A DNA stretch of 64,000 nt from Ascidiella aspersa. Lineage: Eukaryota. This document shows positions 1 to 64,000 of the stretch, one piece after another; position 1 is the stretch's first letter; every line of letters starts with the position of its first letter. The stretch covers positions 26,164,001 through 26,228,000 of the forward strand of contig OZ004614.1 of assembly GCA_963924565.1 (NCBI GenBank), read 5' to 3'. Position numbers and translations under genes: made by a program. Under the pieces are notes generated by a model that saw nothing but the letters and a program-made list of their open reading frames with translations, searched no databases and was not told the origin of the DNA.

Positions 1-3000
1 ATTTTATCCCGCTAGTGCAGACATCCTTGCGGATTGCGTATTATTGTGTGAGATGATTGATGCGACATCCCGAGCAAGCTTCTGTGAATTTCTTATCGCG
101 CATCTACGATTCCCGCGGCGCCCGCCAAATCCATTATGACCACACAATGTCCTGACAATGGATAAAATGTGGCGTCAACAATGGGATATTTTCCATTAAA
201 TTTCGCTTATCTACTTCTCACAGAACGTGTGCATTTGCAGCCAATTCACGTTGTAGACACAGCATTGAATGATAACACAGCCTAATGTTGTCTCCAAAGT
301 AGTGGCGCTGTTCATTGATCTTAACTATTTGTCAGAACATTAGAACGCCAATCCTCGTTATTCAAAATTGAACCAAATAAATAACAAGCAACTTTAAGCT
401 ATTTTCAACCCACCCTTGTGATTTTTCAACTCCTTTAAGGCTAGGAGTCATTTTTTTATTGATTTAACGACAATAAGGTGGTATTCTTGAGGAATACCTT
501 TTGTGTGTCGCCATTTACAACGAGTGACAAACGGTTTTTCGGAGCAACACGTTGGCAATAACTCTATAGTGAACACTGGGAAGAACAACTAGGAGAAATT
601 TATCACGTTTCAACACCGCACATTGGAAGTGCTTCACAAATACGATGTAAAATGCTTCCCTAAGCCACCAGCCCTCGTATAAAGCCATTGCTCTCAACTC
701 TTTGTTGATATGACCGGAAAGTTTTACCGCAGTTGCTTATGAACACAGAGATTGAAAGCTGATCAAACAATAACTTTACGTTGGAGCAAATGGCTGGAGG
801 TTGTAGTAAAAATACCAAATTACGTACAGGAATAGGCAGCATTTTGAACGTTTCGAATAAATCTTGTTTGTTAAAAATAAATAAAAATATTTTCGAAAGG
901 TCAAAATAATACCTACCTCTGTATGAGCTTTGATATTCTAATATCTTTACGGTTTGTGAAAATCTCAATGTGTCTGGACATTCGGCGTCATTATGTAAGC
1001 ATAAAAACTTTTTAGCAGCGTTTTTAATTAAAATCTTGTAATGTATAAAGATTTTACTGCCCTATTGAAATAGTGCAGTCGCTATAGCTTTAATTCACAA
1101 GGGTGAACTCCACACGACTCTTAGGTAGCAACGCCCAGCTTATTCTTGTCTGTGCTTCGATTATGATTGACCTTCACAAAATGGTTGTGATGACCTTAAC
1201 ACAATGAAACTTAAATTAAACGGGCTTCTTTAGACAAAGGAGGCATTTTGCAAAACTATCAATACAAAGGACTTTCATGCCAGCCTAACTTCTGTGATTC
1301 TTCGCTGTTTAAATCACAAAAGTTTGAACTGTTATTAAACCCCATCACGAATTGCCAGAAACAACATCCATTGTTCAGCCGTTCTTAACGAGTCCACGTC
1401 AACAATTAACGTTTTTTACGTCACAATCCCAGGAAACCCATCACTCAGCGCTGTCGTCCGGTGTTTGACCAAGTGACACATGCTTAGCATAAGTTTGCCG
1501 GGCATGACTACACGTGATAAATGATCACATGGAACGTCACATGTATTTTGCTAAAAGGACATGTCACTGGTCGTAACAGGTGAAATACAGTTTATGAATC
1601 AATAACATCTGTATAAAGTGGAGGTTTTAATCGGCGTCTTTCCCAATAGTTTCTGATTATTAACGACTCTTGCAAAGATATTAAAATTTAGTAAACAAAA
1701 ATATATATTATTTGTTAAAAAAAATATGAAAAACGGTAATAAAAATTATATTGTAGTAAATTTATTAAAAAATATTTTAAAATATGGTGACACATTCATT
1801 GGACGATAACATGGGGCACACAATACCCAACAGATGATACAATAATACATCGAATTTCTTGCAGAAATGCAACACGAATTTACTTTAACACAGACATTTT
1901 TTTTTAATTTATTCTATCTACTGTTTTCTTACAACAACAAAAAGTATTTGAGATGAATCTTAATAAAAAGAGGAATACTGGCACAAAGTTTGCTCCCCTC
2001 TGCTGTAGAACCCTAATGCATTGGTTGGTTGCAAGCAGCTGTCGTGTCGCGGCATGCAAAGCGTCGGGGTCACCAATTAAGCATTACACCACATAAGTGA
2101 CATAATTGCCTTATCGCATTCCGGACACCGCGCCACGCAAGATCCAGACGTGCTTTGTGACGTAACACACGCGAACGCTCGATCACGCATTCCAATCTAT
2201 TATGACGAAAAGCTTGTAAGCTCATCTAGGGTTCTCATAAAATCTTAAAAGGTCTTTGAATTGATTTAGTTATTTAAAAGTTCTTTTAAAGTTTCCAAAT
2301 AATCTTTGGATGTATTTTATGTTTAGCTTAATAATTGTGTTTACAAAGTTCCGTAGTGAAACAAACTTTTAAGCAGTTTGTTCTTCCGCTGAGCATGGAA
2401 TTTCTACTGTGTTGTTTTGCAATCACATTCAGCGTCGAGTGATCAAATATCACGTCTTTGACACCTATGACATTTCTTTCAAACATATTTGGAAAAGATT
2501 TTCCAATCATGTTAAGAAAGAATAGAGGTATATTCGGATGTTTACAAAATGCTGCCTGTTTTTGTATGAGATTTGATATTCATTCTTCGTCTAACTAAAA
2601 CCTCCAGCTATTATGCAATATTTTGTCTTTGAAAAAAGATCAAGTTTCCCAATAATCTTTGAATGTCTTTGAATTTATTTCATCAATACGTTTGGTAACC
2701 CTTTGTATTGTTGCATCGGGAAAGCACATCAGCTCTGGGAGATACTTCGCCTGAAACCTTATACTTCTCTTCATACTTGCGGAATTTTATTTACCACCGC
2801 TTTCCCTTGTATCCCTTCCAACCTTTCATCTCTCGGTTTCGTTGGTGTAAGGTTTCTATGGGTCCATTCAGTAGTGACGTCATCACATGAAACCTTAATC
2901 CCTGGGAAGTTTGCTGCCAGGTTGTCGGGACGCGAAAGTGGCGCCGATATGTTTGATCGGGACACGCCCGATATTTCACACGATGTGCTGCTTTGTGGGC

Positions 3001-4922
3001 GGGAAAGGGGCGGGGCTTGTCGGTGGCGTAAAAATACAAAAAAAGGATTTTAAATTTAAATTTAATCTCCATCTCGTGGAATAACTTACCTAAACTTTTC
3101 CATGCATTGTAAAAGTCACATTTTTACCAAATCGCTTGCTGTTAAATTAGGGTCTTTTTTTAAACTTGAATTTAAAAATAAAAGCTTTGTTTGGCGCCAT
3201 CTTTATTATAATATTATATCAGTTTGCGTCCAAGATATATTCCAGCCTTGGGCTAAACCTTACGCCAAATTTAATTTCCCGTCACATGACATTTTCATTT
3301 GCAACCGGAAGTGACGAAACAGCTTCCGACCGCTGTGGCATTATGACGACATCCGCTTGGAATAGTTGTGGCGTCACAATAAGCTGCCATTGTGGCGCAA
3401 TCCACCGACGCCCATCATAAACTCTTAACGACTTTTGCTCCGAAAACACATTTTAAGGACAGGGACCTGGCGTGGCGTGGGCGTGTCGCTGCAAGAGAAT
3501 AAGATCTTTATGTTTGAACTTAATTAATCAACTTTTGGGTAGATTATTATTATTAGGGCACGTTTCACTCTTTTAGCTTGATCAATAGAGGGCGACCATA
3601 GCAATCGTAATTTATATTTTTTTTTTCATTTTGGCAATTTTTTCGCATATGTTTTTTGTACAAATACTGATCACTTGTTTGTCGTTCTATTTGCTTTATG
3701 TCGACAAACATTATTCGAGAGTTTTTATGTTGACGTAGTAATCTGTTTGTTTAATGCGTCACAATGACACGATTGTTGACTCACAGAACTTCGCAAATAA
3801 TGGCATTGTCAAACGCTACACGTTTTCAGATGTTTTGCAAACTCTATATTAAAGTTCTCGTTGGTAATAGGAAAAAATCTTTTGAAAAACTATTTTAGAG
3901 ATTGCGGCAAAGTCTTCGAAAATCTTAAAATTTCAATTTTGTTTCAAAAAGGTTAACCATGGCATTTGTACGTTTTTTTCTAGGATCCAATTTTAAGTTT
4001 TGTAAAAATAAATAATAAATTGTCTTAAATTTTAAATGCCTTTTAATTTTTTTTGTAAAAATTATTTTATTACAAACCCTGTAATTGCTGTTTTTCTTTT
4101 TAAAATTCCATTAAATAGTTTCTTTTTGCGCTAAACGAACATTTCAAATGATTTTGTGAAAATATTTTGCCTTTTAATTAAGTTAAACGTAAAAAGTAGT
4201 AAAAGCACAAACCCACATTCAACCTTATGCCGCGAAACGATCTTATTCCAGAAATAAATTTAATCATCCTACGAATCACGTGGAATCCACCCAAGTTTAT
4301 TAGAAACGAACAATAGTGAATCAATAGTTGCTTTTATTGCCCACACAAAAACATCTGGCGAAGCAGCAACCAACATTTACGATCCTGACAACAACCTTCT
4401 GTCCACCGTGGCTTTATTGCTACTTTACAACTCCATACTTTCGCCAGTATTGGGTCTAATAATAGCTGGCATACTTACTACCAGCGTTTGAACGAAATTG
4501 CGCGTAATCTCGCCGCCTGGTGTTTAATACCTAATATAACTGGAACTTAATATTGCTGATCTGCGCCCAATTAACTCGGTTTAATGAACTCTATGTTCGT
4601 CCATACATTTGTTAACGTATTTGTTTACAGAAAAAAATTATTTCAAGTTTAACTGAAGGAAATTCAACGATTATTTTCCCATAGATTTTTAAACTAAACT
4701 TGCATTTGCAATATTTTTTTAGGTTAGCCTTCCATTTTCTATACTTTTAAACTCAAATTATTATTATCATTTCTAGTCATAAATTCTTAAACTTCTGATA
4801 ACAAAATTCAGATCAAACTTACAAAAAGAATAAATAAATAAAAATAATTAAGAAAAATAAAAATAAAAATAAAAACTACTTTTTGCTCCATTTTATATTA
4901 GCTAATGTGTTGTCGTTTACAG

Positions 4923-6157
4923 CAATATCCCTCTTCCACAACGTGAACCTCTTGTACGGAACGGTGTCGGAGTTCTGCACAGCCGAGTCATGTCCGCTCA
5001 TGCAAGGACCTTGCCAAACGTAAGTCTATAACACAAGTTACTACTTCTGCGATATATATAAGTTAATATCAAGTTGACCGTTAGTTTATATGTTTTATTT
5101 TAGAAACTCTTAAGCTAATTTTGGTGCAACTAAAAATGTCTTGCCAATAAAATATTCTAATTTTCTCGTATACTTTGAAAATTGCCTTTTCGGATAATAT
5201 GTATTATAATAGATATTATTTAGGTCTGAATGGCTTTAGCAAACACTAACATTTGACCATTAATAAGCCGTGTACTTAAATAGTTATTCCGAAGAGTAAA
5301 TGAGGTTGGTGCCCAAACTGATTGATTTCAAGCAATGAAATTTTTCAAAAACATCAAATTATGTGGTACCTTTCTTTATCAAGATGATGTCGATTTACTT
5401 GACCTATTTGGCTTTGACTTTCATTAAGCATTAGTAATCCAAGTAATTTCCAACCAACTTATTCACTTGTGCAGACAATACACGTGGATCGAGGAACGAG
5501 GGAAGAAGCTCAAGTGCACAGCTCCCCAGTACATCGATTATGTGATGACTTACTGCCAGAAGCGGGTCAGCAACCAGGACCTATTCCCCACTAAATACGG
5601 TGAGAAGCTAGTAAAAACTTTGTGTTCATGTATATTGTACTTTTACTTCTATATAGGCTCTAATATTCATTCTATGTCCAACTACAACCTCAAGCAATAT
5701 GCTTCAAAAAGTATTATAACATGCAAAAACTCATTCCATTCCATTTCCAGCGCAAACCTTCACTGAGAGCTTCTACTCTGAGATCCGCAAGATGCTCCGC
5801 TTCTTCTTCCACGTGATCTCGCACCTCTACTACGCTCACTTCGCCCGATTACGCCAACTCGAACTTCACACTTACCTTAACCTGGTCTTCAAGCACTTCA
5901 CTCTATTCGTGCGCGAGTTTGACCTCGTGGACCGCAAGGAAACAGCGAGCCTCGACGACCTGGTCGACGTCATGCTTGACGTCACAAACACGCCTGCCGA
6001 CAACGCGCTGCTGACGTCATCAGCAGTGACGTCATCGCCTGCCAGCCCGAGCGGCCCGCAGTTCCAGCAGCAGAACAACTTCCAACAGTTGGTGAGCGCT
6101 GGTCGAGGTAATGGAGCCGCTTCGCTGAGATTTTCGTCGCTCCAGGATTGCGGTTGA
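4923..6157 (+). CDS. MOB2: MOB kinase activator 2 (MOB2-like), last three coding exons: 4923-5019, 5475-5599, 5751-6157. 5' exons not found in the window.
   Basis: Spliced GT-AG exons read ISLFHNVNLLYGTVSEFCTAESCPLM..TQYTWIEERGKKLKCTAPQYIDYVM..LFPTKY..IRKMLRFFFHVISHLYYAHF..HFTLFVREFDLVDRKET, matching the MOB2 core. Exon phases are consistent. Confidence 0.9.
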
Positions 6158-8052
6158 TCGTGGATCCCGAGCCGGGACTCGAACCCCCGACCCTCGGAAC
6201 AATGGCGCAGCGCTCCCCGGCCAGGAGAGAGGAGAGGGGAGCGTCCGCGCATGCGCAGTCTTGCCACACAACCCCGGATATTCTGCCGCTGTTCTTTCTC
6301 GCTACCGTGGTGCTACGGATCGGCGCGGAAAAGTCTCTCGTTTATTTTTATCCTTATTATTTCTCTTTATTTTTTAATTATTATGAATATTTTCGGAACC
6401 GGGAGATTGTGACAGTAAGTGTTTATCAATTTTAAAAAATCATATTTGGAAAAACCTTTCCTTTCGAACAAAAGCAACACAAACCGGTTGTAATTTGAAA
6501 AACACCAGCTGTCTATTTTCCCGGTTTCGCTGTAACGACTTAGGTTCGCCCAGAGCCCACAATTGTCTGTAGCTTTAGATTTTTACTGGATTCGTTTGTT
6601 TTAGCTTTTCCCGCAAAGGGGTTTCCCCCGATTTGCCGAGGTCAGTCAAGCGTGAAGTGAGCGTGTGGCGCCCCTAGTGGCGACAGCGGCGATTTATTTT
6701 TTATTGAAAGGGATTTGCGTTGAATTTGTTCTTCGTGAAAATGACCTGATGTTGGTTGAAGGTCGATTAACTTTCGTTCTTCAATCAAGAACGCATTAAA
6801 TAAATGAATTTTTGCGAATTTAAATGCATTTTTTCTATTTATTTAACAAAAAGCGATTTTACAAAATGTTAATCAAATCTACTTTTCCATAAAATTTTAA
6901 CCAATTGCTTAAGTCGCTTACTGGCGCCACCACGCGGAATAAACTATGCAAAAGCCGGGTACGTTTCGGGGGAATCCCCGATTAAGTAGTGACGTCATTA
7001 GTTGAGAGACAGCGCTGAGAAAGGGACTTTCCCTGCGATGATGCGCTGAAATATGTGTTTGTGTTCAACTTGCTTCACTGTATGAACTTCCCGGTGACCT
7101 GGAGTGAACCCGAACGATTAGAGGTTACTCTTGGTCAAAGGCTGGCAATTGGAATAACGATGTGCGTTTATTTATTGGGTCGCTTATGTTACTGGTCCGT
7201 GGCGAAAGTAAAGGTTTGATGCAAATGTTAATCAACCTAGCTTCTCTGCAAGAGTAAATACACATTACTGTAAATCACAAACATTTCGAAGCTTCGAGTA
7301 ACAAAGTTGTCGTCCAACTTGCAATTTGTTCAAACTGAGGCTTTCTGGCGCCAAACCGACTTTTTACGTTGTTTTTACGCCCGCTTGTTTTACTTTGCTC
7401 GCGAAAGCACCGGAACCTTCCTCGCGGCAAGATTTCTATGAAGCGAAGCTCGTGTGCAATTCTGTAATTCCCGCTTCCGCAAAAAATCGCCGCCGACACT
7501 CTTGTCTCTAGCGCGGGAATTCCCCTCTTCAAAGCCCGGCCAGCGGTGATTCCCCTCCCGAGGTACCTTGTTCCGTCCAACTTGACCTTGAACCTTGCAC
7601 TTTCAAGCAGCGCAATAGAGTGGCCAGCTAGTCACATGGCACCTGTCTTTTCTGAAGTTGTTTATTTAATTATTATTAATATTATTATTATTGTTTTGGA
7701 ACGCGCGGCGTCCATTGTTGTCTTATTTGTTTCGATCCTTTATTATCTTTTCTCTTTATCTTTTCACGCCAAGTAATACTAATAATAAAAAGTGTACTGT
7801 CTTATCAGCCAAAGTAGTCTGTGCTTGAAGGCAAAGTGGTTTATAGTGTTAAGCTCAAGGTTGAATAGAAGCAACCGAACATACACAAGATTGTTTGGTT
7901 TCTGCACAATTCCTGGCGATTCGAGTTGGACCCTTCGGTGCTAGTTGCAACTTTAACCGGGAAATTAGGATTTTGCACAGAGCATAACATTTGTTAAAGC
8001 ATCGAATTATTCCGACAAATACTATTTAAATTGTGGAGCGTAATGGCTAGAG

Positions 8053-8461
8053 CAGTGGTCGGCAAACTTTTTGTCGCGGCCCAAAGTACCCTTTTCAGAG
8101 CTATTGAAGGCCCACTACGAAAAAGTAGCGGATTGAGGTTATTTGATTTTAAGGTAAAATATAACATGGCGTCTTGGTGCCGAAAACATTGACATATCAT
8201 AATGTAAAACATACCATAAAACAAAGAATATAAAAAAAATTCAATTACATACAGTTTAAGTTGGCAAAAACTATAGTTCGACAGGCTTTAGGACCACATT
8301 TGGCACGTTGGCCTTTCCAAGCTGAGCAAATTTAAAAAATTATATGACACACCAATTTTTAAAATAAAGTTCAATAAACGCACGGCCATCACGCGGCCCA
8401 CAACTACTTCATGAAACTAAGCTATTCAAAAGTAACTCGCGGACCACTAAAAGTGGCTGCC
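8053..8461. mobile_element. hAT-type MITE with an eroded right end
   Basis: Starts cagtggtcggcaaac and is flanked by the identical 8-bp duplication ggctagag (8045-52 and 8462-69). Confidence 0.65.
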
Positions 8462-9678
8462 GGCTAGAGCAACCTTTCTTAACCTGCAGTAAATTTCCTC
8501 GTTTCAGGGGTTAAATAAGCTATCAATCAAAATATCCACATCAGTTAAGGGGGCAGACAAACATGTGCCGGTTGTAGACATTGGTATCCCACTTTCGGAG
8601 TTCAGATTAACTGCTAATTCGAAATTAGCCTACAGCAGCCTATTGATTCTTTATCGTCTACCAGTGTGTTGTTATGCTTCTCTAATTGGTACTTTTTAGT
8701 TTATGGCAACATCATTGTTTTTAGTTACTGCACTGTTGCGTCATTTGCATGCTCTCTCGTATTTTCGACCTGAGAGAAAAAGTTGGATTGTTTTTAGTTG
8801 CAAAACAAAAAAGTTAGGTATTTGTGATGTTACGTGTTTATCAACACTTAAACAGTGAAGTAGGATTTTCTATATTCGCTTACCCTGCTGATATATTTAA
8901 AGCATTAAATCAACAAAATATTACATATTTTTAGAGAGACAAGCACTGCTATCGATAAAGAATGATAGAGGGCATAGAAATGATTTTCCAAAGCAGTCAT
9001 TCTATTGAAAAGTTAATTTATATAAAAGTAGTTGGTAAAAAAACTAGAGGTAAATAAACTTCTTAACGCCAAGCAAAGCGTAGCTTAAACACCTAAAAAT
9101 ACCTTTTCATCAACTTTGCTTGTTTGAGGATGGTAATGACGTCATTTGATATCAGATCGCAATACTTTTGTCCAAAATATCGGAATAAAATGTCAAATAT
9201 CCTGCTTTATTCGATCAAAGATTTCGTACCACCACTTTATTAACGCAACTTATTGCAACGTTGAACGCATCGCAACTAACCAATAATAAATATCAATGAA
9301 ATAAAAGCAAGGTAAGGGTAAAGTTCAAACCAAATGCAACGAGCTCAAATGTTAAATCGCAAAAAGAAACACATTTTGTTGTCTTTCATATATTTAAATC
9401 GAGTTTAAAAACATTGAATAGAAATAAGCAACTAAAGAGAAAAATACTAGTTTTATTAATAAGTTTGCAAAGAACTTATTAATCTGTGTTTTTTGCGTTT
9501 TTAAAAGGTCAATAAAGGCTTGCTGGCAATAATACGTGCAACATGTAAGGCGGTAAAATTCTTCGAACTTTTAAATAAAAAAGAGGCAGAAATTTTGCTG
9601 ATTTGAGTTGTACCACAAAGTTTGGTTGCAGATGAATAAAGAAGATGTTTAGGAAGGAGTTGGCCAGCTGGCGAGCCG

Positions 9679-12600
9679 CTATCTCTTCATTCGCAGCTTA
9701 TTTATACTCTTAAGTGTTTTCGCCATCATTGGGGCGATTCGGGGAGCTGGAAAAATGTATATTTTGAATTAATCGTCTGGTTGGATTGCCTGATGGAAGC
9801 TAACGGTGTAATACGTTGATATGTAAACTTACAAGTCATTGTCTTTTTCGAGGTTTTCTGAAACATTTAATCAGTACAATCACCCTTTTACAACCCATAG
9901 TTGTTAGTCGTCAATAGTCGGCGTGGTTTAAAACTGGCCGATTTATTAATACAGGAAGAAGCAGTTGATCACTCAAGAGTTCTAGCTATGAGGTCACAGG
10001 TCACTTATTAATAACATTTCATTTTGGTTTTGTCGTCCAAGATTGTGATATTAGAGTTGTGAATCAGGTTGCCACAAAATTATGCGAAAAAATATTAATT
10101 TTATGAAAAACTTAAAGACTTTTCAGATAAAAGTTGCAGGCTAAAGACCTAAAATTGGGATGCTCTTAGAGCTAAGTTATTTTTGATATAATTCGAAAAC
10201 AAAACAAAAATGTCACGTTTAATATAAAATAAATAGTTCGCTTTCCCAACAGCACTTTCTAAATACATACCTTAAGCTGGGCATAACATAAATTAAACAA
10301 ACAAAGGGTTTTCAAGACTTTTCAATACGTAAATGAATTGAAAGGCACCCCAAGAATTTATGGCGCCCCAATGATTTACTCACGCGCTTTCTTGCTTGGC
10401 GTCCTCGATGAACTGTGTCCATCCACGCTCGCAGCCGTTATGCTTCCTACAGGGACAGAAAGTCGCATCTCGGTAGTTCGTTGGCGCAAGGACGAAGCGG
10501 TTGGTGCTGCTGTGAACACAATGCTCGTTAGAATACACGAACAACATCATACATGTTAAAAAGATTGTCAGCTTCAAGAAAACAAAAGTCCTTGGCAAAA
10601 CATATTCATGCAACCTGTGAAAAGGTTTTCCGTAAAATATTGGATTCAAATTTGTAGATGATTTATGGTACAATTTTAATTGAAAAATAGTTTAAAAATT
10701 ATAACCGTCAAGACAGTGTAATGTGGTAGAAGTAATATAACACGGTGATTAATAGACATAAACCCAGGTTATGCTACTTGCGTTTAACATTGGAACCCTG
10801 CACGCTTTAGATATTATTGAATAACACAGTTGCTTACCGCTAGCCGACGGAGTGTCGTTGTACTTCTTGCCAGCTGTTCCGTACTTCATCTGCGCGCGAA
10901 GCACATTCCGGGGGGCTTTGGCCTCCCCTATTCCAACGTAGGCCAGCTTCGTTCGCTTTGCTGGTGAAAAAAAAATGGTTACACTATGCACGAATCTGTA
11001 ATGTTGCTGTAACACTAACTGATGATGATACAAGTTCGTATCGAAACGTCTTAATCAAGATGATGTTTAAATCAAGATGATGTTAAATTTGAAGGTCGGG
11101 CTATTTGATAACCATGTTGCAATTACTAATCAGTATTGTTCAATGCGTTTTTATGAGTCGAAGCGATCTATTGAACTTCTCAAACATCCACAAAATATAG
11201 GTGTCTTCTGTCTACAGCTGAGAATTAACAGTTTGTGATAGAGTCGAGGTCTCTTGGTTGTAATGACTTGTACACCTATAGTTTACTGTTTTTCGAATAG
11301 CGCAAATTAATCCTTGAGAGATCTTGATGTTAAAAATGCATAAAGAGTTATTCGAAACGTTCAAAATGCTACCTACTTCTGTATGGGCTTTGATATTCAT
11401 TCTACGACTACAACCTCCATTCATTATGCTCCTGGTGTTTTGTGTTTTTAGTTGATTTTCTTACCCAGGGGTTTTGACTTGACAACTTTTGCTTGGATTG
11501 ATTGCGTGAGCCGAGCCAACTTTTCCTCACGGGCGTCGTGGAGTCTCTGAACATAATGTTCAACAATTAACTGTGTGTCCTATACTTGTTGCTTTATTCC
11601 GATAACCGACGTCTTGGGTAAAATGTACGACCGATCAAACCCGCTTCAAAATTAAGTTATTTAATAAACATTGGAGGTCGTGAGTTCGAACCTTACCGCA
11701 GGTGAGTTGTTCTACTAGCCTGACTTGCTTGTATTATTAAGCGACGGATTCGGTGAGTCTGCGATGGCTGATGCATTATAAAACACAGTTGGCAAAATTT
11801 AGAAATAAAAAATATATTTGTTTGACTAAAACAAAAATATCTTTGTAAAAAAGTTGAGTTACTCTTTAGTTTATTGTTCTGAAAAATTGATTCAGTTAAA
11901 ATCGCACAGATAAAATACTTAAGTAATTTGATATCGGACCAGCACAGATACCACCCAAGTATCGGACGAGTATCGATACCAGGTTGGTATCGTGTATCGG
12001 CTTCGATCCGACATTATCGAACATCCCTATTAAAAAGTCGACCACAGGTTATAATCACCAGGTACAGCTCCCTCCATGATTCCATCTCGTCCGGTCGCTT
12101 TCCGCGGAAATCTTGGTTGGTTAGCTTCTGCCAAAGCTCGTCTGTATCATCCAACAAGTACTGAATAAAAAGTAAAAAATACCATCGGGTTTTACACTTT
12201 TTGGCAAATCCAACAAACTATTAAGCCATCCAGCTATGAAAATGAAAGAAAATTACAAAATCGAAAAAAATCTTTAGTAGAGTGGATTATTTCGCAGATA
12301 AACCTTACTCTGTTGAAAACAGTTGGTTTTGGTGTTCCAGCGGTAATTAGATGCTGGCAGGGGCGGAACCTGGATTTTTGTTTTAAGGGCATGACATTTT
12401 TAGGGATGGCGTCACAAAGTTAAGCCAAAACGTGACGTCATGAAGCACAAGAACGTGATATATTTTTTTGTTACGTTATTTATTTCGTTGAAAAGGCGGA
12501 AAATACTCACGTGCAGAGCAACAATGCTTCTGTATACAGTTTAACTTGCCAAACTTGTAAGACGCACAGCGCCCCCGGGCTACATTAGTTGCATTTACAA

Positions 12601-15600
12601 GTTAAAATATGTGAGAATACAGCTCCCCACACCCTGGATTCGTTTCTGACAGTTGGCTATGAAATATAGTGCGATTTATTTAATGACTACTTAAGCCTTG
12701 ATAACACAAAACAAATATATGTCCAGGGGCAAACTACACCTTACTCAATCACCTAATTATGTTTAGGCGCCTCGATAGGTGTGAGCTTACTAAATAAGTG
12801 ACGATTTTCCCTAGCTTAGCATTTCGCGACTTTATAATTAATGTAGGACTGTGAAATTTATCACCAATTTCCATATGCCTAAAAACATGTTCCTACTACT
12901 CAAGGTTTACAAAGTTAGCTCACTTGGTTCACATCTTCAAGCCTGTAAAGTTGCTCAGCTGTGCATTTTTCAAGCACGGGCTTTATGATGTCATAAGGTA
13001 CTCCGATTGCGTCAAGCTCTGAACAACGTAAGCAGAATTTAATGAACAGGCGAAAAATTAGTAAAAGTCCAAAACAATTGTACTTACTGTCGATGTTATT
13101 CAATAGCACTCTCATGCACTGACTATATAAGGACATCATTTCTGAAAAAATAATTAAGTTAAAAAGGTTATTAGTCAAACAAGTTATACTACAAACTGGT
13201 ACACGTGTACTGTATATGCTTTAAGGATGGGTGACTTTAGACTTGCACTGGCCAACAATAATTCCATATTATTAGAAAGCCAGAGACTTAAAGTTTAAAT
13301 TGTATCGTAAAGCGAAAAAAAACTTTATGTCAATGGCAAATAAACGCATTTAAAACTAGCCTAAAAAACGTAGCAAGGGTTAATACACTGAAACCCATAA
13401 TCATACTTGGCAGTATTGAAGTTTTCTGGCCTGAGTAGATTTGCATTTTCGCCTTGCTTCTCTGTGTGTGCAGCGCAGCAGCCATCTGGTCGGTCATCTG
13501 GTCTAAGGTGGGTCCTTGTGGGTCAGGTGTCGCGTTGTGAGAAGGTAGGGGGCGATATGTCGGCTGTTTGGTAAAAGTTTGGGTTAAGGAAAGCTACGTT
13601 GTTTGTGCATTACTATTTGAAATGCTATGCTTAATATTATACATTATGCTGTCTTAGTGTTTTTCAGCCCCTTTTCGCGTCGACCCAAATACTATAGATG
13701 TGAGATTGTAAGTATAACACCGCATCGGGGCACAAATTATATTCTCTCAACTCATCGTACGCCAAAAGTGAACTAAACACAAATAGGGCATTAGCATAAA
13801 TGAGTTTGAATGTAATTAATAAGAGTCATGTCCAGTGTTTTTTTTAAGGTGTTTTGGGGGACCGAAACGGTCCTCCAAATTTCTCCAGCGGTTTCCCAAA
13901 TTTTGGACTTGCAACTTTCTGGTATTTAAATGAAACACTTGCGGTCTCTTAAAACTACTTACCGGTCACCCAAACCAAACCTTAAAAAAAATCCTGGTCG
14001 TGTCTTTGTATTTTCCTTTCGATTTTTGGTGAAATTTTGCTCACAACTTTCAATAATTTTAAGCATAATGAACTTTCTACGGTGACCCAACCACACGCCA
14101 ACCGATTTTGAGGTGCGGCTTAAAGGTTGAGAAACATTGTACTGTCTAGCTTCGTTATGTTATCTTGTGGTCCAAAAGTCAAATTATGTAAGCTAATAGT
14201 TTAACTTACTTGTACTTGTGGAAGGTGGAGTTCAACTTTTGGTTTGCTTGGAGATGTTCCATTCTAAAAAAGCATTGAAAAATAAGTTTAACAACAGATT
14301 CAGAAAGATAAAAAAACATTTAAAAATAATGCTTTGTGTGAAGATCTCTTGAAAAAAAATATATTGCATTTACAATTTTCTTTTTTGTTAAAAATCCAAC
14401 AAAATACAGAAGAAAGTTCCATTTTTTAGAAAAACTAAGAAGTTTGTAAAAAGTAAACCTTAAAAATAAGGACAAAACTTAAAAATAAGTCTGATATGTC
14501 AGCTCTGGTTGTGATTTAAACAATGCAGATATAGTTACAAGACAGACATTTGTGAAACCGGACTTTAACTTCAGTTTTAAGTGTTCTTACCAACAGCCCA
14601 CTTGTGCTGGCAACATTTGGTATTTTCTTTTTCTTTTTTGCTTTTTTTGAAGTGTCCATTGTCATGAAATCTTCAAACGACATGTTACTCGATGACGCTG
14701 TATAATGCATGAAATAAAATTATATGTTGTTTGAATATGATTCAGAATAAAACGTAATATATATAAGACAGCCTATCATACATTTTTCCTTTTTCGTTTT
14801 TGACTTTTTTGGTTTTGAAGGGATATCGGAATCACTTTTTCTTTTTTTCGAAACTTCTTGCTGTTGGTCAACTGTGGGTCTGCTTTCTTGCTTGTCTAAA
14901 CACACAAGTATATTCTTTTCATATTTACAAAAACGCTTAAAAACCAAAAAATTATTAAAAAAATAAAGTTTATCTAAAAAAGTGTACCAAAACTTTTTTT
15001 AGCGAACCTGGTCTGTACTTTTTCTTTTTATCGATTTGTTGTGAATTAGATTTATGGTTTTTAACTCTAGGCCGGTCGTCAAGTCGTTGAGTTCGGCGGT
15101 TATCTTCCAATTGTGCGTTGTTTTTTGATTTACGACCGTCACCCTTTGTGTAAAGTGTAGTGGATTGTACGGAAGGAGCGTTGTGTCCGTTGTTAATGTC
15201 CTCATCAGAATCATCGCGGTGGGAGTTGTTACTTGGTACGTATCCATCGTCGTAAGCTGGCTCCGGTGAATAGGCCTCAACCTCCTCACTTTTCTAGTTT
15301 TTTAATTTACAGATAATAACAGTCTTTACAATAATTTAAATTAATTTTAGAACAAAGCATGTGTTATTGGAGCCTTTCAAAAACTATCAATAGTCTGATG
15401 TTGAATCTCAAAGCCATTAACCTCAACTTTATAATTGTGATGGCTTCCCATAAACCTTGTTTTTTTTATCAATAACCACTTCAGTGCAATAATTATTACA
15501 ACAATAGAAGGGCTTTTATTTACCTCCTCCATTTTCCAGTTTTGAGTTGGATCATACGCATCACTTTTGTCACTTTCTGGAGAATAGCTCTCTCTCTTTT

Positions 15601-17319
15601 TCTAAAATATAACTTAATCAAAAAAATTACCAACAAAAAAACATTAACAAAATTTTGATCAATCGAAACCTTCTGCTCTTGGTTTTTCATCTCCCAGTTT
15701 TCGGTTGGATCATATTCGTCATTGTTCGTAGACTCGGTCTCAACCTCATACTTGATCTTTTTTGAGTTACTTTTTGGCTTTTCGCTCAACAAAGACTTCC
15801 ATGAGGTGACAAGTTGCTTGGCAAACTTCCCAACCTCGTCATGTTTCCTCAAGTTGTTGACGATTTTGCCAACACCGGTGTCCTGTAAAAAAATCACTGG
15901 TTTATATTTATATAAAAGTTGGCGCTGCTCTACAATCCTACCACATGTTTGTCCGGGATTTATATTGCTAACCTTATTTGGGCTAGGGTGCGAACTAGTG
16001 CTTGGGAAATTATAAACAGTTCGCGGCACCCTTGCTCGTATTTTTGCTGAATGGGCAACTGTAATTTTACAATGAACAAGATTTAAACAGCACGTCAACT
16101 GTGCAACAAGGTTGAAACAACCTTTTCAATTTTTCATCAAAAATCTTGCCAATATATAGCAAAAATTGGAATCCCAAAGAATTTGAAATATCTCTCGGTA
16201 CCCTTGAGCGTTAAGAACGGCACCCTAGAGTGCCGCAGCATACCGGTTGAGAACCACTTTATTATGGCAATGCTTAAAAAACAGTGTTGTAATGATATTG
16301 TTGCGACAGCCGATGCGCTGAGTGCTTGTTAGATATTTAGGTTGTTTTCCTTAAACCACGAAGATTAGGGTTACATAAAAAGATTAGGCTTTGTTATCAA
16401 ACATATTTTCAGGTTAAATAGTCTAAGCTGTATTTGTAGTTTTATTTATAATTAGCGTTATATTCCCAAGTAATATTTTTATTCCTCAATATTCATTTAT
16501 TTATTGCAATTTCAAATTTGACAAATCGTTTTGTTGCTGTAAAAAAGTGGTAGGTTTCTAGACCAAAGCTAAAAAGTTGTTTTTGTCTGTTAGGGAATTA
16601 AAAACAATGATATACAAAAACCAAACTGAAAATAGTTTTGAAAACCTGTTAATGTTTAAATTAGACTTAACCCTCTTAGGGTAGTCATTTGACTAGTTTT
16701 TGTTTTAGTGTGTGCACAGTTTGTGATGTAACAATGGGCTGTTTATGATAAACAATGTGTTAATTATTCATGCGATGAGCAGGTACAATAAAGCCAATAT
16801 AATTGTTGCATTTAAAGACTACATTCCACTTTACAAAAAGAAATGATTAGCTAAACAAAATACAAATTACAACCAGAGCAAATCTTTAAATTCAAGATGG
16901 TTTACAAATAAAATTAATTGGTAAACCTGCAGAATTTGAAGGGTCATTTCAACCTCATTAAGTTTTTGAAGGGCTCGTTGGATCTGCAAAAAAAAAAACA
17001 GCGAACATTACAAACTTGCTTTTTACTTAACTGATAATATGTATAGTAGAAAGAAACGCTACGCACCGATCTATAATGTAGCTTAAAAACGAATGTCAAA
17101 GTCCAACAGGAGTAAATCGACATTCTTAGTTTTTATACGCACTTATTTCATTATCTGTTAATCACATTCTACTCGACCTATTTGGCTTTAACATTCATTT
17201 TTAAGAAATAAATATAACAACAGTAATTATACATAACTCACCTTTCTAGGGTCAATGTCTGGGTCTAATCGTGACAAATATCTGTTGACTATCTGTAATT
17301 TCTCGTCATGGTCGGACAT
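9679..17319 (-). CDS. ELOA: Elongin A (RNA polymerase II elongation factor SIII subunit A), multi-exon
   Basis: Exon 1 (17319-17242) is MSDHDEKLQIVNRYLSRLDPDIDPRK. TFIIS N-terminal domain: IQRALQKLNEVEMTLQILQ|DTGVGKIVNNLRKH..AKQLVTSWKSLL. BC-box region: KMQIYSG..MMSLYSQCMRVLLNNID..VPYDIIKPVLEKCTAEQLYRLE. C-terminus IAPMMAKTLK, with the TAG stop at 9681-9679. Confidence 0.92.
11672..11780 (+). mobile_element. Partial copy of the same tRNA-derived SINE, in an ELOA intron
   Basis: B box ggtcgtgagttcgaacc followed by a body matching the reverse complement of 28903-28995. Confidence 0.65.
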
Positions 17320-18033
17320 GTTTCAGTCTATTTAAATAAGCTAACTCTAAGGACGAAAAAAGAAGCTTAACAAACATATTTCAGAGCACCAGCCAAAGAC
17401 AAAGCGACTAACAATACCCAGCAATGGGAAATTATCTTTGAACACATTCCAGTTACAATAGTAACAACATAATTTATCCCTATTTACAATAACTTTCAAC
17501 TTTATACTTGAAAGAAGCAAAACATCTGTTTTTGCAGCAGTTAACCAACCGTGACGTCGTCACGATTCGATGCGTTTGACACAAACGTGAACTTGTAAGA
17601 TGTTTATGTTAGGAATATTTAATTTGTTTGGAAAAAAAATATAAAACAATATATTTTCATACCACCTATTGAATTTAAAATTATTTCACAAGGAAATACT
17701 GCAAGGAAAAAATCATTTACAAAAACAAATCCCGTTGAACGAGCAACTGACTTTTAGAAAGACTGAAATGAAGAGAGTATTAATAATGTATTACTATCTT
17801 GAATAAAATAGTGTGATTTCAGTTTAGATTTATATATTTAAGTTTAAGTTGAAATATTAAGTTAAGTTTGTTTAGAATGTTGCTCATCATCTTTTGTGAT
17901 TGATTTTTAAAATTAATTAAAAGAAAAAAGCAAACTGCACTGGTACGGATGTAAACAGACTGAAGGATAAAGGATCAGTTAAAATTCGATCCACGTGTTC
18001 AAGTCTTCAAGTGGATTGATTTGTAGCAGCTGT
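17320..18033. promoter_or_regulatory. Putative bidirectional promoter between divergent ELOA and NDP kinase genes
   Basis: About 0.7 kb between head-to-head start codons; contains the palindromic CRE-like element cgtgacgtcgtcacg near 17550. Confidence 0.5.
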
Positions 18034-18555
18034 ATGATCTCTCTGCTGTCCTTATTTTCCCGGCTCGTCAAAGGTGAACCCAGCAACCAAGAAACAACAA
18101 TGGAGCGCAGCTTTATCGCAATCAAGCCAGATGGCGTCCAACGTGGACTTGTTGGAAAGATCATTCAACGATTTGAAGAAAAAGGATTCAAACTTGTGGC
18201 CATGAAAATGCAAACGGCCAGTGTGGACCATTTGAAGCTCCACTACGCCGACCTTTCCAAGAAGCCGTTTTTCCCCGGTTTGGTGAGCTACATGGCTTCC
18301 GGGCCAGTGGTCGCGATGGTTTGGGAAGGTGAGGGCGTTGTTTTGACCGGCCGGAAAATGCTCGGTGAGACCAACCCCAAGGATTCTCAGCCGGGAACCA
18401 TCAGGGGCGACTTCTGCGTCCAAGTGGGCCGCAACATCTGCCATGGTTCCGATTCGGTCGAGTCGGCCAACAAAGAAATCGCGCTCTGGTTCACCGAGCA
18501 GGAATTGAGCAACTACAAAAGCTGCCAGGAATCTTGGGTTTACGAGGGAAACTAA
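18034..18555 (+). CDS. NME: Nucleoside diphosphate kinase (NME1/2-type, group I), intronless; in-frame ATGs at 18034 and 18100
   Basis: [48 protein letters not shown], and the active-site motif NICHGSDS. Confidence 0.97.
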
Positions 18556-18893
18556 GTCCCACCGTTTTAACGCCAGCATATCGTTATTCACAAAGTTATG
18601 TTAGGTAAATTTTGCGAATTTCTCTCTACTAAAATAATCGTGCTGTTGTTGTTATATTTTATTTGTGTTTCAAAGCAAGCATAAACCTGTACTGCTATAG
18701 TTCACGATTTATCATTTTCTTATAAATTCAAAGTTGTCTATCACTTTATTGTGCTTTTTTGAAAGAAATTAATGCAGGGTTTTTGAATATGTTATCAGTG
18801 CAGTATTTTAAAAGTAAATTAACCTTGATGTCAACACCAGAACAGTTAATAATGGTTAATGGGATATTATGTTTTCAGGCCAGGGTTGAAAAA

Positions 18894-19538
18894 ATGAGCT
18901 GCCTAAAATTAGGATTACAACTGAAAGTTAGCAAATCTTTACTTAACAATATCCACCATCGAATTTTGCACTCCAGTTGTTGTCAACTGCAGCATAAATC
19001 AGAAAAACAATTACCCAAAGCAGATAACAGCAATTTCAAGCAGTTTTACCGATGCCCTTCCATAATCCCCATCAGAGCTTTGTCGAAAATGAAGCTCTAC
19101 CAAACTGCGTTCCTCGTCATTGCGACGCCAATACTTTACGTCAGCAGCCCGTTAGCATTGGACTACATTCCCCTGGAAGAAGCGAACGCGTTCGCATTGG
19201 CCGGAAGTTTTGCAACAGCCACATTGTTTTACTTCGCTTATGTTACTCGGAGGCTTGTGGGCAGTATGTGGTTGAACGAGGTCGATGACACAGTTAAGGT
19301 TGCCTACCTTACATTCTGGGCACAACGAAAAGACGTAATTCTGCCACTTAAGTCGATTAAACTTATGGACAACCCGGAGCAAAACTACGTGAAGCCGTTG
19401 GTGAAACTAAATCTAAACGATACAGACGAGTTTTACTTTTTAAGCCTTCGCTACGGCCAGATAACTGAATCGAGGGCTTTCAAAAAAGTGTTTGGGAAAG
19501 TTGCACTTGATCAATTAAAAGTATTGGGAAAGAAATGA
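18894..19538 (+). CDS. TMEM186: TMEM186-like mitochondrial membrane protein, intronless
   Basis: Basic presequence-like N-terminus, FYRCPSI..RALSKMKLYQT, two hydrophobic helices, RRLVGSMWLN..VKVAYLTFWAQRKD and FLSLRYGQI. The ATG at 18894 follows a ttttcAG acceptor at 18877-78. Confidence 0.82.
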   Translation: MSCLKLGLQLKVSKSLLNNIHHRILHSSCCQLQHKSEKQLPKADNSNFKQFYRCPSIIPIRALSKMKLYQTAFLVIATPILYVSSPLALDYIPLEEANAFALAGSFATATLFYFAYVTRRLVGSMWLNEVDDTVKVAYLTFWAQRKDVILPLKSIKLMDNPEQNYVKPLVKLNLNDTDEFYFLSLRYGQITESRAFKKVFGKVALDQLKVLGKK

Positions 19539-20119
19539 ATCCATCTCGAACTTACGAAAATATTCAATACTTATTTTCTTCAGTTATTCACTAAACCTTC
19601 ATATTTACCGCAATATATTACACGTGTTTAACTGGTCTTGGAAAAATCGAAACTGTAAAATGTAGGACCCGAAAAATGTTACATATTTAAATTAACATAG
19701 TTTTCGTTTCAAATCTTGAGTTTTCAATAAAAATGAGTGTTTTTATTATATTATGTTTTAGTGGGTCTTAAATTATGAGGTCAGTTAGAAAGAATAAGGA
19801 GTATGCGAAATATTTTAATTCCCTGATAGTTTTTAGTAGAGGAGCCCATCCGCCCAGTATTTTCTTGTTATTTGCAAAGTGTGGCGCGCAGTTGAAAAAG
19901 AACCACTTTTTTGTTAATATTTGTTCCTACTAGCCTAGAAATGCGTTTTTTCGCCGTCCCGAATACATTCAAGCAAACAAACCAACTGGTGTGATCTGTT
20001 TCCCATTTTACGAATTGGACAAAACGCAGGTAGCACAAAAACGAACTTTCAAACTAAATACACTTTTCAATAAAGCAATCGTAATGGCAGTAGTTTGTAG
20101 CAGCATTGCGAGGTAAATA

Positions 20120-23100
20120 TCAGTTTAAAGTTTCACTTTCCTCGGCCACAAGTGACGTCACATTGTTGCCAGGGTCCGGTTGGTCAGGATTCTCAGCAGT
20201 TTCTTCACAATCACCAGCATCAACATCATTGAGGGATGGGCTTTTCGTGATACTTGTACAAACTGTGTCAGCCTCTGCTGGAGGGTTGCCATTAGTAACG
20301 CTACTGACGTCACCGATCTGGTGGTCGTTCCGCATGAGTTGCTTCGCGTCTTGGCCGTCTTGAGCGTTGTCGTCTAAACTTTGGTCGTTTGCTAGCAAAT
20401 CACCAACAACCTTCTCCCCTTCCACGCTTACATCGTTAACCTCCTGCACTGATGTGTCCATGCTCTCCAGCGAAGCGTCCAGGTCCACAGGGGCCGGGGT
20501 ACGTTCGACCCCCTTCCGGGGCCTCCCCCCACGCCCTCGCTTGCCCCCTCTGCCCCTGGTGCTCCGGATACCGAGGAGTGCTTTGAGTTGTTTGCGTCGC
20601 CTCCTTAAGAAGTCGGGGTCGGCGTGAGTACAGCGCGAGCAAGCCCACACACCTGCGCGGGGGATTATCAGTTAAATCGAGTTTTTGTGCAGGCTTATTG
20701 ATTGACCGAGGCGACACGTGGCCATAAATACCTTTGAAAGTGAAACACGCAGATTTAAATCGTAAATCATGGCTGAAATTTTTATATCAATTTGGTATTG
20801 GGTCAATCGAGATACTATCCTATTATCGGATGAGTACCGATACCACCCTATTATCGGATGAGTACCGATACCACCCTATTATCGGATGAGTACCGATACT
20901 ATTACTTGTTATCAGATATCGGCTCCAGCCCGATAATATTGGACATCCCGACTTCTACCATGAAACTATAAAAAGTGATCGACACATAAAAGTGACCGAC
21001 ACTTAATAGTGACGTCACAAACCTGAAGGAATGGCGCGAAGGCTGACGCAGAAAGTGTGGTATCCTCGATCGCACCGGTCGCAGAACATCATGAGATCTT
21101 CTCTGTGTGGGAGACTACAGATTGTGCAAGTCTTGCACTCCATGCACTGCCAGTTGTACGTCAGCATCACCGACACAAGCTCGTCAGACATCTCAAGACA
21201 CGAAGGGTGACCTGGGGTAGAGGTCAGGGGTCATAGGTCGCGACGTGATACGGTAATCAGCATTATATCAGTGATTTAAACCTGTGGGCTGTTTGAGATG
21301 GGTTGGTCGCTAACCACAATAGTGATTGGAGTTATTTAGACTGGTGTGAACAAGATTTTTGTCACACGAAGACATGGTTCATATTTATTTAATTCAAACT
21401 TATTTATATATGTTTTGCCTGGTGCTTAGTTAACTTTAAGCTCACATAAATTTAGGGAATAGAATTGAATTACAAAAGCTTTGCTGTTGTTTGGTCGCTT
21501 GGTTTTTAGGAGAAACACTGGTCTCAATAAATCAAACTCTCGCACGCTTGTGGAAGTCAAAATGCCTAAATCTTAATTGTTAAATGACTTGACTTAAGTC
21601 ATGACTCATAAGGTGATGACCGGAGGGCGTGAGTTCGAACCTTTTTTTCTAGCATGGCCTTACACTATCAGCTTGAATAGGCGGACTAGTTCATTAAACC
21701 TTTCTGATAGCATCCGGTGTAGCATATACTAAGTAACAAGTGAAACAGGAATAATACAAAAGTACAATGTAATCAAAGTTTTGTTTTCTGAAACCATAAA
21801 GGTAAAAAGGTCAATAAAACCCAGTGATTATCCAGGGCCTTACTTAAAGCTAACTTTGAATTGATTTGTGTGATTTAGTGTAAAGTAGTGAAATAACGAA
21901 CCGTGGTTGTCGCATTGCGAACATTTGATCAAGTCCTCGGCCACATCTTTCTTGTTGCTCGTCTCATCTTTCCCGCAGATCCCGCACACAGGATTAAGAG
22001 GTGTCTGCGAACCACATAACCAGTTTTGTTAAACTTGTAAACCAATCATTTTGATAAGACTTAAGTCACAGTCAATTCACTTGTAAAATAACTTTAGTTT
22101 AAGGCAATTCGTTTGTAAAACTTAAATCAATTTTTTTGAATAAATAACAAGTCCTTGCCATAAAAAACGTTGGTCATTACAAAACTTCACTTAGTACTCA
22201 TGGAAAAACGAAACTACAAGATTCTTTATGAAATATACACAGCTATATGAATATACACAACAATACATTTTACTGCTGGATAAGCCTTAACATTTTTCCT
22301 CGTCCAACTAAAATATTCGAAAACGAGATTTTAATTTGAAGGCTATCTGGCGCATACGAAAAGTTGTTGCGTGAATCTAGGCAAACTAATTTAAACCAAA
22401 ATGCAACTTTGTCGCTCCGAATTGCAATTAGGATTTATTCCACGAAGATTAATTTTAAACCTTTCTAAACAAGAAACAAATTTCACTTCTTTAATAAAGT
22501 GCAGTCACGAAACCGAACAACATCAAAACCTCATGGTTTCAATTCTTTCTTATTTTAACAACTGCAGTTTGGTTTAGTGACACACTAGTGACGTAATAAT
22601 ATTACGTGAGTGAGGATGGTGACGTCATAGTTAGAGTAAGACCCAACCTACCACGTCAGCGACTTCGGCGTCAGCGTTAGATTCTTCGTCCGAATGATGT
22701 GACGTCATCGATACGTCATTGTCGGCGTTTACGGTAGCCAAGGTAACCACGGTTTGGCGAGGAGATGCTGAAAGTATTTTTTTGGAGTTTAAAACTTTAT
22801 AAGTTGAGCAGTTTGACAGGAAATTTACACGAACAACACGAAATAACCAGTGTATTCTGTAGTGAGGATATCAAGCCCATACAGAAGTAGGAAGCATTTT
22901 GAACGTATTAAATAAATATTTATAAGATACAATATATTCGAAACGTCCACAAAATGATACCTACTTCTGTATGGGATTTGATATTCATTCTATGTCTAAC
23001 TATAACCTCCAGTCTTTATCTTAAGATTTGTTCGACACCTTCAAAATGCTACCAACTTTACACATAGGTAAAATTAGTTTGAAACTAAAATATTTCATTT

Positions 23101-26100
23101 AATAGTTAGGATATAGAAATAGATCAACCCACCACATTTGTCTTTGTGTTTCCCCGATGCAACCGATTTAATGCTTCTTGGAGCGGATGACATCGTCGTC
23201 ACCGAGTCCGCTTCCTTCAAAAAATATTTAAAATCAGGTCAAATTTGTTGAGTCACTTAAACTTGTAAAGTTGTAAGCCTTCATGGTTTATAAAGTACTC
23301 TGCTCACAAAGTTACTTTCAATGTTAAAACTTGGCTGAAATTTAACATACATGCATTTTTTGAAATAAAAACAAGAAACATAAATCTAATTTCGTTCGAC
23401 CACAAACAATTGCAAGAAATCGCTTTTAAAGCCATAAACTCTTGCTTAGAAAGGTCGCATTTTAAAACCTTATCTGCTAATTATTCTGCAAAACACTTTT
23501 TCATAGTGTACCAACAACTAACGTTTGTTATATTAAAGCCAACAAGCTCGATATGTTACAACTTTTTACTTACCGAGTCAGCCTCTGAACCTGAACTTTC
23601 CACCTCAATGTTGGGTTCTGCTGTATGAGGTGGTCCGTACAGCGAAGTGTTGAGAGGGAGGTACATCAGGTCGTCCTTTGTGTAGCTGGAAGCAGAAACA
23701 ACAGTTAACGAAAAAAAATTCTATCTTTTAATAGAAATAAAAAAAAAGAAAAAAAAATAGGAGTGGCTTTATCCCATTACAATAAATAATGTAATTGTCT
23801 GATCAGAAGTTCATTTAACCTTTTGTAGTATTCTTGGAACTGTCCTGGGATCAGTGTGCATGGGTACAGACTCGGTCTAGTAAGCTCTGGATCCAACTTC
23901 CGCACTTTGTGCTTCGGATATTGCAAAACCTGTAACAAAACAAAACACTATTGTGCGCAGGTAAATGTTAGATTACTTACACCAACAAACCGTCATAACC
24001 AAGTGCTGAGACTTATATGGCCTAATTAAATATGCTATGCAAAGTGAAATATATTAAACTATAATCACATTGAGAGTCTCAGATTAAAATAGGATTCTAT
24101 ATTCTATTCGCATATAAAGCTGATGGTGCCATTATACACTTATTTCTCCTTACATCTTATAAAATTAACCTGCTTTGATCATATGAGAAAACAAAAAAAT
24201 ACAGCTGTTATATAAAGTCATTGATATTATTAGTGTCCCAGGCTTGGTGATATCATTTTACACACATTGAGTTGGCGAAAATATTTAACAGGGTTATATA
24301 TGTCATGTGTACTTTAGTGACTTGTTCCCAAACAGATGGAGCAACATTTTATCTGCTTGCTTAAAGTGGCACTCACATTTAGACTTGGACAAATAGAATT
24401 ATTTTAGCTTTATTTAAATTAGATTAGAAATAAAATTAGAGCATTCAAGTTTTTCAAATTAGATTAGAATTAGAATGACCGAATTCTTAAAACAACGAAT
24501 TAAAATGAAATTTAAACTAGAATTACAATTAATTATTTAAAATCAAAATCGCAAATTATTCTAATAAAAGGTGAATGGTAAATATTTGTTTGCTAATTTT
24601 TATACGCTTTAGCATATGCTATTAAAAATGCTGTTGGACAAATAGCATATTTGGTAAAACACAAAATGATTATAACTAGAACTAAAACACACTTGTAAGC
24701 AATTCAGAAATTAGATCAGAATTAGCCGCATTTTGCTCTAATTCATTGTATTGGAAAACTAGAATTATCTAGTTGTCAAAGTTAGCTCACATTGGTTGTC
24801 ATGTCGTAGTAGACGGAATATTCCTCTTTTCTCTGTCGATTCAAACTTGCATTATAGAAAGCTGCTTGACGCATTGCCTTCTTCAGGTGTCCTGGCAGCT
24901 GTGACTTTTCAACGACCGTCGACTGAAAAACACAAAACTAAATGTACAACAGATCGGATGTCCGATATAATGCGATACATGATGCCAAGTGTTACTATCA
25001 AGACTTGTGTCATACTTATCTTTGTCACTCCGCAGCCAAATCAACATAGAAATTTTAGTCATTATTAGTGATACAATCTTAAAATGCGAATTTATCAAAT
25101 AACCAGTGCTAAACCGATGAAGGACAACTTATAGTGGCAATGGCCTGTCAAACATATATTAAACTTTATCAATGATACAGGCATTCAATTCCTTTCCAGA
25201 AAAAAAACACTAGGTATCCTATGTTTTATTATTTACTACTTTGATTTACCCCGCTGATAGAAAATCAAACATTCAGGAAAAAGTTGACAAAATTAAAAAT
25301 AATATATGTAAAACTGCAATCGACACATCTGCGCCACCACTGTTATAGACAAAGTCATAAGAAATCCAGGTAGTCACAAATTCCTCTGCACCCCCACGAT
25401 GGGAACTTAGGATCCTACCTGTGCATATTGTTTGTAGTTGTTCTTCAGCTTTTGCTTTTCTCTTTCCTGCATTACTTGGTGATATTCACGGAACTTTTCC
25501 GGGTATTCTTTGGCCATCATGTCACAAACATCGGAGCTCTTCAAAGCTGTTAGACCTTCAATTTTAAAGAGGTGTTTGTGAAACTTAAATGAACTTTTCA
25601 GTTTATATACCTATATTTATTAAACTCCTTTTTTGCATGTTAACTTAACTTGATACTAAATAAAAACATTTTTTTGGCAAAAAAATAGGAAATTTGTTTG
25701 TTTTTCAGGAAAAGCAAACATATCATATCTTTATTGGTGGGAATGGAAACAGTGTTAGACACACACTGCACTATTTGATATTGAATCAAACATTGTCGCA
25801 ATATTGAGCAAAACATTAACCAGTCAACAATTTAAACTGACCTAAAGTAACCTGAACCTCACTAATCACATGACTCGACAAAAGGTGATTGACCTCTGCA
25901 GGATCAAGCTTGCGTCGTTGAATTTCTAAACAAAGTTTTAGTTTTAAACCAAGTAAAACTTTGATTAAATACTGAAATGAATATTGTGTAATTTGTGGGA
26001 TGGATAACAACCAAAACATATATATACATTTAAAAATTAATTACTATAGCAGTGATTTCAAACCTTTTATGCGTAGCAACCCAAATAACAAATATAAGTT

Positions 26101-27008
26101 TAACAGCAAATTTTTAGCATGTATTCCTTTACTAAACTTTTTACATAAATCCAAATTTAAGTGACATGAGCGATGTCTTCGTATTGCCTCCCAACTTTTT
26201 TAAATATTGGATACATTTTTATCAGAATCATTTAAAATAAATTTAATCATGTGAACCACTGCATTCTGCGACCCAACCAAACTAAATGTCCTCACAAATT
26301 TGTGTTGAGAAAAACTGTATTGTACAATAGCAACAATGGATAGAAACATAAAAAATGTGTCAAAGACCAATCATGTCAAAATCAACTTATGAATGGATAC
26401 CTGGGTATTTCCTTTTAAATGAAGTGATGCTAAGAAAAGTGCTAACTTGTTCTTGCAACATGTAGTAATCGCCAGAACTATCAGTCGGCCATTGGTATTC
26501 AACCAGGTTTTCCGCACTGATAGCTGAAAATCTATCAAAAAATGCTGATTATTAAAATCGGTTTTTCAAAAATATTTTTTTTTTATTTAATGACCACATT
26601 TTTAATACTGACAAACTTTAAATCCATTTTTGTAAAAAAACTTAATTAAATAAACAAAAATGTTACCCAAAAAATTTACCAGAAATAACCTTATTTTCAG
26701 CATATACTATGCCTTGTAGTGTATTTATACACTTACATGTTTTGTTGCAGACAGATCGGGTCAATTATTCTTCCTGTAACACTGAGTCCAAGTCCGGGTG
26801 CAATTTTTATTCCGTTGGTTTTGTTCTGCTTTACCTTTGCGTCTTTTTCCACATTGTCACTCAGTTCTGTGTTGGAAATTTGAGTCAGAATCGATGAAAG
26901 AATATCTTCAACCTCTGCATCGTTGGAATTATTCCGAGCGAGATTAACAGTCGGTTCAGATGACTGATTGTTGTTTGAAGTTGCCTGACTGCATTCAGTT
27001 TCCGACAT
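20120..27008 (-). CDS. PHF10: PHD finger protein 10 (BAF45A, PBAF subunit), about 11 exons
   Basis: SAY region: [33 protein letters not shown] and ISEVQVTLG|LTALKSSDV. Double PHD finger: [17 protein letters not shown]|[37 protein letters not shown]|VWACSRC. Confidence 0.93.
20812..20950 (+). repeat. Three copies of the same 28-bp unit family plus the TIR ggacatccc, in a PHF10 intron
   Basis: cctattatcggatgagtaccgatac occurs three times. Confidence 0.85.
22855..23012. repeat. Foldback/MITE family with long inverted arms. Other copies at about 790-950, 5640-5690, 11340-11425, 35160-35335, 38140-38210, 38650-38780 and 50345-50440.
   Basis: Recurrent arm ctacctacttctgtatgggctttgatattcattcta..ctacaacctcca, found in both orientations and often as an inverted pair. 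Confidence 0.8.
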
Positions 27009-27422
27009 TATCGCCTTTGATTACTTAAAAAATGTTAAACAGCCACCATTTAATGTTAATGTTTTCACTGTGATGTAATTAAACATGTATATAAGCAATT
27101 GTATAATTTTACACAAATCAAAATAAATTTGATAATTCCAAAATAGTAAAAAGTAACACCTTGTACAATGACCAGAAGAAAATATTCATACAGTGTCACA
27201 AATAAATCATGTATTATTGCACAAATATGGAAAGTTCACTTTCAATTTAAATATATGAATCACATAACATTTTTACTCACAAATTTAACTGCATAAAAGC
27301 TACAGCATATTGCACAGTTGAACAATAAAAAGTTTCTTAAAAAAATCACAAAAACAACAAAATACAAACATGTTTACAGACATACGAGGAAGCAATGTTG
27401 ATTTAAAGTTGTCACAATAAAT

Positions 27423-28142
27423 TTATAGTTCATTATTTCTGATAAATCTGTTTCCTTCAGAATTCCTGCCAACGTAGGCATAGCGGAGTCGGCCCATCAA
27501 TACTTTCCTGTTGTTGTCATTATCTTCCGCAGTTTCTTGCGATGTTGGTGGCTCCATCGGTGAAGACCCAACCAGATTTTCATCGGCGTAGCTCAACAAA
27601 TTCCTCTCCAAGTTTGTAACGGGTTTAAAATCCAGGAATTTTAGGTTAGGAAGGGAGTTTGCCACTTGGCAACGATAGCGCTTGTATTGCTCCAGTGTAC
27701 ACGAGGTTTCTAACAGATTGCTGGGACAAGCTTTGTTTCCAAGAAGGCTGAGGTACGAAAGCAAGGGGAAACTAGCGGAAATCTTCTCCAAAAGCAGCGA
27801 TAAATCTTCCAGCTGATTATTATTTAAAGTTAAAGTTTGAAGGGAGGTCAGCTTTGGGAATATTGACGTGTCGCATATAGCGTTGTTGTCTGCATTGAGC
27901 TCCTTTAAATTCTTGAAAACCTTCAACTCCGCCAAGCAGGAAAGGTTGTTATGGCTGATGTTGAGTCGCACAATTTCTTCAGGGTGTTTTTTCAAGAAAC
28001 CTGGAATAGATTCTGCGTCGTTTCCTGAATATGAACAATCGGCAAAGTTCCACGAAAATTCTTCCATCTCGGAATTGGAATTGCTCATTTCGTTTGCGTT
28101 GTATTCTGTGCGATCAAATATGAACGGTTTTGGTCGCAGCAT
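27423..28142 (-). CDS. LRMDA: Leucine-rich melanocyte differentiation-associated protein (C10orf11-like), intronless
   Basis: LRRs, YLSLLGNKACP, YKRYRC..LPNLKFLD (LRRcap), and the diagnostic C-terminus RYAYVGRNSEGNRFIRNNEL. Confidence 0.92.
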   Translation of the reverse strand: MLRPKPFIFDRTEYNANEMSNSNSEMEEFSWNFADCSYSGNDAESIPGFLKKHPEEIVRLNISHNNLSCLAELKVFKNLKELNADNNAICDTSIFPKLTSLQTLTLNNNQLEDLSLLLEKISASFPLLSYLSLLGNKACPSNLLETSCTLEQYKRYRCQVANSLPNLKFLDFKPVTNLERNLLSYADENLVGSSPMEPPTSQETAEDNDNNRKVLMGRLRYAYVGRNSEGNRFIRNNEL

Positions 28143-29342
28143 TAAAGAGATATAAGAAAAATATTCGCAACTATTTTATCCCGCTACATTACTCCAATGT
28201 AAGAGAGTCAGTAGCAACCCAAGAAAAGATTTTCGTGTAGCAGTTTATAAGTTTTATGCCGATGCAAAATAGTCACGTGAAAAACAAAAACTATTTACAT
28301 AAACTTTACAAAATAAATCCACATTCGAAAACAATAAATGAAACATTTTTGTGGCAATAATAGAAAATGTTATTCGTCCAAAGCAGATTTATGCAAATAC
28401 GAACAAATAAATTTGCCTATTTTACGTCACGCTTCAAAAGTTACGTCACAGGAGACACACAAGACGCGAAATGCGTAAAACCTTGGTTCGGTATCATGTT
28501 CAAGTGTTGTTAATTTATGTTTTAGTGAATGATAGAATATTATTCCTATTAATGTTTTGTTAAATAAACTTATTTTTAAAAGCTTCAAGTTAATTTTTTA
28601 AAGATTTTTTAGCATCGTAAGTGCATACCGTAATTATTTGGGAAGAGGCTCTTAACTCGAAAAAAGAAGATGTTTAATTTGAAATATATTTACTAATGCT
28701 TGTTTTACCACCAAGAAGAGCGGGGTAAATAGCCAACAGGCACTTAACTAAGGCTATTTATCCGGGGCCGAAAAATTAATCAATGAATTTTATTTAATTA
28801 TTAATTGAAAAATAAATCACAAAAATATACCAAAGCTTGGAAATTTCACTTAATAGCTCACAACCCAAACCAAATCTATGTATAATTCAAATTCGAAACT
28901 GAAAGCCATGGCAGACTCACTGAATCTGACATTGAATGATGCAAGCAGGGCAGGCTAGAAAAACAAGCTTGCAGAGGGGTTCGGACTCACGACCTTCTGT
29001 CATACCAAGACTGTCGCTCTACCAACTGGGCTACACGGGCTCAGAGAGGTTTAGAAAACTCAAATTAGAATCTTTGGATTTTGCGCAGGGTAATGCTATG
29101 CAGCTTAAAATTGCGCTGCTGTAATAAGATTACTGCAAACATAAAAAATTCACAACTCTAGTTGAAAATTTTCGCAGGTGTAATAAAGTTATTTCTAAAT
29201 TTGCATGGCAGTAAAGAAGTACTATATCGAAAGATGTTAGCCATCTATGTAAATTACCACTTTCTTATCAATTTTCTTGCTCAGCAACGTTTCCTTTTTT
29301 GTTGCAGTTTAAAGTGACATTTTTGCTGCTTTACATTAGAAG
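28143..29342. promoter_or_regulatory. Putative bidirectional promoter between LRMDA(-PHF10) and ALG8(-TBC1D20)
   Basis: Head-to-head genes; two ttacgtcac motifs (about 28422 and 28442) and gtcacgtga (about 28272). A possible ALG8 5'UTR intron runs from gtaagt at 28617 to ttgcAG at 29307. Confidence 0.45.
28903..29040 (-). mobile_element. tRNA-derived SINE (tRNA-like head plus body)
   Basis: The reverse complement GCCCGTGTAGCCCAGTTGGTAGAGC...GGTCGTGAGTCCGAACC has A and B boxes but broken stems. The body (ctagcctg..tgcttg..gattcagtgagtctgccatggct) is shared with the copy at about 11672-11780. Confidence 0.75.
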
Positions 29343-30971
29343 ATGATGGAGACTTTACACACATACACTATTTCATCTTCATTAGCAATACTAATCCTGT
29401 CAACAATGCTAAAACTTCTGTTGATGCCGTCGTACACTTCAACTGATTTTGAGGTTCATCGCAACTGGCTGGCAATAACACACAGCTTACCTCATCATTT
29501 GTGGTACTTTGAAGACACCTCTGAATGGACTTTGGACTACCCTCCCCTATTTGCGTGGTTTGAATGGCTCCTTTCACAAATTGCAGTTTATTGTGACAAG
29601 GATATTGTGAACATTTCAAATCTAAACTACAAAAGTGTGGCTACTGTATATTTCCAAAGGGGCTCTGTAATAATATGCGACTTTGTGTTGTTTTATGCTA
29701 CTTACAAATGTGCAAAATTTCTTCACCCAACGGTAAAGTCCAAAGTAAAAAGAAATGCAGGCAACGAATATGACGTCCAGGTTATATTTTTTTCTCTTAT
29801 TTCATTTAGCTGTGGACTTCTCATAGTGGACCACATTCATTTTCAATATAATGGGTTTTTGTTTGGAATTCTTTTTTTGTCATTTGCTAATATGATGAAA
29901 GGCAATTTTGTGTGGGCTTCGCTATGGTTTGCCATCCTCATCAATTTTAAGCACATATTCTTCTATATCGCCCCAGTTTATGGAATCTATTTGCTGCGAT
30001 GTTACTGCATGGACAAGTGCAAGACTGGATTAGATGCATTAAAATCTTTTAGTTTCAGCCGTTTATTTGTTCTAGGAACTGTTGTCTTGAGCATTTTTGC
30101 GATTACATACGGCCCATTCATCGAACATATTGCTCAAGTTGTCAGCAGATTATTTCCCTTTAAACGTGGCCTCACTCACGCTTACTGGGCTCCAAACTTC
30201 TGGGCTCTTTATAATTTTGCCGACAAACTTTTGCACCAAGTAAACCTAAAGTATGGCTTTCAAAACATCACCAAAGCAGGTTCGAGCACGAGTGGCCTTG
30301 TGCAGAATATAGAGCATAGTGTGCTGCCATCCGTTCCACCGGTGGCCACCTTTGTTCTAACGTTAATTTCTATTGTCCCATGTCTCGTTAAGATGTGGGT
30401 TAGTCCGTGCAAAACGGATGGAAATAGCTTTAATCAGTTTTTACGGTCGCTTGTCTTGTGTTCGTTGAGCTCGTTCATGTTTGGTTGGCACGTTCATGAA
30501 AAAGCAATTTTAATGGCACTTCTGCCACTAACACTTCTGGCCGTTAACGGGTCAAAAGGTGATGCTGCTGTATTCCTAATATTGCAAGCTTGTGGTCATT
30601 ATTCTTTGTTTCCACTTCTTTTTACTTATTTTGAAACCGTAACAAAAATTTGTTTGTTTTCTGTTTACATCATATTTTCTTTTTTATCAGTCGGTTATAT
30701 TCACAACCATCAATTTGGATTGAAATCTAATCTTCCTCTTTTAAATTATGTTGAATCTGTTTATGTGTATGGCCTTATTTTTGTGGAATTGTTTTGTGCG
30801 TTAGCTGCAACTATCCCGCAGCTTAAGCGTTTTGTCTACTTGCCACTAATGGTAACATCTGTGTATTGTGCTGTTGGCGTAACATATTCTTATGTGCTTT
30901 TGTACAAGCAGTTTTTGTTTGATAATGTCACAGAAGTACAAACAAAAACGTATGCAAAAAAGATGAAATAG
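29343..30971 (+). CDS. ALG8: Dol-P-Glc:Glc1Man9GlcNAc2-PP-Dol alpha-1,3-glucosyltransferase, intronless
   Basis: YTSTDFEVHRNWLAITHSLP, SEWTLDYPPLFAWFEW, VDHIHFQYNG, RLFPFKRGLTHAYWAPNFWALY, FGWHVHEKAIL, and a lysine-rich C-terminus (AKKMK). Confidence 0.97.
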   Translation: MMETLHTYTISSSLAILILSTMLKLLLMPSYTSTDFEVHRNWLAITHSLPHHLWYFEDTSEWTLDYPPLFAWFEWLLSQIAVYCDKDIVNISNLNYKSVATVYFQRGSVIICDFVLFYATYKCAKFLHPTVKSKVKRNAGNEYDVQVIFFSLISFSCGLLIVDHIHFQYNGFLFGILFLSFANMMKGNFVWASLWFAILINFKHIFFYIAPVYGIYLLRCYCMDKCKTGLDALKSFSFSRLFVLGTVVLSIFAITYGPFIEHIAQVVSRLFPFKRGLTHAYWAPNFWALYNFADKLLHQVNLKYGFQNITKAGSSTSGLVQNIEHSVLPSVPPVATFVLTLISIVPCLVKMWVSPCKTDGNSFNQFLRSLVLCSLSSFMFGWHVHEKAILMALLPLTLLAVNGSKGDAAVFLILQACGHYSLFPLLFTYFETVTKICLFSVYIIFSFLSVGYIHNHQFGLKSNLPLLNYVESVYVYGLIFVELFCALAATIPQLKRFVYLPLMVTSVYCAVGVTYSYVLLYKQFLFDNVTEVQTKTYAKKMK

Positions 30972-31055
30972 TAAAAATGCTGTAATTCCATGTTTCTTTA
31001 TTACTATGCATACCTTTCATGTTCAAAGTTTGCATTATATTATCTTGGTGCTAAG

Positions 31056-31432
31056 TAGGGATGTCCATATCCGGTACACAATGCCAAATGTTAATATCAG
31101 TATTCATCTGATACCACTGTGGTACCAGTGCTAATCCGATTCCAAACTTATAAAGGGTTTAAGCCATGGTTTACGATCCAACTAGTGTCTTTTATCTTTT
31201 ACTACAAAAAATAAAAATCAATAATTTAATAACAATCAAAGAGAACTGAGTTCCTAATGCAAAAACAAATTTGGCTTAACACTAGAAAACATTAAATTTT
31301 ATATTTTACCTAAAAATATATATAAATATTGTGGACAATAGTAATGCTGTCATTTGGTATCGGATCAGGTATTAATACTTTCTCCAAAATAATCGAACAA
31401 TCAGAAAAAACCTAGAATATTGGACATCCTTG
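31056..31432. mobile_element. hAT-type MITE between ALG8 and TBC1D20
   Basis: TIRs tagggatgtcc...ggacatccttg with degenerate 8-bp flanks gtgctaag / gtgttcag. Confidence 0.65.
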
Positions 31433-31533
31433 GTGTTCAGCGCTAAAAACGTTTTTTTACCTAAAAAAATTCTCACACGATTTTCCTTCATTACAGGTTT
31501 AAGTTTTGTAACTTGTTCAAAGTAGAATGAAAG

Positions 31534-32667
31534 ATGAACCCAAGCAAGGACAAATTAAGACTGAAGTTAAATGAAATAAACAAAGCGCTCCTGAAGGACC
31601 CGGCGGACATAGTTACGCTTCGACGCCTTGCTATTGCTCCCGGTGGGCTTGTGTGCAGTGAGGCGCGAAGAAGGGTATGGCCCCACCTATTGGATGTTTC
31701 TAAAAATACCGTGGCGCATCCCAAAGATGTGAGAAGCCACAAAGAGTACCGGCAAGTGGTTTTGGACGTTGAACGCTCAGGCAAAAGAATGCCAGAAAAT
31801 TGTTCGAAAGACGAGAAAGTGGCTCTGGAAGAACGTTTGACTGACCTCATCCTCTCTGTGTTAACGCTGCACCCCCAGCTTTGTTATTACCAAGGTTATC
31901 ATGACATTTGCATCACGTTTATGCTTGTATGTGAAGAGGAATCATCACTTGCAATGCTGGAGAGGTTGTCCACCCACCACCTTCGCGACTTCATGGACCC
32001 CACAATGGACAGTACCACCCACATTTTAAACTACCTTATTCCCATTTTAAAACGCGCCAATCCAAAACTGGTTGATTACCTCGAAAAAGCCGAAGTTGGC
32101 ACCGTGTTTGCGCTAAGCTGGTTGATAACCTGGTACAGCTACGTTGTACCTGAGCAAAAGGACATTGAACGCTTGTATGACTTTTTCCTTTCCTGTCATC
32201 CGCTAATGCCGGTGTATTTTGCCGCACAAATTGTCCTCGCCAACTCCGACCAAATTCTTCACGGCGAGTGCGACATGCCACGAGTTTATTCGCTTCTGCT
32301 AAAGTTGGCGAGAACTCCTGACCTTCCGTTGGAAATGCTCATTCAAAAAGCGTCAGACTTTTACATTCAATTCCCTCCTTCATCGTTGGCAAATGAGGCC
32401 GCCGATTACTACAAGAAGAACCTCGCCATTTCGACATTCTGCGACTTTGCGCTGGTTGCGAAACACGAAGCGCCAGACGTTGTGCTCGAAAGACTGGGCT
32501 TGGTTGAGAAAAAAGTAGCTGAAGTCGTTGAGAAGCCATCGGTGGATTCAAGATGGAAGCAGTCGACCAAGACGGTTGCTATCGCACTAGGTGGCGCTGT
32601 TGGGGCTGCGCTCATTGCAATCGGGGGAAAAGCGCTAGAATGGGCTCCTGAACTTTTTGGCTTCTAG
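31534..32667 (+). CDS. TBC1D20: TBC1 domain family member 20 (Rab1/Rab2 GAP), intronless
   Basis: GGLV..ARRRVWPHLL, QVVLDVERS (R finger), LCYYQGYHDI (Q finger), THHLRDFMDPTMD, FALSWLITW, RLYDFFLSCHPLMPVY, and a C-terminal hydrophobic anchor. Confidence 0.95.
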   Translation: MNPSKDKLRLKLNEINKALLKDPADIVTLRRLAIAPGGLVCSEARRRVWPHLLDVSKNTVAHPKDVRSHKEYRQVVLDVERSGKRMPENCSKDEKVALEERLTDLILSVLTLHPQLCYYQGYHDICITFMLVCEEESSLAMLERLSTHHLRDFMDPTMDSTTHILNYLIPILKRANPKLVDYLEKAEVGTVFALSWLITWYSYVVPEQKDIERLYDFFLSCHPLMPVYFAAQIVLANSDQILHGECDMPRVYSLLLKLARTPDLPLEMLIQKASDFYIQFPPSSLANEAADYYKKNLAISTFCDFALVAKHEAPDVVLERLGLVEKKVAEVVEKPSVDSRWKQSTKTVAIALGGAVGAALIAIGGKALEWAPELFGF

Positions 32668-34350
32668 TTTTGATATCAGCAGCACACCAAATATTTTATA
32701 TAAACTGTTGCTACCAGGCATGGTAATATAAATCAAAAACAGCTCCTCTGGTAATTTTAATCCTTCGTCAGGTGAATGACACTGAACGCTGTTACTCACA
32801 AAATAGTTTGTTTGATTGATTAAATGATAATCTGGTGGCAGTCTTTCAATTAAAAAAATGTCTTTTTGTGACACTACTATATTTGAGCGACATAAAAATA
32901 TTGACATGCAAAGGTTAGTGCTAAATAAGAATATATATAATATATATCTATCCTAAAAGCTACTCATTTCACTGTTAATTTTCTAACCCTAATAAGGATT
33001 ATTTCACGAAAGCCATTGCAAACTTATCAAATCTGTCTATTAATTATGCGAGTAAGGCAGGCCAGAAAAACAACTAAGGTTTGAATCTTACCTGGTTGTT
33101 GAACATGTGTGTATCTTTTCATACATCCACTAATAACTAATTATATAATTTTTTGGATTTCTTGGTAAAACTGTGGTTGGTTTATTAACCAAGGATAGAT
33201 AGAAAAGTGGTAATTTCTGCATATTATATTCTGCCATAGTATTTTTTTAGGTGTCATGATTTATTTTGAATGTGCAATGAAGTTGTTATTTTAATTCTAA
33301 ATATATATACTGCCTGGTTATAGATTGAATTGATTATAAATATAGCTATTTTACTTCTGTCACTGTGATTACCTTGGTTTTCCACTGACTAAATTATTGC
33401 GCTGGATTTGTTTAGAAATTTATACCAAATAACATTTTTTGATGATAAATGTTTAAATTCAAAGAAACTAATTTCCTTATAATGGCACGATATTTTTAAG
33501 CATTCCAATTTGGAAAAAAAAAGTTGTCTGTTATTTTTTGTGAAATTTGAACATAGCTTGGTAATAAATTTCGAAGCAAAAAGGCCGAGTAGATCGGCAG
33601 CATAAATTGATAAAATCACTATCAGCATATTCTCATGTGATGCTGAGTACCACCTACTTTCACATTAATCTTCTCCTTTTTCTATTTCTTCTCGCACCAG
33701 CTGCAACAGTTTGGAATTCCCCTTTTTCTGCGCAGTTTAAATGGATCGCCAACCTTTTCCTTCCTCTTGTGTCACTCAAGGCACTAATGCAGCTTGGTTG
33801 ATCTTTCTTTTTTCGTTCAACGATTTATTCAGTTCTTCTGTGGTTACTTGACTATAATTTTGGTGGCGTCCTTGGATAGCAGATTCATTTTCTTTACTGA
33901 CTTTTTTTAGATCAAGGTATTTACCAATGAATGTTTTATTATTGCATGTTCTGATTAAGCAAGATGTTATGCTAGGATTTCAAGCCTTTTAACATTCCTT
34001 ATAGTGCTTATCACTACTAAGTGGAATTTAAATGCAGCCTTTTGTGTTTAGTTAGTTGTCAGTTACTGTAACCAAATTTATTTTTTAACTCTAACATTTT
34101 TAACATGTTTTTTTTTAGTCGGTGAGAGATCTACAGACTCTTATTCAGTGAATTTTTTAATTTATTTTAAATCCTTTTAAAAATAAGATAATTTTTTGTT
34201 TACCTGTTATGTATCCTACAAATCGTTAAAAAGTAACTTGTTGTGCATTATGCTGTTGTTTAATTTGATGCAATTCGTTTCAGTTTAGACTTTCAAACAA
34301 GCAAAAAAACATTTGTTTTATTTTGGCGTACAACCTGTTTAAAAACAACG

Positions 34351-37300
34351 ATGCCTGAACACTCGCTACGGGCAGGAAAAAGAACGACAACTCCTCTAAA
34401 AACTGAATCTTCAACCTCGATACTTAACCTGGTTTATCAAGTGGCAATATTACGTTCCATCATCAAGTGGCTTGTTCGTGTTGTGACCGGAACTTGTCAA
34501 TTGCAAAGAATTATTCAGAAGCACAAAGATGGTGTTTGTACTGTGAAAGTCGGTAAGTTTTAAATTGCATTTAAATTCCTGTGGCATAATTGTGAGCTAC
34601 AGGTAATAATTTGATGCGCATTTTCAAAAAGAAACAAGCTTTTGTTTTTTTGTGTATATTAAATAATATACATATTTTATAATAGACACACTATAGCTGA
34701 TTTACAAGTGAGTAATTTTTAAAAAATAGATATATTTTTTAAATTGGTTTGATCTAGTTTTATAAATATTAAAATGCCAGTGCCTTCACTTCACTTCTTG
34801 TGTTGCTTGGACTATAAAAAATAATAAATGTATTTTTCAACAATTTGCTTTTTTTGATAATTAGGCATTTCCACCGTCTATAGGCTAGAATGAATATTAA
34901 AGCCTAAATAGTAATAAAGTAGAATGTTTTCTTTTTACGTTTTATCGCTTTTATCTTCACTTGATTTGTACACTGATGATCGCATGAGTTATTGCTGAAA
35001 CGTCTGTAAATTGCGAAATGTCGATTTTATCGAATATTATGGATTTGATATTTTTATTGAAAGTAGAATGAATGTAGCATTTTAAACTTTTTAAATATAG
35101 CTTTATTCATTTTCATTATATTTAAGTTGTTGTTTATATGATCACTTTGTGTTTATTAATATTCGAAGCATTTAAAATGTTATCTACTTCTATTATAAGG
35201 TTTGTCATTCTTACTATGTCTAACTACAACCTCCAGCCATTATTTTTAGAGTTATTTGAAACGTTAACAAAATGTTACCTACTTCTGTATGGGCTTTGAT
35301 ATTCATTCTCTGCCTAACTACAACCTGCAATCATTGTGCTTTAAAATAAAGTCATCGCTAAATTTACAGAGGAATGTCTGAGGAGATCAAAGCGTGTTGA
35401 ACTGCGACGAATCATCGAAGAGGAACCAAGTGACATCGAAGCAGCCGTCAAGCAAATAATGCAAATCAAACACATCGTGGAGGAAACAAATCCAAAGTGC
35501 GACGTTTTCCCAACTTAGTTAACAAATTTTCAATAGTTTAAAATATTTGCCAAAATAATGCAATTATTTATGTACCAATAATTGTTTTTTAACTGAGTTA
35601 GGAAAATTTTGCTAAGTTAGGAACAAAAATCATTTCAAAATCAGTGAAATGTAAATAGTTTTATTTTAGAAAAGTTGGTATGTGCATAAATTTATGTTTG
35701 ATGAAATTATCAAAATTCTAATGTGTTTTTTTTTTGCCAAATGCATATAAGCCTATAATGTTTGTTTTTTAATTATTTACACCCAAGGTTTTCTCTAACT
35801 CTGCGTACTTGCTTGGAGCAAATTTACGGTTATGAGTCGCTCTTTGGAGATGTTGAGGCACTGCGAAGTGAAAAGTACGATTGTAGCAACAAGAATCACG
35901 AAAAAATGCTTTTAAAGGTGGGACAATAGCGAGTGCTCTGGTCTGGTTAATATTTTTACATTTTTCAAGAAGTTATTTCACATTCACCTGTATGTTTTGT
36001 TGGGATTGGTTACAAATTTATTTATTCCCAATCATTAAATAGTTTGCACCAGTATGGCAGAATGTCGGTTATTTAGCAACTATGTTAGCTGAAGAATCAG
36101 TCAAAAAAACACAAAACTTATTGCTAAAAAAGTTGTGAAGCGTGTTGTTTAGTGCAAAAAATGCATTGCTGGTTTATGAAGCGTTTATTTTTTTAAATCC
36201 ACTCAAAGCCGATGACTGTTTTCTTTATTATTTATTTGCATTCAAAATTATTAAAATATGTTAACTCTCAGATAACTATTTCTTGATTATCGTCTTTGTA
36301 CATCGTCTAAAGCTGACAAGGTTTATACATTCCTTCGAAAACACAGCGTTTAAATCAAGGAGAGCAGAAAATTATAGGGTGCAAAAAAATGCGGACAATT
36401 TTGTCACCAGAAAGCTGGAAAGATTATGCCAGACTGGGTGCACATTGTTTTATAAGTAGGGCGATTATTTTTTGACTTAAAAAAATAAGAAATTTTAACT
36501 TGAAAAATTAAAATTTTGACCTGTTAGAAATAAATTGATTTAAACAACATTTTTTTTGTTTGAAGTACTGTATTTGTATCTTGGCGTCGCCAACCACACA
36601 TTTTTGATGTTTAACCGACTACAAACCGAACGCAATTATCAGTTATTTTTTCGGGTAAATGCTGTTGAAAATACTTGTTGATATTTTTGTTATTTCAAAA
36701 AGACAAACAGCTATGAAATTGCTGAATTAGAAAAATGTGGTGTAAACAGTTGAAATACAACAAAAAAATAATTGCATTGTCCAAATCAGAGATGCCTTGG
36801 TGGTTCATTCTGCTCGCGTATACTGTATTTTGCTCTCATGAAGATATAATACTGTTAAAATGTCATTGGATATAAATCAAAACTAATTTTTTTTGATAAA
36901 ATTGAAATAAAAAAAAAACAGAAGATAATTTTAAAAAGCTGACTACAGTTTTTTGTTTAATTTTGTAAACGATTTATGTGCATTTTTATTCCAGTCTGAG
37001 TTGAAATAATTTTGACAAATTTTGACTTTCACATATGCTATTTCACGACAAGTCAAAAAATAATCACCCTAGTTATAAGCATAATAACAAACTTGCCCCT
37101 CGAACACCACTGTACCCTCTTAATAATGTCACAAGGTTTGACGCATCTTTAATTTTAGCTTCTAATTAATCCCAACAGGCAGGCGCTTCCTGTCTTTATG
37201 ATGAAGTAAGGTTTTTCCAGGCCACATTAAATGAGTCATATAAGGTCTAAGAATCCTTAAAGTACTTCCTTGCTTTTATTTGCCTGCTAATTTTAACAGG

Positions 37301-40300
37301 TTTATTTTATTTAACTGATATTTTTAGCTCAAATTGTAAATTAAAATTAAAACTAAATGTTTTAATTTTTTTAATCCCCACAAAGGCTTAATTTCATGAG
37401 GTTAATGTGTTTAAATTATCCTTTTTAATAATGAATATCTGATTATTTGCGGCCATCAGTAGTTCAACTTTTTTTATTAAAGCCTTTTATTTTATGCAAA
37501 CTGTTTGGTAATAATCTTGTACTTTGGAGCCATTAGATCAAAGAGCATTGTTAACATTTTTTGTGCTCCTTGGCCAGGTTTTATTGTTGAAACATCCGTG
37601 TTTTTTCCAAAACTAAATTTCATTTGGAGTGATAAAACACTTGATTAAATGGAACGATGTTAGAGAGTTCATTCAATTAATATCGATTTATTTAAAAAAA
37701 AATGTGTTTTGGAAAACAGCACAATTTCTAAAGTAAAAAGCGTTTTTTTAGGAAATATAGATAAAAGCCTGTTAAACCACAATATTCAACCCAATTAAAA
37801 TTTACCTCACACTTTTGTGACATGATTTACATTATTGTTTCTTTTTATGAAATATATATAAATGCCTGTTAAAACCAATTAAAATATATTAAAATTTTAC
37901 TTGATTCATAATTGATTTATTTGAATCAAGGTAAACTGATGATGCCATTCATTTACTTGGAGAAATATATATTTATTTCTTTCTTTTTGCTTAGCTTTGG
38001 CAACTTTTGCGTCCCGATGAACCTCTGGAAAGCAGAGTTTCAAAACAATGGTGTAATATTGGATTCCAGGTAACCAACATGTACAAGTATTTTAATATAA
38101 AGTTGGACTGTTAGTGTATGAAAATAAATAAAATTTCGATAATGGCTGGAGGTTGTACAGTAAAAATATCAAATCTTATACAGAAGCAAGCAGCATTTTA
38201 AACGTTTTAAATATATATATATATTTTTTTTGACATTGTGAAAAGGTACTTTTTTTCTGTATTATTATCAGATGAAGCATGGATGTGCGAAAGCTCGTCG
38301 AGAGCTCAATACAGTTTGTCTTTATAGAGTATAATCTTGTCTTTTTATTGTATATCCTGATAAAAACACAATCGGATCGGATCCAGTAGTTTTTACTAGT
38401 TTACCAGAGTTTGTTTTATGTTAGGGTGACGACCCGAAGACCGACTTCCGAGGTATGGGACTCCTCGGGCTCTCTAACCTTGTTTATTTTGCTGAGAATC
38501 ATCCCCAACTTGCCACACAAACCCTTCAGCACTCCTTCCACCCTAAACACGGGTAAGAACGCATGATTTAAGCCCAGAATTAACGATGTATACCATTCTG
38601 TGTCACAATTCTTTTGTTTCAATAGTCTGCGTCTAATAGTGTGGTTGATAATAGCTGGAGGTTGTAGTTAGACGTTGAATGAATATTAAAGCCCATTTAG
38701 AAGTAGGATTTTAAACGTTTCAAGTAAATCTTTATTCATTTGTTCACTTTTAGTAGTATGTTGGAAATGAATAAAGAGATATTTGAAAGGTTCAAAATGC
38801 ACCCAAAAATGTTGTCACGTTGTTTGTCTACACATTTCCACCACACACTTAAGCAGATATTATTTTTCAGTCGCATTTTGCACTAATACTTGGAACTTTG
38901 CGCATCACAATTGGCAGGAATTAATTTTGTTGAGTCATTTTGAAAACAGTAACTGAACGGCGAGACGCGATGCTTAATAGGAAAAAAATGAAGTGTGACT
39001 CATAACTTTGTAAAACAATTTATATTGAATAGGTTTGGTTTAAAATGCCGTTATTTCGAGCAATTTACGAATCTCTGTTATGTGCCTTTAATTGTAATGA
39101 GTTGATAAATGACTTTATAGTTTTTTTTAAAATGCATTATACTGTATAGTCGAGTAGGGTTTCCTATGGAATTTCTCATTAGACGTGATGGTAAATTTTC
39201 GAGAATTGAGAAGACCTCTTCTATTAATCAGATCCTTCCCTTTCAGTTCGCCAGAAGGGTTGTTATTATTAATATTATGAATTAATAATGATATCGATTT
39301 TTAAATTCACTCAGCGTCCACACACAGCCTGCTGACCAATTATTTTTATGGCTAGCCTAAAGTCAAATTTTGTCTCAATCGTTTGGTAAAATTTGTTAAA
39401 ATTTGTAAATCACACGTTAGGTAAAATTTGTTATTAAAATAAGTTTGTAGTCTGCTGACTAATACGTCTTTGGTCGTACAACGTATTATTATAAAAAAAA
39501 TCATTTTATAGTCAAATTAGTTTACACCTGCAATTTAGGTGCATTGTTAAGCCGTTACCGCGTTTGTATTGTCTTCGCTACTAACTTAAGTTTTTAGTTT
39601 AGCTCAGGGTCACCTAACTCTTTTCATAAAGGTCTGGATAACTGTAAGGATTGGCGATCGCGTTAGCAAATTTTATGTCGAACTTAAACTTTATGTTTGT
39701 TAAATGAAGAATAACATAAAAAAGTATTTACAAAAAACTTTATAAGTTCTTGCGAAATTGTCGGTGGTGATTCGCAATAGCATATTTCCGGTTCCAAATA
39801 TGCGATCTCTGTTTTGATTTCGTGCCATTCGAATTATCCTGAATGCAACTAGATATGTACGGTAATTGACATTTTACTCCCAAACCCGATTTGTTCTACG
39901 AACAGTATCGCTATCTGTTACCAAACGACACCATTACCTTGTTGAAATAGGCATATAGATGGAAATTCAATTTGCTTTGGCATTAGAATGTTTAGATACA
40001 CCGAGTTGTTGACCTACTATTTAAATATAAACTCACCTTTTAAGGTAGAATCACTTCGTTGAATTGAAGTTTAAGCTGAAATTTTTATTTTTACTTGGTA
40101 TTGGACCAACCAGGTACCGCACTAATACTGGTGCTACCTCTTCAGAACGGGTATCAGCTCCGAACTGACGTTATCAGTCATTCCTAAATGTAACTATCGG
40201 TTTTCAAAGCTAACTAAAACTCGCATAAAACTTGTTGGAGAGCTGTTGGTCAGCCCTAGACTTCAAAGTATAACTAGCAGTTGTAGTTTCTGTTCAGCGT

Positions 40301-42137
40301 TTTATTTTAACCCTGTATTCGGCCAATGAAACCCTGCTTAAATGTATACAGAAATATTTTACAGCTATAAGCAGCTTGATGATTTGAAAACGTGTTTGGA
40401 AATGTGATTTGGCTTCACGTATTTAAAAGTTACACATACCAGTCGTACACATGCGTATAATGTGCTTGGTACAGTGATTCTCATAGTGGGATCCATTAGG
40501 CAATTTTTTTGGTTGTGCGATTAAAAAGCTTTTCAGTCGTACAACCAACCAAAAGTAGATAAATTGAAATAGGCGAAGGAAATGAACCCGACTAGTCATT
40601 TCTTTTATCACGTGTTTTACTCAAGCGAATATGTTGTGATGTTTTCCCCTTCCAAGTTATTTTAAATACCAGGAACGCGAAACAAGTTAAAGCTGAAAGT
40701 TACTTTATTACTTCGGTACCTGATCGTCACCGATACCAACCAAGTATCGGACTAGTATCGATACTGTCACACTTGGCATCAAGTATCGGCTCCGATCCTA
40801 TTATCGGACATTCCTAAATGTAACTATCGGCTTTCAAGGCCGACTAATAAGTCGTATACAACATTAACGTGTCGCATAAAATTTGTTGGAGAGCTGTTGG
40901 TCATCCCTAGACTGCTAAGACTTTAAATCCGTAAAAACCGAAGTTCCATATACTCTAGCAAATCATTCACTTGCTTATAGCTGTAAACGTATTTAAAAGT
41001 TCCACATAACAGTCGTACACATGTGTGTAATGTGTCAGCTACCATCTGCTGGTGATTCTCACACTGGGGACCATTAAGTAATTTTGTGCGTTTCGCAAAA
41101 GAAAAGTTTTTTTTTTGTCTTAAACCAACCAAAAATAGGTAAATGGAATTAGGCGAAGCAATTGAACCCTACTACAAAGTTTATCACGTATTTTGATAGG
41201 AAATTGTAACACTATATATATATATATATATAATATATATATATGGATTTTATTATGTTTTTTGTTCGTTTAACATCGATATTTATGTCTTGCAAGTGAC
41301 GGTGAATCATGAAAAAGTGAGTTGTGAACACGACTGGTCTGATTAACCTCGTGAGTGAGTGTAAATCTTTCGTGATGCAGGTATTCATATGCGATCGCCG
41401 GCATCAACATCACGAGCATGACTCACGAGCTCATGAGTGACGGAAGACTGAGATCTCACTTCTTCAACACAGTCATGGGGAGGCCTGACATGAAGCACTT
41501 CCACCAAGTATATTGTGAGTATCCTGCTACAAATACTAGCATTTGTGTGAGGTATTGCCTCGAAGTTGAAATTATCAGAGAACCTTATTTCAAACAAACA
41601 TTTATTTCTTCGTTTTAAATAGGGATGTCCGATAATATCGGATCGGAGCCGATAATACACAAGTGGCAGTATCGGTACTCGTCCGATATTGGGGTATCGC
41701 TGCCAATAACTAATTAATATATAAATTTCGCAATTTCATCTACTTAGCTTTTTAGCGTCGCAATTTCATCTATTTAGCTCGTTTCGTCATACTAATGACG
41801 TCATTTAGCTCGTTTCATCATACTAATGACGTAGTATGCATATTGCAAGAAACCTATTTTTAAAAGCTTTTCCCACTTTTTAAAATTACAAAACTAAATT
41901 GATTAGCTATTGAATCTGTGAGTTCTAAATTTTTGTCTTGATAAATATTCTTTTTCAAGCTAAATTAGCACCTTTAGTGTTTGTCTAGGTTACCTTTTCT
42001 ACGAGTTCGACAAGTTTTGGGTGAAATCGGAACCTGAAAACGTGATGGCCTTCAGCAAAGTAAGGTCCCAGTTCCTCAAAACGGTTCAAGATATTCTTAC
42101 TTTTGTGCCGTCTGCCAGGCTGGTGATCGAACATTGA
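34351..42137 (+). CDS. ELMOD2: ELMO domain-containing protein (ELMOD1/2-like ARF/ARL GAP), 7 exons from the ATG at 34351
   Basis: IKWLVRVVTGTCQLQRI, CLEQIYGYESLFGDVE, HEKMLLK|LWQLL..RVSKQWCNIGFQ|GDDPKTDFRGMGLLGL, G|YSYAIAGINIT, HFHQVY|CYLFYEFDKFW; stop TGA at 42135-37. Confidence 0.92.
36457..37071. mobile_element. hAT-like MITE in an ELMOD2 intron; a related end fragment lies at about 51060-51165
   Basis: TIRs tagggcgattatttttt..gac / gtcaaaaaataatcacccta; flanks tttataag / gttataag. Confidence 0.7.
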
Positions 42138-43866
42138 ACCCTCGGAACATGTCGACACAGCTAGTTTTTGTATTAGTGAATTGAATTGAACTTTTTCCTT
42201 GACATGTTTGAGCTATTGCTTCCTTGTGAACTTATGAGTTACGGTTGCAGAGCGCAGCAACACTTGAGACATCTGTGGTGTTCCATAATCGCGTGGATAA
42301 CTGTGATCTGGCCGGACCCTTTTGTTGTCGTCTCCTGAATAACTAAAATAGCTGAAATACTTTCGGAAAATACAAGTCTGGATATCTTTTTGCTTACAAT
42401 TTTTTTTATTTTTGTACATCTCTAACAAAACTCCTGGTCTTACAAGACAAACCATTTGTTTTAACCTTATAGCTACCAATTGCTTATTTGGCAAAGTTTG
42501 CCCGCCGCCACATGTCCGGTCGGTCGCTGGCGTGTAATCTTAAAGAGACAGACAGAGCAACGTCACTTATACTGCTCCATCTTAGTCGAGAAGCCCGGCG
42601 ATATGGTAAAATAAAAAGAACCTAATGAGCTCCCAGAAAAAACTAGTCTCTTTCTAGGATAGAAAGTCGCGCATCTCAAGCGAGCGCCGTCGCAAACCGG
42701 TCATGGGTAAGGTATTTTTGTTTCCAAAGGGTTTTTTACGTATGACGCAATTTGGTGCCGAGATTATTTGCTTGAATATTACGCAAAAAACAAAAAAATG
42801 TGTGCCATAGTCGGGTGTTTTGGCGTACCATTTAAGAAATAACACGCAACGCTGCACATTGGTTGCATGTCAAATTGTCACAATCGTTTTTAAACCATCG
42901 GCTGTAACATGCGGCTTCAGAAAACTTTTATACCACACCAGTCGAGAAAGCATTTAGTTAAACCATTTCACTCACAATCAGTGGTCAATAGTCAAGGGAA
43001 AATGATCTTAAAGAGACAGACAGAACCACGTGGCTCATATTGCTCCCTCTTAAGCGAGAAGCCGGTATATGAGAAGGAGAGGCGACGTCACACTGTGCGG
43101 GTTAGGGAGTGAATCGTCTGCTACTAAAGGAACAGCGACGCCTCACTTCTCCACGACATTTCGTAAAACTCAACTTAACGTAACCGCGCAAAACTTTTTT
43201 CAAGCGCAATTAACTGCGTGAAATTTGAATTTGGTATATTGTCTTAATACAGATTAATTTCGATGTTCCCAATTTAAGATATATATGTTTAAGAACTTTT
43301 TAAAGTATGTTACCCAGCAAAATTGAGGTAGAGTTCGCTTACGTCGGACGCAGTATATTTCGTTACGTTGGAGCCGGTTGGGTTAGCGCCTATTTACTAA
43401 ACCATCCCGAGAATGATGTAGTGCCGGAAATACGTATTTGTTAGGGCCGACCATCGTCTTCGCTAAATATTAATAGTGTTGCCACTACAACACTGACTGT
43501 ACCCTTAAAAGATTTTATTTTAAATATTGATTTCGACGACCTATTTTAGACACAAAATACGGAACATTAACTTTCGGTTACATGCTAAATTACCATAACT
43601 AAGTTTTAAATCATCGGTTATAAAGAGAGATATAAGCACATTGACACGTTATATGGGTGCAGCTTGGTAGCACAGAAAGTAGCATACAATTCAAGTATAT
43701 TGCCTTAATGTGCACTTTCGTTGCATGTTAAATTGGCACAATGTTTGTTAAACCATCGTCTTAAACATGCGACTTCAGCAAACATTTATACCACACCAGA
43801 TTAGAAGCCGCTTCCTCACATGCCGTATCCTTATAAAGTCTTATTGTGGAAAAGCATTGTTTAAAC

Positions 43867-44367
43867 CAGGGATGTCCAACCTGTGGCCTACCACTAATTC
43901 TCACTTTCAGTAGCCTTTGTTAAAAACAATTGTTTCTACTATCATCGAAACGTGTAAAACTCGCAGTATTTGATGTAGACCTAATCTTATGTTTTATCTG
44001 AGACTATAATCAAGTCTAATGACGCATTTAACATTTATCGAACACGAGGTGTACACACCATTGCTAAGCAAGATGTGTGTTTTTCTAAATGTGTATTTTT
44101 CCGGACCGTTTTAAGGAAATTTATCAGCTCAAACATGTAAAAACAAAATTTACGTGCTTCGCCATAATAAAAATAATAAATAAGGTTGAGAATATTTGCG
44201 CATGGGTTCACTCTTGAAGAGCGGGTGTTTATAAGTTAGGTTATTTGATAACGTCACGATATGACGTAACTTATGACGTCACCCCTTTAATTTGAGAGGT
44301 TTTGCGGCCCACCGAAATTTTTTAAGTGGCAATGCGGCTCATTCTGCTAAAAGGTTGGACATCCCTG
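43867..44367. mobile_element. hAT-type MITE
   Basis: Perfect TIR cagggatgtccaacc...ggttggacatccctg; 8-bp flanks gtttaaac / gtgtaaac. Confidence 0.85.
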
Positions 44368-47145
44368 GTGTAAACCCTTTCAAACACAATCAGCGGTCAA
44401 CAGTCAAAGGACGATCATCGCCTTTTCTGTTTTGCATTGAAAAACGTTTCTCCTATCACAGCGAAATGAAAAAAAAACAGATCAAATATGTTACGAAGTT
44501 TGTATTTACCGAACGTGAAGCGCCAATTAGGTTATTGTTTAGGCGTAAGAAAAAATATATATTTATATTTTCATATTTATTTATCCCTCTGACGAATTCT
44601 TAACATCCCGTTTTGGTTACATGTTAATTCCCACATTCATCTTTCATGGTCATGGTTTACCCACGAGGTAAAATTTGTATGTTGCGTGCCAAATTTGTTA
44701 TTAGCATAAGGAAGCCCAGTGCCGTTTATGTTTTACAATAGGCTACGCGTAAACGCAAAAAGCACTTCACATGGTATGAAACCTTTTGTTGTCAAACGTG
44801 TGCAACGTTCCAAGTAAGTTTATTGCAGTATACAAATTAAAAACAGCTTCTCTGGTAATTTAAATATTTATTACTATGACTGGTAGCAACAGCTTACTTA
44901 TTGCAGTATGTTTAAAATATCGCGTTTGTTGTCGCAGTTTGAACAGCAAGCAGTTTAAATGTAATAGCCCATTATTGTAAAAATGATTGTGGCAATTAAT
45001 ATATTATCAAAAAATGATGTTATGGATAGCGTAAGATCTTCGTCAGAGGCATAACTAGTGCGAAAATATTTTTTCAATTTCAAATCGTGTTTTTGTGCTT
45101 AACGCGGTGATCGAAAGGCGACTACACTGTAAAAAGCAAGGCTCTAGTCATCCCCAGAAGTGTGTCTGAAATGGGTAATCTTAATGCTTCCCCACAATCT
45201 GAGTTACACCTTACAGCGTGCGTGAAAGCGACATTAATGGAATGACGGCTTTAATTATATCGAAATTATCTGCGTGGCTCTATAGATTATAGTTATTTAT
45301 TTATCCGTAAATTGCCATTCATTTTTGCATTTCGTTAAAACAGTGTAAAAAATAAAAATAAAATAACGTATAACCTTAAAAGCAGTTTTGTGTGTGAAAT
45401 AGGTCACTAAAGGAAAGGCGCAAACGCGCTGTGACCATTTAATTACTAATTCACTTGGTACCAGCCTTGTGTTAACTTACTTAAGCCGCATGTTATAGCC
45501 GATGATTTTAATAACTATTGGGGTATTTAACATCAAACCAAATTGCAACGTTGTGTTTTTTTAAATGAAGCTACTAAACACACAACCTTGGCTAAAGATG
45601 TGTCGCATAATTTACGTAAATCCCGTGACATATATCGATCGAAAATAACTAATGCTGATAGGTAGGCTAACTATACTGCGTCCAACTTCCCATTTTAAAA
45701 GTAAATTAGTAAGTGTTTTGATGCCTCATGAAATAATGTTAAGGAAAACGCTACAATAAACGCAATATTTTGCGAACTTAGACTATCTTTTACGTGGTTA
45801 AACAAACTGCAAAAAGCTAATAAACATAAAAGTATAAACTTGCAAAATTAAACTTTATTTTTACCAAGGCAATGTACTTGACTTAAAATGTTGGGAAACG
45901 TTTTACCTTTTACGTCAAAAGGTTTTGCGAGAAGTCGCACGCGCGCACTTTGGAGGGAACGTAACTTCAAACCCCACCCATTAGGCTACCCACCACTAAC
46001 CCAAAGCAGGGAAAACAATGCTAGAAGAGCGTCTCTCCAACAGCGCCTTTACTCTGTTTTCAACTAGAGCCCAAACGACACCAAAAGAACCCAGATAATG
46101 ACCCACGATCATCCCGTATAGCCGCACTATATTTTTAGTCGTTATTTTGCTAATTTATAGGCCGTATTTCCATGAACTTCGGAATTATTTCGACAGATTT
46201 ATGTAGTTTTTAGACTATTTTAGATCTTATTCTATCGTGGTTGGAAAACAATTGCTGTATATTTATACCCGTGTTATTGAGTTAGTTAAAACCTGGCTTG
46301 ACATTCGACTTGCGGCGTAGCATAGGTTTTAGTTTGAAATATTAAGGAAAATTTAAAACGTACACCTTGAATATTTCATAAAGTTAAAATGCCTGCCTCG
46401 ATATATCATTGTCGTTTAATTCTACTTAAAACACCGCAACTAAACACCTCCGGGAACGTCACGGCACACCAGTGCGATGCGGCCCACCGGTTGCGTAGCA
46501 CTGATCTAACATGTTGTAACAGACAGAGGCTATTATATGCTGACCGTTAGTACTGGACCTTAAGCTATTCCTGTAAGTTGCTTGCCGTTTTGATCTTATT
46601 CAATAAACACAGATACGTTTAATACCTTGTTGTGGCTAAGCTGTTGGAACACGCAACCTTCAATAACCTTAACAAATGGAGTCGTATTCACTCTTAGCAT
46701 AAACCAGAATCAGCCTTTACAAACTCAGTTCAGCCCTTAACCAACAATCCAATACTCAAAATTAAAAAGTGCAATTTAAACACATTAAACTGTTAGAACT
46801 CATAAAATATTGTTAAGCATGCTTTTGTGATGCGTGGGAAATTTTAAACACTTTGTTTTAATTTATTATACAATTTGAGCAAGAAAATTTAGTTAAATAA
46901 AATAAACCTGTTAAAATTATTTAAAACAAGGAAGTAGGCCTACCTATGGTCTCTCAGAGCTTATATGGCTCATTTAATGCGGCCTGAAAAAGCTTATACT
47001 TAAAAAAAAGACAGGAAGTAACTGTTCGTTGGGATTCAATAGAAGGTAAAATTGCACATAGTCGAACCACGATACATTATTAGCATGGGTAGGCTACAGT
47101 GGTTTTCTAACGGCAAACTTTTTGCTATGCCTTTAACAGAATGTG

Positions 47146-47351
47146 TGGATCCAGTCTGGCACAATCTTTCCAGCCTTTTTTGCACCCTATAATTTTCTGT
47201 TCTCCTCAATTTAGATGTGTTTGATTTGCATTATTTGCTTGACGGCTGCTTCGATGTCACTTGGTTCCTCTTCGATGATTCGTCGCAGTTCAACACGCTT
47301 TGATCCTCAGACATTCCTCTGCAAATTTAGGAATGACTTAATTTTAAAGCG
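47146..47351 (-). pseudogene. Inverted, frameshifted fragment of ELMOD2 exon 2 plus intronic sequence
   Basis: 47214-47351 is the reverse complement of about 35337-35476 with a 2-nt deletion. 47146-47213 is the reverse complement of about 36350-36442 with an internal deletion. Confidence 0.88.
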
Positions 47352-47971
47352 CAACGGTTGTAGGTTTTAATTGGGCGTTGCAGAAATACCAAAGTTTGTA
47401 TAGAATTTTTTTAAACTTCTTCAGTTTGTTTGCGAGCGTTTAATCGTTCTTATCCAACGCCCGAACAAAAGCAAAGCACTACTTGATGCATGGATTCCAT
47501 GTTTTGAAATTGGTCGTATTATTTGTGAATAAGGCAATTTTGAAATGATTGAAAAAGCATAAATTAAATAAGTGTTCATCTTGCAACCGTTCTCCTACAA
47601 ACAGCAACTTGGTTTGGCCACAATACAACGAGACAAAAAGTCGTAGATAGTAAATAAAGAACTTGAACATTTTATAGCTGAGTGGTTTCGTTCAGACTTT
47701 CATTAACCACGTACCTTTTGCGAGTGATGAGATAACCGATGTTTGGACAAAAAGTGTCCGGTCCAATAACGTCATTAAAATGCTCAAACAATCAAATCTA
47801 TATAATCAAAACAAAAAAGGAATTTTTCCAGCTTGTTACCCCAATATTTTCTTTAGATTAAGGTTACCCTCTTTTTACTATTTTTTTTTATTGATTTTAA
47901 GAATAGCTGCTTTTGATTTCAAATCATGACTGGACATTTTATAATAATTTGCAATCGGATCGAAGCCGATG

Positions 47972-48223
47972 CCACGCTAGTATCGGACGAGTGACGATAC
48001 CACCCTAGTATCGGACGAGTACCGATACCACCCTAGTATCGGACGAGTAACGATACCACCCTAGTATCGGACGAGTAACGATACCACCCTAGTATCGGAC
48101 GAGTATCGATACCACCCTAGTATCGGACGAGTATCGATACCACCCTAGTATCGGACGAGTAACGATACCACCCTAGTATCGGACGAGTAACGATACCACC
48201 CTAGTATCGGACGAGTAACGATA
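47972..48223 (+). repeat. Tandem array, 9 x 28 bp (ccaccctagtatcggacgagtaHcgata), inside a MITE-like element
   Basis: Unit starts at 47972, 48000, 48028 and onward to 48196; there are no unique spacers. Confidence 0.95.
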
Positions 48224-48432
48224 TTTTGCAACTTGGTATCTGGCGAGTGATCTGTTATTATTAAACTATTTTACTTTCTGCTAAAGTTTGATGTGCCGTT
48301 TTATTTGGCCGGTGTGATTTTAAGGTCGCAAATAGACACATATGTAAATTACCAGAGGAGCTACCTTTGTTTATTGTTACGATGCCTGGTAGCAACAGTT
48401 GCACATTTGTAAATAAGGCTTATAGTTTAAAC

Positions 48433-48955
48433 CAGTGGTTCTCAACCTCTTATGCTTCGTGGCGCCCTTTGAAAGGCTCTCAACCCTCGTGGCCCCACTG
48501 TTCATAAAAATGCCTAGCATTTGTACTTAACGTGTTTTCACTTGTTTTACTTTTCGTTTTACAATGGAATGCTTGTTTGGCAACTTAACGCCCTTTAAGG
48601 AAATATCTGTACCTGGCATTCCACGTTAGTTGCTCGCCCAACTGCATTTGACGGACACCTAATGATTAGGCGAAGGTTATAGGCCCGTAATTATTAGCCA
48701 GAAAAAAAACCAACGCCGCATAATATGGCTGCATTTGAAGCTGCAGCACAGTGATTGTTTCGCCACAGCGATGGGCCGCGTTAATCCAAATTTTCCGCGA
48801 TAAAACGAATAAATTATATCGTTTTCAATTACCCGACATAAACGGAAGAGCTTTTGTAATACCGTTACCTAGGTTGAGAGTTATGCCCGTGGCCCCCCAA
48901 TCACCGCTCAGTGGCCCCCCCCAGGTGGGCCGAGGGCCACGGTTGAGAAACGCCG
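48433..48955. mobile_element. hAT (Charlie-like) MITE
   Basis: cagtggttctcaacc...ggttgagaaacgccg; flanks gtttaaac / gcttaaac. Confidence 0.8.
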
Positions 48956-50659
48956 GCTTAAACCAAGACTAAATTAACCTTATCCTGGCCGAACACTTCT
49001 CATTAAAGACTAAATTATTACCGAATTTATATTAGCAAATTTTAATTGTGAGAAACAATATCTTCCCAGAAAAAAGGCGAATTTTTACGGGCTAAAAGAA
49101 ATCAATTCAATTCTATGTCCACAAACAGGACAGCAATAATATTGATTCTGTAATTCATTGCATAAACCAGGAGCCATAATTCCGGCCCGCTTAAATTTGC
49201 CCGGCCACTGCATATTTGTCTTAACAAAGATAAAATACAGTCGAAATAAATATGTTGTTGCTACCAGGCATAGTTTATACTGAAAATATGCTGCTCTGGA
49301 ATTTATTTGTGACAAAAAATATCAGAAGAACTTATTTTTAATAAACAGTTAAAATGTTGTCAGAGTTCGAAACAAGATGATGAAATATCCAATTAACGAG
49401 AAGCTACAGTTGTTAAATATAGCTATTTATATTCAAGGGAAGTCTGAATTAAAATTTTATTTTTGGCTTGCGATCTTCAATCCTTGCACTTACCCATCCC
49501 TTTATGAACAAAAGTGTCCCTGGCATCAACATAAAACTGTGTTCATAAGCAGTATATTACCATTGGTTTATATCGCAGCCCCTTCATGGTGGATTTTGTA
49601 ATGCCCGATTTTTTGTTTGATGTTAAGGATGAAAAATCAAACCAAATACGTTTATTTATACTTTAGCGCTACCTAGCGGTCGTTGATTTATAAAGAAAGG
49701 TTCGCAAGCAACCTGTTTAGTAACTAGACGGGGTTGCGGCTGTTGTATGTTTTGTCGAGGGGTATGTTTCAGGGTGATATAAGTAGTTGGGTCGTTAAAA
49801 CTATATTTATTTACCAGGTTATTTCTTGTTGCTGTGATTTGTTTCTGCAAACATAAACAGATATGGGCCGGAAATTTCCTGCCTTCACCTTTACTGATGC
49901 AAAGGGGGAAGTTGACCAAGAAATAAATTTATGTTATGTTTTTTTGTAAAGACTATGCAAAAATCATTTGCTTCAGTCTTGCCAACCACGCCCCTAAAAA
50001 GCTCCTCTTTTAAATATTATTTTCAGCGTTTATTGGAATACAAACCCACTTCGCTACTACAAAATGCCTGAACAAGTCCTGTTTATGAGATATCGATACC
50101 GCTCGATAGGGGTATAGAGCTTGAAGCGCTTATACGATGAAACCAGACTTATTTTACTCAGGAGAACAAGAGGTAGAGTTGGATGAAGAGTAAGAGGAAA
50201 GCAGTTAGAAGAAGATGCATCAAATTGCCCCGTTTGCATCACCGTCTCCTACATTCGGTATATTAAACCGTATTTACAGCAAATCTTAAATATATTCATT
50301 TCTTAGCTGAAATAACGGAACTTAATTACAACTAGGTTGAAAATGAATAAAGAGTTATTCGAAACGTAAAAAAATGATACCTACTTCTGTATGAGCTGCT
50401 ATATTCTTATTACGTCTTACTACAACCTTCAACCATTATGCTCCAAAGTTAATCACAACCAAATCAACATACAGGCGGGTTAGAGCTGGCAAATATAAAG
50501 TTTGTCTTCAAGATAACATTTCCTCATTTCATTCTCTGCTCGAGGAAACAAAATATCTGACGGTCGAGCTAGAGGAAAATATATCCCCCGACAAGCCCAT
50601 ACAAAATATCCTATTCCTCGTGGTTACAGTAAAGTTCACGTTCGACTGAGCTGCTACAC

Positions 50660-50944
50660 CAGTGCTTGTCAACCTTTTTTGGAACAGTACGCACTTTTAC
50701 GTTTACTACAGAACTGGTACACCCCAGAGTACGAATTGCAGCAAAGTATCTCACAATAACAAATATCAAGAGAAATATTTTGGTTACCAGTCAGTGTGAT
50801 AATAAACCTGTTTATTTATTAGGATACCTAAACATAGGTTTATTGTTATGTAGTATTTTGTACTCCCAAGTACACCCCATCAATGTGGTACATCCTTTAT
50901 TCTGGTACACTTGGGGGTGTACAACACCCGAATGAAAAGCACTA
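50660..50944. mobile_element. hAT-type MITE
   Basis: cagtgctt...aagcacta ends with a perfect 8-bp target-site duplication tgctacac on both sides. Confidence 0.8.
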
Positions 50945-53217
50945 TGCTACACAACAACCTCATTCAAGCATAGCTTCATCCAAACAACGTCTAGCCAGGC
51001 TTATTTAATGCAGTACTTTAAACAACAATAAGCCATTTAAATCAACGTATTTCTAACCTGGTCAAAATTTTGTCAAAATAAATTATTTTTAGGTAAAAAG
51101 TTGCGAAAATTTTAATTTTTCAGGTGAAAATTTCTTATTTTTTAGGTCAAAAAATAATCGCCCTAAAGATAATGTTTAAAACATAGAATAATGTTTAAAA
51201 ACATTCGCTACAGCCTAATGTTGAAAAACTAAAAGACTAACTTTCCTTGCGGACCCTCTGAAACTGCTGTACGGACCCAGTTGGTCCGCCGACCCCAGTT
51301 TGGGAACCGCTGGTTTAGACAAACTTCGAATATAAATAATAAGGAGAAACAAAACGTATTCTACAGCAAACTACATTCGCTAGATTTAAACTGAGTTTTT
51401 AGCACATCGTAAATATTTATGCTGCCATAGTTAAAAGTACGAAACACAATAAACCTAAATTGATTCAACATACAGGCGAGTTAGGGCTGACAACTATGAA
51501 GTTTGTCCTCTACAGAAAAGTTTCTAATTTCATTCTCTGCAGAAGTAAACAAAATATTCGATCGTCGACCAAGCGTCAAACATATTGCTCAAGCAAAACA
51601 TCAGGTTCTTTCTTGTCACAGTGAAGTTCACGTTCGGCTGTGCTTGGCTGCATTTCGTGCAAGCTCCATTTGTGAGATAGCGGCAAATTGGTTAAGTTCT
51701 TTTAAAACAAGAAGACAGGCCCGACCCGTTTAGTAGGTTCTGTTTCGTTTGACTTGTTCATTACAGGGTCTGACGCCAACCGGATTCTGTCGTTAAATCT
51801 GTTGGTGCTCAACGAAATGTCAGGTACTACAAAATATTGTGGCAATATTTTCAAAGACTAAATTTGTTTACAATTGTCCATTATGTTTTACCATCGCAAG
51901 CGAAACGTTTTGCAGTTTTTGTGTAATGATTTTTCCAGTTAAAATTCAAATTTTTGATTCTTCCTAATCCTTGCGAATACGTTTTCATGGTAGTGTAGCA
52001 ATAAACAGACGTTGTTGTGTAATAGCAAGCGCGTCGAAGCTTTCCCATTAGGCTTAATTCATTTCGATTAGTTTGTTACACTATTCTTTACATATTTTTT
52101 TCAGAGGGTGGTGGGCTTGGCAATTTGCTAAACCCCCATTTGGTTTGGGCTCATTACTACCCTGATGTTTGGCATTTTATTTTTAGCGAAAAAGGCATTT
52201 CAACGGGGCAATAGATAATAATGGTTTGGCTTTGTTTTAAGGATGCCATGTTCCCTTGTTAGTCTGCGTTTGAGGTCCCTATAGAATCGCATCAACTGCA
52301 GTTTGTACGCGACTACAAACATAAATCAGATTACGTCACGACTGTGACATAATGGATAAATGACGCTGATAAATTGTATTTTTTACTTTAAAGATGTTTT
52401 TTCCTAAACTTCAGTGACTGCAACTGTAAAGCGGTGGCCGCACATCTGCGACTTGGCATATTATGCTGATATTATTTTTACTTAAGCAAATTCATTTCCA
52501 CTTAAAAACAATTTTTTACTTAAACAAATTCATTTTCCACAAACATTTCACATAATATGCTGATATTAAGAACACTAAACACGGATCTGTTCATAATCTT
52601 CAGTAGAAAGAGAGTGGCCCAAATAATAGATAAAAGATTCATTCTTTTATTAGCAAACTTTTCGGCAATTTCTTTTGCCATCATCAGTGCAGTGAGTGAG
52701 ACCAAGATAAAAACGAGTCACTATATATACGCTCGGACGTTTTAGAACGCTAAATAAACAAAAAAAGGAAGTCGCGAAGTAACGGTGATAAGAACTGCAA
52801 CGGAAAAGTATACACGTGTGGCGAAAGTAGTGAGGTCAATGGGAAGCAACAGATACACGTAAGAGGGAATTAGTAATAAAAATAAAAATAAAATAAGAAC
52901 TCGAGGATGGAAATGCGCGAATATACCATTTCAAAGTGCATACTGTCAGGTCGCTTATAGTCTTGTTGTACATTTACATAATTTAAGAAGAGCGACTGCG
53001 ATGGTGATTAACTGAGTCGAAATGCCGACTGGATTTGCCAGAACGGCCAGGAAAGGAAATGAGTATCGAGGTGAAATATTTAACACTTTGCATGCATCGT
53101 TCTCTACACGTATTAAAAAAGTCTGCTCACTCTTTGCAAGCCACACGGCACAGCTTGCCTTTTGCCACAGTATGCATGTTGCATTATACAAATGAGTTCA
53201 ATAGGTTTCCTTAAAAC

Positions 53218-53451
53218 CAGGGTTTCTTAAACTGGGGTCCATGGACCCCTTAGGGGTCCGTGAACTAATTTTAGGGAGTCCACGAAGGCTAAATTGAAAT
53301 ACTGGTGTATATTTAGGAAGTAATCAATTTTTCAAAGTAAGTTTAATTAAAAATAAAACGTTTTGGCCATGTATTTAGACTTTATTTTATCATCAGCAAA
53401 ACGAAGCCAAAAAAATTTAGGGGTCCACGGTAAAAAAAGTTAAAGAACCCT
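53218..53451. mobile_element. hAT-type MITE
   Basis: cagggtttcttaaact-ggggtcc...ggggtccacgg..agttaaagaaccct, with cttaaa-like flanks. Confidence 0.65.
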
Positions 53452-53726
53452 TCTTAAATTCTTAAAACGGAAAATAGTCATCTATACCTTTCAACTCGTT
53501 TTACGAATCCTGAAAACTTATTTTTTGTCGCCTATAGGTAAAAACCTAATCTGACTAACGTTGTATTAATCCTGGCAGTCGAGAACATTCACCTGGTTTA
53601 AGGTTTAACCAAACTAGACTGATGCTTAACCGTTCAAATATAACGCAGGAGGCATTTGTATGATAACATATTTATAAATGTACATCGAACAACATTTGAA
53701 AAACAATTGTTCATTAGCAACAGATT

Positions 53727-56501
53727 TTACATTTGGTTCATTACAATGTTAACACCATCATTATTTCTTTGCAAGACAGAGGTTTTAAATTTCTCGAAAC
53801 GAACACAACATCTGTCTATCAATGTGGAGTAAAGCAAGGGGTTCAATGCACTGTTAATGGGAAGCAAAATACCAGCACTAATAAGATAAACATCATTGGG
53901 GAGTGGAACACCAGAAACAGCCAAGTAAGCAAGCACACACATTGGGATCCAGCAACAGAAGTCAGTGATAAGCAAGCGGGAAATACGTTTTTGTAGGTTA
54001 GTATTAGGTTGTTTGTTCCTTGCATTAGCCATTTTGTTACTTTGTACATAGATAAGTATGTAAGCCACAAGCATAAAAATGAACAGCAGAAAGTTGAGTG
54101 TGATAAGAAACACAGAATATTGCCAAGAAGCGTCATTTGCAGAGGCGAACAGTCTGGGCATGCAAACACTAGTTTCACCATAATAACCGAATATTCCTTT
54201 TATCGGTTGGTTTGGGAAAGTATTGTGGATAATTTGGGTGACGTCATACCAAGAAAGTGACGTCATGTTATCTAGTGTGATATTATTGGCTAAATACAGC
54301 ATTTTTTGTTTGGGGACTTTGTCAGTTTTAAAAAACCTACTGGAAAACCAAACATGAGATACAAAATATCCTGAATTGTAATTAACTAAAGGTATATTGG
54401 CAGATGTCAATGCAAACAGCCAAACACATGCACATGAAATGTAAATCCATTTCAACTCCAGGGTCCTAGAAATGTATGGTTTGTAAACTGTTGCAAGTCT
54501 AAACGCTGTCATGCCAGCCATAGTACCCGAAGAGGCCATGGTAGCTACAACACACAATGCCCCGAGAATAGAACAGGTGCTACTTGTGCGCCAAAGTGCG
54601 TCAAACGAACAGTAATCCCCCGAAAACTGTAAACCGTTTATGCTTATTGCAATAAGATAAATGCCCATGAGAAAATCAGCAGGTGCCAAACTAAGCAAAA
54701 ATATGTAGGTGCTTTTTGTGAAATTATCTGCGTTCTTGTTATTCACAATGTCCCTTATAGTAATAGCGACAACCGCTAAATTCCCAAAGCCAGCCGCAAA
54801 CCCCATTAACCAGAAGAAGGCTCTGTAAACAGGATTGGCGATCATTTCCTTTTGATTTGAGAAAGTGGAACTTCGCTTACTTATGGGCGGGCATTCGTCA
54901 CTTCCGTCCGAACATTGAGGGAATCCATTTTCAACCAAGTTGATGTCGACCGACAGGGGCTTTCCATTGCGACAGTAAAACCTCGTTTCGTTGCATCGCG
55001 TCCTATCCTCGTCCGATCCGTCGTCACAGTCTATTGTTCCGTCACAAAGGTTGTTGACATCGATGCTGGTGAGCGTTCCGCTAGCGCAATCGTGACGCTT
55101 GGGGCACAATCCACGTTCGTCGCATGGCGGCCATGTATAATTCACTCCCTTACATGCTACTCCATACATGGATTTATTACCCATGCACTTCACATCGCAG
55201 AACTTAGGTCGAGGCTCACAACCATTGCATTCATCTTTCATGCCCCAACATTCAGGCCTGCCATCGCATTTCGTGGCGCGTGCGGAGCGTGCACCGAAGT
55301 AGTCTGATAGGCAATACATATGTTCTCCTTTACCGTCATTCTGTGCTAGTCCGCAATATTTCGTGTTGTATTCTCCTACACAACTGACTTTTTGGTTGCA
55401 AAGCACTTTGTCCATATCCACGCAGTCCGTTTCACTTTGGCAATGCATTTGGTTGGGAGGGCAAGTGTGTCTAGCGTCGCCCAAGATATCATGGCAAACT
55501 GTTTGGTCGTCGCACAAACATTCATCGGAAAGATCATAGCAGTCAGCCACCCCGTCACAAACTTGTTGCTGAGAAATAACCAGTCGTTGGTCCAAACACA
55601 AGAAGCAAACGAATTGTCCATCAACGAAGCAAATATCTGACTTGTCAGCGCATTGAGGTTCATCGTCGTAGATGTTTATCTGCGGTAAAACACAAATTCT
55701 TGTTCTGCTTGTTCCCGAGCATTTAAATCCCAGCCCGGTTTTCATTTCATCATCATTGCAACCCATGAAGTTGTCGCAATAACGATGGGTGGAAATGAGA
55801 TTACCATTACTGCACCGCGACAAACTTGTGTGCGTTCCCTCCTCACAAACCCGCTGTCCATTCCCACAAACCCTGTCTCTCCGCCCTTCACACGGCCCCA
55901 TAAGTTGGCGGCAAGTCGTCTTGTTGTGGATTGCTTGAAACTTGGTTTTGCTTGTCTCGTTTGAACAATGAGTTACCTTAACCAACTTATCTCCGACCCA
56001 AACAATCCGATCTTCACAAGGCTCCTTTCGTCCGACGCACTTGATTCTACCGTCAGCCACTTGTTGCTGACAAGCTCTGCAAAACCACTCGTCGCTACCG
56101 TCCAAGCAATATGGCCGACCATCACACATGTAAACCTTACTCACACACTGAAGCCCATCGTTGCAATGCACTGCGTAACTTCCACAACTGCTACAGTTCA
56201 TCTCATTGCTCCTATCGTAACATGCTATATACCCATCGCACCATTCACTTGCGCGAATACACCTCCCATCATCGCACATCTTCGCTCCTCCATTGCAAGT
56301 TGTGCAGTTTGTCTCATCATCACCAGGCCAACAATCCCTCCGCCCGTCGCAAACTTCAGTTTGATTGATACACTTCCTCTCTGACTCGAAATGACTCCCA
56401 ATATTTCTTCTACACTTAAACTGATCTTTGGCGCATCTTGCGTTTGCTCCAATACACAAGGCGAGCAACGCACAAACAAAAGCAAAACTTTTTAGCAACA
56501 T
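53727..56501 (-). CDS. LDL-receptor class A repeat-containing class A GPCR (RXFP/GRL101-related, no LRRs), intronless
   Basis: Signal peptide MLLKSFAFVCALLALCIGANA and many LDLa modules (CDGRRDCWPGDDE, CDGRPYCLDGSDE, CDGVADCYDLSDE, CDGTIDCDDGSDE). The 7TM carries GNLAV, ADFLMGIYL, TDFCCWIP and LPINSALNPLLY, as in relaxin receptors. The ORF-track start at 56528 is TTG; the ATG is at 56501. Confidence 0.9.
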   Translation of the reverse strand: MLLKSFAFVCALLALCIGANARCAKDQFKCRRNIGSHFESERKCINQTEVCDGRRDCWPGDDETNCTTCNGGAKMCDDGRCIRASEWCDGYIACYDRSNEMNCSSCGSYAVHCNDGLQCVSKVYMCDGRPYCLDGSDEWFCRACQQQVADGRIKCVGRKEPCEDRIVWVGDKLVKVTHCSNETSKTKFQAIHNKTTCRQLMGPCEGRRDRVCGNGQRVCEEGTHTSLSRCSNGNLISTHRYCDNFMGCNDDEMKTGLGFKCSGTSRTRICVLPQINIYDDEPQCADKSDICFVDGQFVCFLCLDQRLVISQQQVCDGVADCYDLSDECLCDDQTVCHDILGDARHTCPPNQMHCQSETDCVDMDKVLCNQKVSCVGEYNTKYCGLAQNDGKGEHMYCLSDYFGARSARATKCDGRPECWGMKDECNGCEPRPKFCDVKCMGNKSMYGVACKGVNYTWPPCDERGLCPKRHDCASGTLTSIDVNNLCDGTIDCDDGSDEDRTRCNETRFYCRNGKPLSVDINLVENGFPQCSDGSDECPPISKRSSTFSNQKEMIANPVYRAFFWLMGFAAGFGNLAVVAITIRDIVNNKNADNFTKSTYIFLLSLAPADFLMGIYLIAISINGLQFSGDYCSFDALWRTSSTCSILGALCVVATMASSGTMAGMTAFRLATVYKPYISRTLELKWIYISCACVWLFALTSANIPLVNYNSGYFVSHVWFSSRFFKTDKVPKQKMLYLANNITLDNMTSLSWYDVTQIIHNTFPNQPIKGIFGYYGETSVCMPRLFASANDASWQYSVFLITLNFLLFIFMLVAYILIYVQSNKMANARNKQPNTNLQKRISRLLITDFCCWIPMCVLAYLAVSGVPLPNDVYLISAGILLPINSALNPLLYSTLIDRCCVRFEKFKTSVLQRNNDGVNIVMNQM

Positions 56502-57169
56502 TTTATCAACCGTATCTAATCTAACCAAAATTAATAAAGGTTTGGTAAGTCATGTATGATTTTTTGCGGGTCACTATTATAAGTGATTGATATAAAATCC
56601 ACCAAGTGCAACAAAACAAAAATATTTATCCACTTTTTCATCTATTTTAGAATTAACTCATGATTGCGATTAACACACCCGTTTACCACCCCAACTAGTT
56701 GACCCTTAACTGCTTTTAGTTTATGCAAAAGGCGCAAAAAACAACAACATTTCAAGCCCAAAATTGTTGCAAGTTATACAACAAAGACATTCAATGTATT
56801 TATGTCTTATCACTCGTTTAAACTAAGCTAAGGCTCACCACTTTGTGAATCATCTCGCATTTCTTGTAAATAATTAGTTCTAACTTAGTCATTAATGACA
56901 ACTGTTCACTTGAAAGACATTATAAACCTTTCATTTGGAAAACTTCAAGGCGAAAAGAAGTCAAAGCTAACAATTCTAACTAACCTAAAAATCAAAAACA
57001 GACACTTTTAAATGAATCACAATTTGAATAAAGGAAATAGCAAAGGTTTACTTCACCAAGATAGACTCGTAGTAAGCTTGTCCTTGTCGCTGGTGCAAGA
57101 ATAGTTCATGTAAATCACTTGTTGCGATATTTTGAATCATTCTTTTGTAATTGCCACACGAGTGAGATA

Positions 57170-60100
57170 ATCTTGGATCAAACCAAGCTTAGCAGACCTG
57201 TGCATTGCGCTCGTATACTTGGAACAAACAACTCTCAGTTATATTAAGCCATTATGTAAATTAACGCGGTTGAAGTTTCGGTCGTTTGTTGTTCGATGCT
57301 AATATCACAATGTTATTTTAAAGTAAGAAGCTATTTACCCGATAATAAAGCAATTTAAATCAATGCATAATCACCAATGGATGTGTGCGTATCCGAGCGA
57401 GTAGGACAAAAAAACAATCACACATTTATTAAGAATTTAACCGAATAAGAAAATAAATTTTAAAAACAAAACAAGCTTAGAATGATCTATAATTGTCAGT
57501 GGTGAAAGTAAACCGGAACGGTGGGAAATGGCGTTTTCAAAACACATTTTTGCAAGTACGCCATACCGGTAAAACAATGATCTGTTTCACCGAACCATCC
57601 CGCCATCTCCTTCAATGTATTCATACTAGGGTTTAAGTTGCTTATTTGTGCACAAAAGTGTCTCGAAAGTAGAAGGACATTATGGACGGTGTTTCTTAAA
57701 TGTATTTAGACTAAGATTTTGATTGCATATTTGTGTACAACATCACGCAATAACTTCAGGTTTTCAAATGTTAATTGTGTTAAACGTCCCGTTATCACGT
57801 GACTTTGTGACGTCATCTGTAAAAACTGTACGTCTTTCAGAAAGAAAATGATTTTTTTCATCCCCGCTAATCGTGCAATTATGCGGCTGGAGCGATCCGA
57901 GCAAATAGCCGCTTCCTTAATTTGGTTTAAGCGAACGTTTCTTTAATTTCCAACGTTCTGACAAAAGCAAAGCACTACTTGATCCACGGCTTCCATGTTT
58001 CGGAATTTGATCGTATTAATTGTAAAAAGGGCAATTTTGAAATGAATGAAAAAGCATAAAGTAAGTAAGTGTTAATCTTGCAACCGTTCTCCTACAAACA
58101 GCAACTTGGTTTGGCCACAATACATCGAGACAGGGATATCTTAGATGAAAACTTGTCCACTCTACAGCTGATTTGTTTCGTTTAGACTTCACTAAGCCTA
58201 AACTTTTGTTAGGGATGTCTGATACTTGACATTACATTCCTATAACCGTTTTTTGGACAAAAAAATTCCTTGTTATGCTCAAACAAACAATAGATCAAAT
58301 TAAAACTATGAAAGGTCTTTTTTCAGGTTATTACGCCAAAATATGCTTTAGCTTTAGAAAACTTACTTACGTCCTTTTGTTAATTTGAATAAAGGAAATA
58401 GCAAAGGTTCACTTCACCAAGATAGAATCGTAGTTATAATAAGGTTGTCCTTCTCACTGGTGCAATAATAGTTCATGTAAATGCCTTGTTGCGACATTTT
58501 GAACCGCTGGTTTGTAATTGCAACACGTTTCTTATCTTTTGACCGAAGATTTCTAGAAATATACCTTCCTCAAACTAAAATGTAGCAAAAACTTTGCAAT
58601 TTACTGTAATTTCTCGAACCAGAGTTTTGTAAGTTTTTTACAGATTAACAAATACCGGCCAATATTTTCTTGTTTGCCGACAATATAATAAAGAAACAAA
58701 TAGGTGGCCACTTTGGACATAAATAAACTTTTTCACTAGTTAACTAAAATGCGCTAAAGTTAATTTAGAGCTGTTGCTTCCTTTTTTGAAATAGTAATAA
58801 ATTTCACCAACGTTTTTTCATAAAAACGTGTGGCCTTTAAGATTTTTATTGTAATAAATCAGGGGCGGAGATATTTTTTATGCGATTGGCGAAAAAATGC
58901 GTTTGTTTGTTTTAAAAAATTTAGAAGGGGACGTGGCACCCTGCACACATTGCTTATCATATCGTTGTTATATGTTTAAAATAAAAAAGAAATGCATCCG
59001 CGAAAAACATAGATTAGGCTGTTGGAGAGTCCCATGCCACTAGCTAGAGTTCACATTTATAATTTACACTTAAGAGTTTACATGCGTGAAAAAATATTGG
59101 GGGTTGATAAAGATTCATTGAAAAAGCAAATCGACTTCAAAGTGAAATAAGATTCACGCAAAGTGCGAAAATATGGCGATTGCTTATTGCCCAGATTGTA
59201 ACATAGATCGCGAGGGCTGAAGGCTGCCCACACCTGCAGTAAAGGTTCTGGGTTTGGTTGAAGTTTCAAACAACATTGTGACGTGTTGTTAAGGTGAACT
59301 TTTAACCCCAAGTGAAAGGATGTTGACGAGATTGAATCTTGGAAGTCACAAACCAAGCTTACCTGAGCAAGGAGCCGCGCTAACCTGAGCTTGCGCTTGT
59401 ATATTTGGAACAATCTCTCAGTTATATTAGGCCATTATGTAAATTACCGCGGGTGAAGTTTCGGTCGTTTGCAAAGCAATGAAACACTTGCCCTTACTCT
59501 CACCTTTTCGTGTAGTTTTGTAAAAAGGTTAGACTCTAAAAATAGTTGGATCCTTCTGTTATATCGGGGTTGTGAGTTCGAATCTCATCGTAGCCAAGTA
59601 CTTTCTGGCGGCCAACGTCTTGCTTACGTACAAATCCTTGTTGACGGTGTAGCGCTATAAGTTAGCACATATATTGGCACAATCAGGTGTGCAATTATGA
59701 TTAATTTTTACTGTTTCTTGTTCGATGCTAATATCACAATGTTATTTTAAAGTAAGGGGCTATTTACCCGGATAATAAAGCAATTTAAATCAATGCATAA
59801 TCACCACTGGATGAATGTGTACCCGAGCAAGCCGGACAAATATCCAATCGCACTTTCTGAAGCTATTTACCCGGCAAACAAGGTAATTTACCAAAATTAG
59901 AAAATAAATTAAAAAAAACAAAACAAGACTTAGATTAATCGCTAATTGTCATTGGTGAAGTAAGCCGGGACAGTCCGGAATGACGTTGCGACAAATCACT
60001 TTTGCACGCCGGTAAAACAATGAGCGTTTTTCACCGAGCCACCCGTCATCTCATTGATGTATTCATACAAGGGTTTAGTTGCATATTTGTGCACAACAGC

Positions 60101-60296
60101 ACGCGATAACCCCAGGTTTTCAAATGTTACTCGCTTTAGACGTATCTTTATGACGTAACTTTCTGACGTCATCTGTAAAAGTTTTATGTGTTCCAGTAAG
60201 AAATTATTCTACTTCGATCTCTGCTAATTTGTATTTATGTGGGCCGAGCGATCCGATCAACTAGTCACTTCCTTATATTGGTTTATGCGAGCGTTT
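57170..60296. repeat. Local direct duplications upstream of the GPCR: 57170-57940 ~ 59348-60296; 57024-57160 ~ 58384-58527; 57930-58290 ~ 47430-47800
   Basis: Long shared strings, e.g. gttcgatgctaatatcacaatgttattttaaagtaag, and atcttgcaaccgttctcctacaaacagcaacttggtttggccacaatac. Confidence 0.88.
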
Positions 60297-60599
60297 AAAG
60301 CTTTAATATTCCATAATATGTATATTATATTGTTTAATGTTAAAGAAGCAAAAAAATTGTTACGTTTATTTATTCTTTAGCTCTACCTAGCGGTCGTTGA
60401 ATTTTAAAACTAACTGTGTAACCCGGGTTAGTAATTAGCGAGGCTACAACGTAAAAATATATGGTGCGATTAATTTCTTTAAATATGGATTTGTCAAATG
60501 ACAATCGCTTTTTAATTTGCTGAAATCTAGCTCGGGTATTTCCAAACGGCTCCTTGAAAGCCTGAATATATTTAAAAATTAAGTGCGGTTACCAGCATT

Positions 60600-62190
60600 A
60601 ATTTAGGCGCGGCGCGAAATTCCAAGTTGATTGCGATCAGCTGATCGAGGAAAGCGCCGCTGGCTTTCTGGAAACGCCTTCACAAGGAAACTGGAGAGCT
60701 TCAAGTTGGACGTGGAAACAAGTTGCCGGTTTGAAGCAACTTTGTACATTTTGTTCGGGTGATCTCGTTTAATACGCCACTGGGGCGTACAACTATTACG
60801 AGGTACCAACTAGTGGCTGTCACGCGCGTAAATCTCGGCTGTGGGAGATAGGCTTTAGTTTTAACCTCTTTTGACGCAGGGAAACCGCTTGGGTCAAAGC
60901 AAGGTTCGGGCAGGGAACCTTGCTTGATCTTGGCGGTGCAACGTAGTTCTGGTGCCACGAGAAGGTTAGGGTGCGTTGTAGGTGGCCCATAGAAGAGCTC
61001 GTGGCACAATTTTGAATAAATAGGTTGCTTTTAGCTTCGCGTTACAAATAGTGGGATAAGCCGCCACCAAGTTGCCTAGGATGTCGTAGAAGTGTGGCGG
61101 TTTTAACTGAATAAGGACTTTCGTGCTAGATTCCGACGGTTGTGTTCACGGGCTTGTCTTGTGTCCGTGTAACGCAAGTCGATACAAACCGGTATTGGCA
61201 CCAAACCTCGCGTAGGGCATAGGATCCCCGCCCCTGGCTTTAGCTCTAAATGCAGATTAAACGGCCATTTGTGTCATTTTGTTTGGGTAAGGGTGTTGAG
61301 AGTTAGAACGGTGCTGTGTGGATCTTTCTAGGGTGGCGCTGTTTAGCACCGTTCTTATAAAACCGTGTTAAAATCAAATAAATATTCTTTACACTTTTTC
61401 TCCTGGAGCTAATTGACCGTTCCCTAATCACTGTTTTTCAAGCTAGTCAGTGGGTTTAGCCCATTTGTAAAGTAATTGCTTGAGATTAGTGTAGGCCTTG
61501 TCCTGGCGTTTTGGCATAAATCTTCCCTTCCAATCCCTGTGACTAAGTAGCAAGAAGTGCCGGACAAGGCTAAACGCTTGAAAACCAGTTTGAATCTGAA
61601 CGTTGTAGCTTTTATGAAACCTGCGCTTTGATTTAAACCAAATTTTGCCAATTAGGGTCCACGTTAAACGAGAGTCTTACTGCAAAGCTCTCGTTCGGTC
61701 AATAGCTCCATTTTCTTGTGTTTTATGATAAGGTAGTAAATAGCTAACAACTGCCCCACAGTCGCCTTAGACGTTGCCAAAGTTGCGAACATATTTCAAA
61801 AAATATTTGTTAATTTTTTATCGTTAATATTCGCAACTGGCCAATTCGCGTGACAGCCACGCCTTCTGTTGTAGACGTTTTGCACATTTATAACTTCTGA
61901 TAAGCAGAAAGGGTCAGGATTGGTTCAGAGCCTTTTCACTATAACACTGCACTTTTACTGTAAGCACACTGCACAGCTCTGAACCTTTAGCGCATTAATC
62001 GGCAAGCACGTGTGTTTGGTAATTTGCATGTTTGGTTGAAATCCGCCATTCTGAAGATGAACTAAGAACTCATAACCATTAACGAACTCGGAATTGAATA
62101 ACCGCGATGCGACGAGACGATGGAATCGGACCTAACTAAAGAACTGTGTGTTGTGTGTGCACTTAGTAAGTCTGCTACATACAAATAAAC
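60600..62190 (-). mobile_element. Possible degenerate LTR retrotransposon remnant (LTR end plus decayed gag-like sequence)
   Basis: GC-richer block. The minus strand has an LTR-like end ..ataaaa..ctacaaca at 61868 followed by interrupted frames containing gag-like LKQLLYKW..GQLAPGEKV. Confidence 0.35.
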
Positions 62191-62316
62191 CCTAAAACAA
62201 ACATTTGAGACAGTTTACACGCCTTGGTTTTGCCGAGTATAAAAGAGTAAGGAAGTTGTAGCAAAAACAATTATGTTATTGGGTGAAGGTCTAACGATTC
62301 CTAGAAAAATCTCAAT

Positions 62317-62378
62317 CTTTTGTCGCTTCAGGTTTTTTTGTCGCTTCAGGTTTTTTTGTCGCTTCAGGTTTTTTGTCA
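62317..62378 (+). repeat. 18-bp tandem repeat, about 3 copies (ttttgtcgcttcaggttt)
   Basis: Directly visible; it produces the KNLKRQ repeat in the spurious ORF 62215-62526. Confidence 0.9.
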
Positions 62379-64000
62379 TTTCAAAGTTCAAATGGTAAGT
62401 TTTGGCCGCTTTGTTTTTGCAGGTGATTACAAATCCACAAACCCACACACAAACAGAACAATTATGAAAATAAGGAACATTAAGGTGTAGTCTTAGAGAA
62501 CAAGGGCGTAGGTTTAGGCTCGCCAATACACTCCTAGCTTTAAACAGTTTTTAACTATTTGTTTTTGTACTTTTCATGTAAACGACGTCACTGGAAGTAT
62601 TCGATGACGTCGTCATGACGACATTGTGCACGGACAAGTCATTACGTCATCAAACTGTCACGGGCAAAATGGACAGTTTAAGATCACCCATCGTCATCTG
62701 CCATCTTATAGCGTATACCTTTTCCATGTGAAGCTTTATGTTGTAATTCTGAACTTCAGTAAAAGTTGATTACTGTCTGTAAAAATTATAATATTGTGTT
62801 TTAACTGTAATTGCGGTGCAGGTTTTTCGTATATTGAATTTTATGATCAACATTTGTGATTTTGTTTCAATTAGGAAAAATTACACCAGAGTTCACAATA
62901 ATGCCTTAATTTATGTAAATTAAGAAGAAAGTCTTAATGTTTTTTTAATTTTCGACTTAAAACTTTTTGCGGTTAATTCGCACGTTTTAGAATCACCTTT
63001 AAACTAAATTACATAAGAGGCAGTTGAAAGCAAAAAAGCCGTAAGATTCTGAAGGTAATTTTTGTATAAACTAAATTTCAAATTTGTTCACTCGAAATAA
63101 TAAACTTAACCTGTAAGAAGTTTGAAAGACACCAGTCGAAATTTAAAGAAATAATAAAAAATCGATTTATTTGTGAAACAAACATTTTTTTACACAAAAT
63201 CTTATAGTGAAAATTTAACTTTAAACATTTTTAATTATACTACGGCTATATGCTGACAAAACAACGTAAACTAAGTGCTCGCTTGGTAGGATTTGATATT
63301 GTCGGTTGAAATTCAAGTAAACTTTGCTACTCACCATAATAAATTCTAAATTATTGCGCCTTGTACAGATTTATTGTGACTTTGTATTAAAATAATTTAC
63401 ATGGCAGAATACAAAGGCAAATCGAATGCTTTGCCTTTCTATCGTTATTTCCAAATTGTTCCAAAGGAGAAGGTTAGTAGGTGAATATTGAACGGTTGCA
63501 AAAAACCAGATAAAGCATAACAAAAGAGGAAGCCTTATTAAAACGTAAATTCTAGCTTTGATTAGACATACACATCTGCTTTAAAGGTGGCATCTTATCG
63601 AAAAAAATGCAACGAAACATATATTTAGGTGAAAGCGCACAATCGACCTATTATGGACTTGCAGTCCAGAAACATATTTCTGCGTTTGTAGGTTTTCCGT
63701 TGGATGTGAAACGGTTGTTAAAAACGAATGCGCAGTATTAACTAAAACTGTCTCAGTGAAAATAAGTGTGTAGGCTAGATCGTCGCAACCTTAAATTGAC
63801 CAATGCCTAAAAAACATTTAATAGGTTGAAAAAATGCTAAAAAGAAAAATGTTTGACGCTATTATTATGTTTTGTTCTCGGCAAATTCGGTCTACGGAAG
63901 AATTAGTTTTGAAGAACAATATAGTAGACTACTTGCCTTTAAAAAAGTCTCCGCCAATTAATGTAGCCTTGAAGAAACATTTTGGAACAAGATAATTTTT

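Follow-up and report, generated by a model that had tools for sequence, protein, structure and literature searches.

ALG8 and TBC1D20 as a candidate spliced-leader operon in a compact gene cluster of the ascidian Ascidiella aspersa

Introduction

Are closely spaced, same-strand genes of an ascidian transcribed together and resolved by spliced-leader (SL) trans-splicing, or does each of them have its own start site? About half of Ciona genes are leader trans-spliced as monocistronic genes. As Ciona and Oikopleura also have well-characterized leader-resolved operons, further operon candidates are expected in another ascidian. Correct operon calls matter for the annotation of the so far unannotated genome of Ascidiella aspersa, an ascidian related to Phallusia: gene-prediction programs are prone to merging genes of this kind or to misplacing their starts.

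We addressed this question in a 64,000-nt stretch of contig OZ004614.1 (assembly GCA_963924565.1, positions 26,164,001 to 26,228,000), hereafter the window. The original prediction comprised three candidate SL-resolved operons (NME–TMEM186, LRMDA–PHF10 and ALG8–TBC1D20), the last one including, with less certainty, ELMOD2, with up to eight genes driven from two bidirectional promoters. The locus appears to be a compact housekeeping-gene cluster in which ALG8 and TBC1D20 form a two-gene operon and the other genes are arranged as described below, the ascidian using Ciona's 16-nt spliced leader; taken as a whole, we give this explanation an even chance of being right.

Results

Gene layout

The two members of all three pairs are same-strand neighbors, and five of the six genes (NME, TMEM186, the LRR gene, ALG8 and TBC1D20) are single open reading frames (Table 1). 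ORF coordinates and domain matches agree with the predicted gene identities and gap lengths, the LRMDA label being putative; the small LRR protein gave only generic LRR matches against PDB sequences.

Table 1. Features of the locus (positions in the window; gaps are intergenic intervals within the three pairs)
Feature	Coordinates	Strand	Remarks
Putative divergent promoter region 1	17319..18034		between minus-strand TFIIS/Med26-domain gene and NME
NME (nucleoside diphosphate kinase)	18035..18555	+	single ORF; Pfam NDK, E 1.1e-56
Gap 1, 338 nt	18556..18893	+	candidate acceptor AG 18877-78
TMEM70/TMEM186-family gene	18894..19538	+	single ORF; Pfam PF06979, E 6.3e-08
PHF10, multi-exon	20120..27008	-	exon 1 ~26733-27008, ATG 27008; PHD exons 21018-21191, 21843-21989
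Gap 2, 414 nt	27009..27422	-	candidate acceptor AG 27025-27024 (minus strand)
Small LRR protein gene (LRMDA-like, putative label)	27423..28142	-	single ORF; Pfam LRR_4, LRR_9
Divergent region 2	28143..29342		between LRR gene and ALG8; high-copy SINE-like repeat ~28935-29131
ALG8	29343..30971	+	single ORF; Pfam Alg6_Alg8, E 2.8e-161
Gap 3, 562 nt	30972..31533	+	diverged repeat ~31040-31450; candidate acceptor AG 31495-96; out-of-frame uATG 31527
TBC1D20	31534..32667	+	single ORF; Pfam RabGAP-TBC
ELMO-domain gene (ELMOD2-like), multi-exon	34351..42137	+	PF04727 match 38425-38604; first ORF 34351-34563

The minus-strand gene that bounds the first divergent region has its ATG near 17318 and a Med26/TFIIS domain in ORF 15523–16098 (Pfam). 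NME has two in-frame ATGs, at 18035 and 18100, the conserved part beginning at the latter, and its stop codon ends at 18555. The ORF of the TMEM70/TMEM186-family gene, for which a word search returned nothing, stays open in the 5′ direction (18759–19538) with in-frame ATGs at 18789, 18828 and 18852, so that its candidate acceptor could fall within coding sequence. The identity of PHF10 is backed by a PHD exon that matches PHD finger protein 10 at E 3e-25, versus 1e-14 for DPF3, among PDB sequences, as well as Pfam PHD. ALG8 gave a single match in a search of its own genome, of which it is the sole copy; TBC1D20 has no other close copy there and is 72% identical to Phallusia mammillata TBC1D20. 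The MITE predicted in gap 3 is indeed a repeat, with 14 partial and diverged matches elsewhere in the genome (67–81% identity); the repeat search reported no terminal inverted repeat, short terminal matches being visible by eye only.

Spliced leader genes

A search with the Ciona 16-nt leader as sole query retrieved 354 exact copies of the leader followed by a GT donor in the genome, versus none for the reversed control. These copies sit in 584-bp tandem arrays, and one of them has an Sm-like AUUUUUG downstream; no Rfam family matched the leader gene. The genome thus holds hundreds of gene copies of a leader identical to that of Ciona.

RNA coverage and conserved linkage of ALG8–TBC1D20

Stranded RNA-seq reads (276 reads placed, about 6% of one run) cover the LRMDA–PHF10 and ALG8–TBC1D20 junctions. 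Depths are given in 177-nt bins and correspond to a few reads, a dip in depth being in itself no finding. The unmatched part was shorter than 20 nt in about 13 of the 276 reads, and the unmatched read ends among those listed were all SINE-derived; neither a leader-bearing nor a dicistronic read was observed at either junction.

Gap 3 is covered in its entirety by short reads, on the sense strand only (depths 1.37, 3.87 and 2.42), so that where the ALG8 and TBC1D20 mRNA ends might abut, coverage is continuous at 177-nt resolution. The mean depth over coding sequence is about 2.7 for ALG8 (range 0–9.7) and 3.2–4.2 for TBC1D20, and variants seen in the gap RNA at 31083, 31114, 31125 and 31278 agree with DNA contigs spanning the locus. 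Depth is 0–1.4 across 30240–31124 and 2.4–4.2 beyond, which places a step-up near 31125; coverage of the gap is explained equally well if TBC1D20 transcription starts near 31.1 kb and its leader stays unspliced.

The linkage of the two genes extends to other tunicates. ALG8 and TBC1D20 are collinear, on the same strand and both intronless in metagenome contigs of another tunicate (L012 and L013; identity 58% and 64%), where their gap is about 2.8 kb and where none of the other genes of the window is detectable over the 15 kb of each contig. Homologues of both genes also lie on contigs of identical size in all six ENA assemblies, all in the tunicate clade, with contigs of at least 200 kb. In Clavelina, they are listed on differing contigs (28.8 Mb versus 14.2 Mb); the linkage is therefore not universal.

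Continuous sense RNA over the gap and conserved linkage give this pair real support, and ALG8–TBC1D20 is the likeliest operon of the three, a probable one in our assessment. It would most likely be an old two-gene operon. We infer co-transcription and trans-splicing at the candidate AGs: a promoter upstream of ALG8 would drive a single transcript across the two intronless genes, from which leader trans-splicing, at AG 31495–96 or close to it, would free the TBC1D20 mRNA and provide its cap.

The LRMDA–PHF10 pair

The situation is different for LRMDA–PHF10, which is not an abutting operon of the Ciona type, as RNA depth is 0.07 in 27231–27407, just past the LRMDA stop codon; a GU-rich stretch lies downstream of this stop (about 27370–27340). 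On the PHF10 side, depth falls from about 19–22 to 1.16 (the value in 27054–27230) within some 30 nt of AG 27025–24, and no cis-splice joint was reported among the reads at this edge, where depth is about 20. Such a sharp 5′ edge without a cis joint fits trans-splicing. With a depth of 18.7 in exon 1, against 1.7–8.4 for the LRR gene, PHF10 RNA is at least three times more abundant than that of its neighbor. We take the LRR gene mRNA to end near its stop codon, about 375 nt before the AG that marks the PHF10 5′ edge. PHF10 would accordingly either receive the leader on a transcript that starts within the gap or come second in a spaced operon; we consider an operon of any kind here to be possible but somewhat doubtful.

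Promoters in the gaps or in the divergent regions

The most serious alternative is that there are no operons at the locus, TMEM186, PHF10, TBC1D20 and ELMOD2 each having a weak promoter in the preceding gap, a short outron and monocistronic leader trans-splicing. In Ciona, non-operon outrons have a mean length of 438 bp and a peak at about 100 bp (Yokomori et al. 2016, PMC4691747), which contradicts the argument that the gaps leave little room for a separate promoter: as outrons peak at such a length, each gap can hold its own. Moreover, monocistronic genes commonly receive the SL, and gaps in true operons measure about 1 bp (PMC7986045). The lack of RNA just past the LRR gene stop, the step-up in depth within gap 3, the 2.8-kb spacing in the related species and the split of the pair in Clavelina also speak for this alternative. 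However, it accounts poorly for the conserved order and strand of ALG8–TBC1D20 amid differing flanking genes, and for the shared contig in six of six assemblies; in addition, CpG, CRE and E-box promoter marks were found in none of the three gaps (in gap 1, the CpG observed/expected ratio is 0.15 in 18751–19000), and the single-exon genes recall Ciona operons, which, according to Satou 2008 (PMC2760879), are enriched in single-exon genes, most of all at the 5′-most position. Nor does gap length decide against operons: URM1–CHERP, a published Ciona operon according to the same paper, is conserved in the A. aspersa genome with a CDS-to-CDS gap of 414 nt, so that gaps of this size are compatible with operons. 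All in all, we regard the absence of any operon as unlikely.

NME–TMEM186 is a candidate operon that may work like ALG8–TBC1D20, with chances that we put slightly below even.

Both divergent regions display a CpG observed/expected ratio of 1.5–1.8 together with CRE-like and E-box motifs: (i) in region 1, a CRE-like half-site at 17552, an E-box at 17992 and a ratio of 1.52 in 17501–17750; (ii) in region 2, CRE-like half-sites at 28424 and 28443 and an E-box at 28274. This restriction of promoter-like marks to two regions, the tight same-strand spacing, the single-exon genes, the AG before each ATG and the presence of leader genes all agree with the original prediction in full, namely three operons plus ELMOD2 in which two bidirectional promoters would drive up to eight genes. 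RNA from the LRR gene side, however, extends into the 28293–28469 bin, and depth is zero on both strands in 28470–28823; consequently, a single promoter may not serve both ALG8 and the LRR gene. Beyond the SINE-like repeat, where both strands are read at word depths in the tens of thousands, ALG8 RNA first appears in the bin containing 29308, the depth of which fits a 5′ edge at AG 29306–07. ELMOD2 membership finds no support either, the ELMO-domain gene lying 1683 nt from TBC1D20 and being undetected beside TBC1D20 in contig L013: it is unlikely to belong to the unit and most likely constitutes a separate gene. Given also the lack of abutment between the 3′ end of LRMDA and PHF10, the full prediction is very improbable.

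Candidate acceptor sites

The three predicted AGs are found where expected, 15, 15 and 37 nt before the downstream ATGs of TMEM186, PHF10 and TBC1D20, respectively, but their pyrimidine richness is not clearly beyond chance. The 18 nt upstream of AG 18877–78 contain nine pyrimidines, equal to the median for the window's 6491 AGs, and those upstream of the other two contain 12 (top 12%) and 13 (top 6%); 17% of the ATGs in the window have an AG 10–40 nt upstream with at least 12 pyrimidines out of 18. On their own, the candidate AGs are near chance. By comparison, AG 29306–07 before ALG8 is strong (14 of 18, top 2%), and the TBC1D20 ATG is preceded by strong acceptor-like sites in all three species seen. 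The idea that the AGs are chance occurrences or acceptors of cis-spliced 5′UTR introns, the downstream mRNAs being ordinarily capped, agrees with this background frequency, with the absence of a drop in RNA depth upstream of AG 31495–96 and with the TMEM186 ORF being open across its AG, but is highly improbable in view of the sharp PHF10 edge, the ALG8 edge and the strong acceptors before TBC1D20 in all three species.

Discussion

The candidate units resemble the SL operons of Ciona (Satou et al. 2006, PMC1488885; 2008, PMC2760879) in several respects: an identical 16-nt leader, same-strand neighbors, mostly two genes per unit, an excess of single-exon genes and the absence, as read from the sequence, of a canonical AATAAA from the 40 nt before the junction AG. 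They may differ from them in spacing: the arrangement that defines Ciona operons leaves less than 100 nt between genes, mostly 0–1. In Ciona operons, mRNA ends abut, intercistronic distances having a median of 1 bp and a cut-off of about 84 bp (PMC7986045), whereas abutment is excluded by RNA depth for LRMDA–PHF10; it is compatible with the RNA coverage of ALG8–TBC1D20, and the ALG8–TBC1D20 gap of the related species is far from the abutting type. The host itself differs from Ciona, its ALG8 being 54–55% identical to the Ciona protein.

The genes also share features with monocistronic SL genes of Ciona (PMC4691747), in that the acceptor precedes the ATG by some tens of nt and AT-rich sequence extends a few hundred nt upstream. 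Unlike the candidate operons, such genes have their own start site, and they would not explain the conserved collinearity of ALG8 and TBC1D20. This pair, collinear and intronless in distant tunicates despite a 2.8-kb spacer, thus lends itself well to testing whether abutment is obligatory in tunicate operons.

In C. elegans, operons of the SL2 type have their cistrons separated by about 100 nt or more. LRMDA–PHF10, as an operon, would similarly require an upstream poly(A) site, then a spacer, then an acceptor; unlike in C. elegans, the spacer, at about 375 nt, is long, and tunicates are not known to have a second leader specific to operons (PMC1488885, PMC7986045). It is conceivable, though rather improbable, that this lineage keeps operons with long, transposon-tolerant spacers (about 375 nt in LRMDA–PHF10; 0.5 kb here and 2.8 kb in the relative for ALG8–TBC1D20, which would be ancient across tunicate orders), a second, nematode-like operon architecture in chordates beside the abutting Ciona type.

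Gene layout and identities

Five of the six genes forming the three candidate operon pairs (NME–TMEM186 and ALG8–TBC1D20 on the plus strand, the LRR protein gene–PHF10 on the minus strand) are single open reading frames (ORFs), and the positions of these ORFs in the sequence confirmed the gaps announced in the original prediction, i.e. 338, 414 and 562 nt within the pairs and 1683 nt between TBC1D20 and ELMOD2, the proposed third cistron. They belong to a series of small housekeeping genes. PHF10 and ELMOD2 were searched by individual exons. The name PHF10 is borne out by the PHD exon, which matches PHD finger protein 10 with an E-value of 3e-25 versus 1e-14 for DPF3; the label LRMDA stays tentative, the matches of that gene being no more specific than the generic LRR fold. 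The word search for TMEM186 gave 525 candidates with common words, none of them at E ≤ 1e-5. ALG8 is the only copy, and TBC1D20 the only close copy, found by searching the 308.6-Mb genome against itself.

Positions of the genes of the candidate operons in the window
Feature	Position	Strand	Remarks
NME	ends 18555	+	Pfam NDK, E 1.1e-56
TMEM70/186-family ORF	proposed start 18894	+	three in-frame ATGs further upstream (18789–18894 stretch)
LRR protein gene	27423–28142	-	239 aa; generic LRR fold
PHF10 exon 1	ATG 27008	-	downstream of the LRR protein gene
ALG8	29343–30971	+	Pfam E 2.8e-161
TBC1D20	31534–32667	+	downstream of ALG8
ELMO-domain exon	38425–38604		ELMOD2

The 1.7-kb gap between TBC1D20 and ELMOD2 yielded no convincing ORF for a hidden gene. 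It contains a GC-richer patch (33630–33900), in which open frames on both strands are all at most 64 codons long and which may be a decayed fragment or a repeat. We regard membership of ELMOD2 in the ALG8 unit as unlikely.

Conservation of the ALG8–TBC1D20 pair in tunicates

The closest relatives of ALG8 are found in Clavelina (58% identity), Ciona savignyi (55%) and C. intestinalis (54%), and the top ALG8 matches included no fused gene model from another tunicate. TBC1D20 is 72% identical to its homologue in Phallusia mammillata, with which it groups in the tree (support 93/86). These results place the ascidian, whose own proteins are absent from the collection searched, close to Phallusia. 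Scanning JGI metagenome contigs with an alignment of tunicate TBC1D20 sequences retrieved L012 and L013, both from a single related tunicate, and a short contig, L014. L013 carries both genes as single ORFs (ALG8, 555 codons, 58% identical; TBC1D20, 64% identical) in the same order and on the same strand as in the window, about 2.8 kb apart, with a strong acceptor approximately 20 nt before the TBC1D20 ATG. The length of this spacer implies that any such operon need not have abutting cistrons. Note that a MITE-like element, whose inverted arms are long, occupies 4300–4760 of the L013 spacer and that the spacer in the window has likewise taken transposon insertions.

The LRR protein gene, PHF10, NME, TMEM186 and ELMOD2 were not detected on L012 and L013, which are 15-kb contigs, and a tblastn search of 745 ORF pieces from the window against the related contigs gave no match at E ≤ 1e-4 other than those of ALG8 and TBC1D20; at E ≤ 0.5, L013 gave 87 further rows of 10–46 residues each, the best with an E-value of 0.015. 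If the downstream gene depends on the upstream promoter, one expects a same-strand pair to be retained even where its neighbors are exchanged, as is the case for ALG8–TBC1D20. Furthermore, where ENA assemblies have contigs of 200 kb or more, the contig carrying the ALG8 homologue and the one carrying the TBC1D20 homologue are equal in length, in six assemblies out of six (204,680; 440,063; 523,949; 658,870; 676,852 and 1,196,267 nt); the TBC1D20 proteins from five of these assemblies form a tunicate clade apart from Ciona, Clavelina and Phallusia (support 96/96). In C. savignyi, the proximity of the UniProt accessions H2Z9N9 and H2Z9P5 is a weak hint of linkage. The two homologues listed for Clavelina are on different contigs (28.8 vs 14.2 Mb) and the genes are probably unlinked there.

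RNA across two of the intergenic gaps

As Satou 2006 (PMC1488885) describes them, Ciona operons are same-strand pairs in which the poly(A) site of the upstream gene lies directly at the acceptor of the downstream gene. If a candidate pair is such an operon, its CDS-to-CDS gap should therefore be the upstream 3'UTR, and the test is where the upstream mRNA ends. We placed reads from about 6% of X4, a stranded RNA-seq run, on the stretch 26700–32000 (276 reads, 198 of them only partly); the depths below correspond to a few reads per bin, and a dip by itself is not to be taken as a finding.

Depth goes from 9.7 to 0 along ALG8, averaging about 2.7; values in the ALG8–TBC1D20 gap are 1.37, 3.87 and 2.42, and those over TBC1D20 3.2–4.2, with no drop upstream of the candidate acceptor AG 31495–96. 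The RNA of ALG8, the gap and TBC1D20 is all on the sense strand, that of the nearby SINE-like repeat on both, and the variants carried by the reads at 31083, 31114, 31125 and 31278 agree with the DNA contigs across this locus. This profile fits an ALG8 3'UTR reaching the acceptor, i.e. an operon. A TBC1D20 transcript starting near 31.1 kb, with its leader unspliced, also fits, depth being 0–1.4 over 30240–31124 and 2.4–4.2 thereafter. Among the rows listed for X4 on 26700–32000, there were no piled-up read starts or ends, and those with unmatched ends belonged to the SINE only. Altogether, we think that ALG8–TBC1D20 is probably a real operon. ALG8 itself may be trans-spliced, as suggested by the strong AG 29306–07 (14 pyrimidines out of 18, top 2%) and by the depth of bin 29178–29354, 2.56, which is that expected from a depth of about 9.7 over just the 47 nt past this AG.

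On the minus strand, depth is 1.7–8.4 over the LRR protein gene, 0.07 just past its stop (27231–27407), 1.16 over 27054–27230 and 18.7 in the bin containing PHF10 exon 1. The value of 0.07 suggests that the mRNA of the LRR protein gene ends close to the stop, and argues against an abutting operon of the Ciona type. A TATAAA-like hexamer overlaps the stop codon; together with a GU-rich run around 27370–27340, it would fit an ordinary poly(A) site of this gene. The 5' edge of the PHF10 RNA is sharp and located at or near the candidate AG, with no cis-splice joint reported in X4, which fits trans-splicing of PHF10. An operon here is conceivable but rather doubtful, and would be of a spaced type.

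Acceptors, promoters and repeats

The AGs that the original prediction placed before the downstream ATGs are where it put them (18877–78, 27025–24 and 31495–96), but pyrimidine and AG counts across the window make them weak evidence by themselves. TBC1D20 has an out-of-frame upstream ATG at 31527, 7 nt before its start and 3' of the proposed acceptor; an AG nearer the start codon may thus be the true acceptor. For NME–TMEM186, the acceptor is mediocre and the TMEM186 ORF is open upstream; judged from such features, this putative operon has a little under an even chance of being real.

The two divergent regions, 17319–18034 and 28143–29342, have CpG observed/expected ratios of 1.5–1.8 and contain CRE-like half-sites (17552, 28424 and 28443) and E-boxes (17992 and 28274). 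In the three gaps, the ratio is 0.15–1.0, with no CRE-like half-site and no E-box, which, on a handful of CpGs, lends mild support to the view that the gaps would lack promoters of the divergent-region type. X4 shows no RNA on either strand over 28470–28823, so that a single bidirectional promoter for the LRR protein gene and ALG8 is not shown. That two bidirectional promoters feed all the genes seems very improbable.

The interval between these two genes harbors a very high-copy SINE-like repeat (28935–29131) with RNA-seq reads on both strands; summed word depth over 28824–29000 is about 36,000 (X1) and 81,000 (X2) versus a baseline of about 44–109. The repeat looks tRNA-derived by eye; an ARAGORN scan of the whole window, SINE included, found no tRNA gene. 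Elsewhere, the window (64 kb) contains 18 copies of the palindrome TGACGTCA versus about 1 expected (a rough figure from base composition): at 20153, 20305, 21010, 22620 and 22700, in the 3' part of PHF10 and partly in coding exons, and at 13 further sites.

The spliced leader in this genome

The Ciona leader, as given in PMC1488885, followed by GT has 354 exact occurrences genome-wide, most of which lie in 584-bp tandem arrays; the reversed control has none. One gene copy comprises the leader, a GT donor and, about 70 nt downstream, an Sm-like AUUUUUG, indicating that the leader trans-splicing machinery is present; Rfam gave no match at one such locus. On C3, a contig of the same genome, arrays of spliced-leader RNA genes with the exact 16-nt leader occupy 5.2–5.45 Mb, with spacers of about 8 kb every few units.

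Leader relics before intronless genes, a footprint of retroposition, were discounted: the window has three matches at up to 3 mismatches versus 2.32 expected, none at a gene start. At 17325–17340, 14 of 16 positions match the leader; this site is a few bases away from where the minus-strand TFIIS/Med26-domain gene starts and lies on the strand opposite to that gene. Over the whole window, such matches are at chance level.

Comparison with known Ciona operons

According to PMC1488885, Ciona operons lack DNA between the cistrons and usually also a canonical AATAAA. Satou 2008 (PMC2760879) gives 1,310 candidate operons defined by an intergenic distance below 100 bp, many single-exon genes, above all in the 5'-most position, and the example DTL–URM1–CHERP. 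SLOPPR (PMC7986045) puts the median intercistronic distance at 1 bp and the cut-off at about 84 bp, and reports that many of the genes receiving the leader are monocistronic. The argument that gaps of 338–562 nt leave little room for a separate promoter does not hold against the non-operon outrons of Yokomori 2016 (PMC4691747), with a mean of 438 bp and a peak near 100 bp. The operon proposal is a reasonable annotation hypothesis of an already known kind and no surprise; the one question that deserves follow-up is whether long, transposon-filled spacers can persist in tunicate operons.

As a yardstick, we used URM1–CHERP, a pair conserved in this genome on contig C2. There, one strand of 26144000–26161500 carries an intronless CDP-alcohol phosphatidyltransferase gene (cardiolipin-synthase-like), URM1 and CHERP, their coding sequences being 241 and 414 nt apart; URM1–CHERP is common to this arrangement and to the Ciona operon as described, whereas the upstream partner differs. 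URM1 consists of a single ORF, and CHERP has a strong acceptor about 55 nt 5' of its ATG. With 414 nt between the URM1 stop and the CHERP ATG, the gap sizes of our candidate pairs are normal for a pair that is operonic in Ciona.
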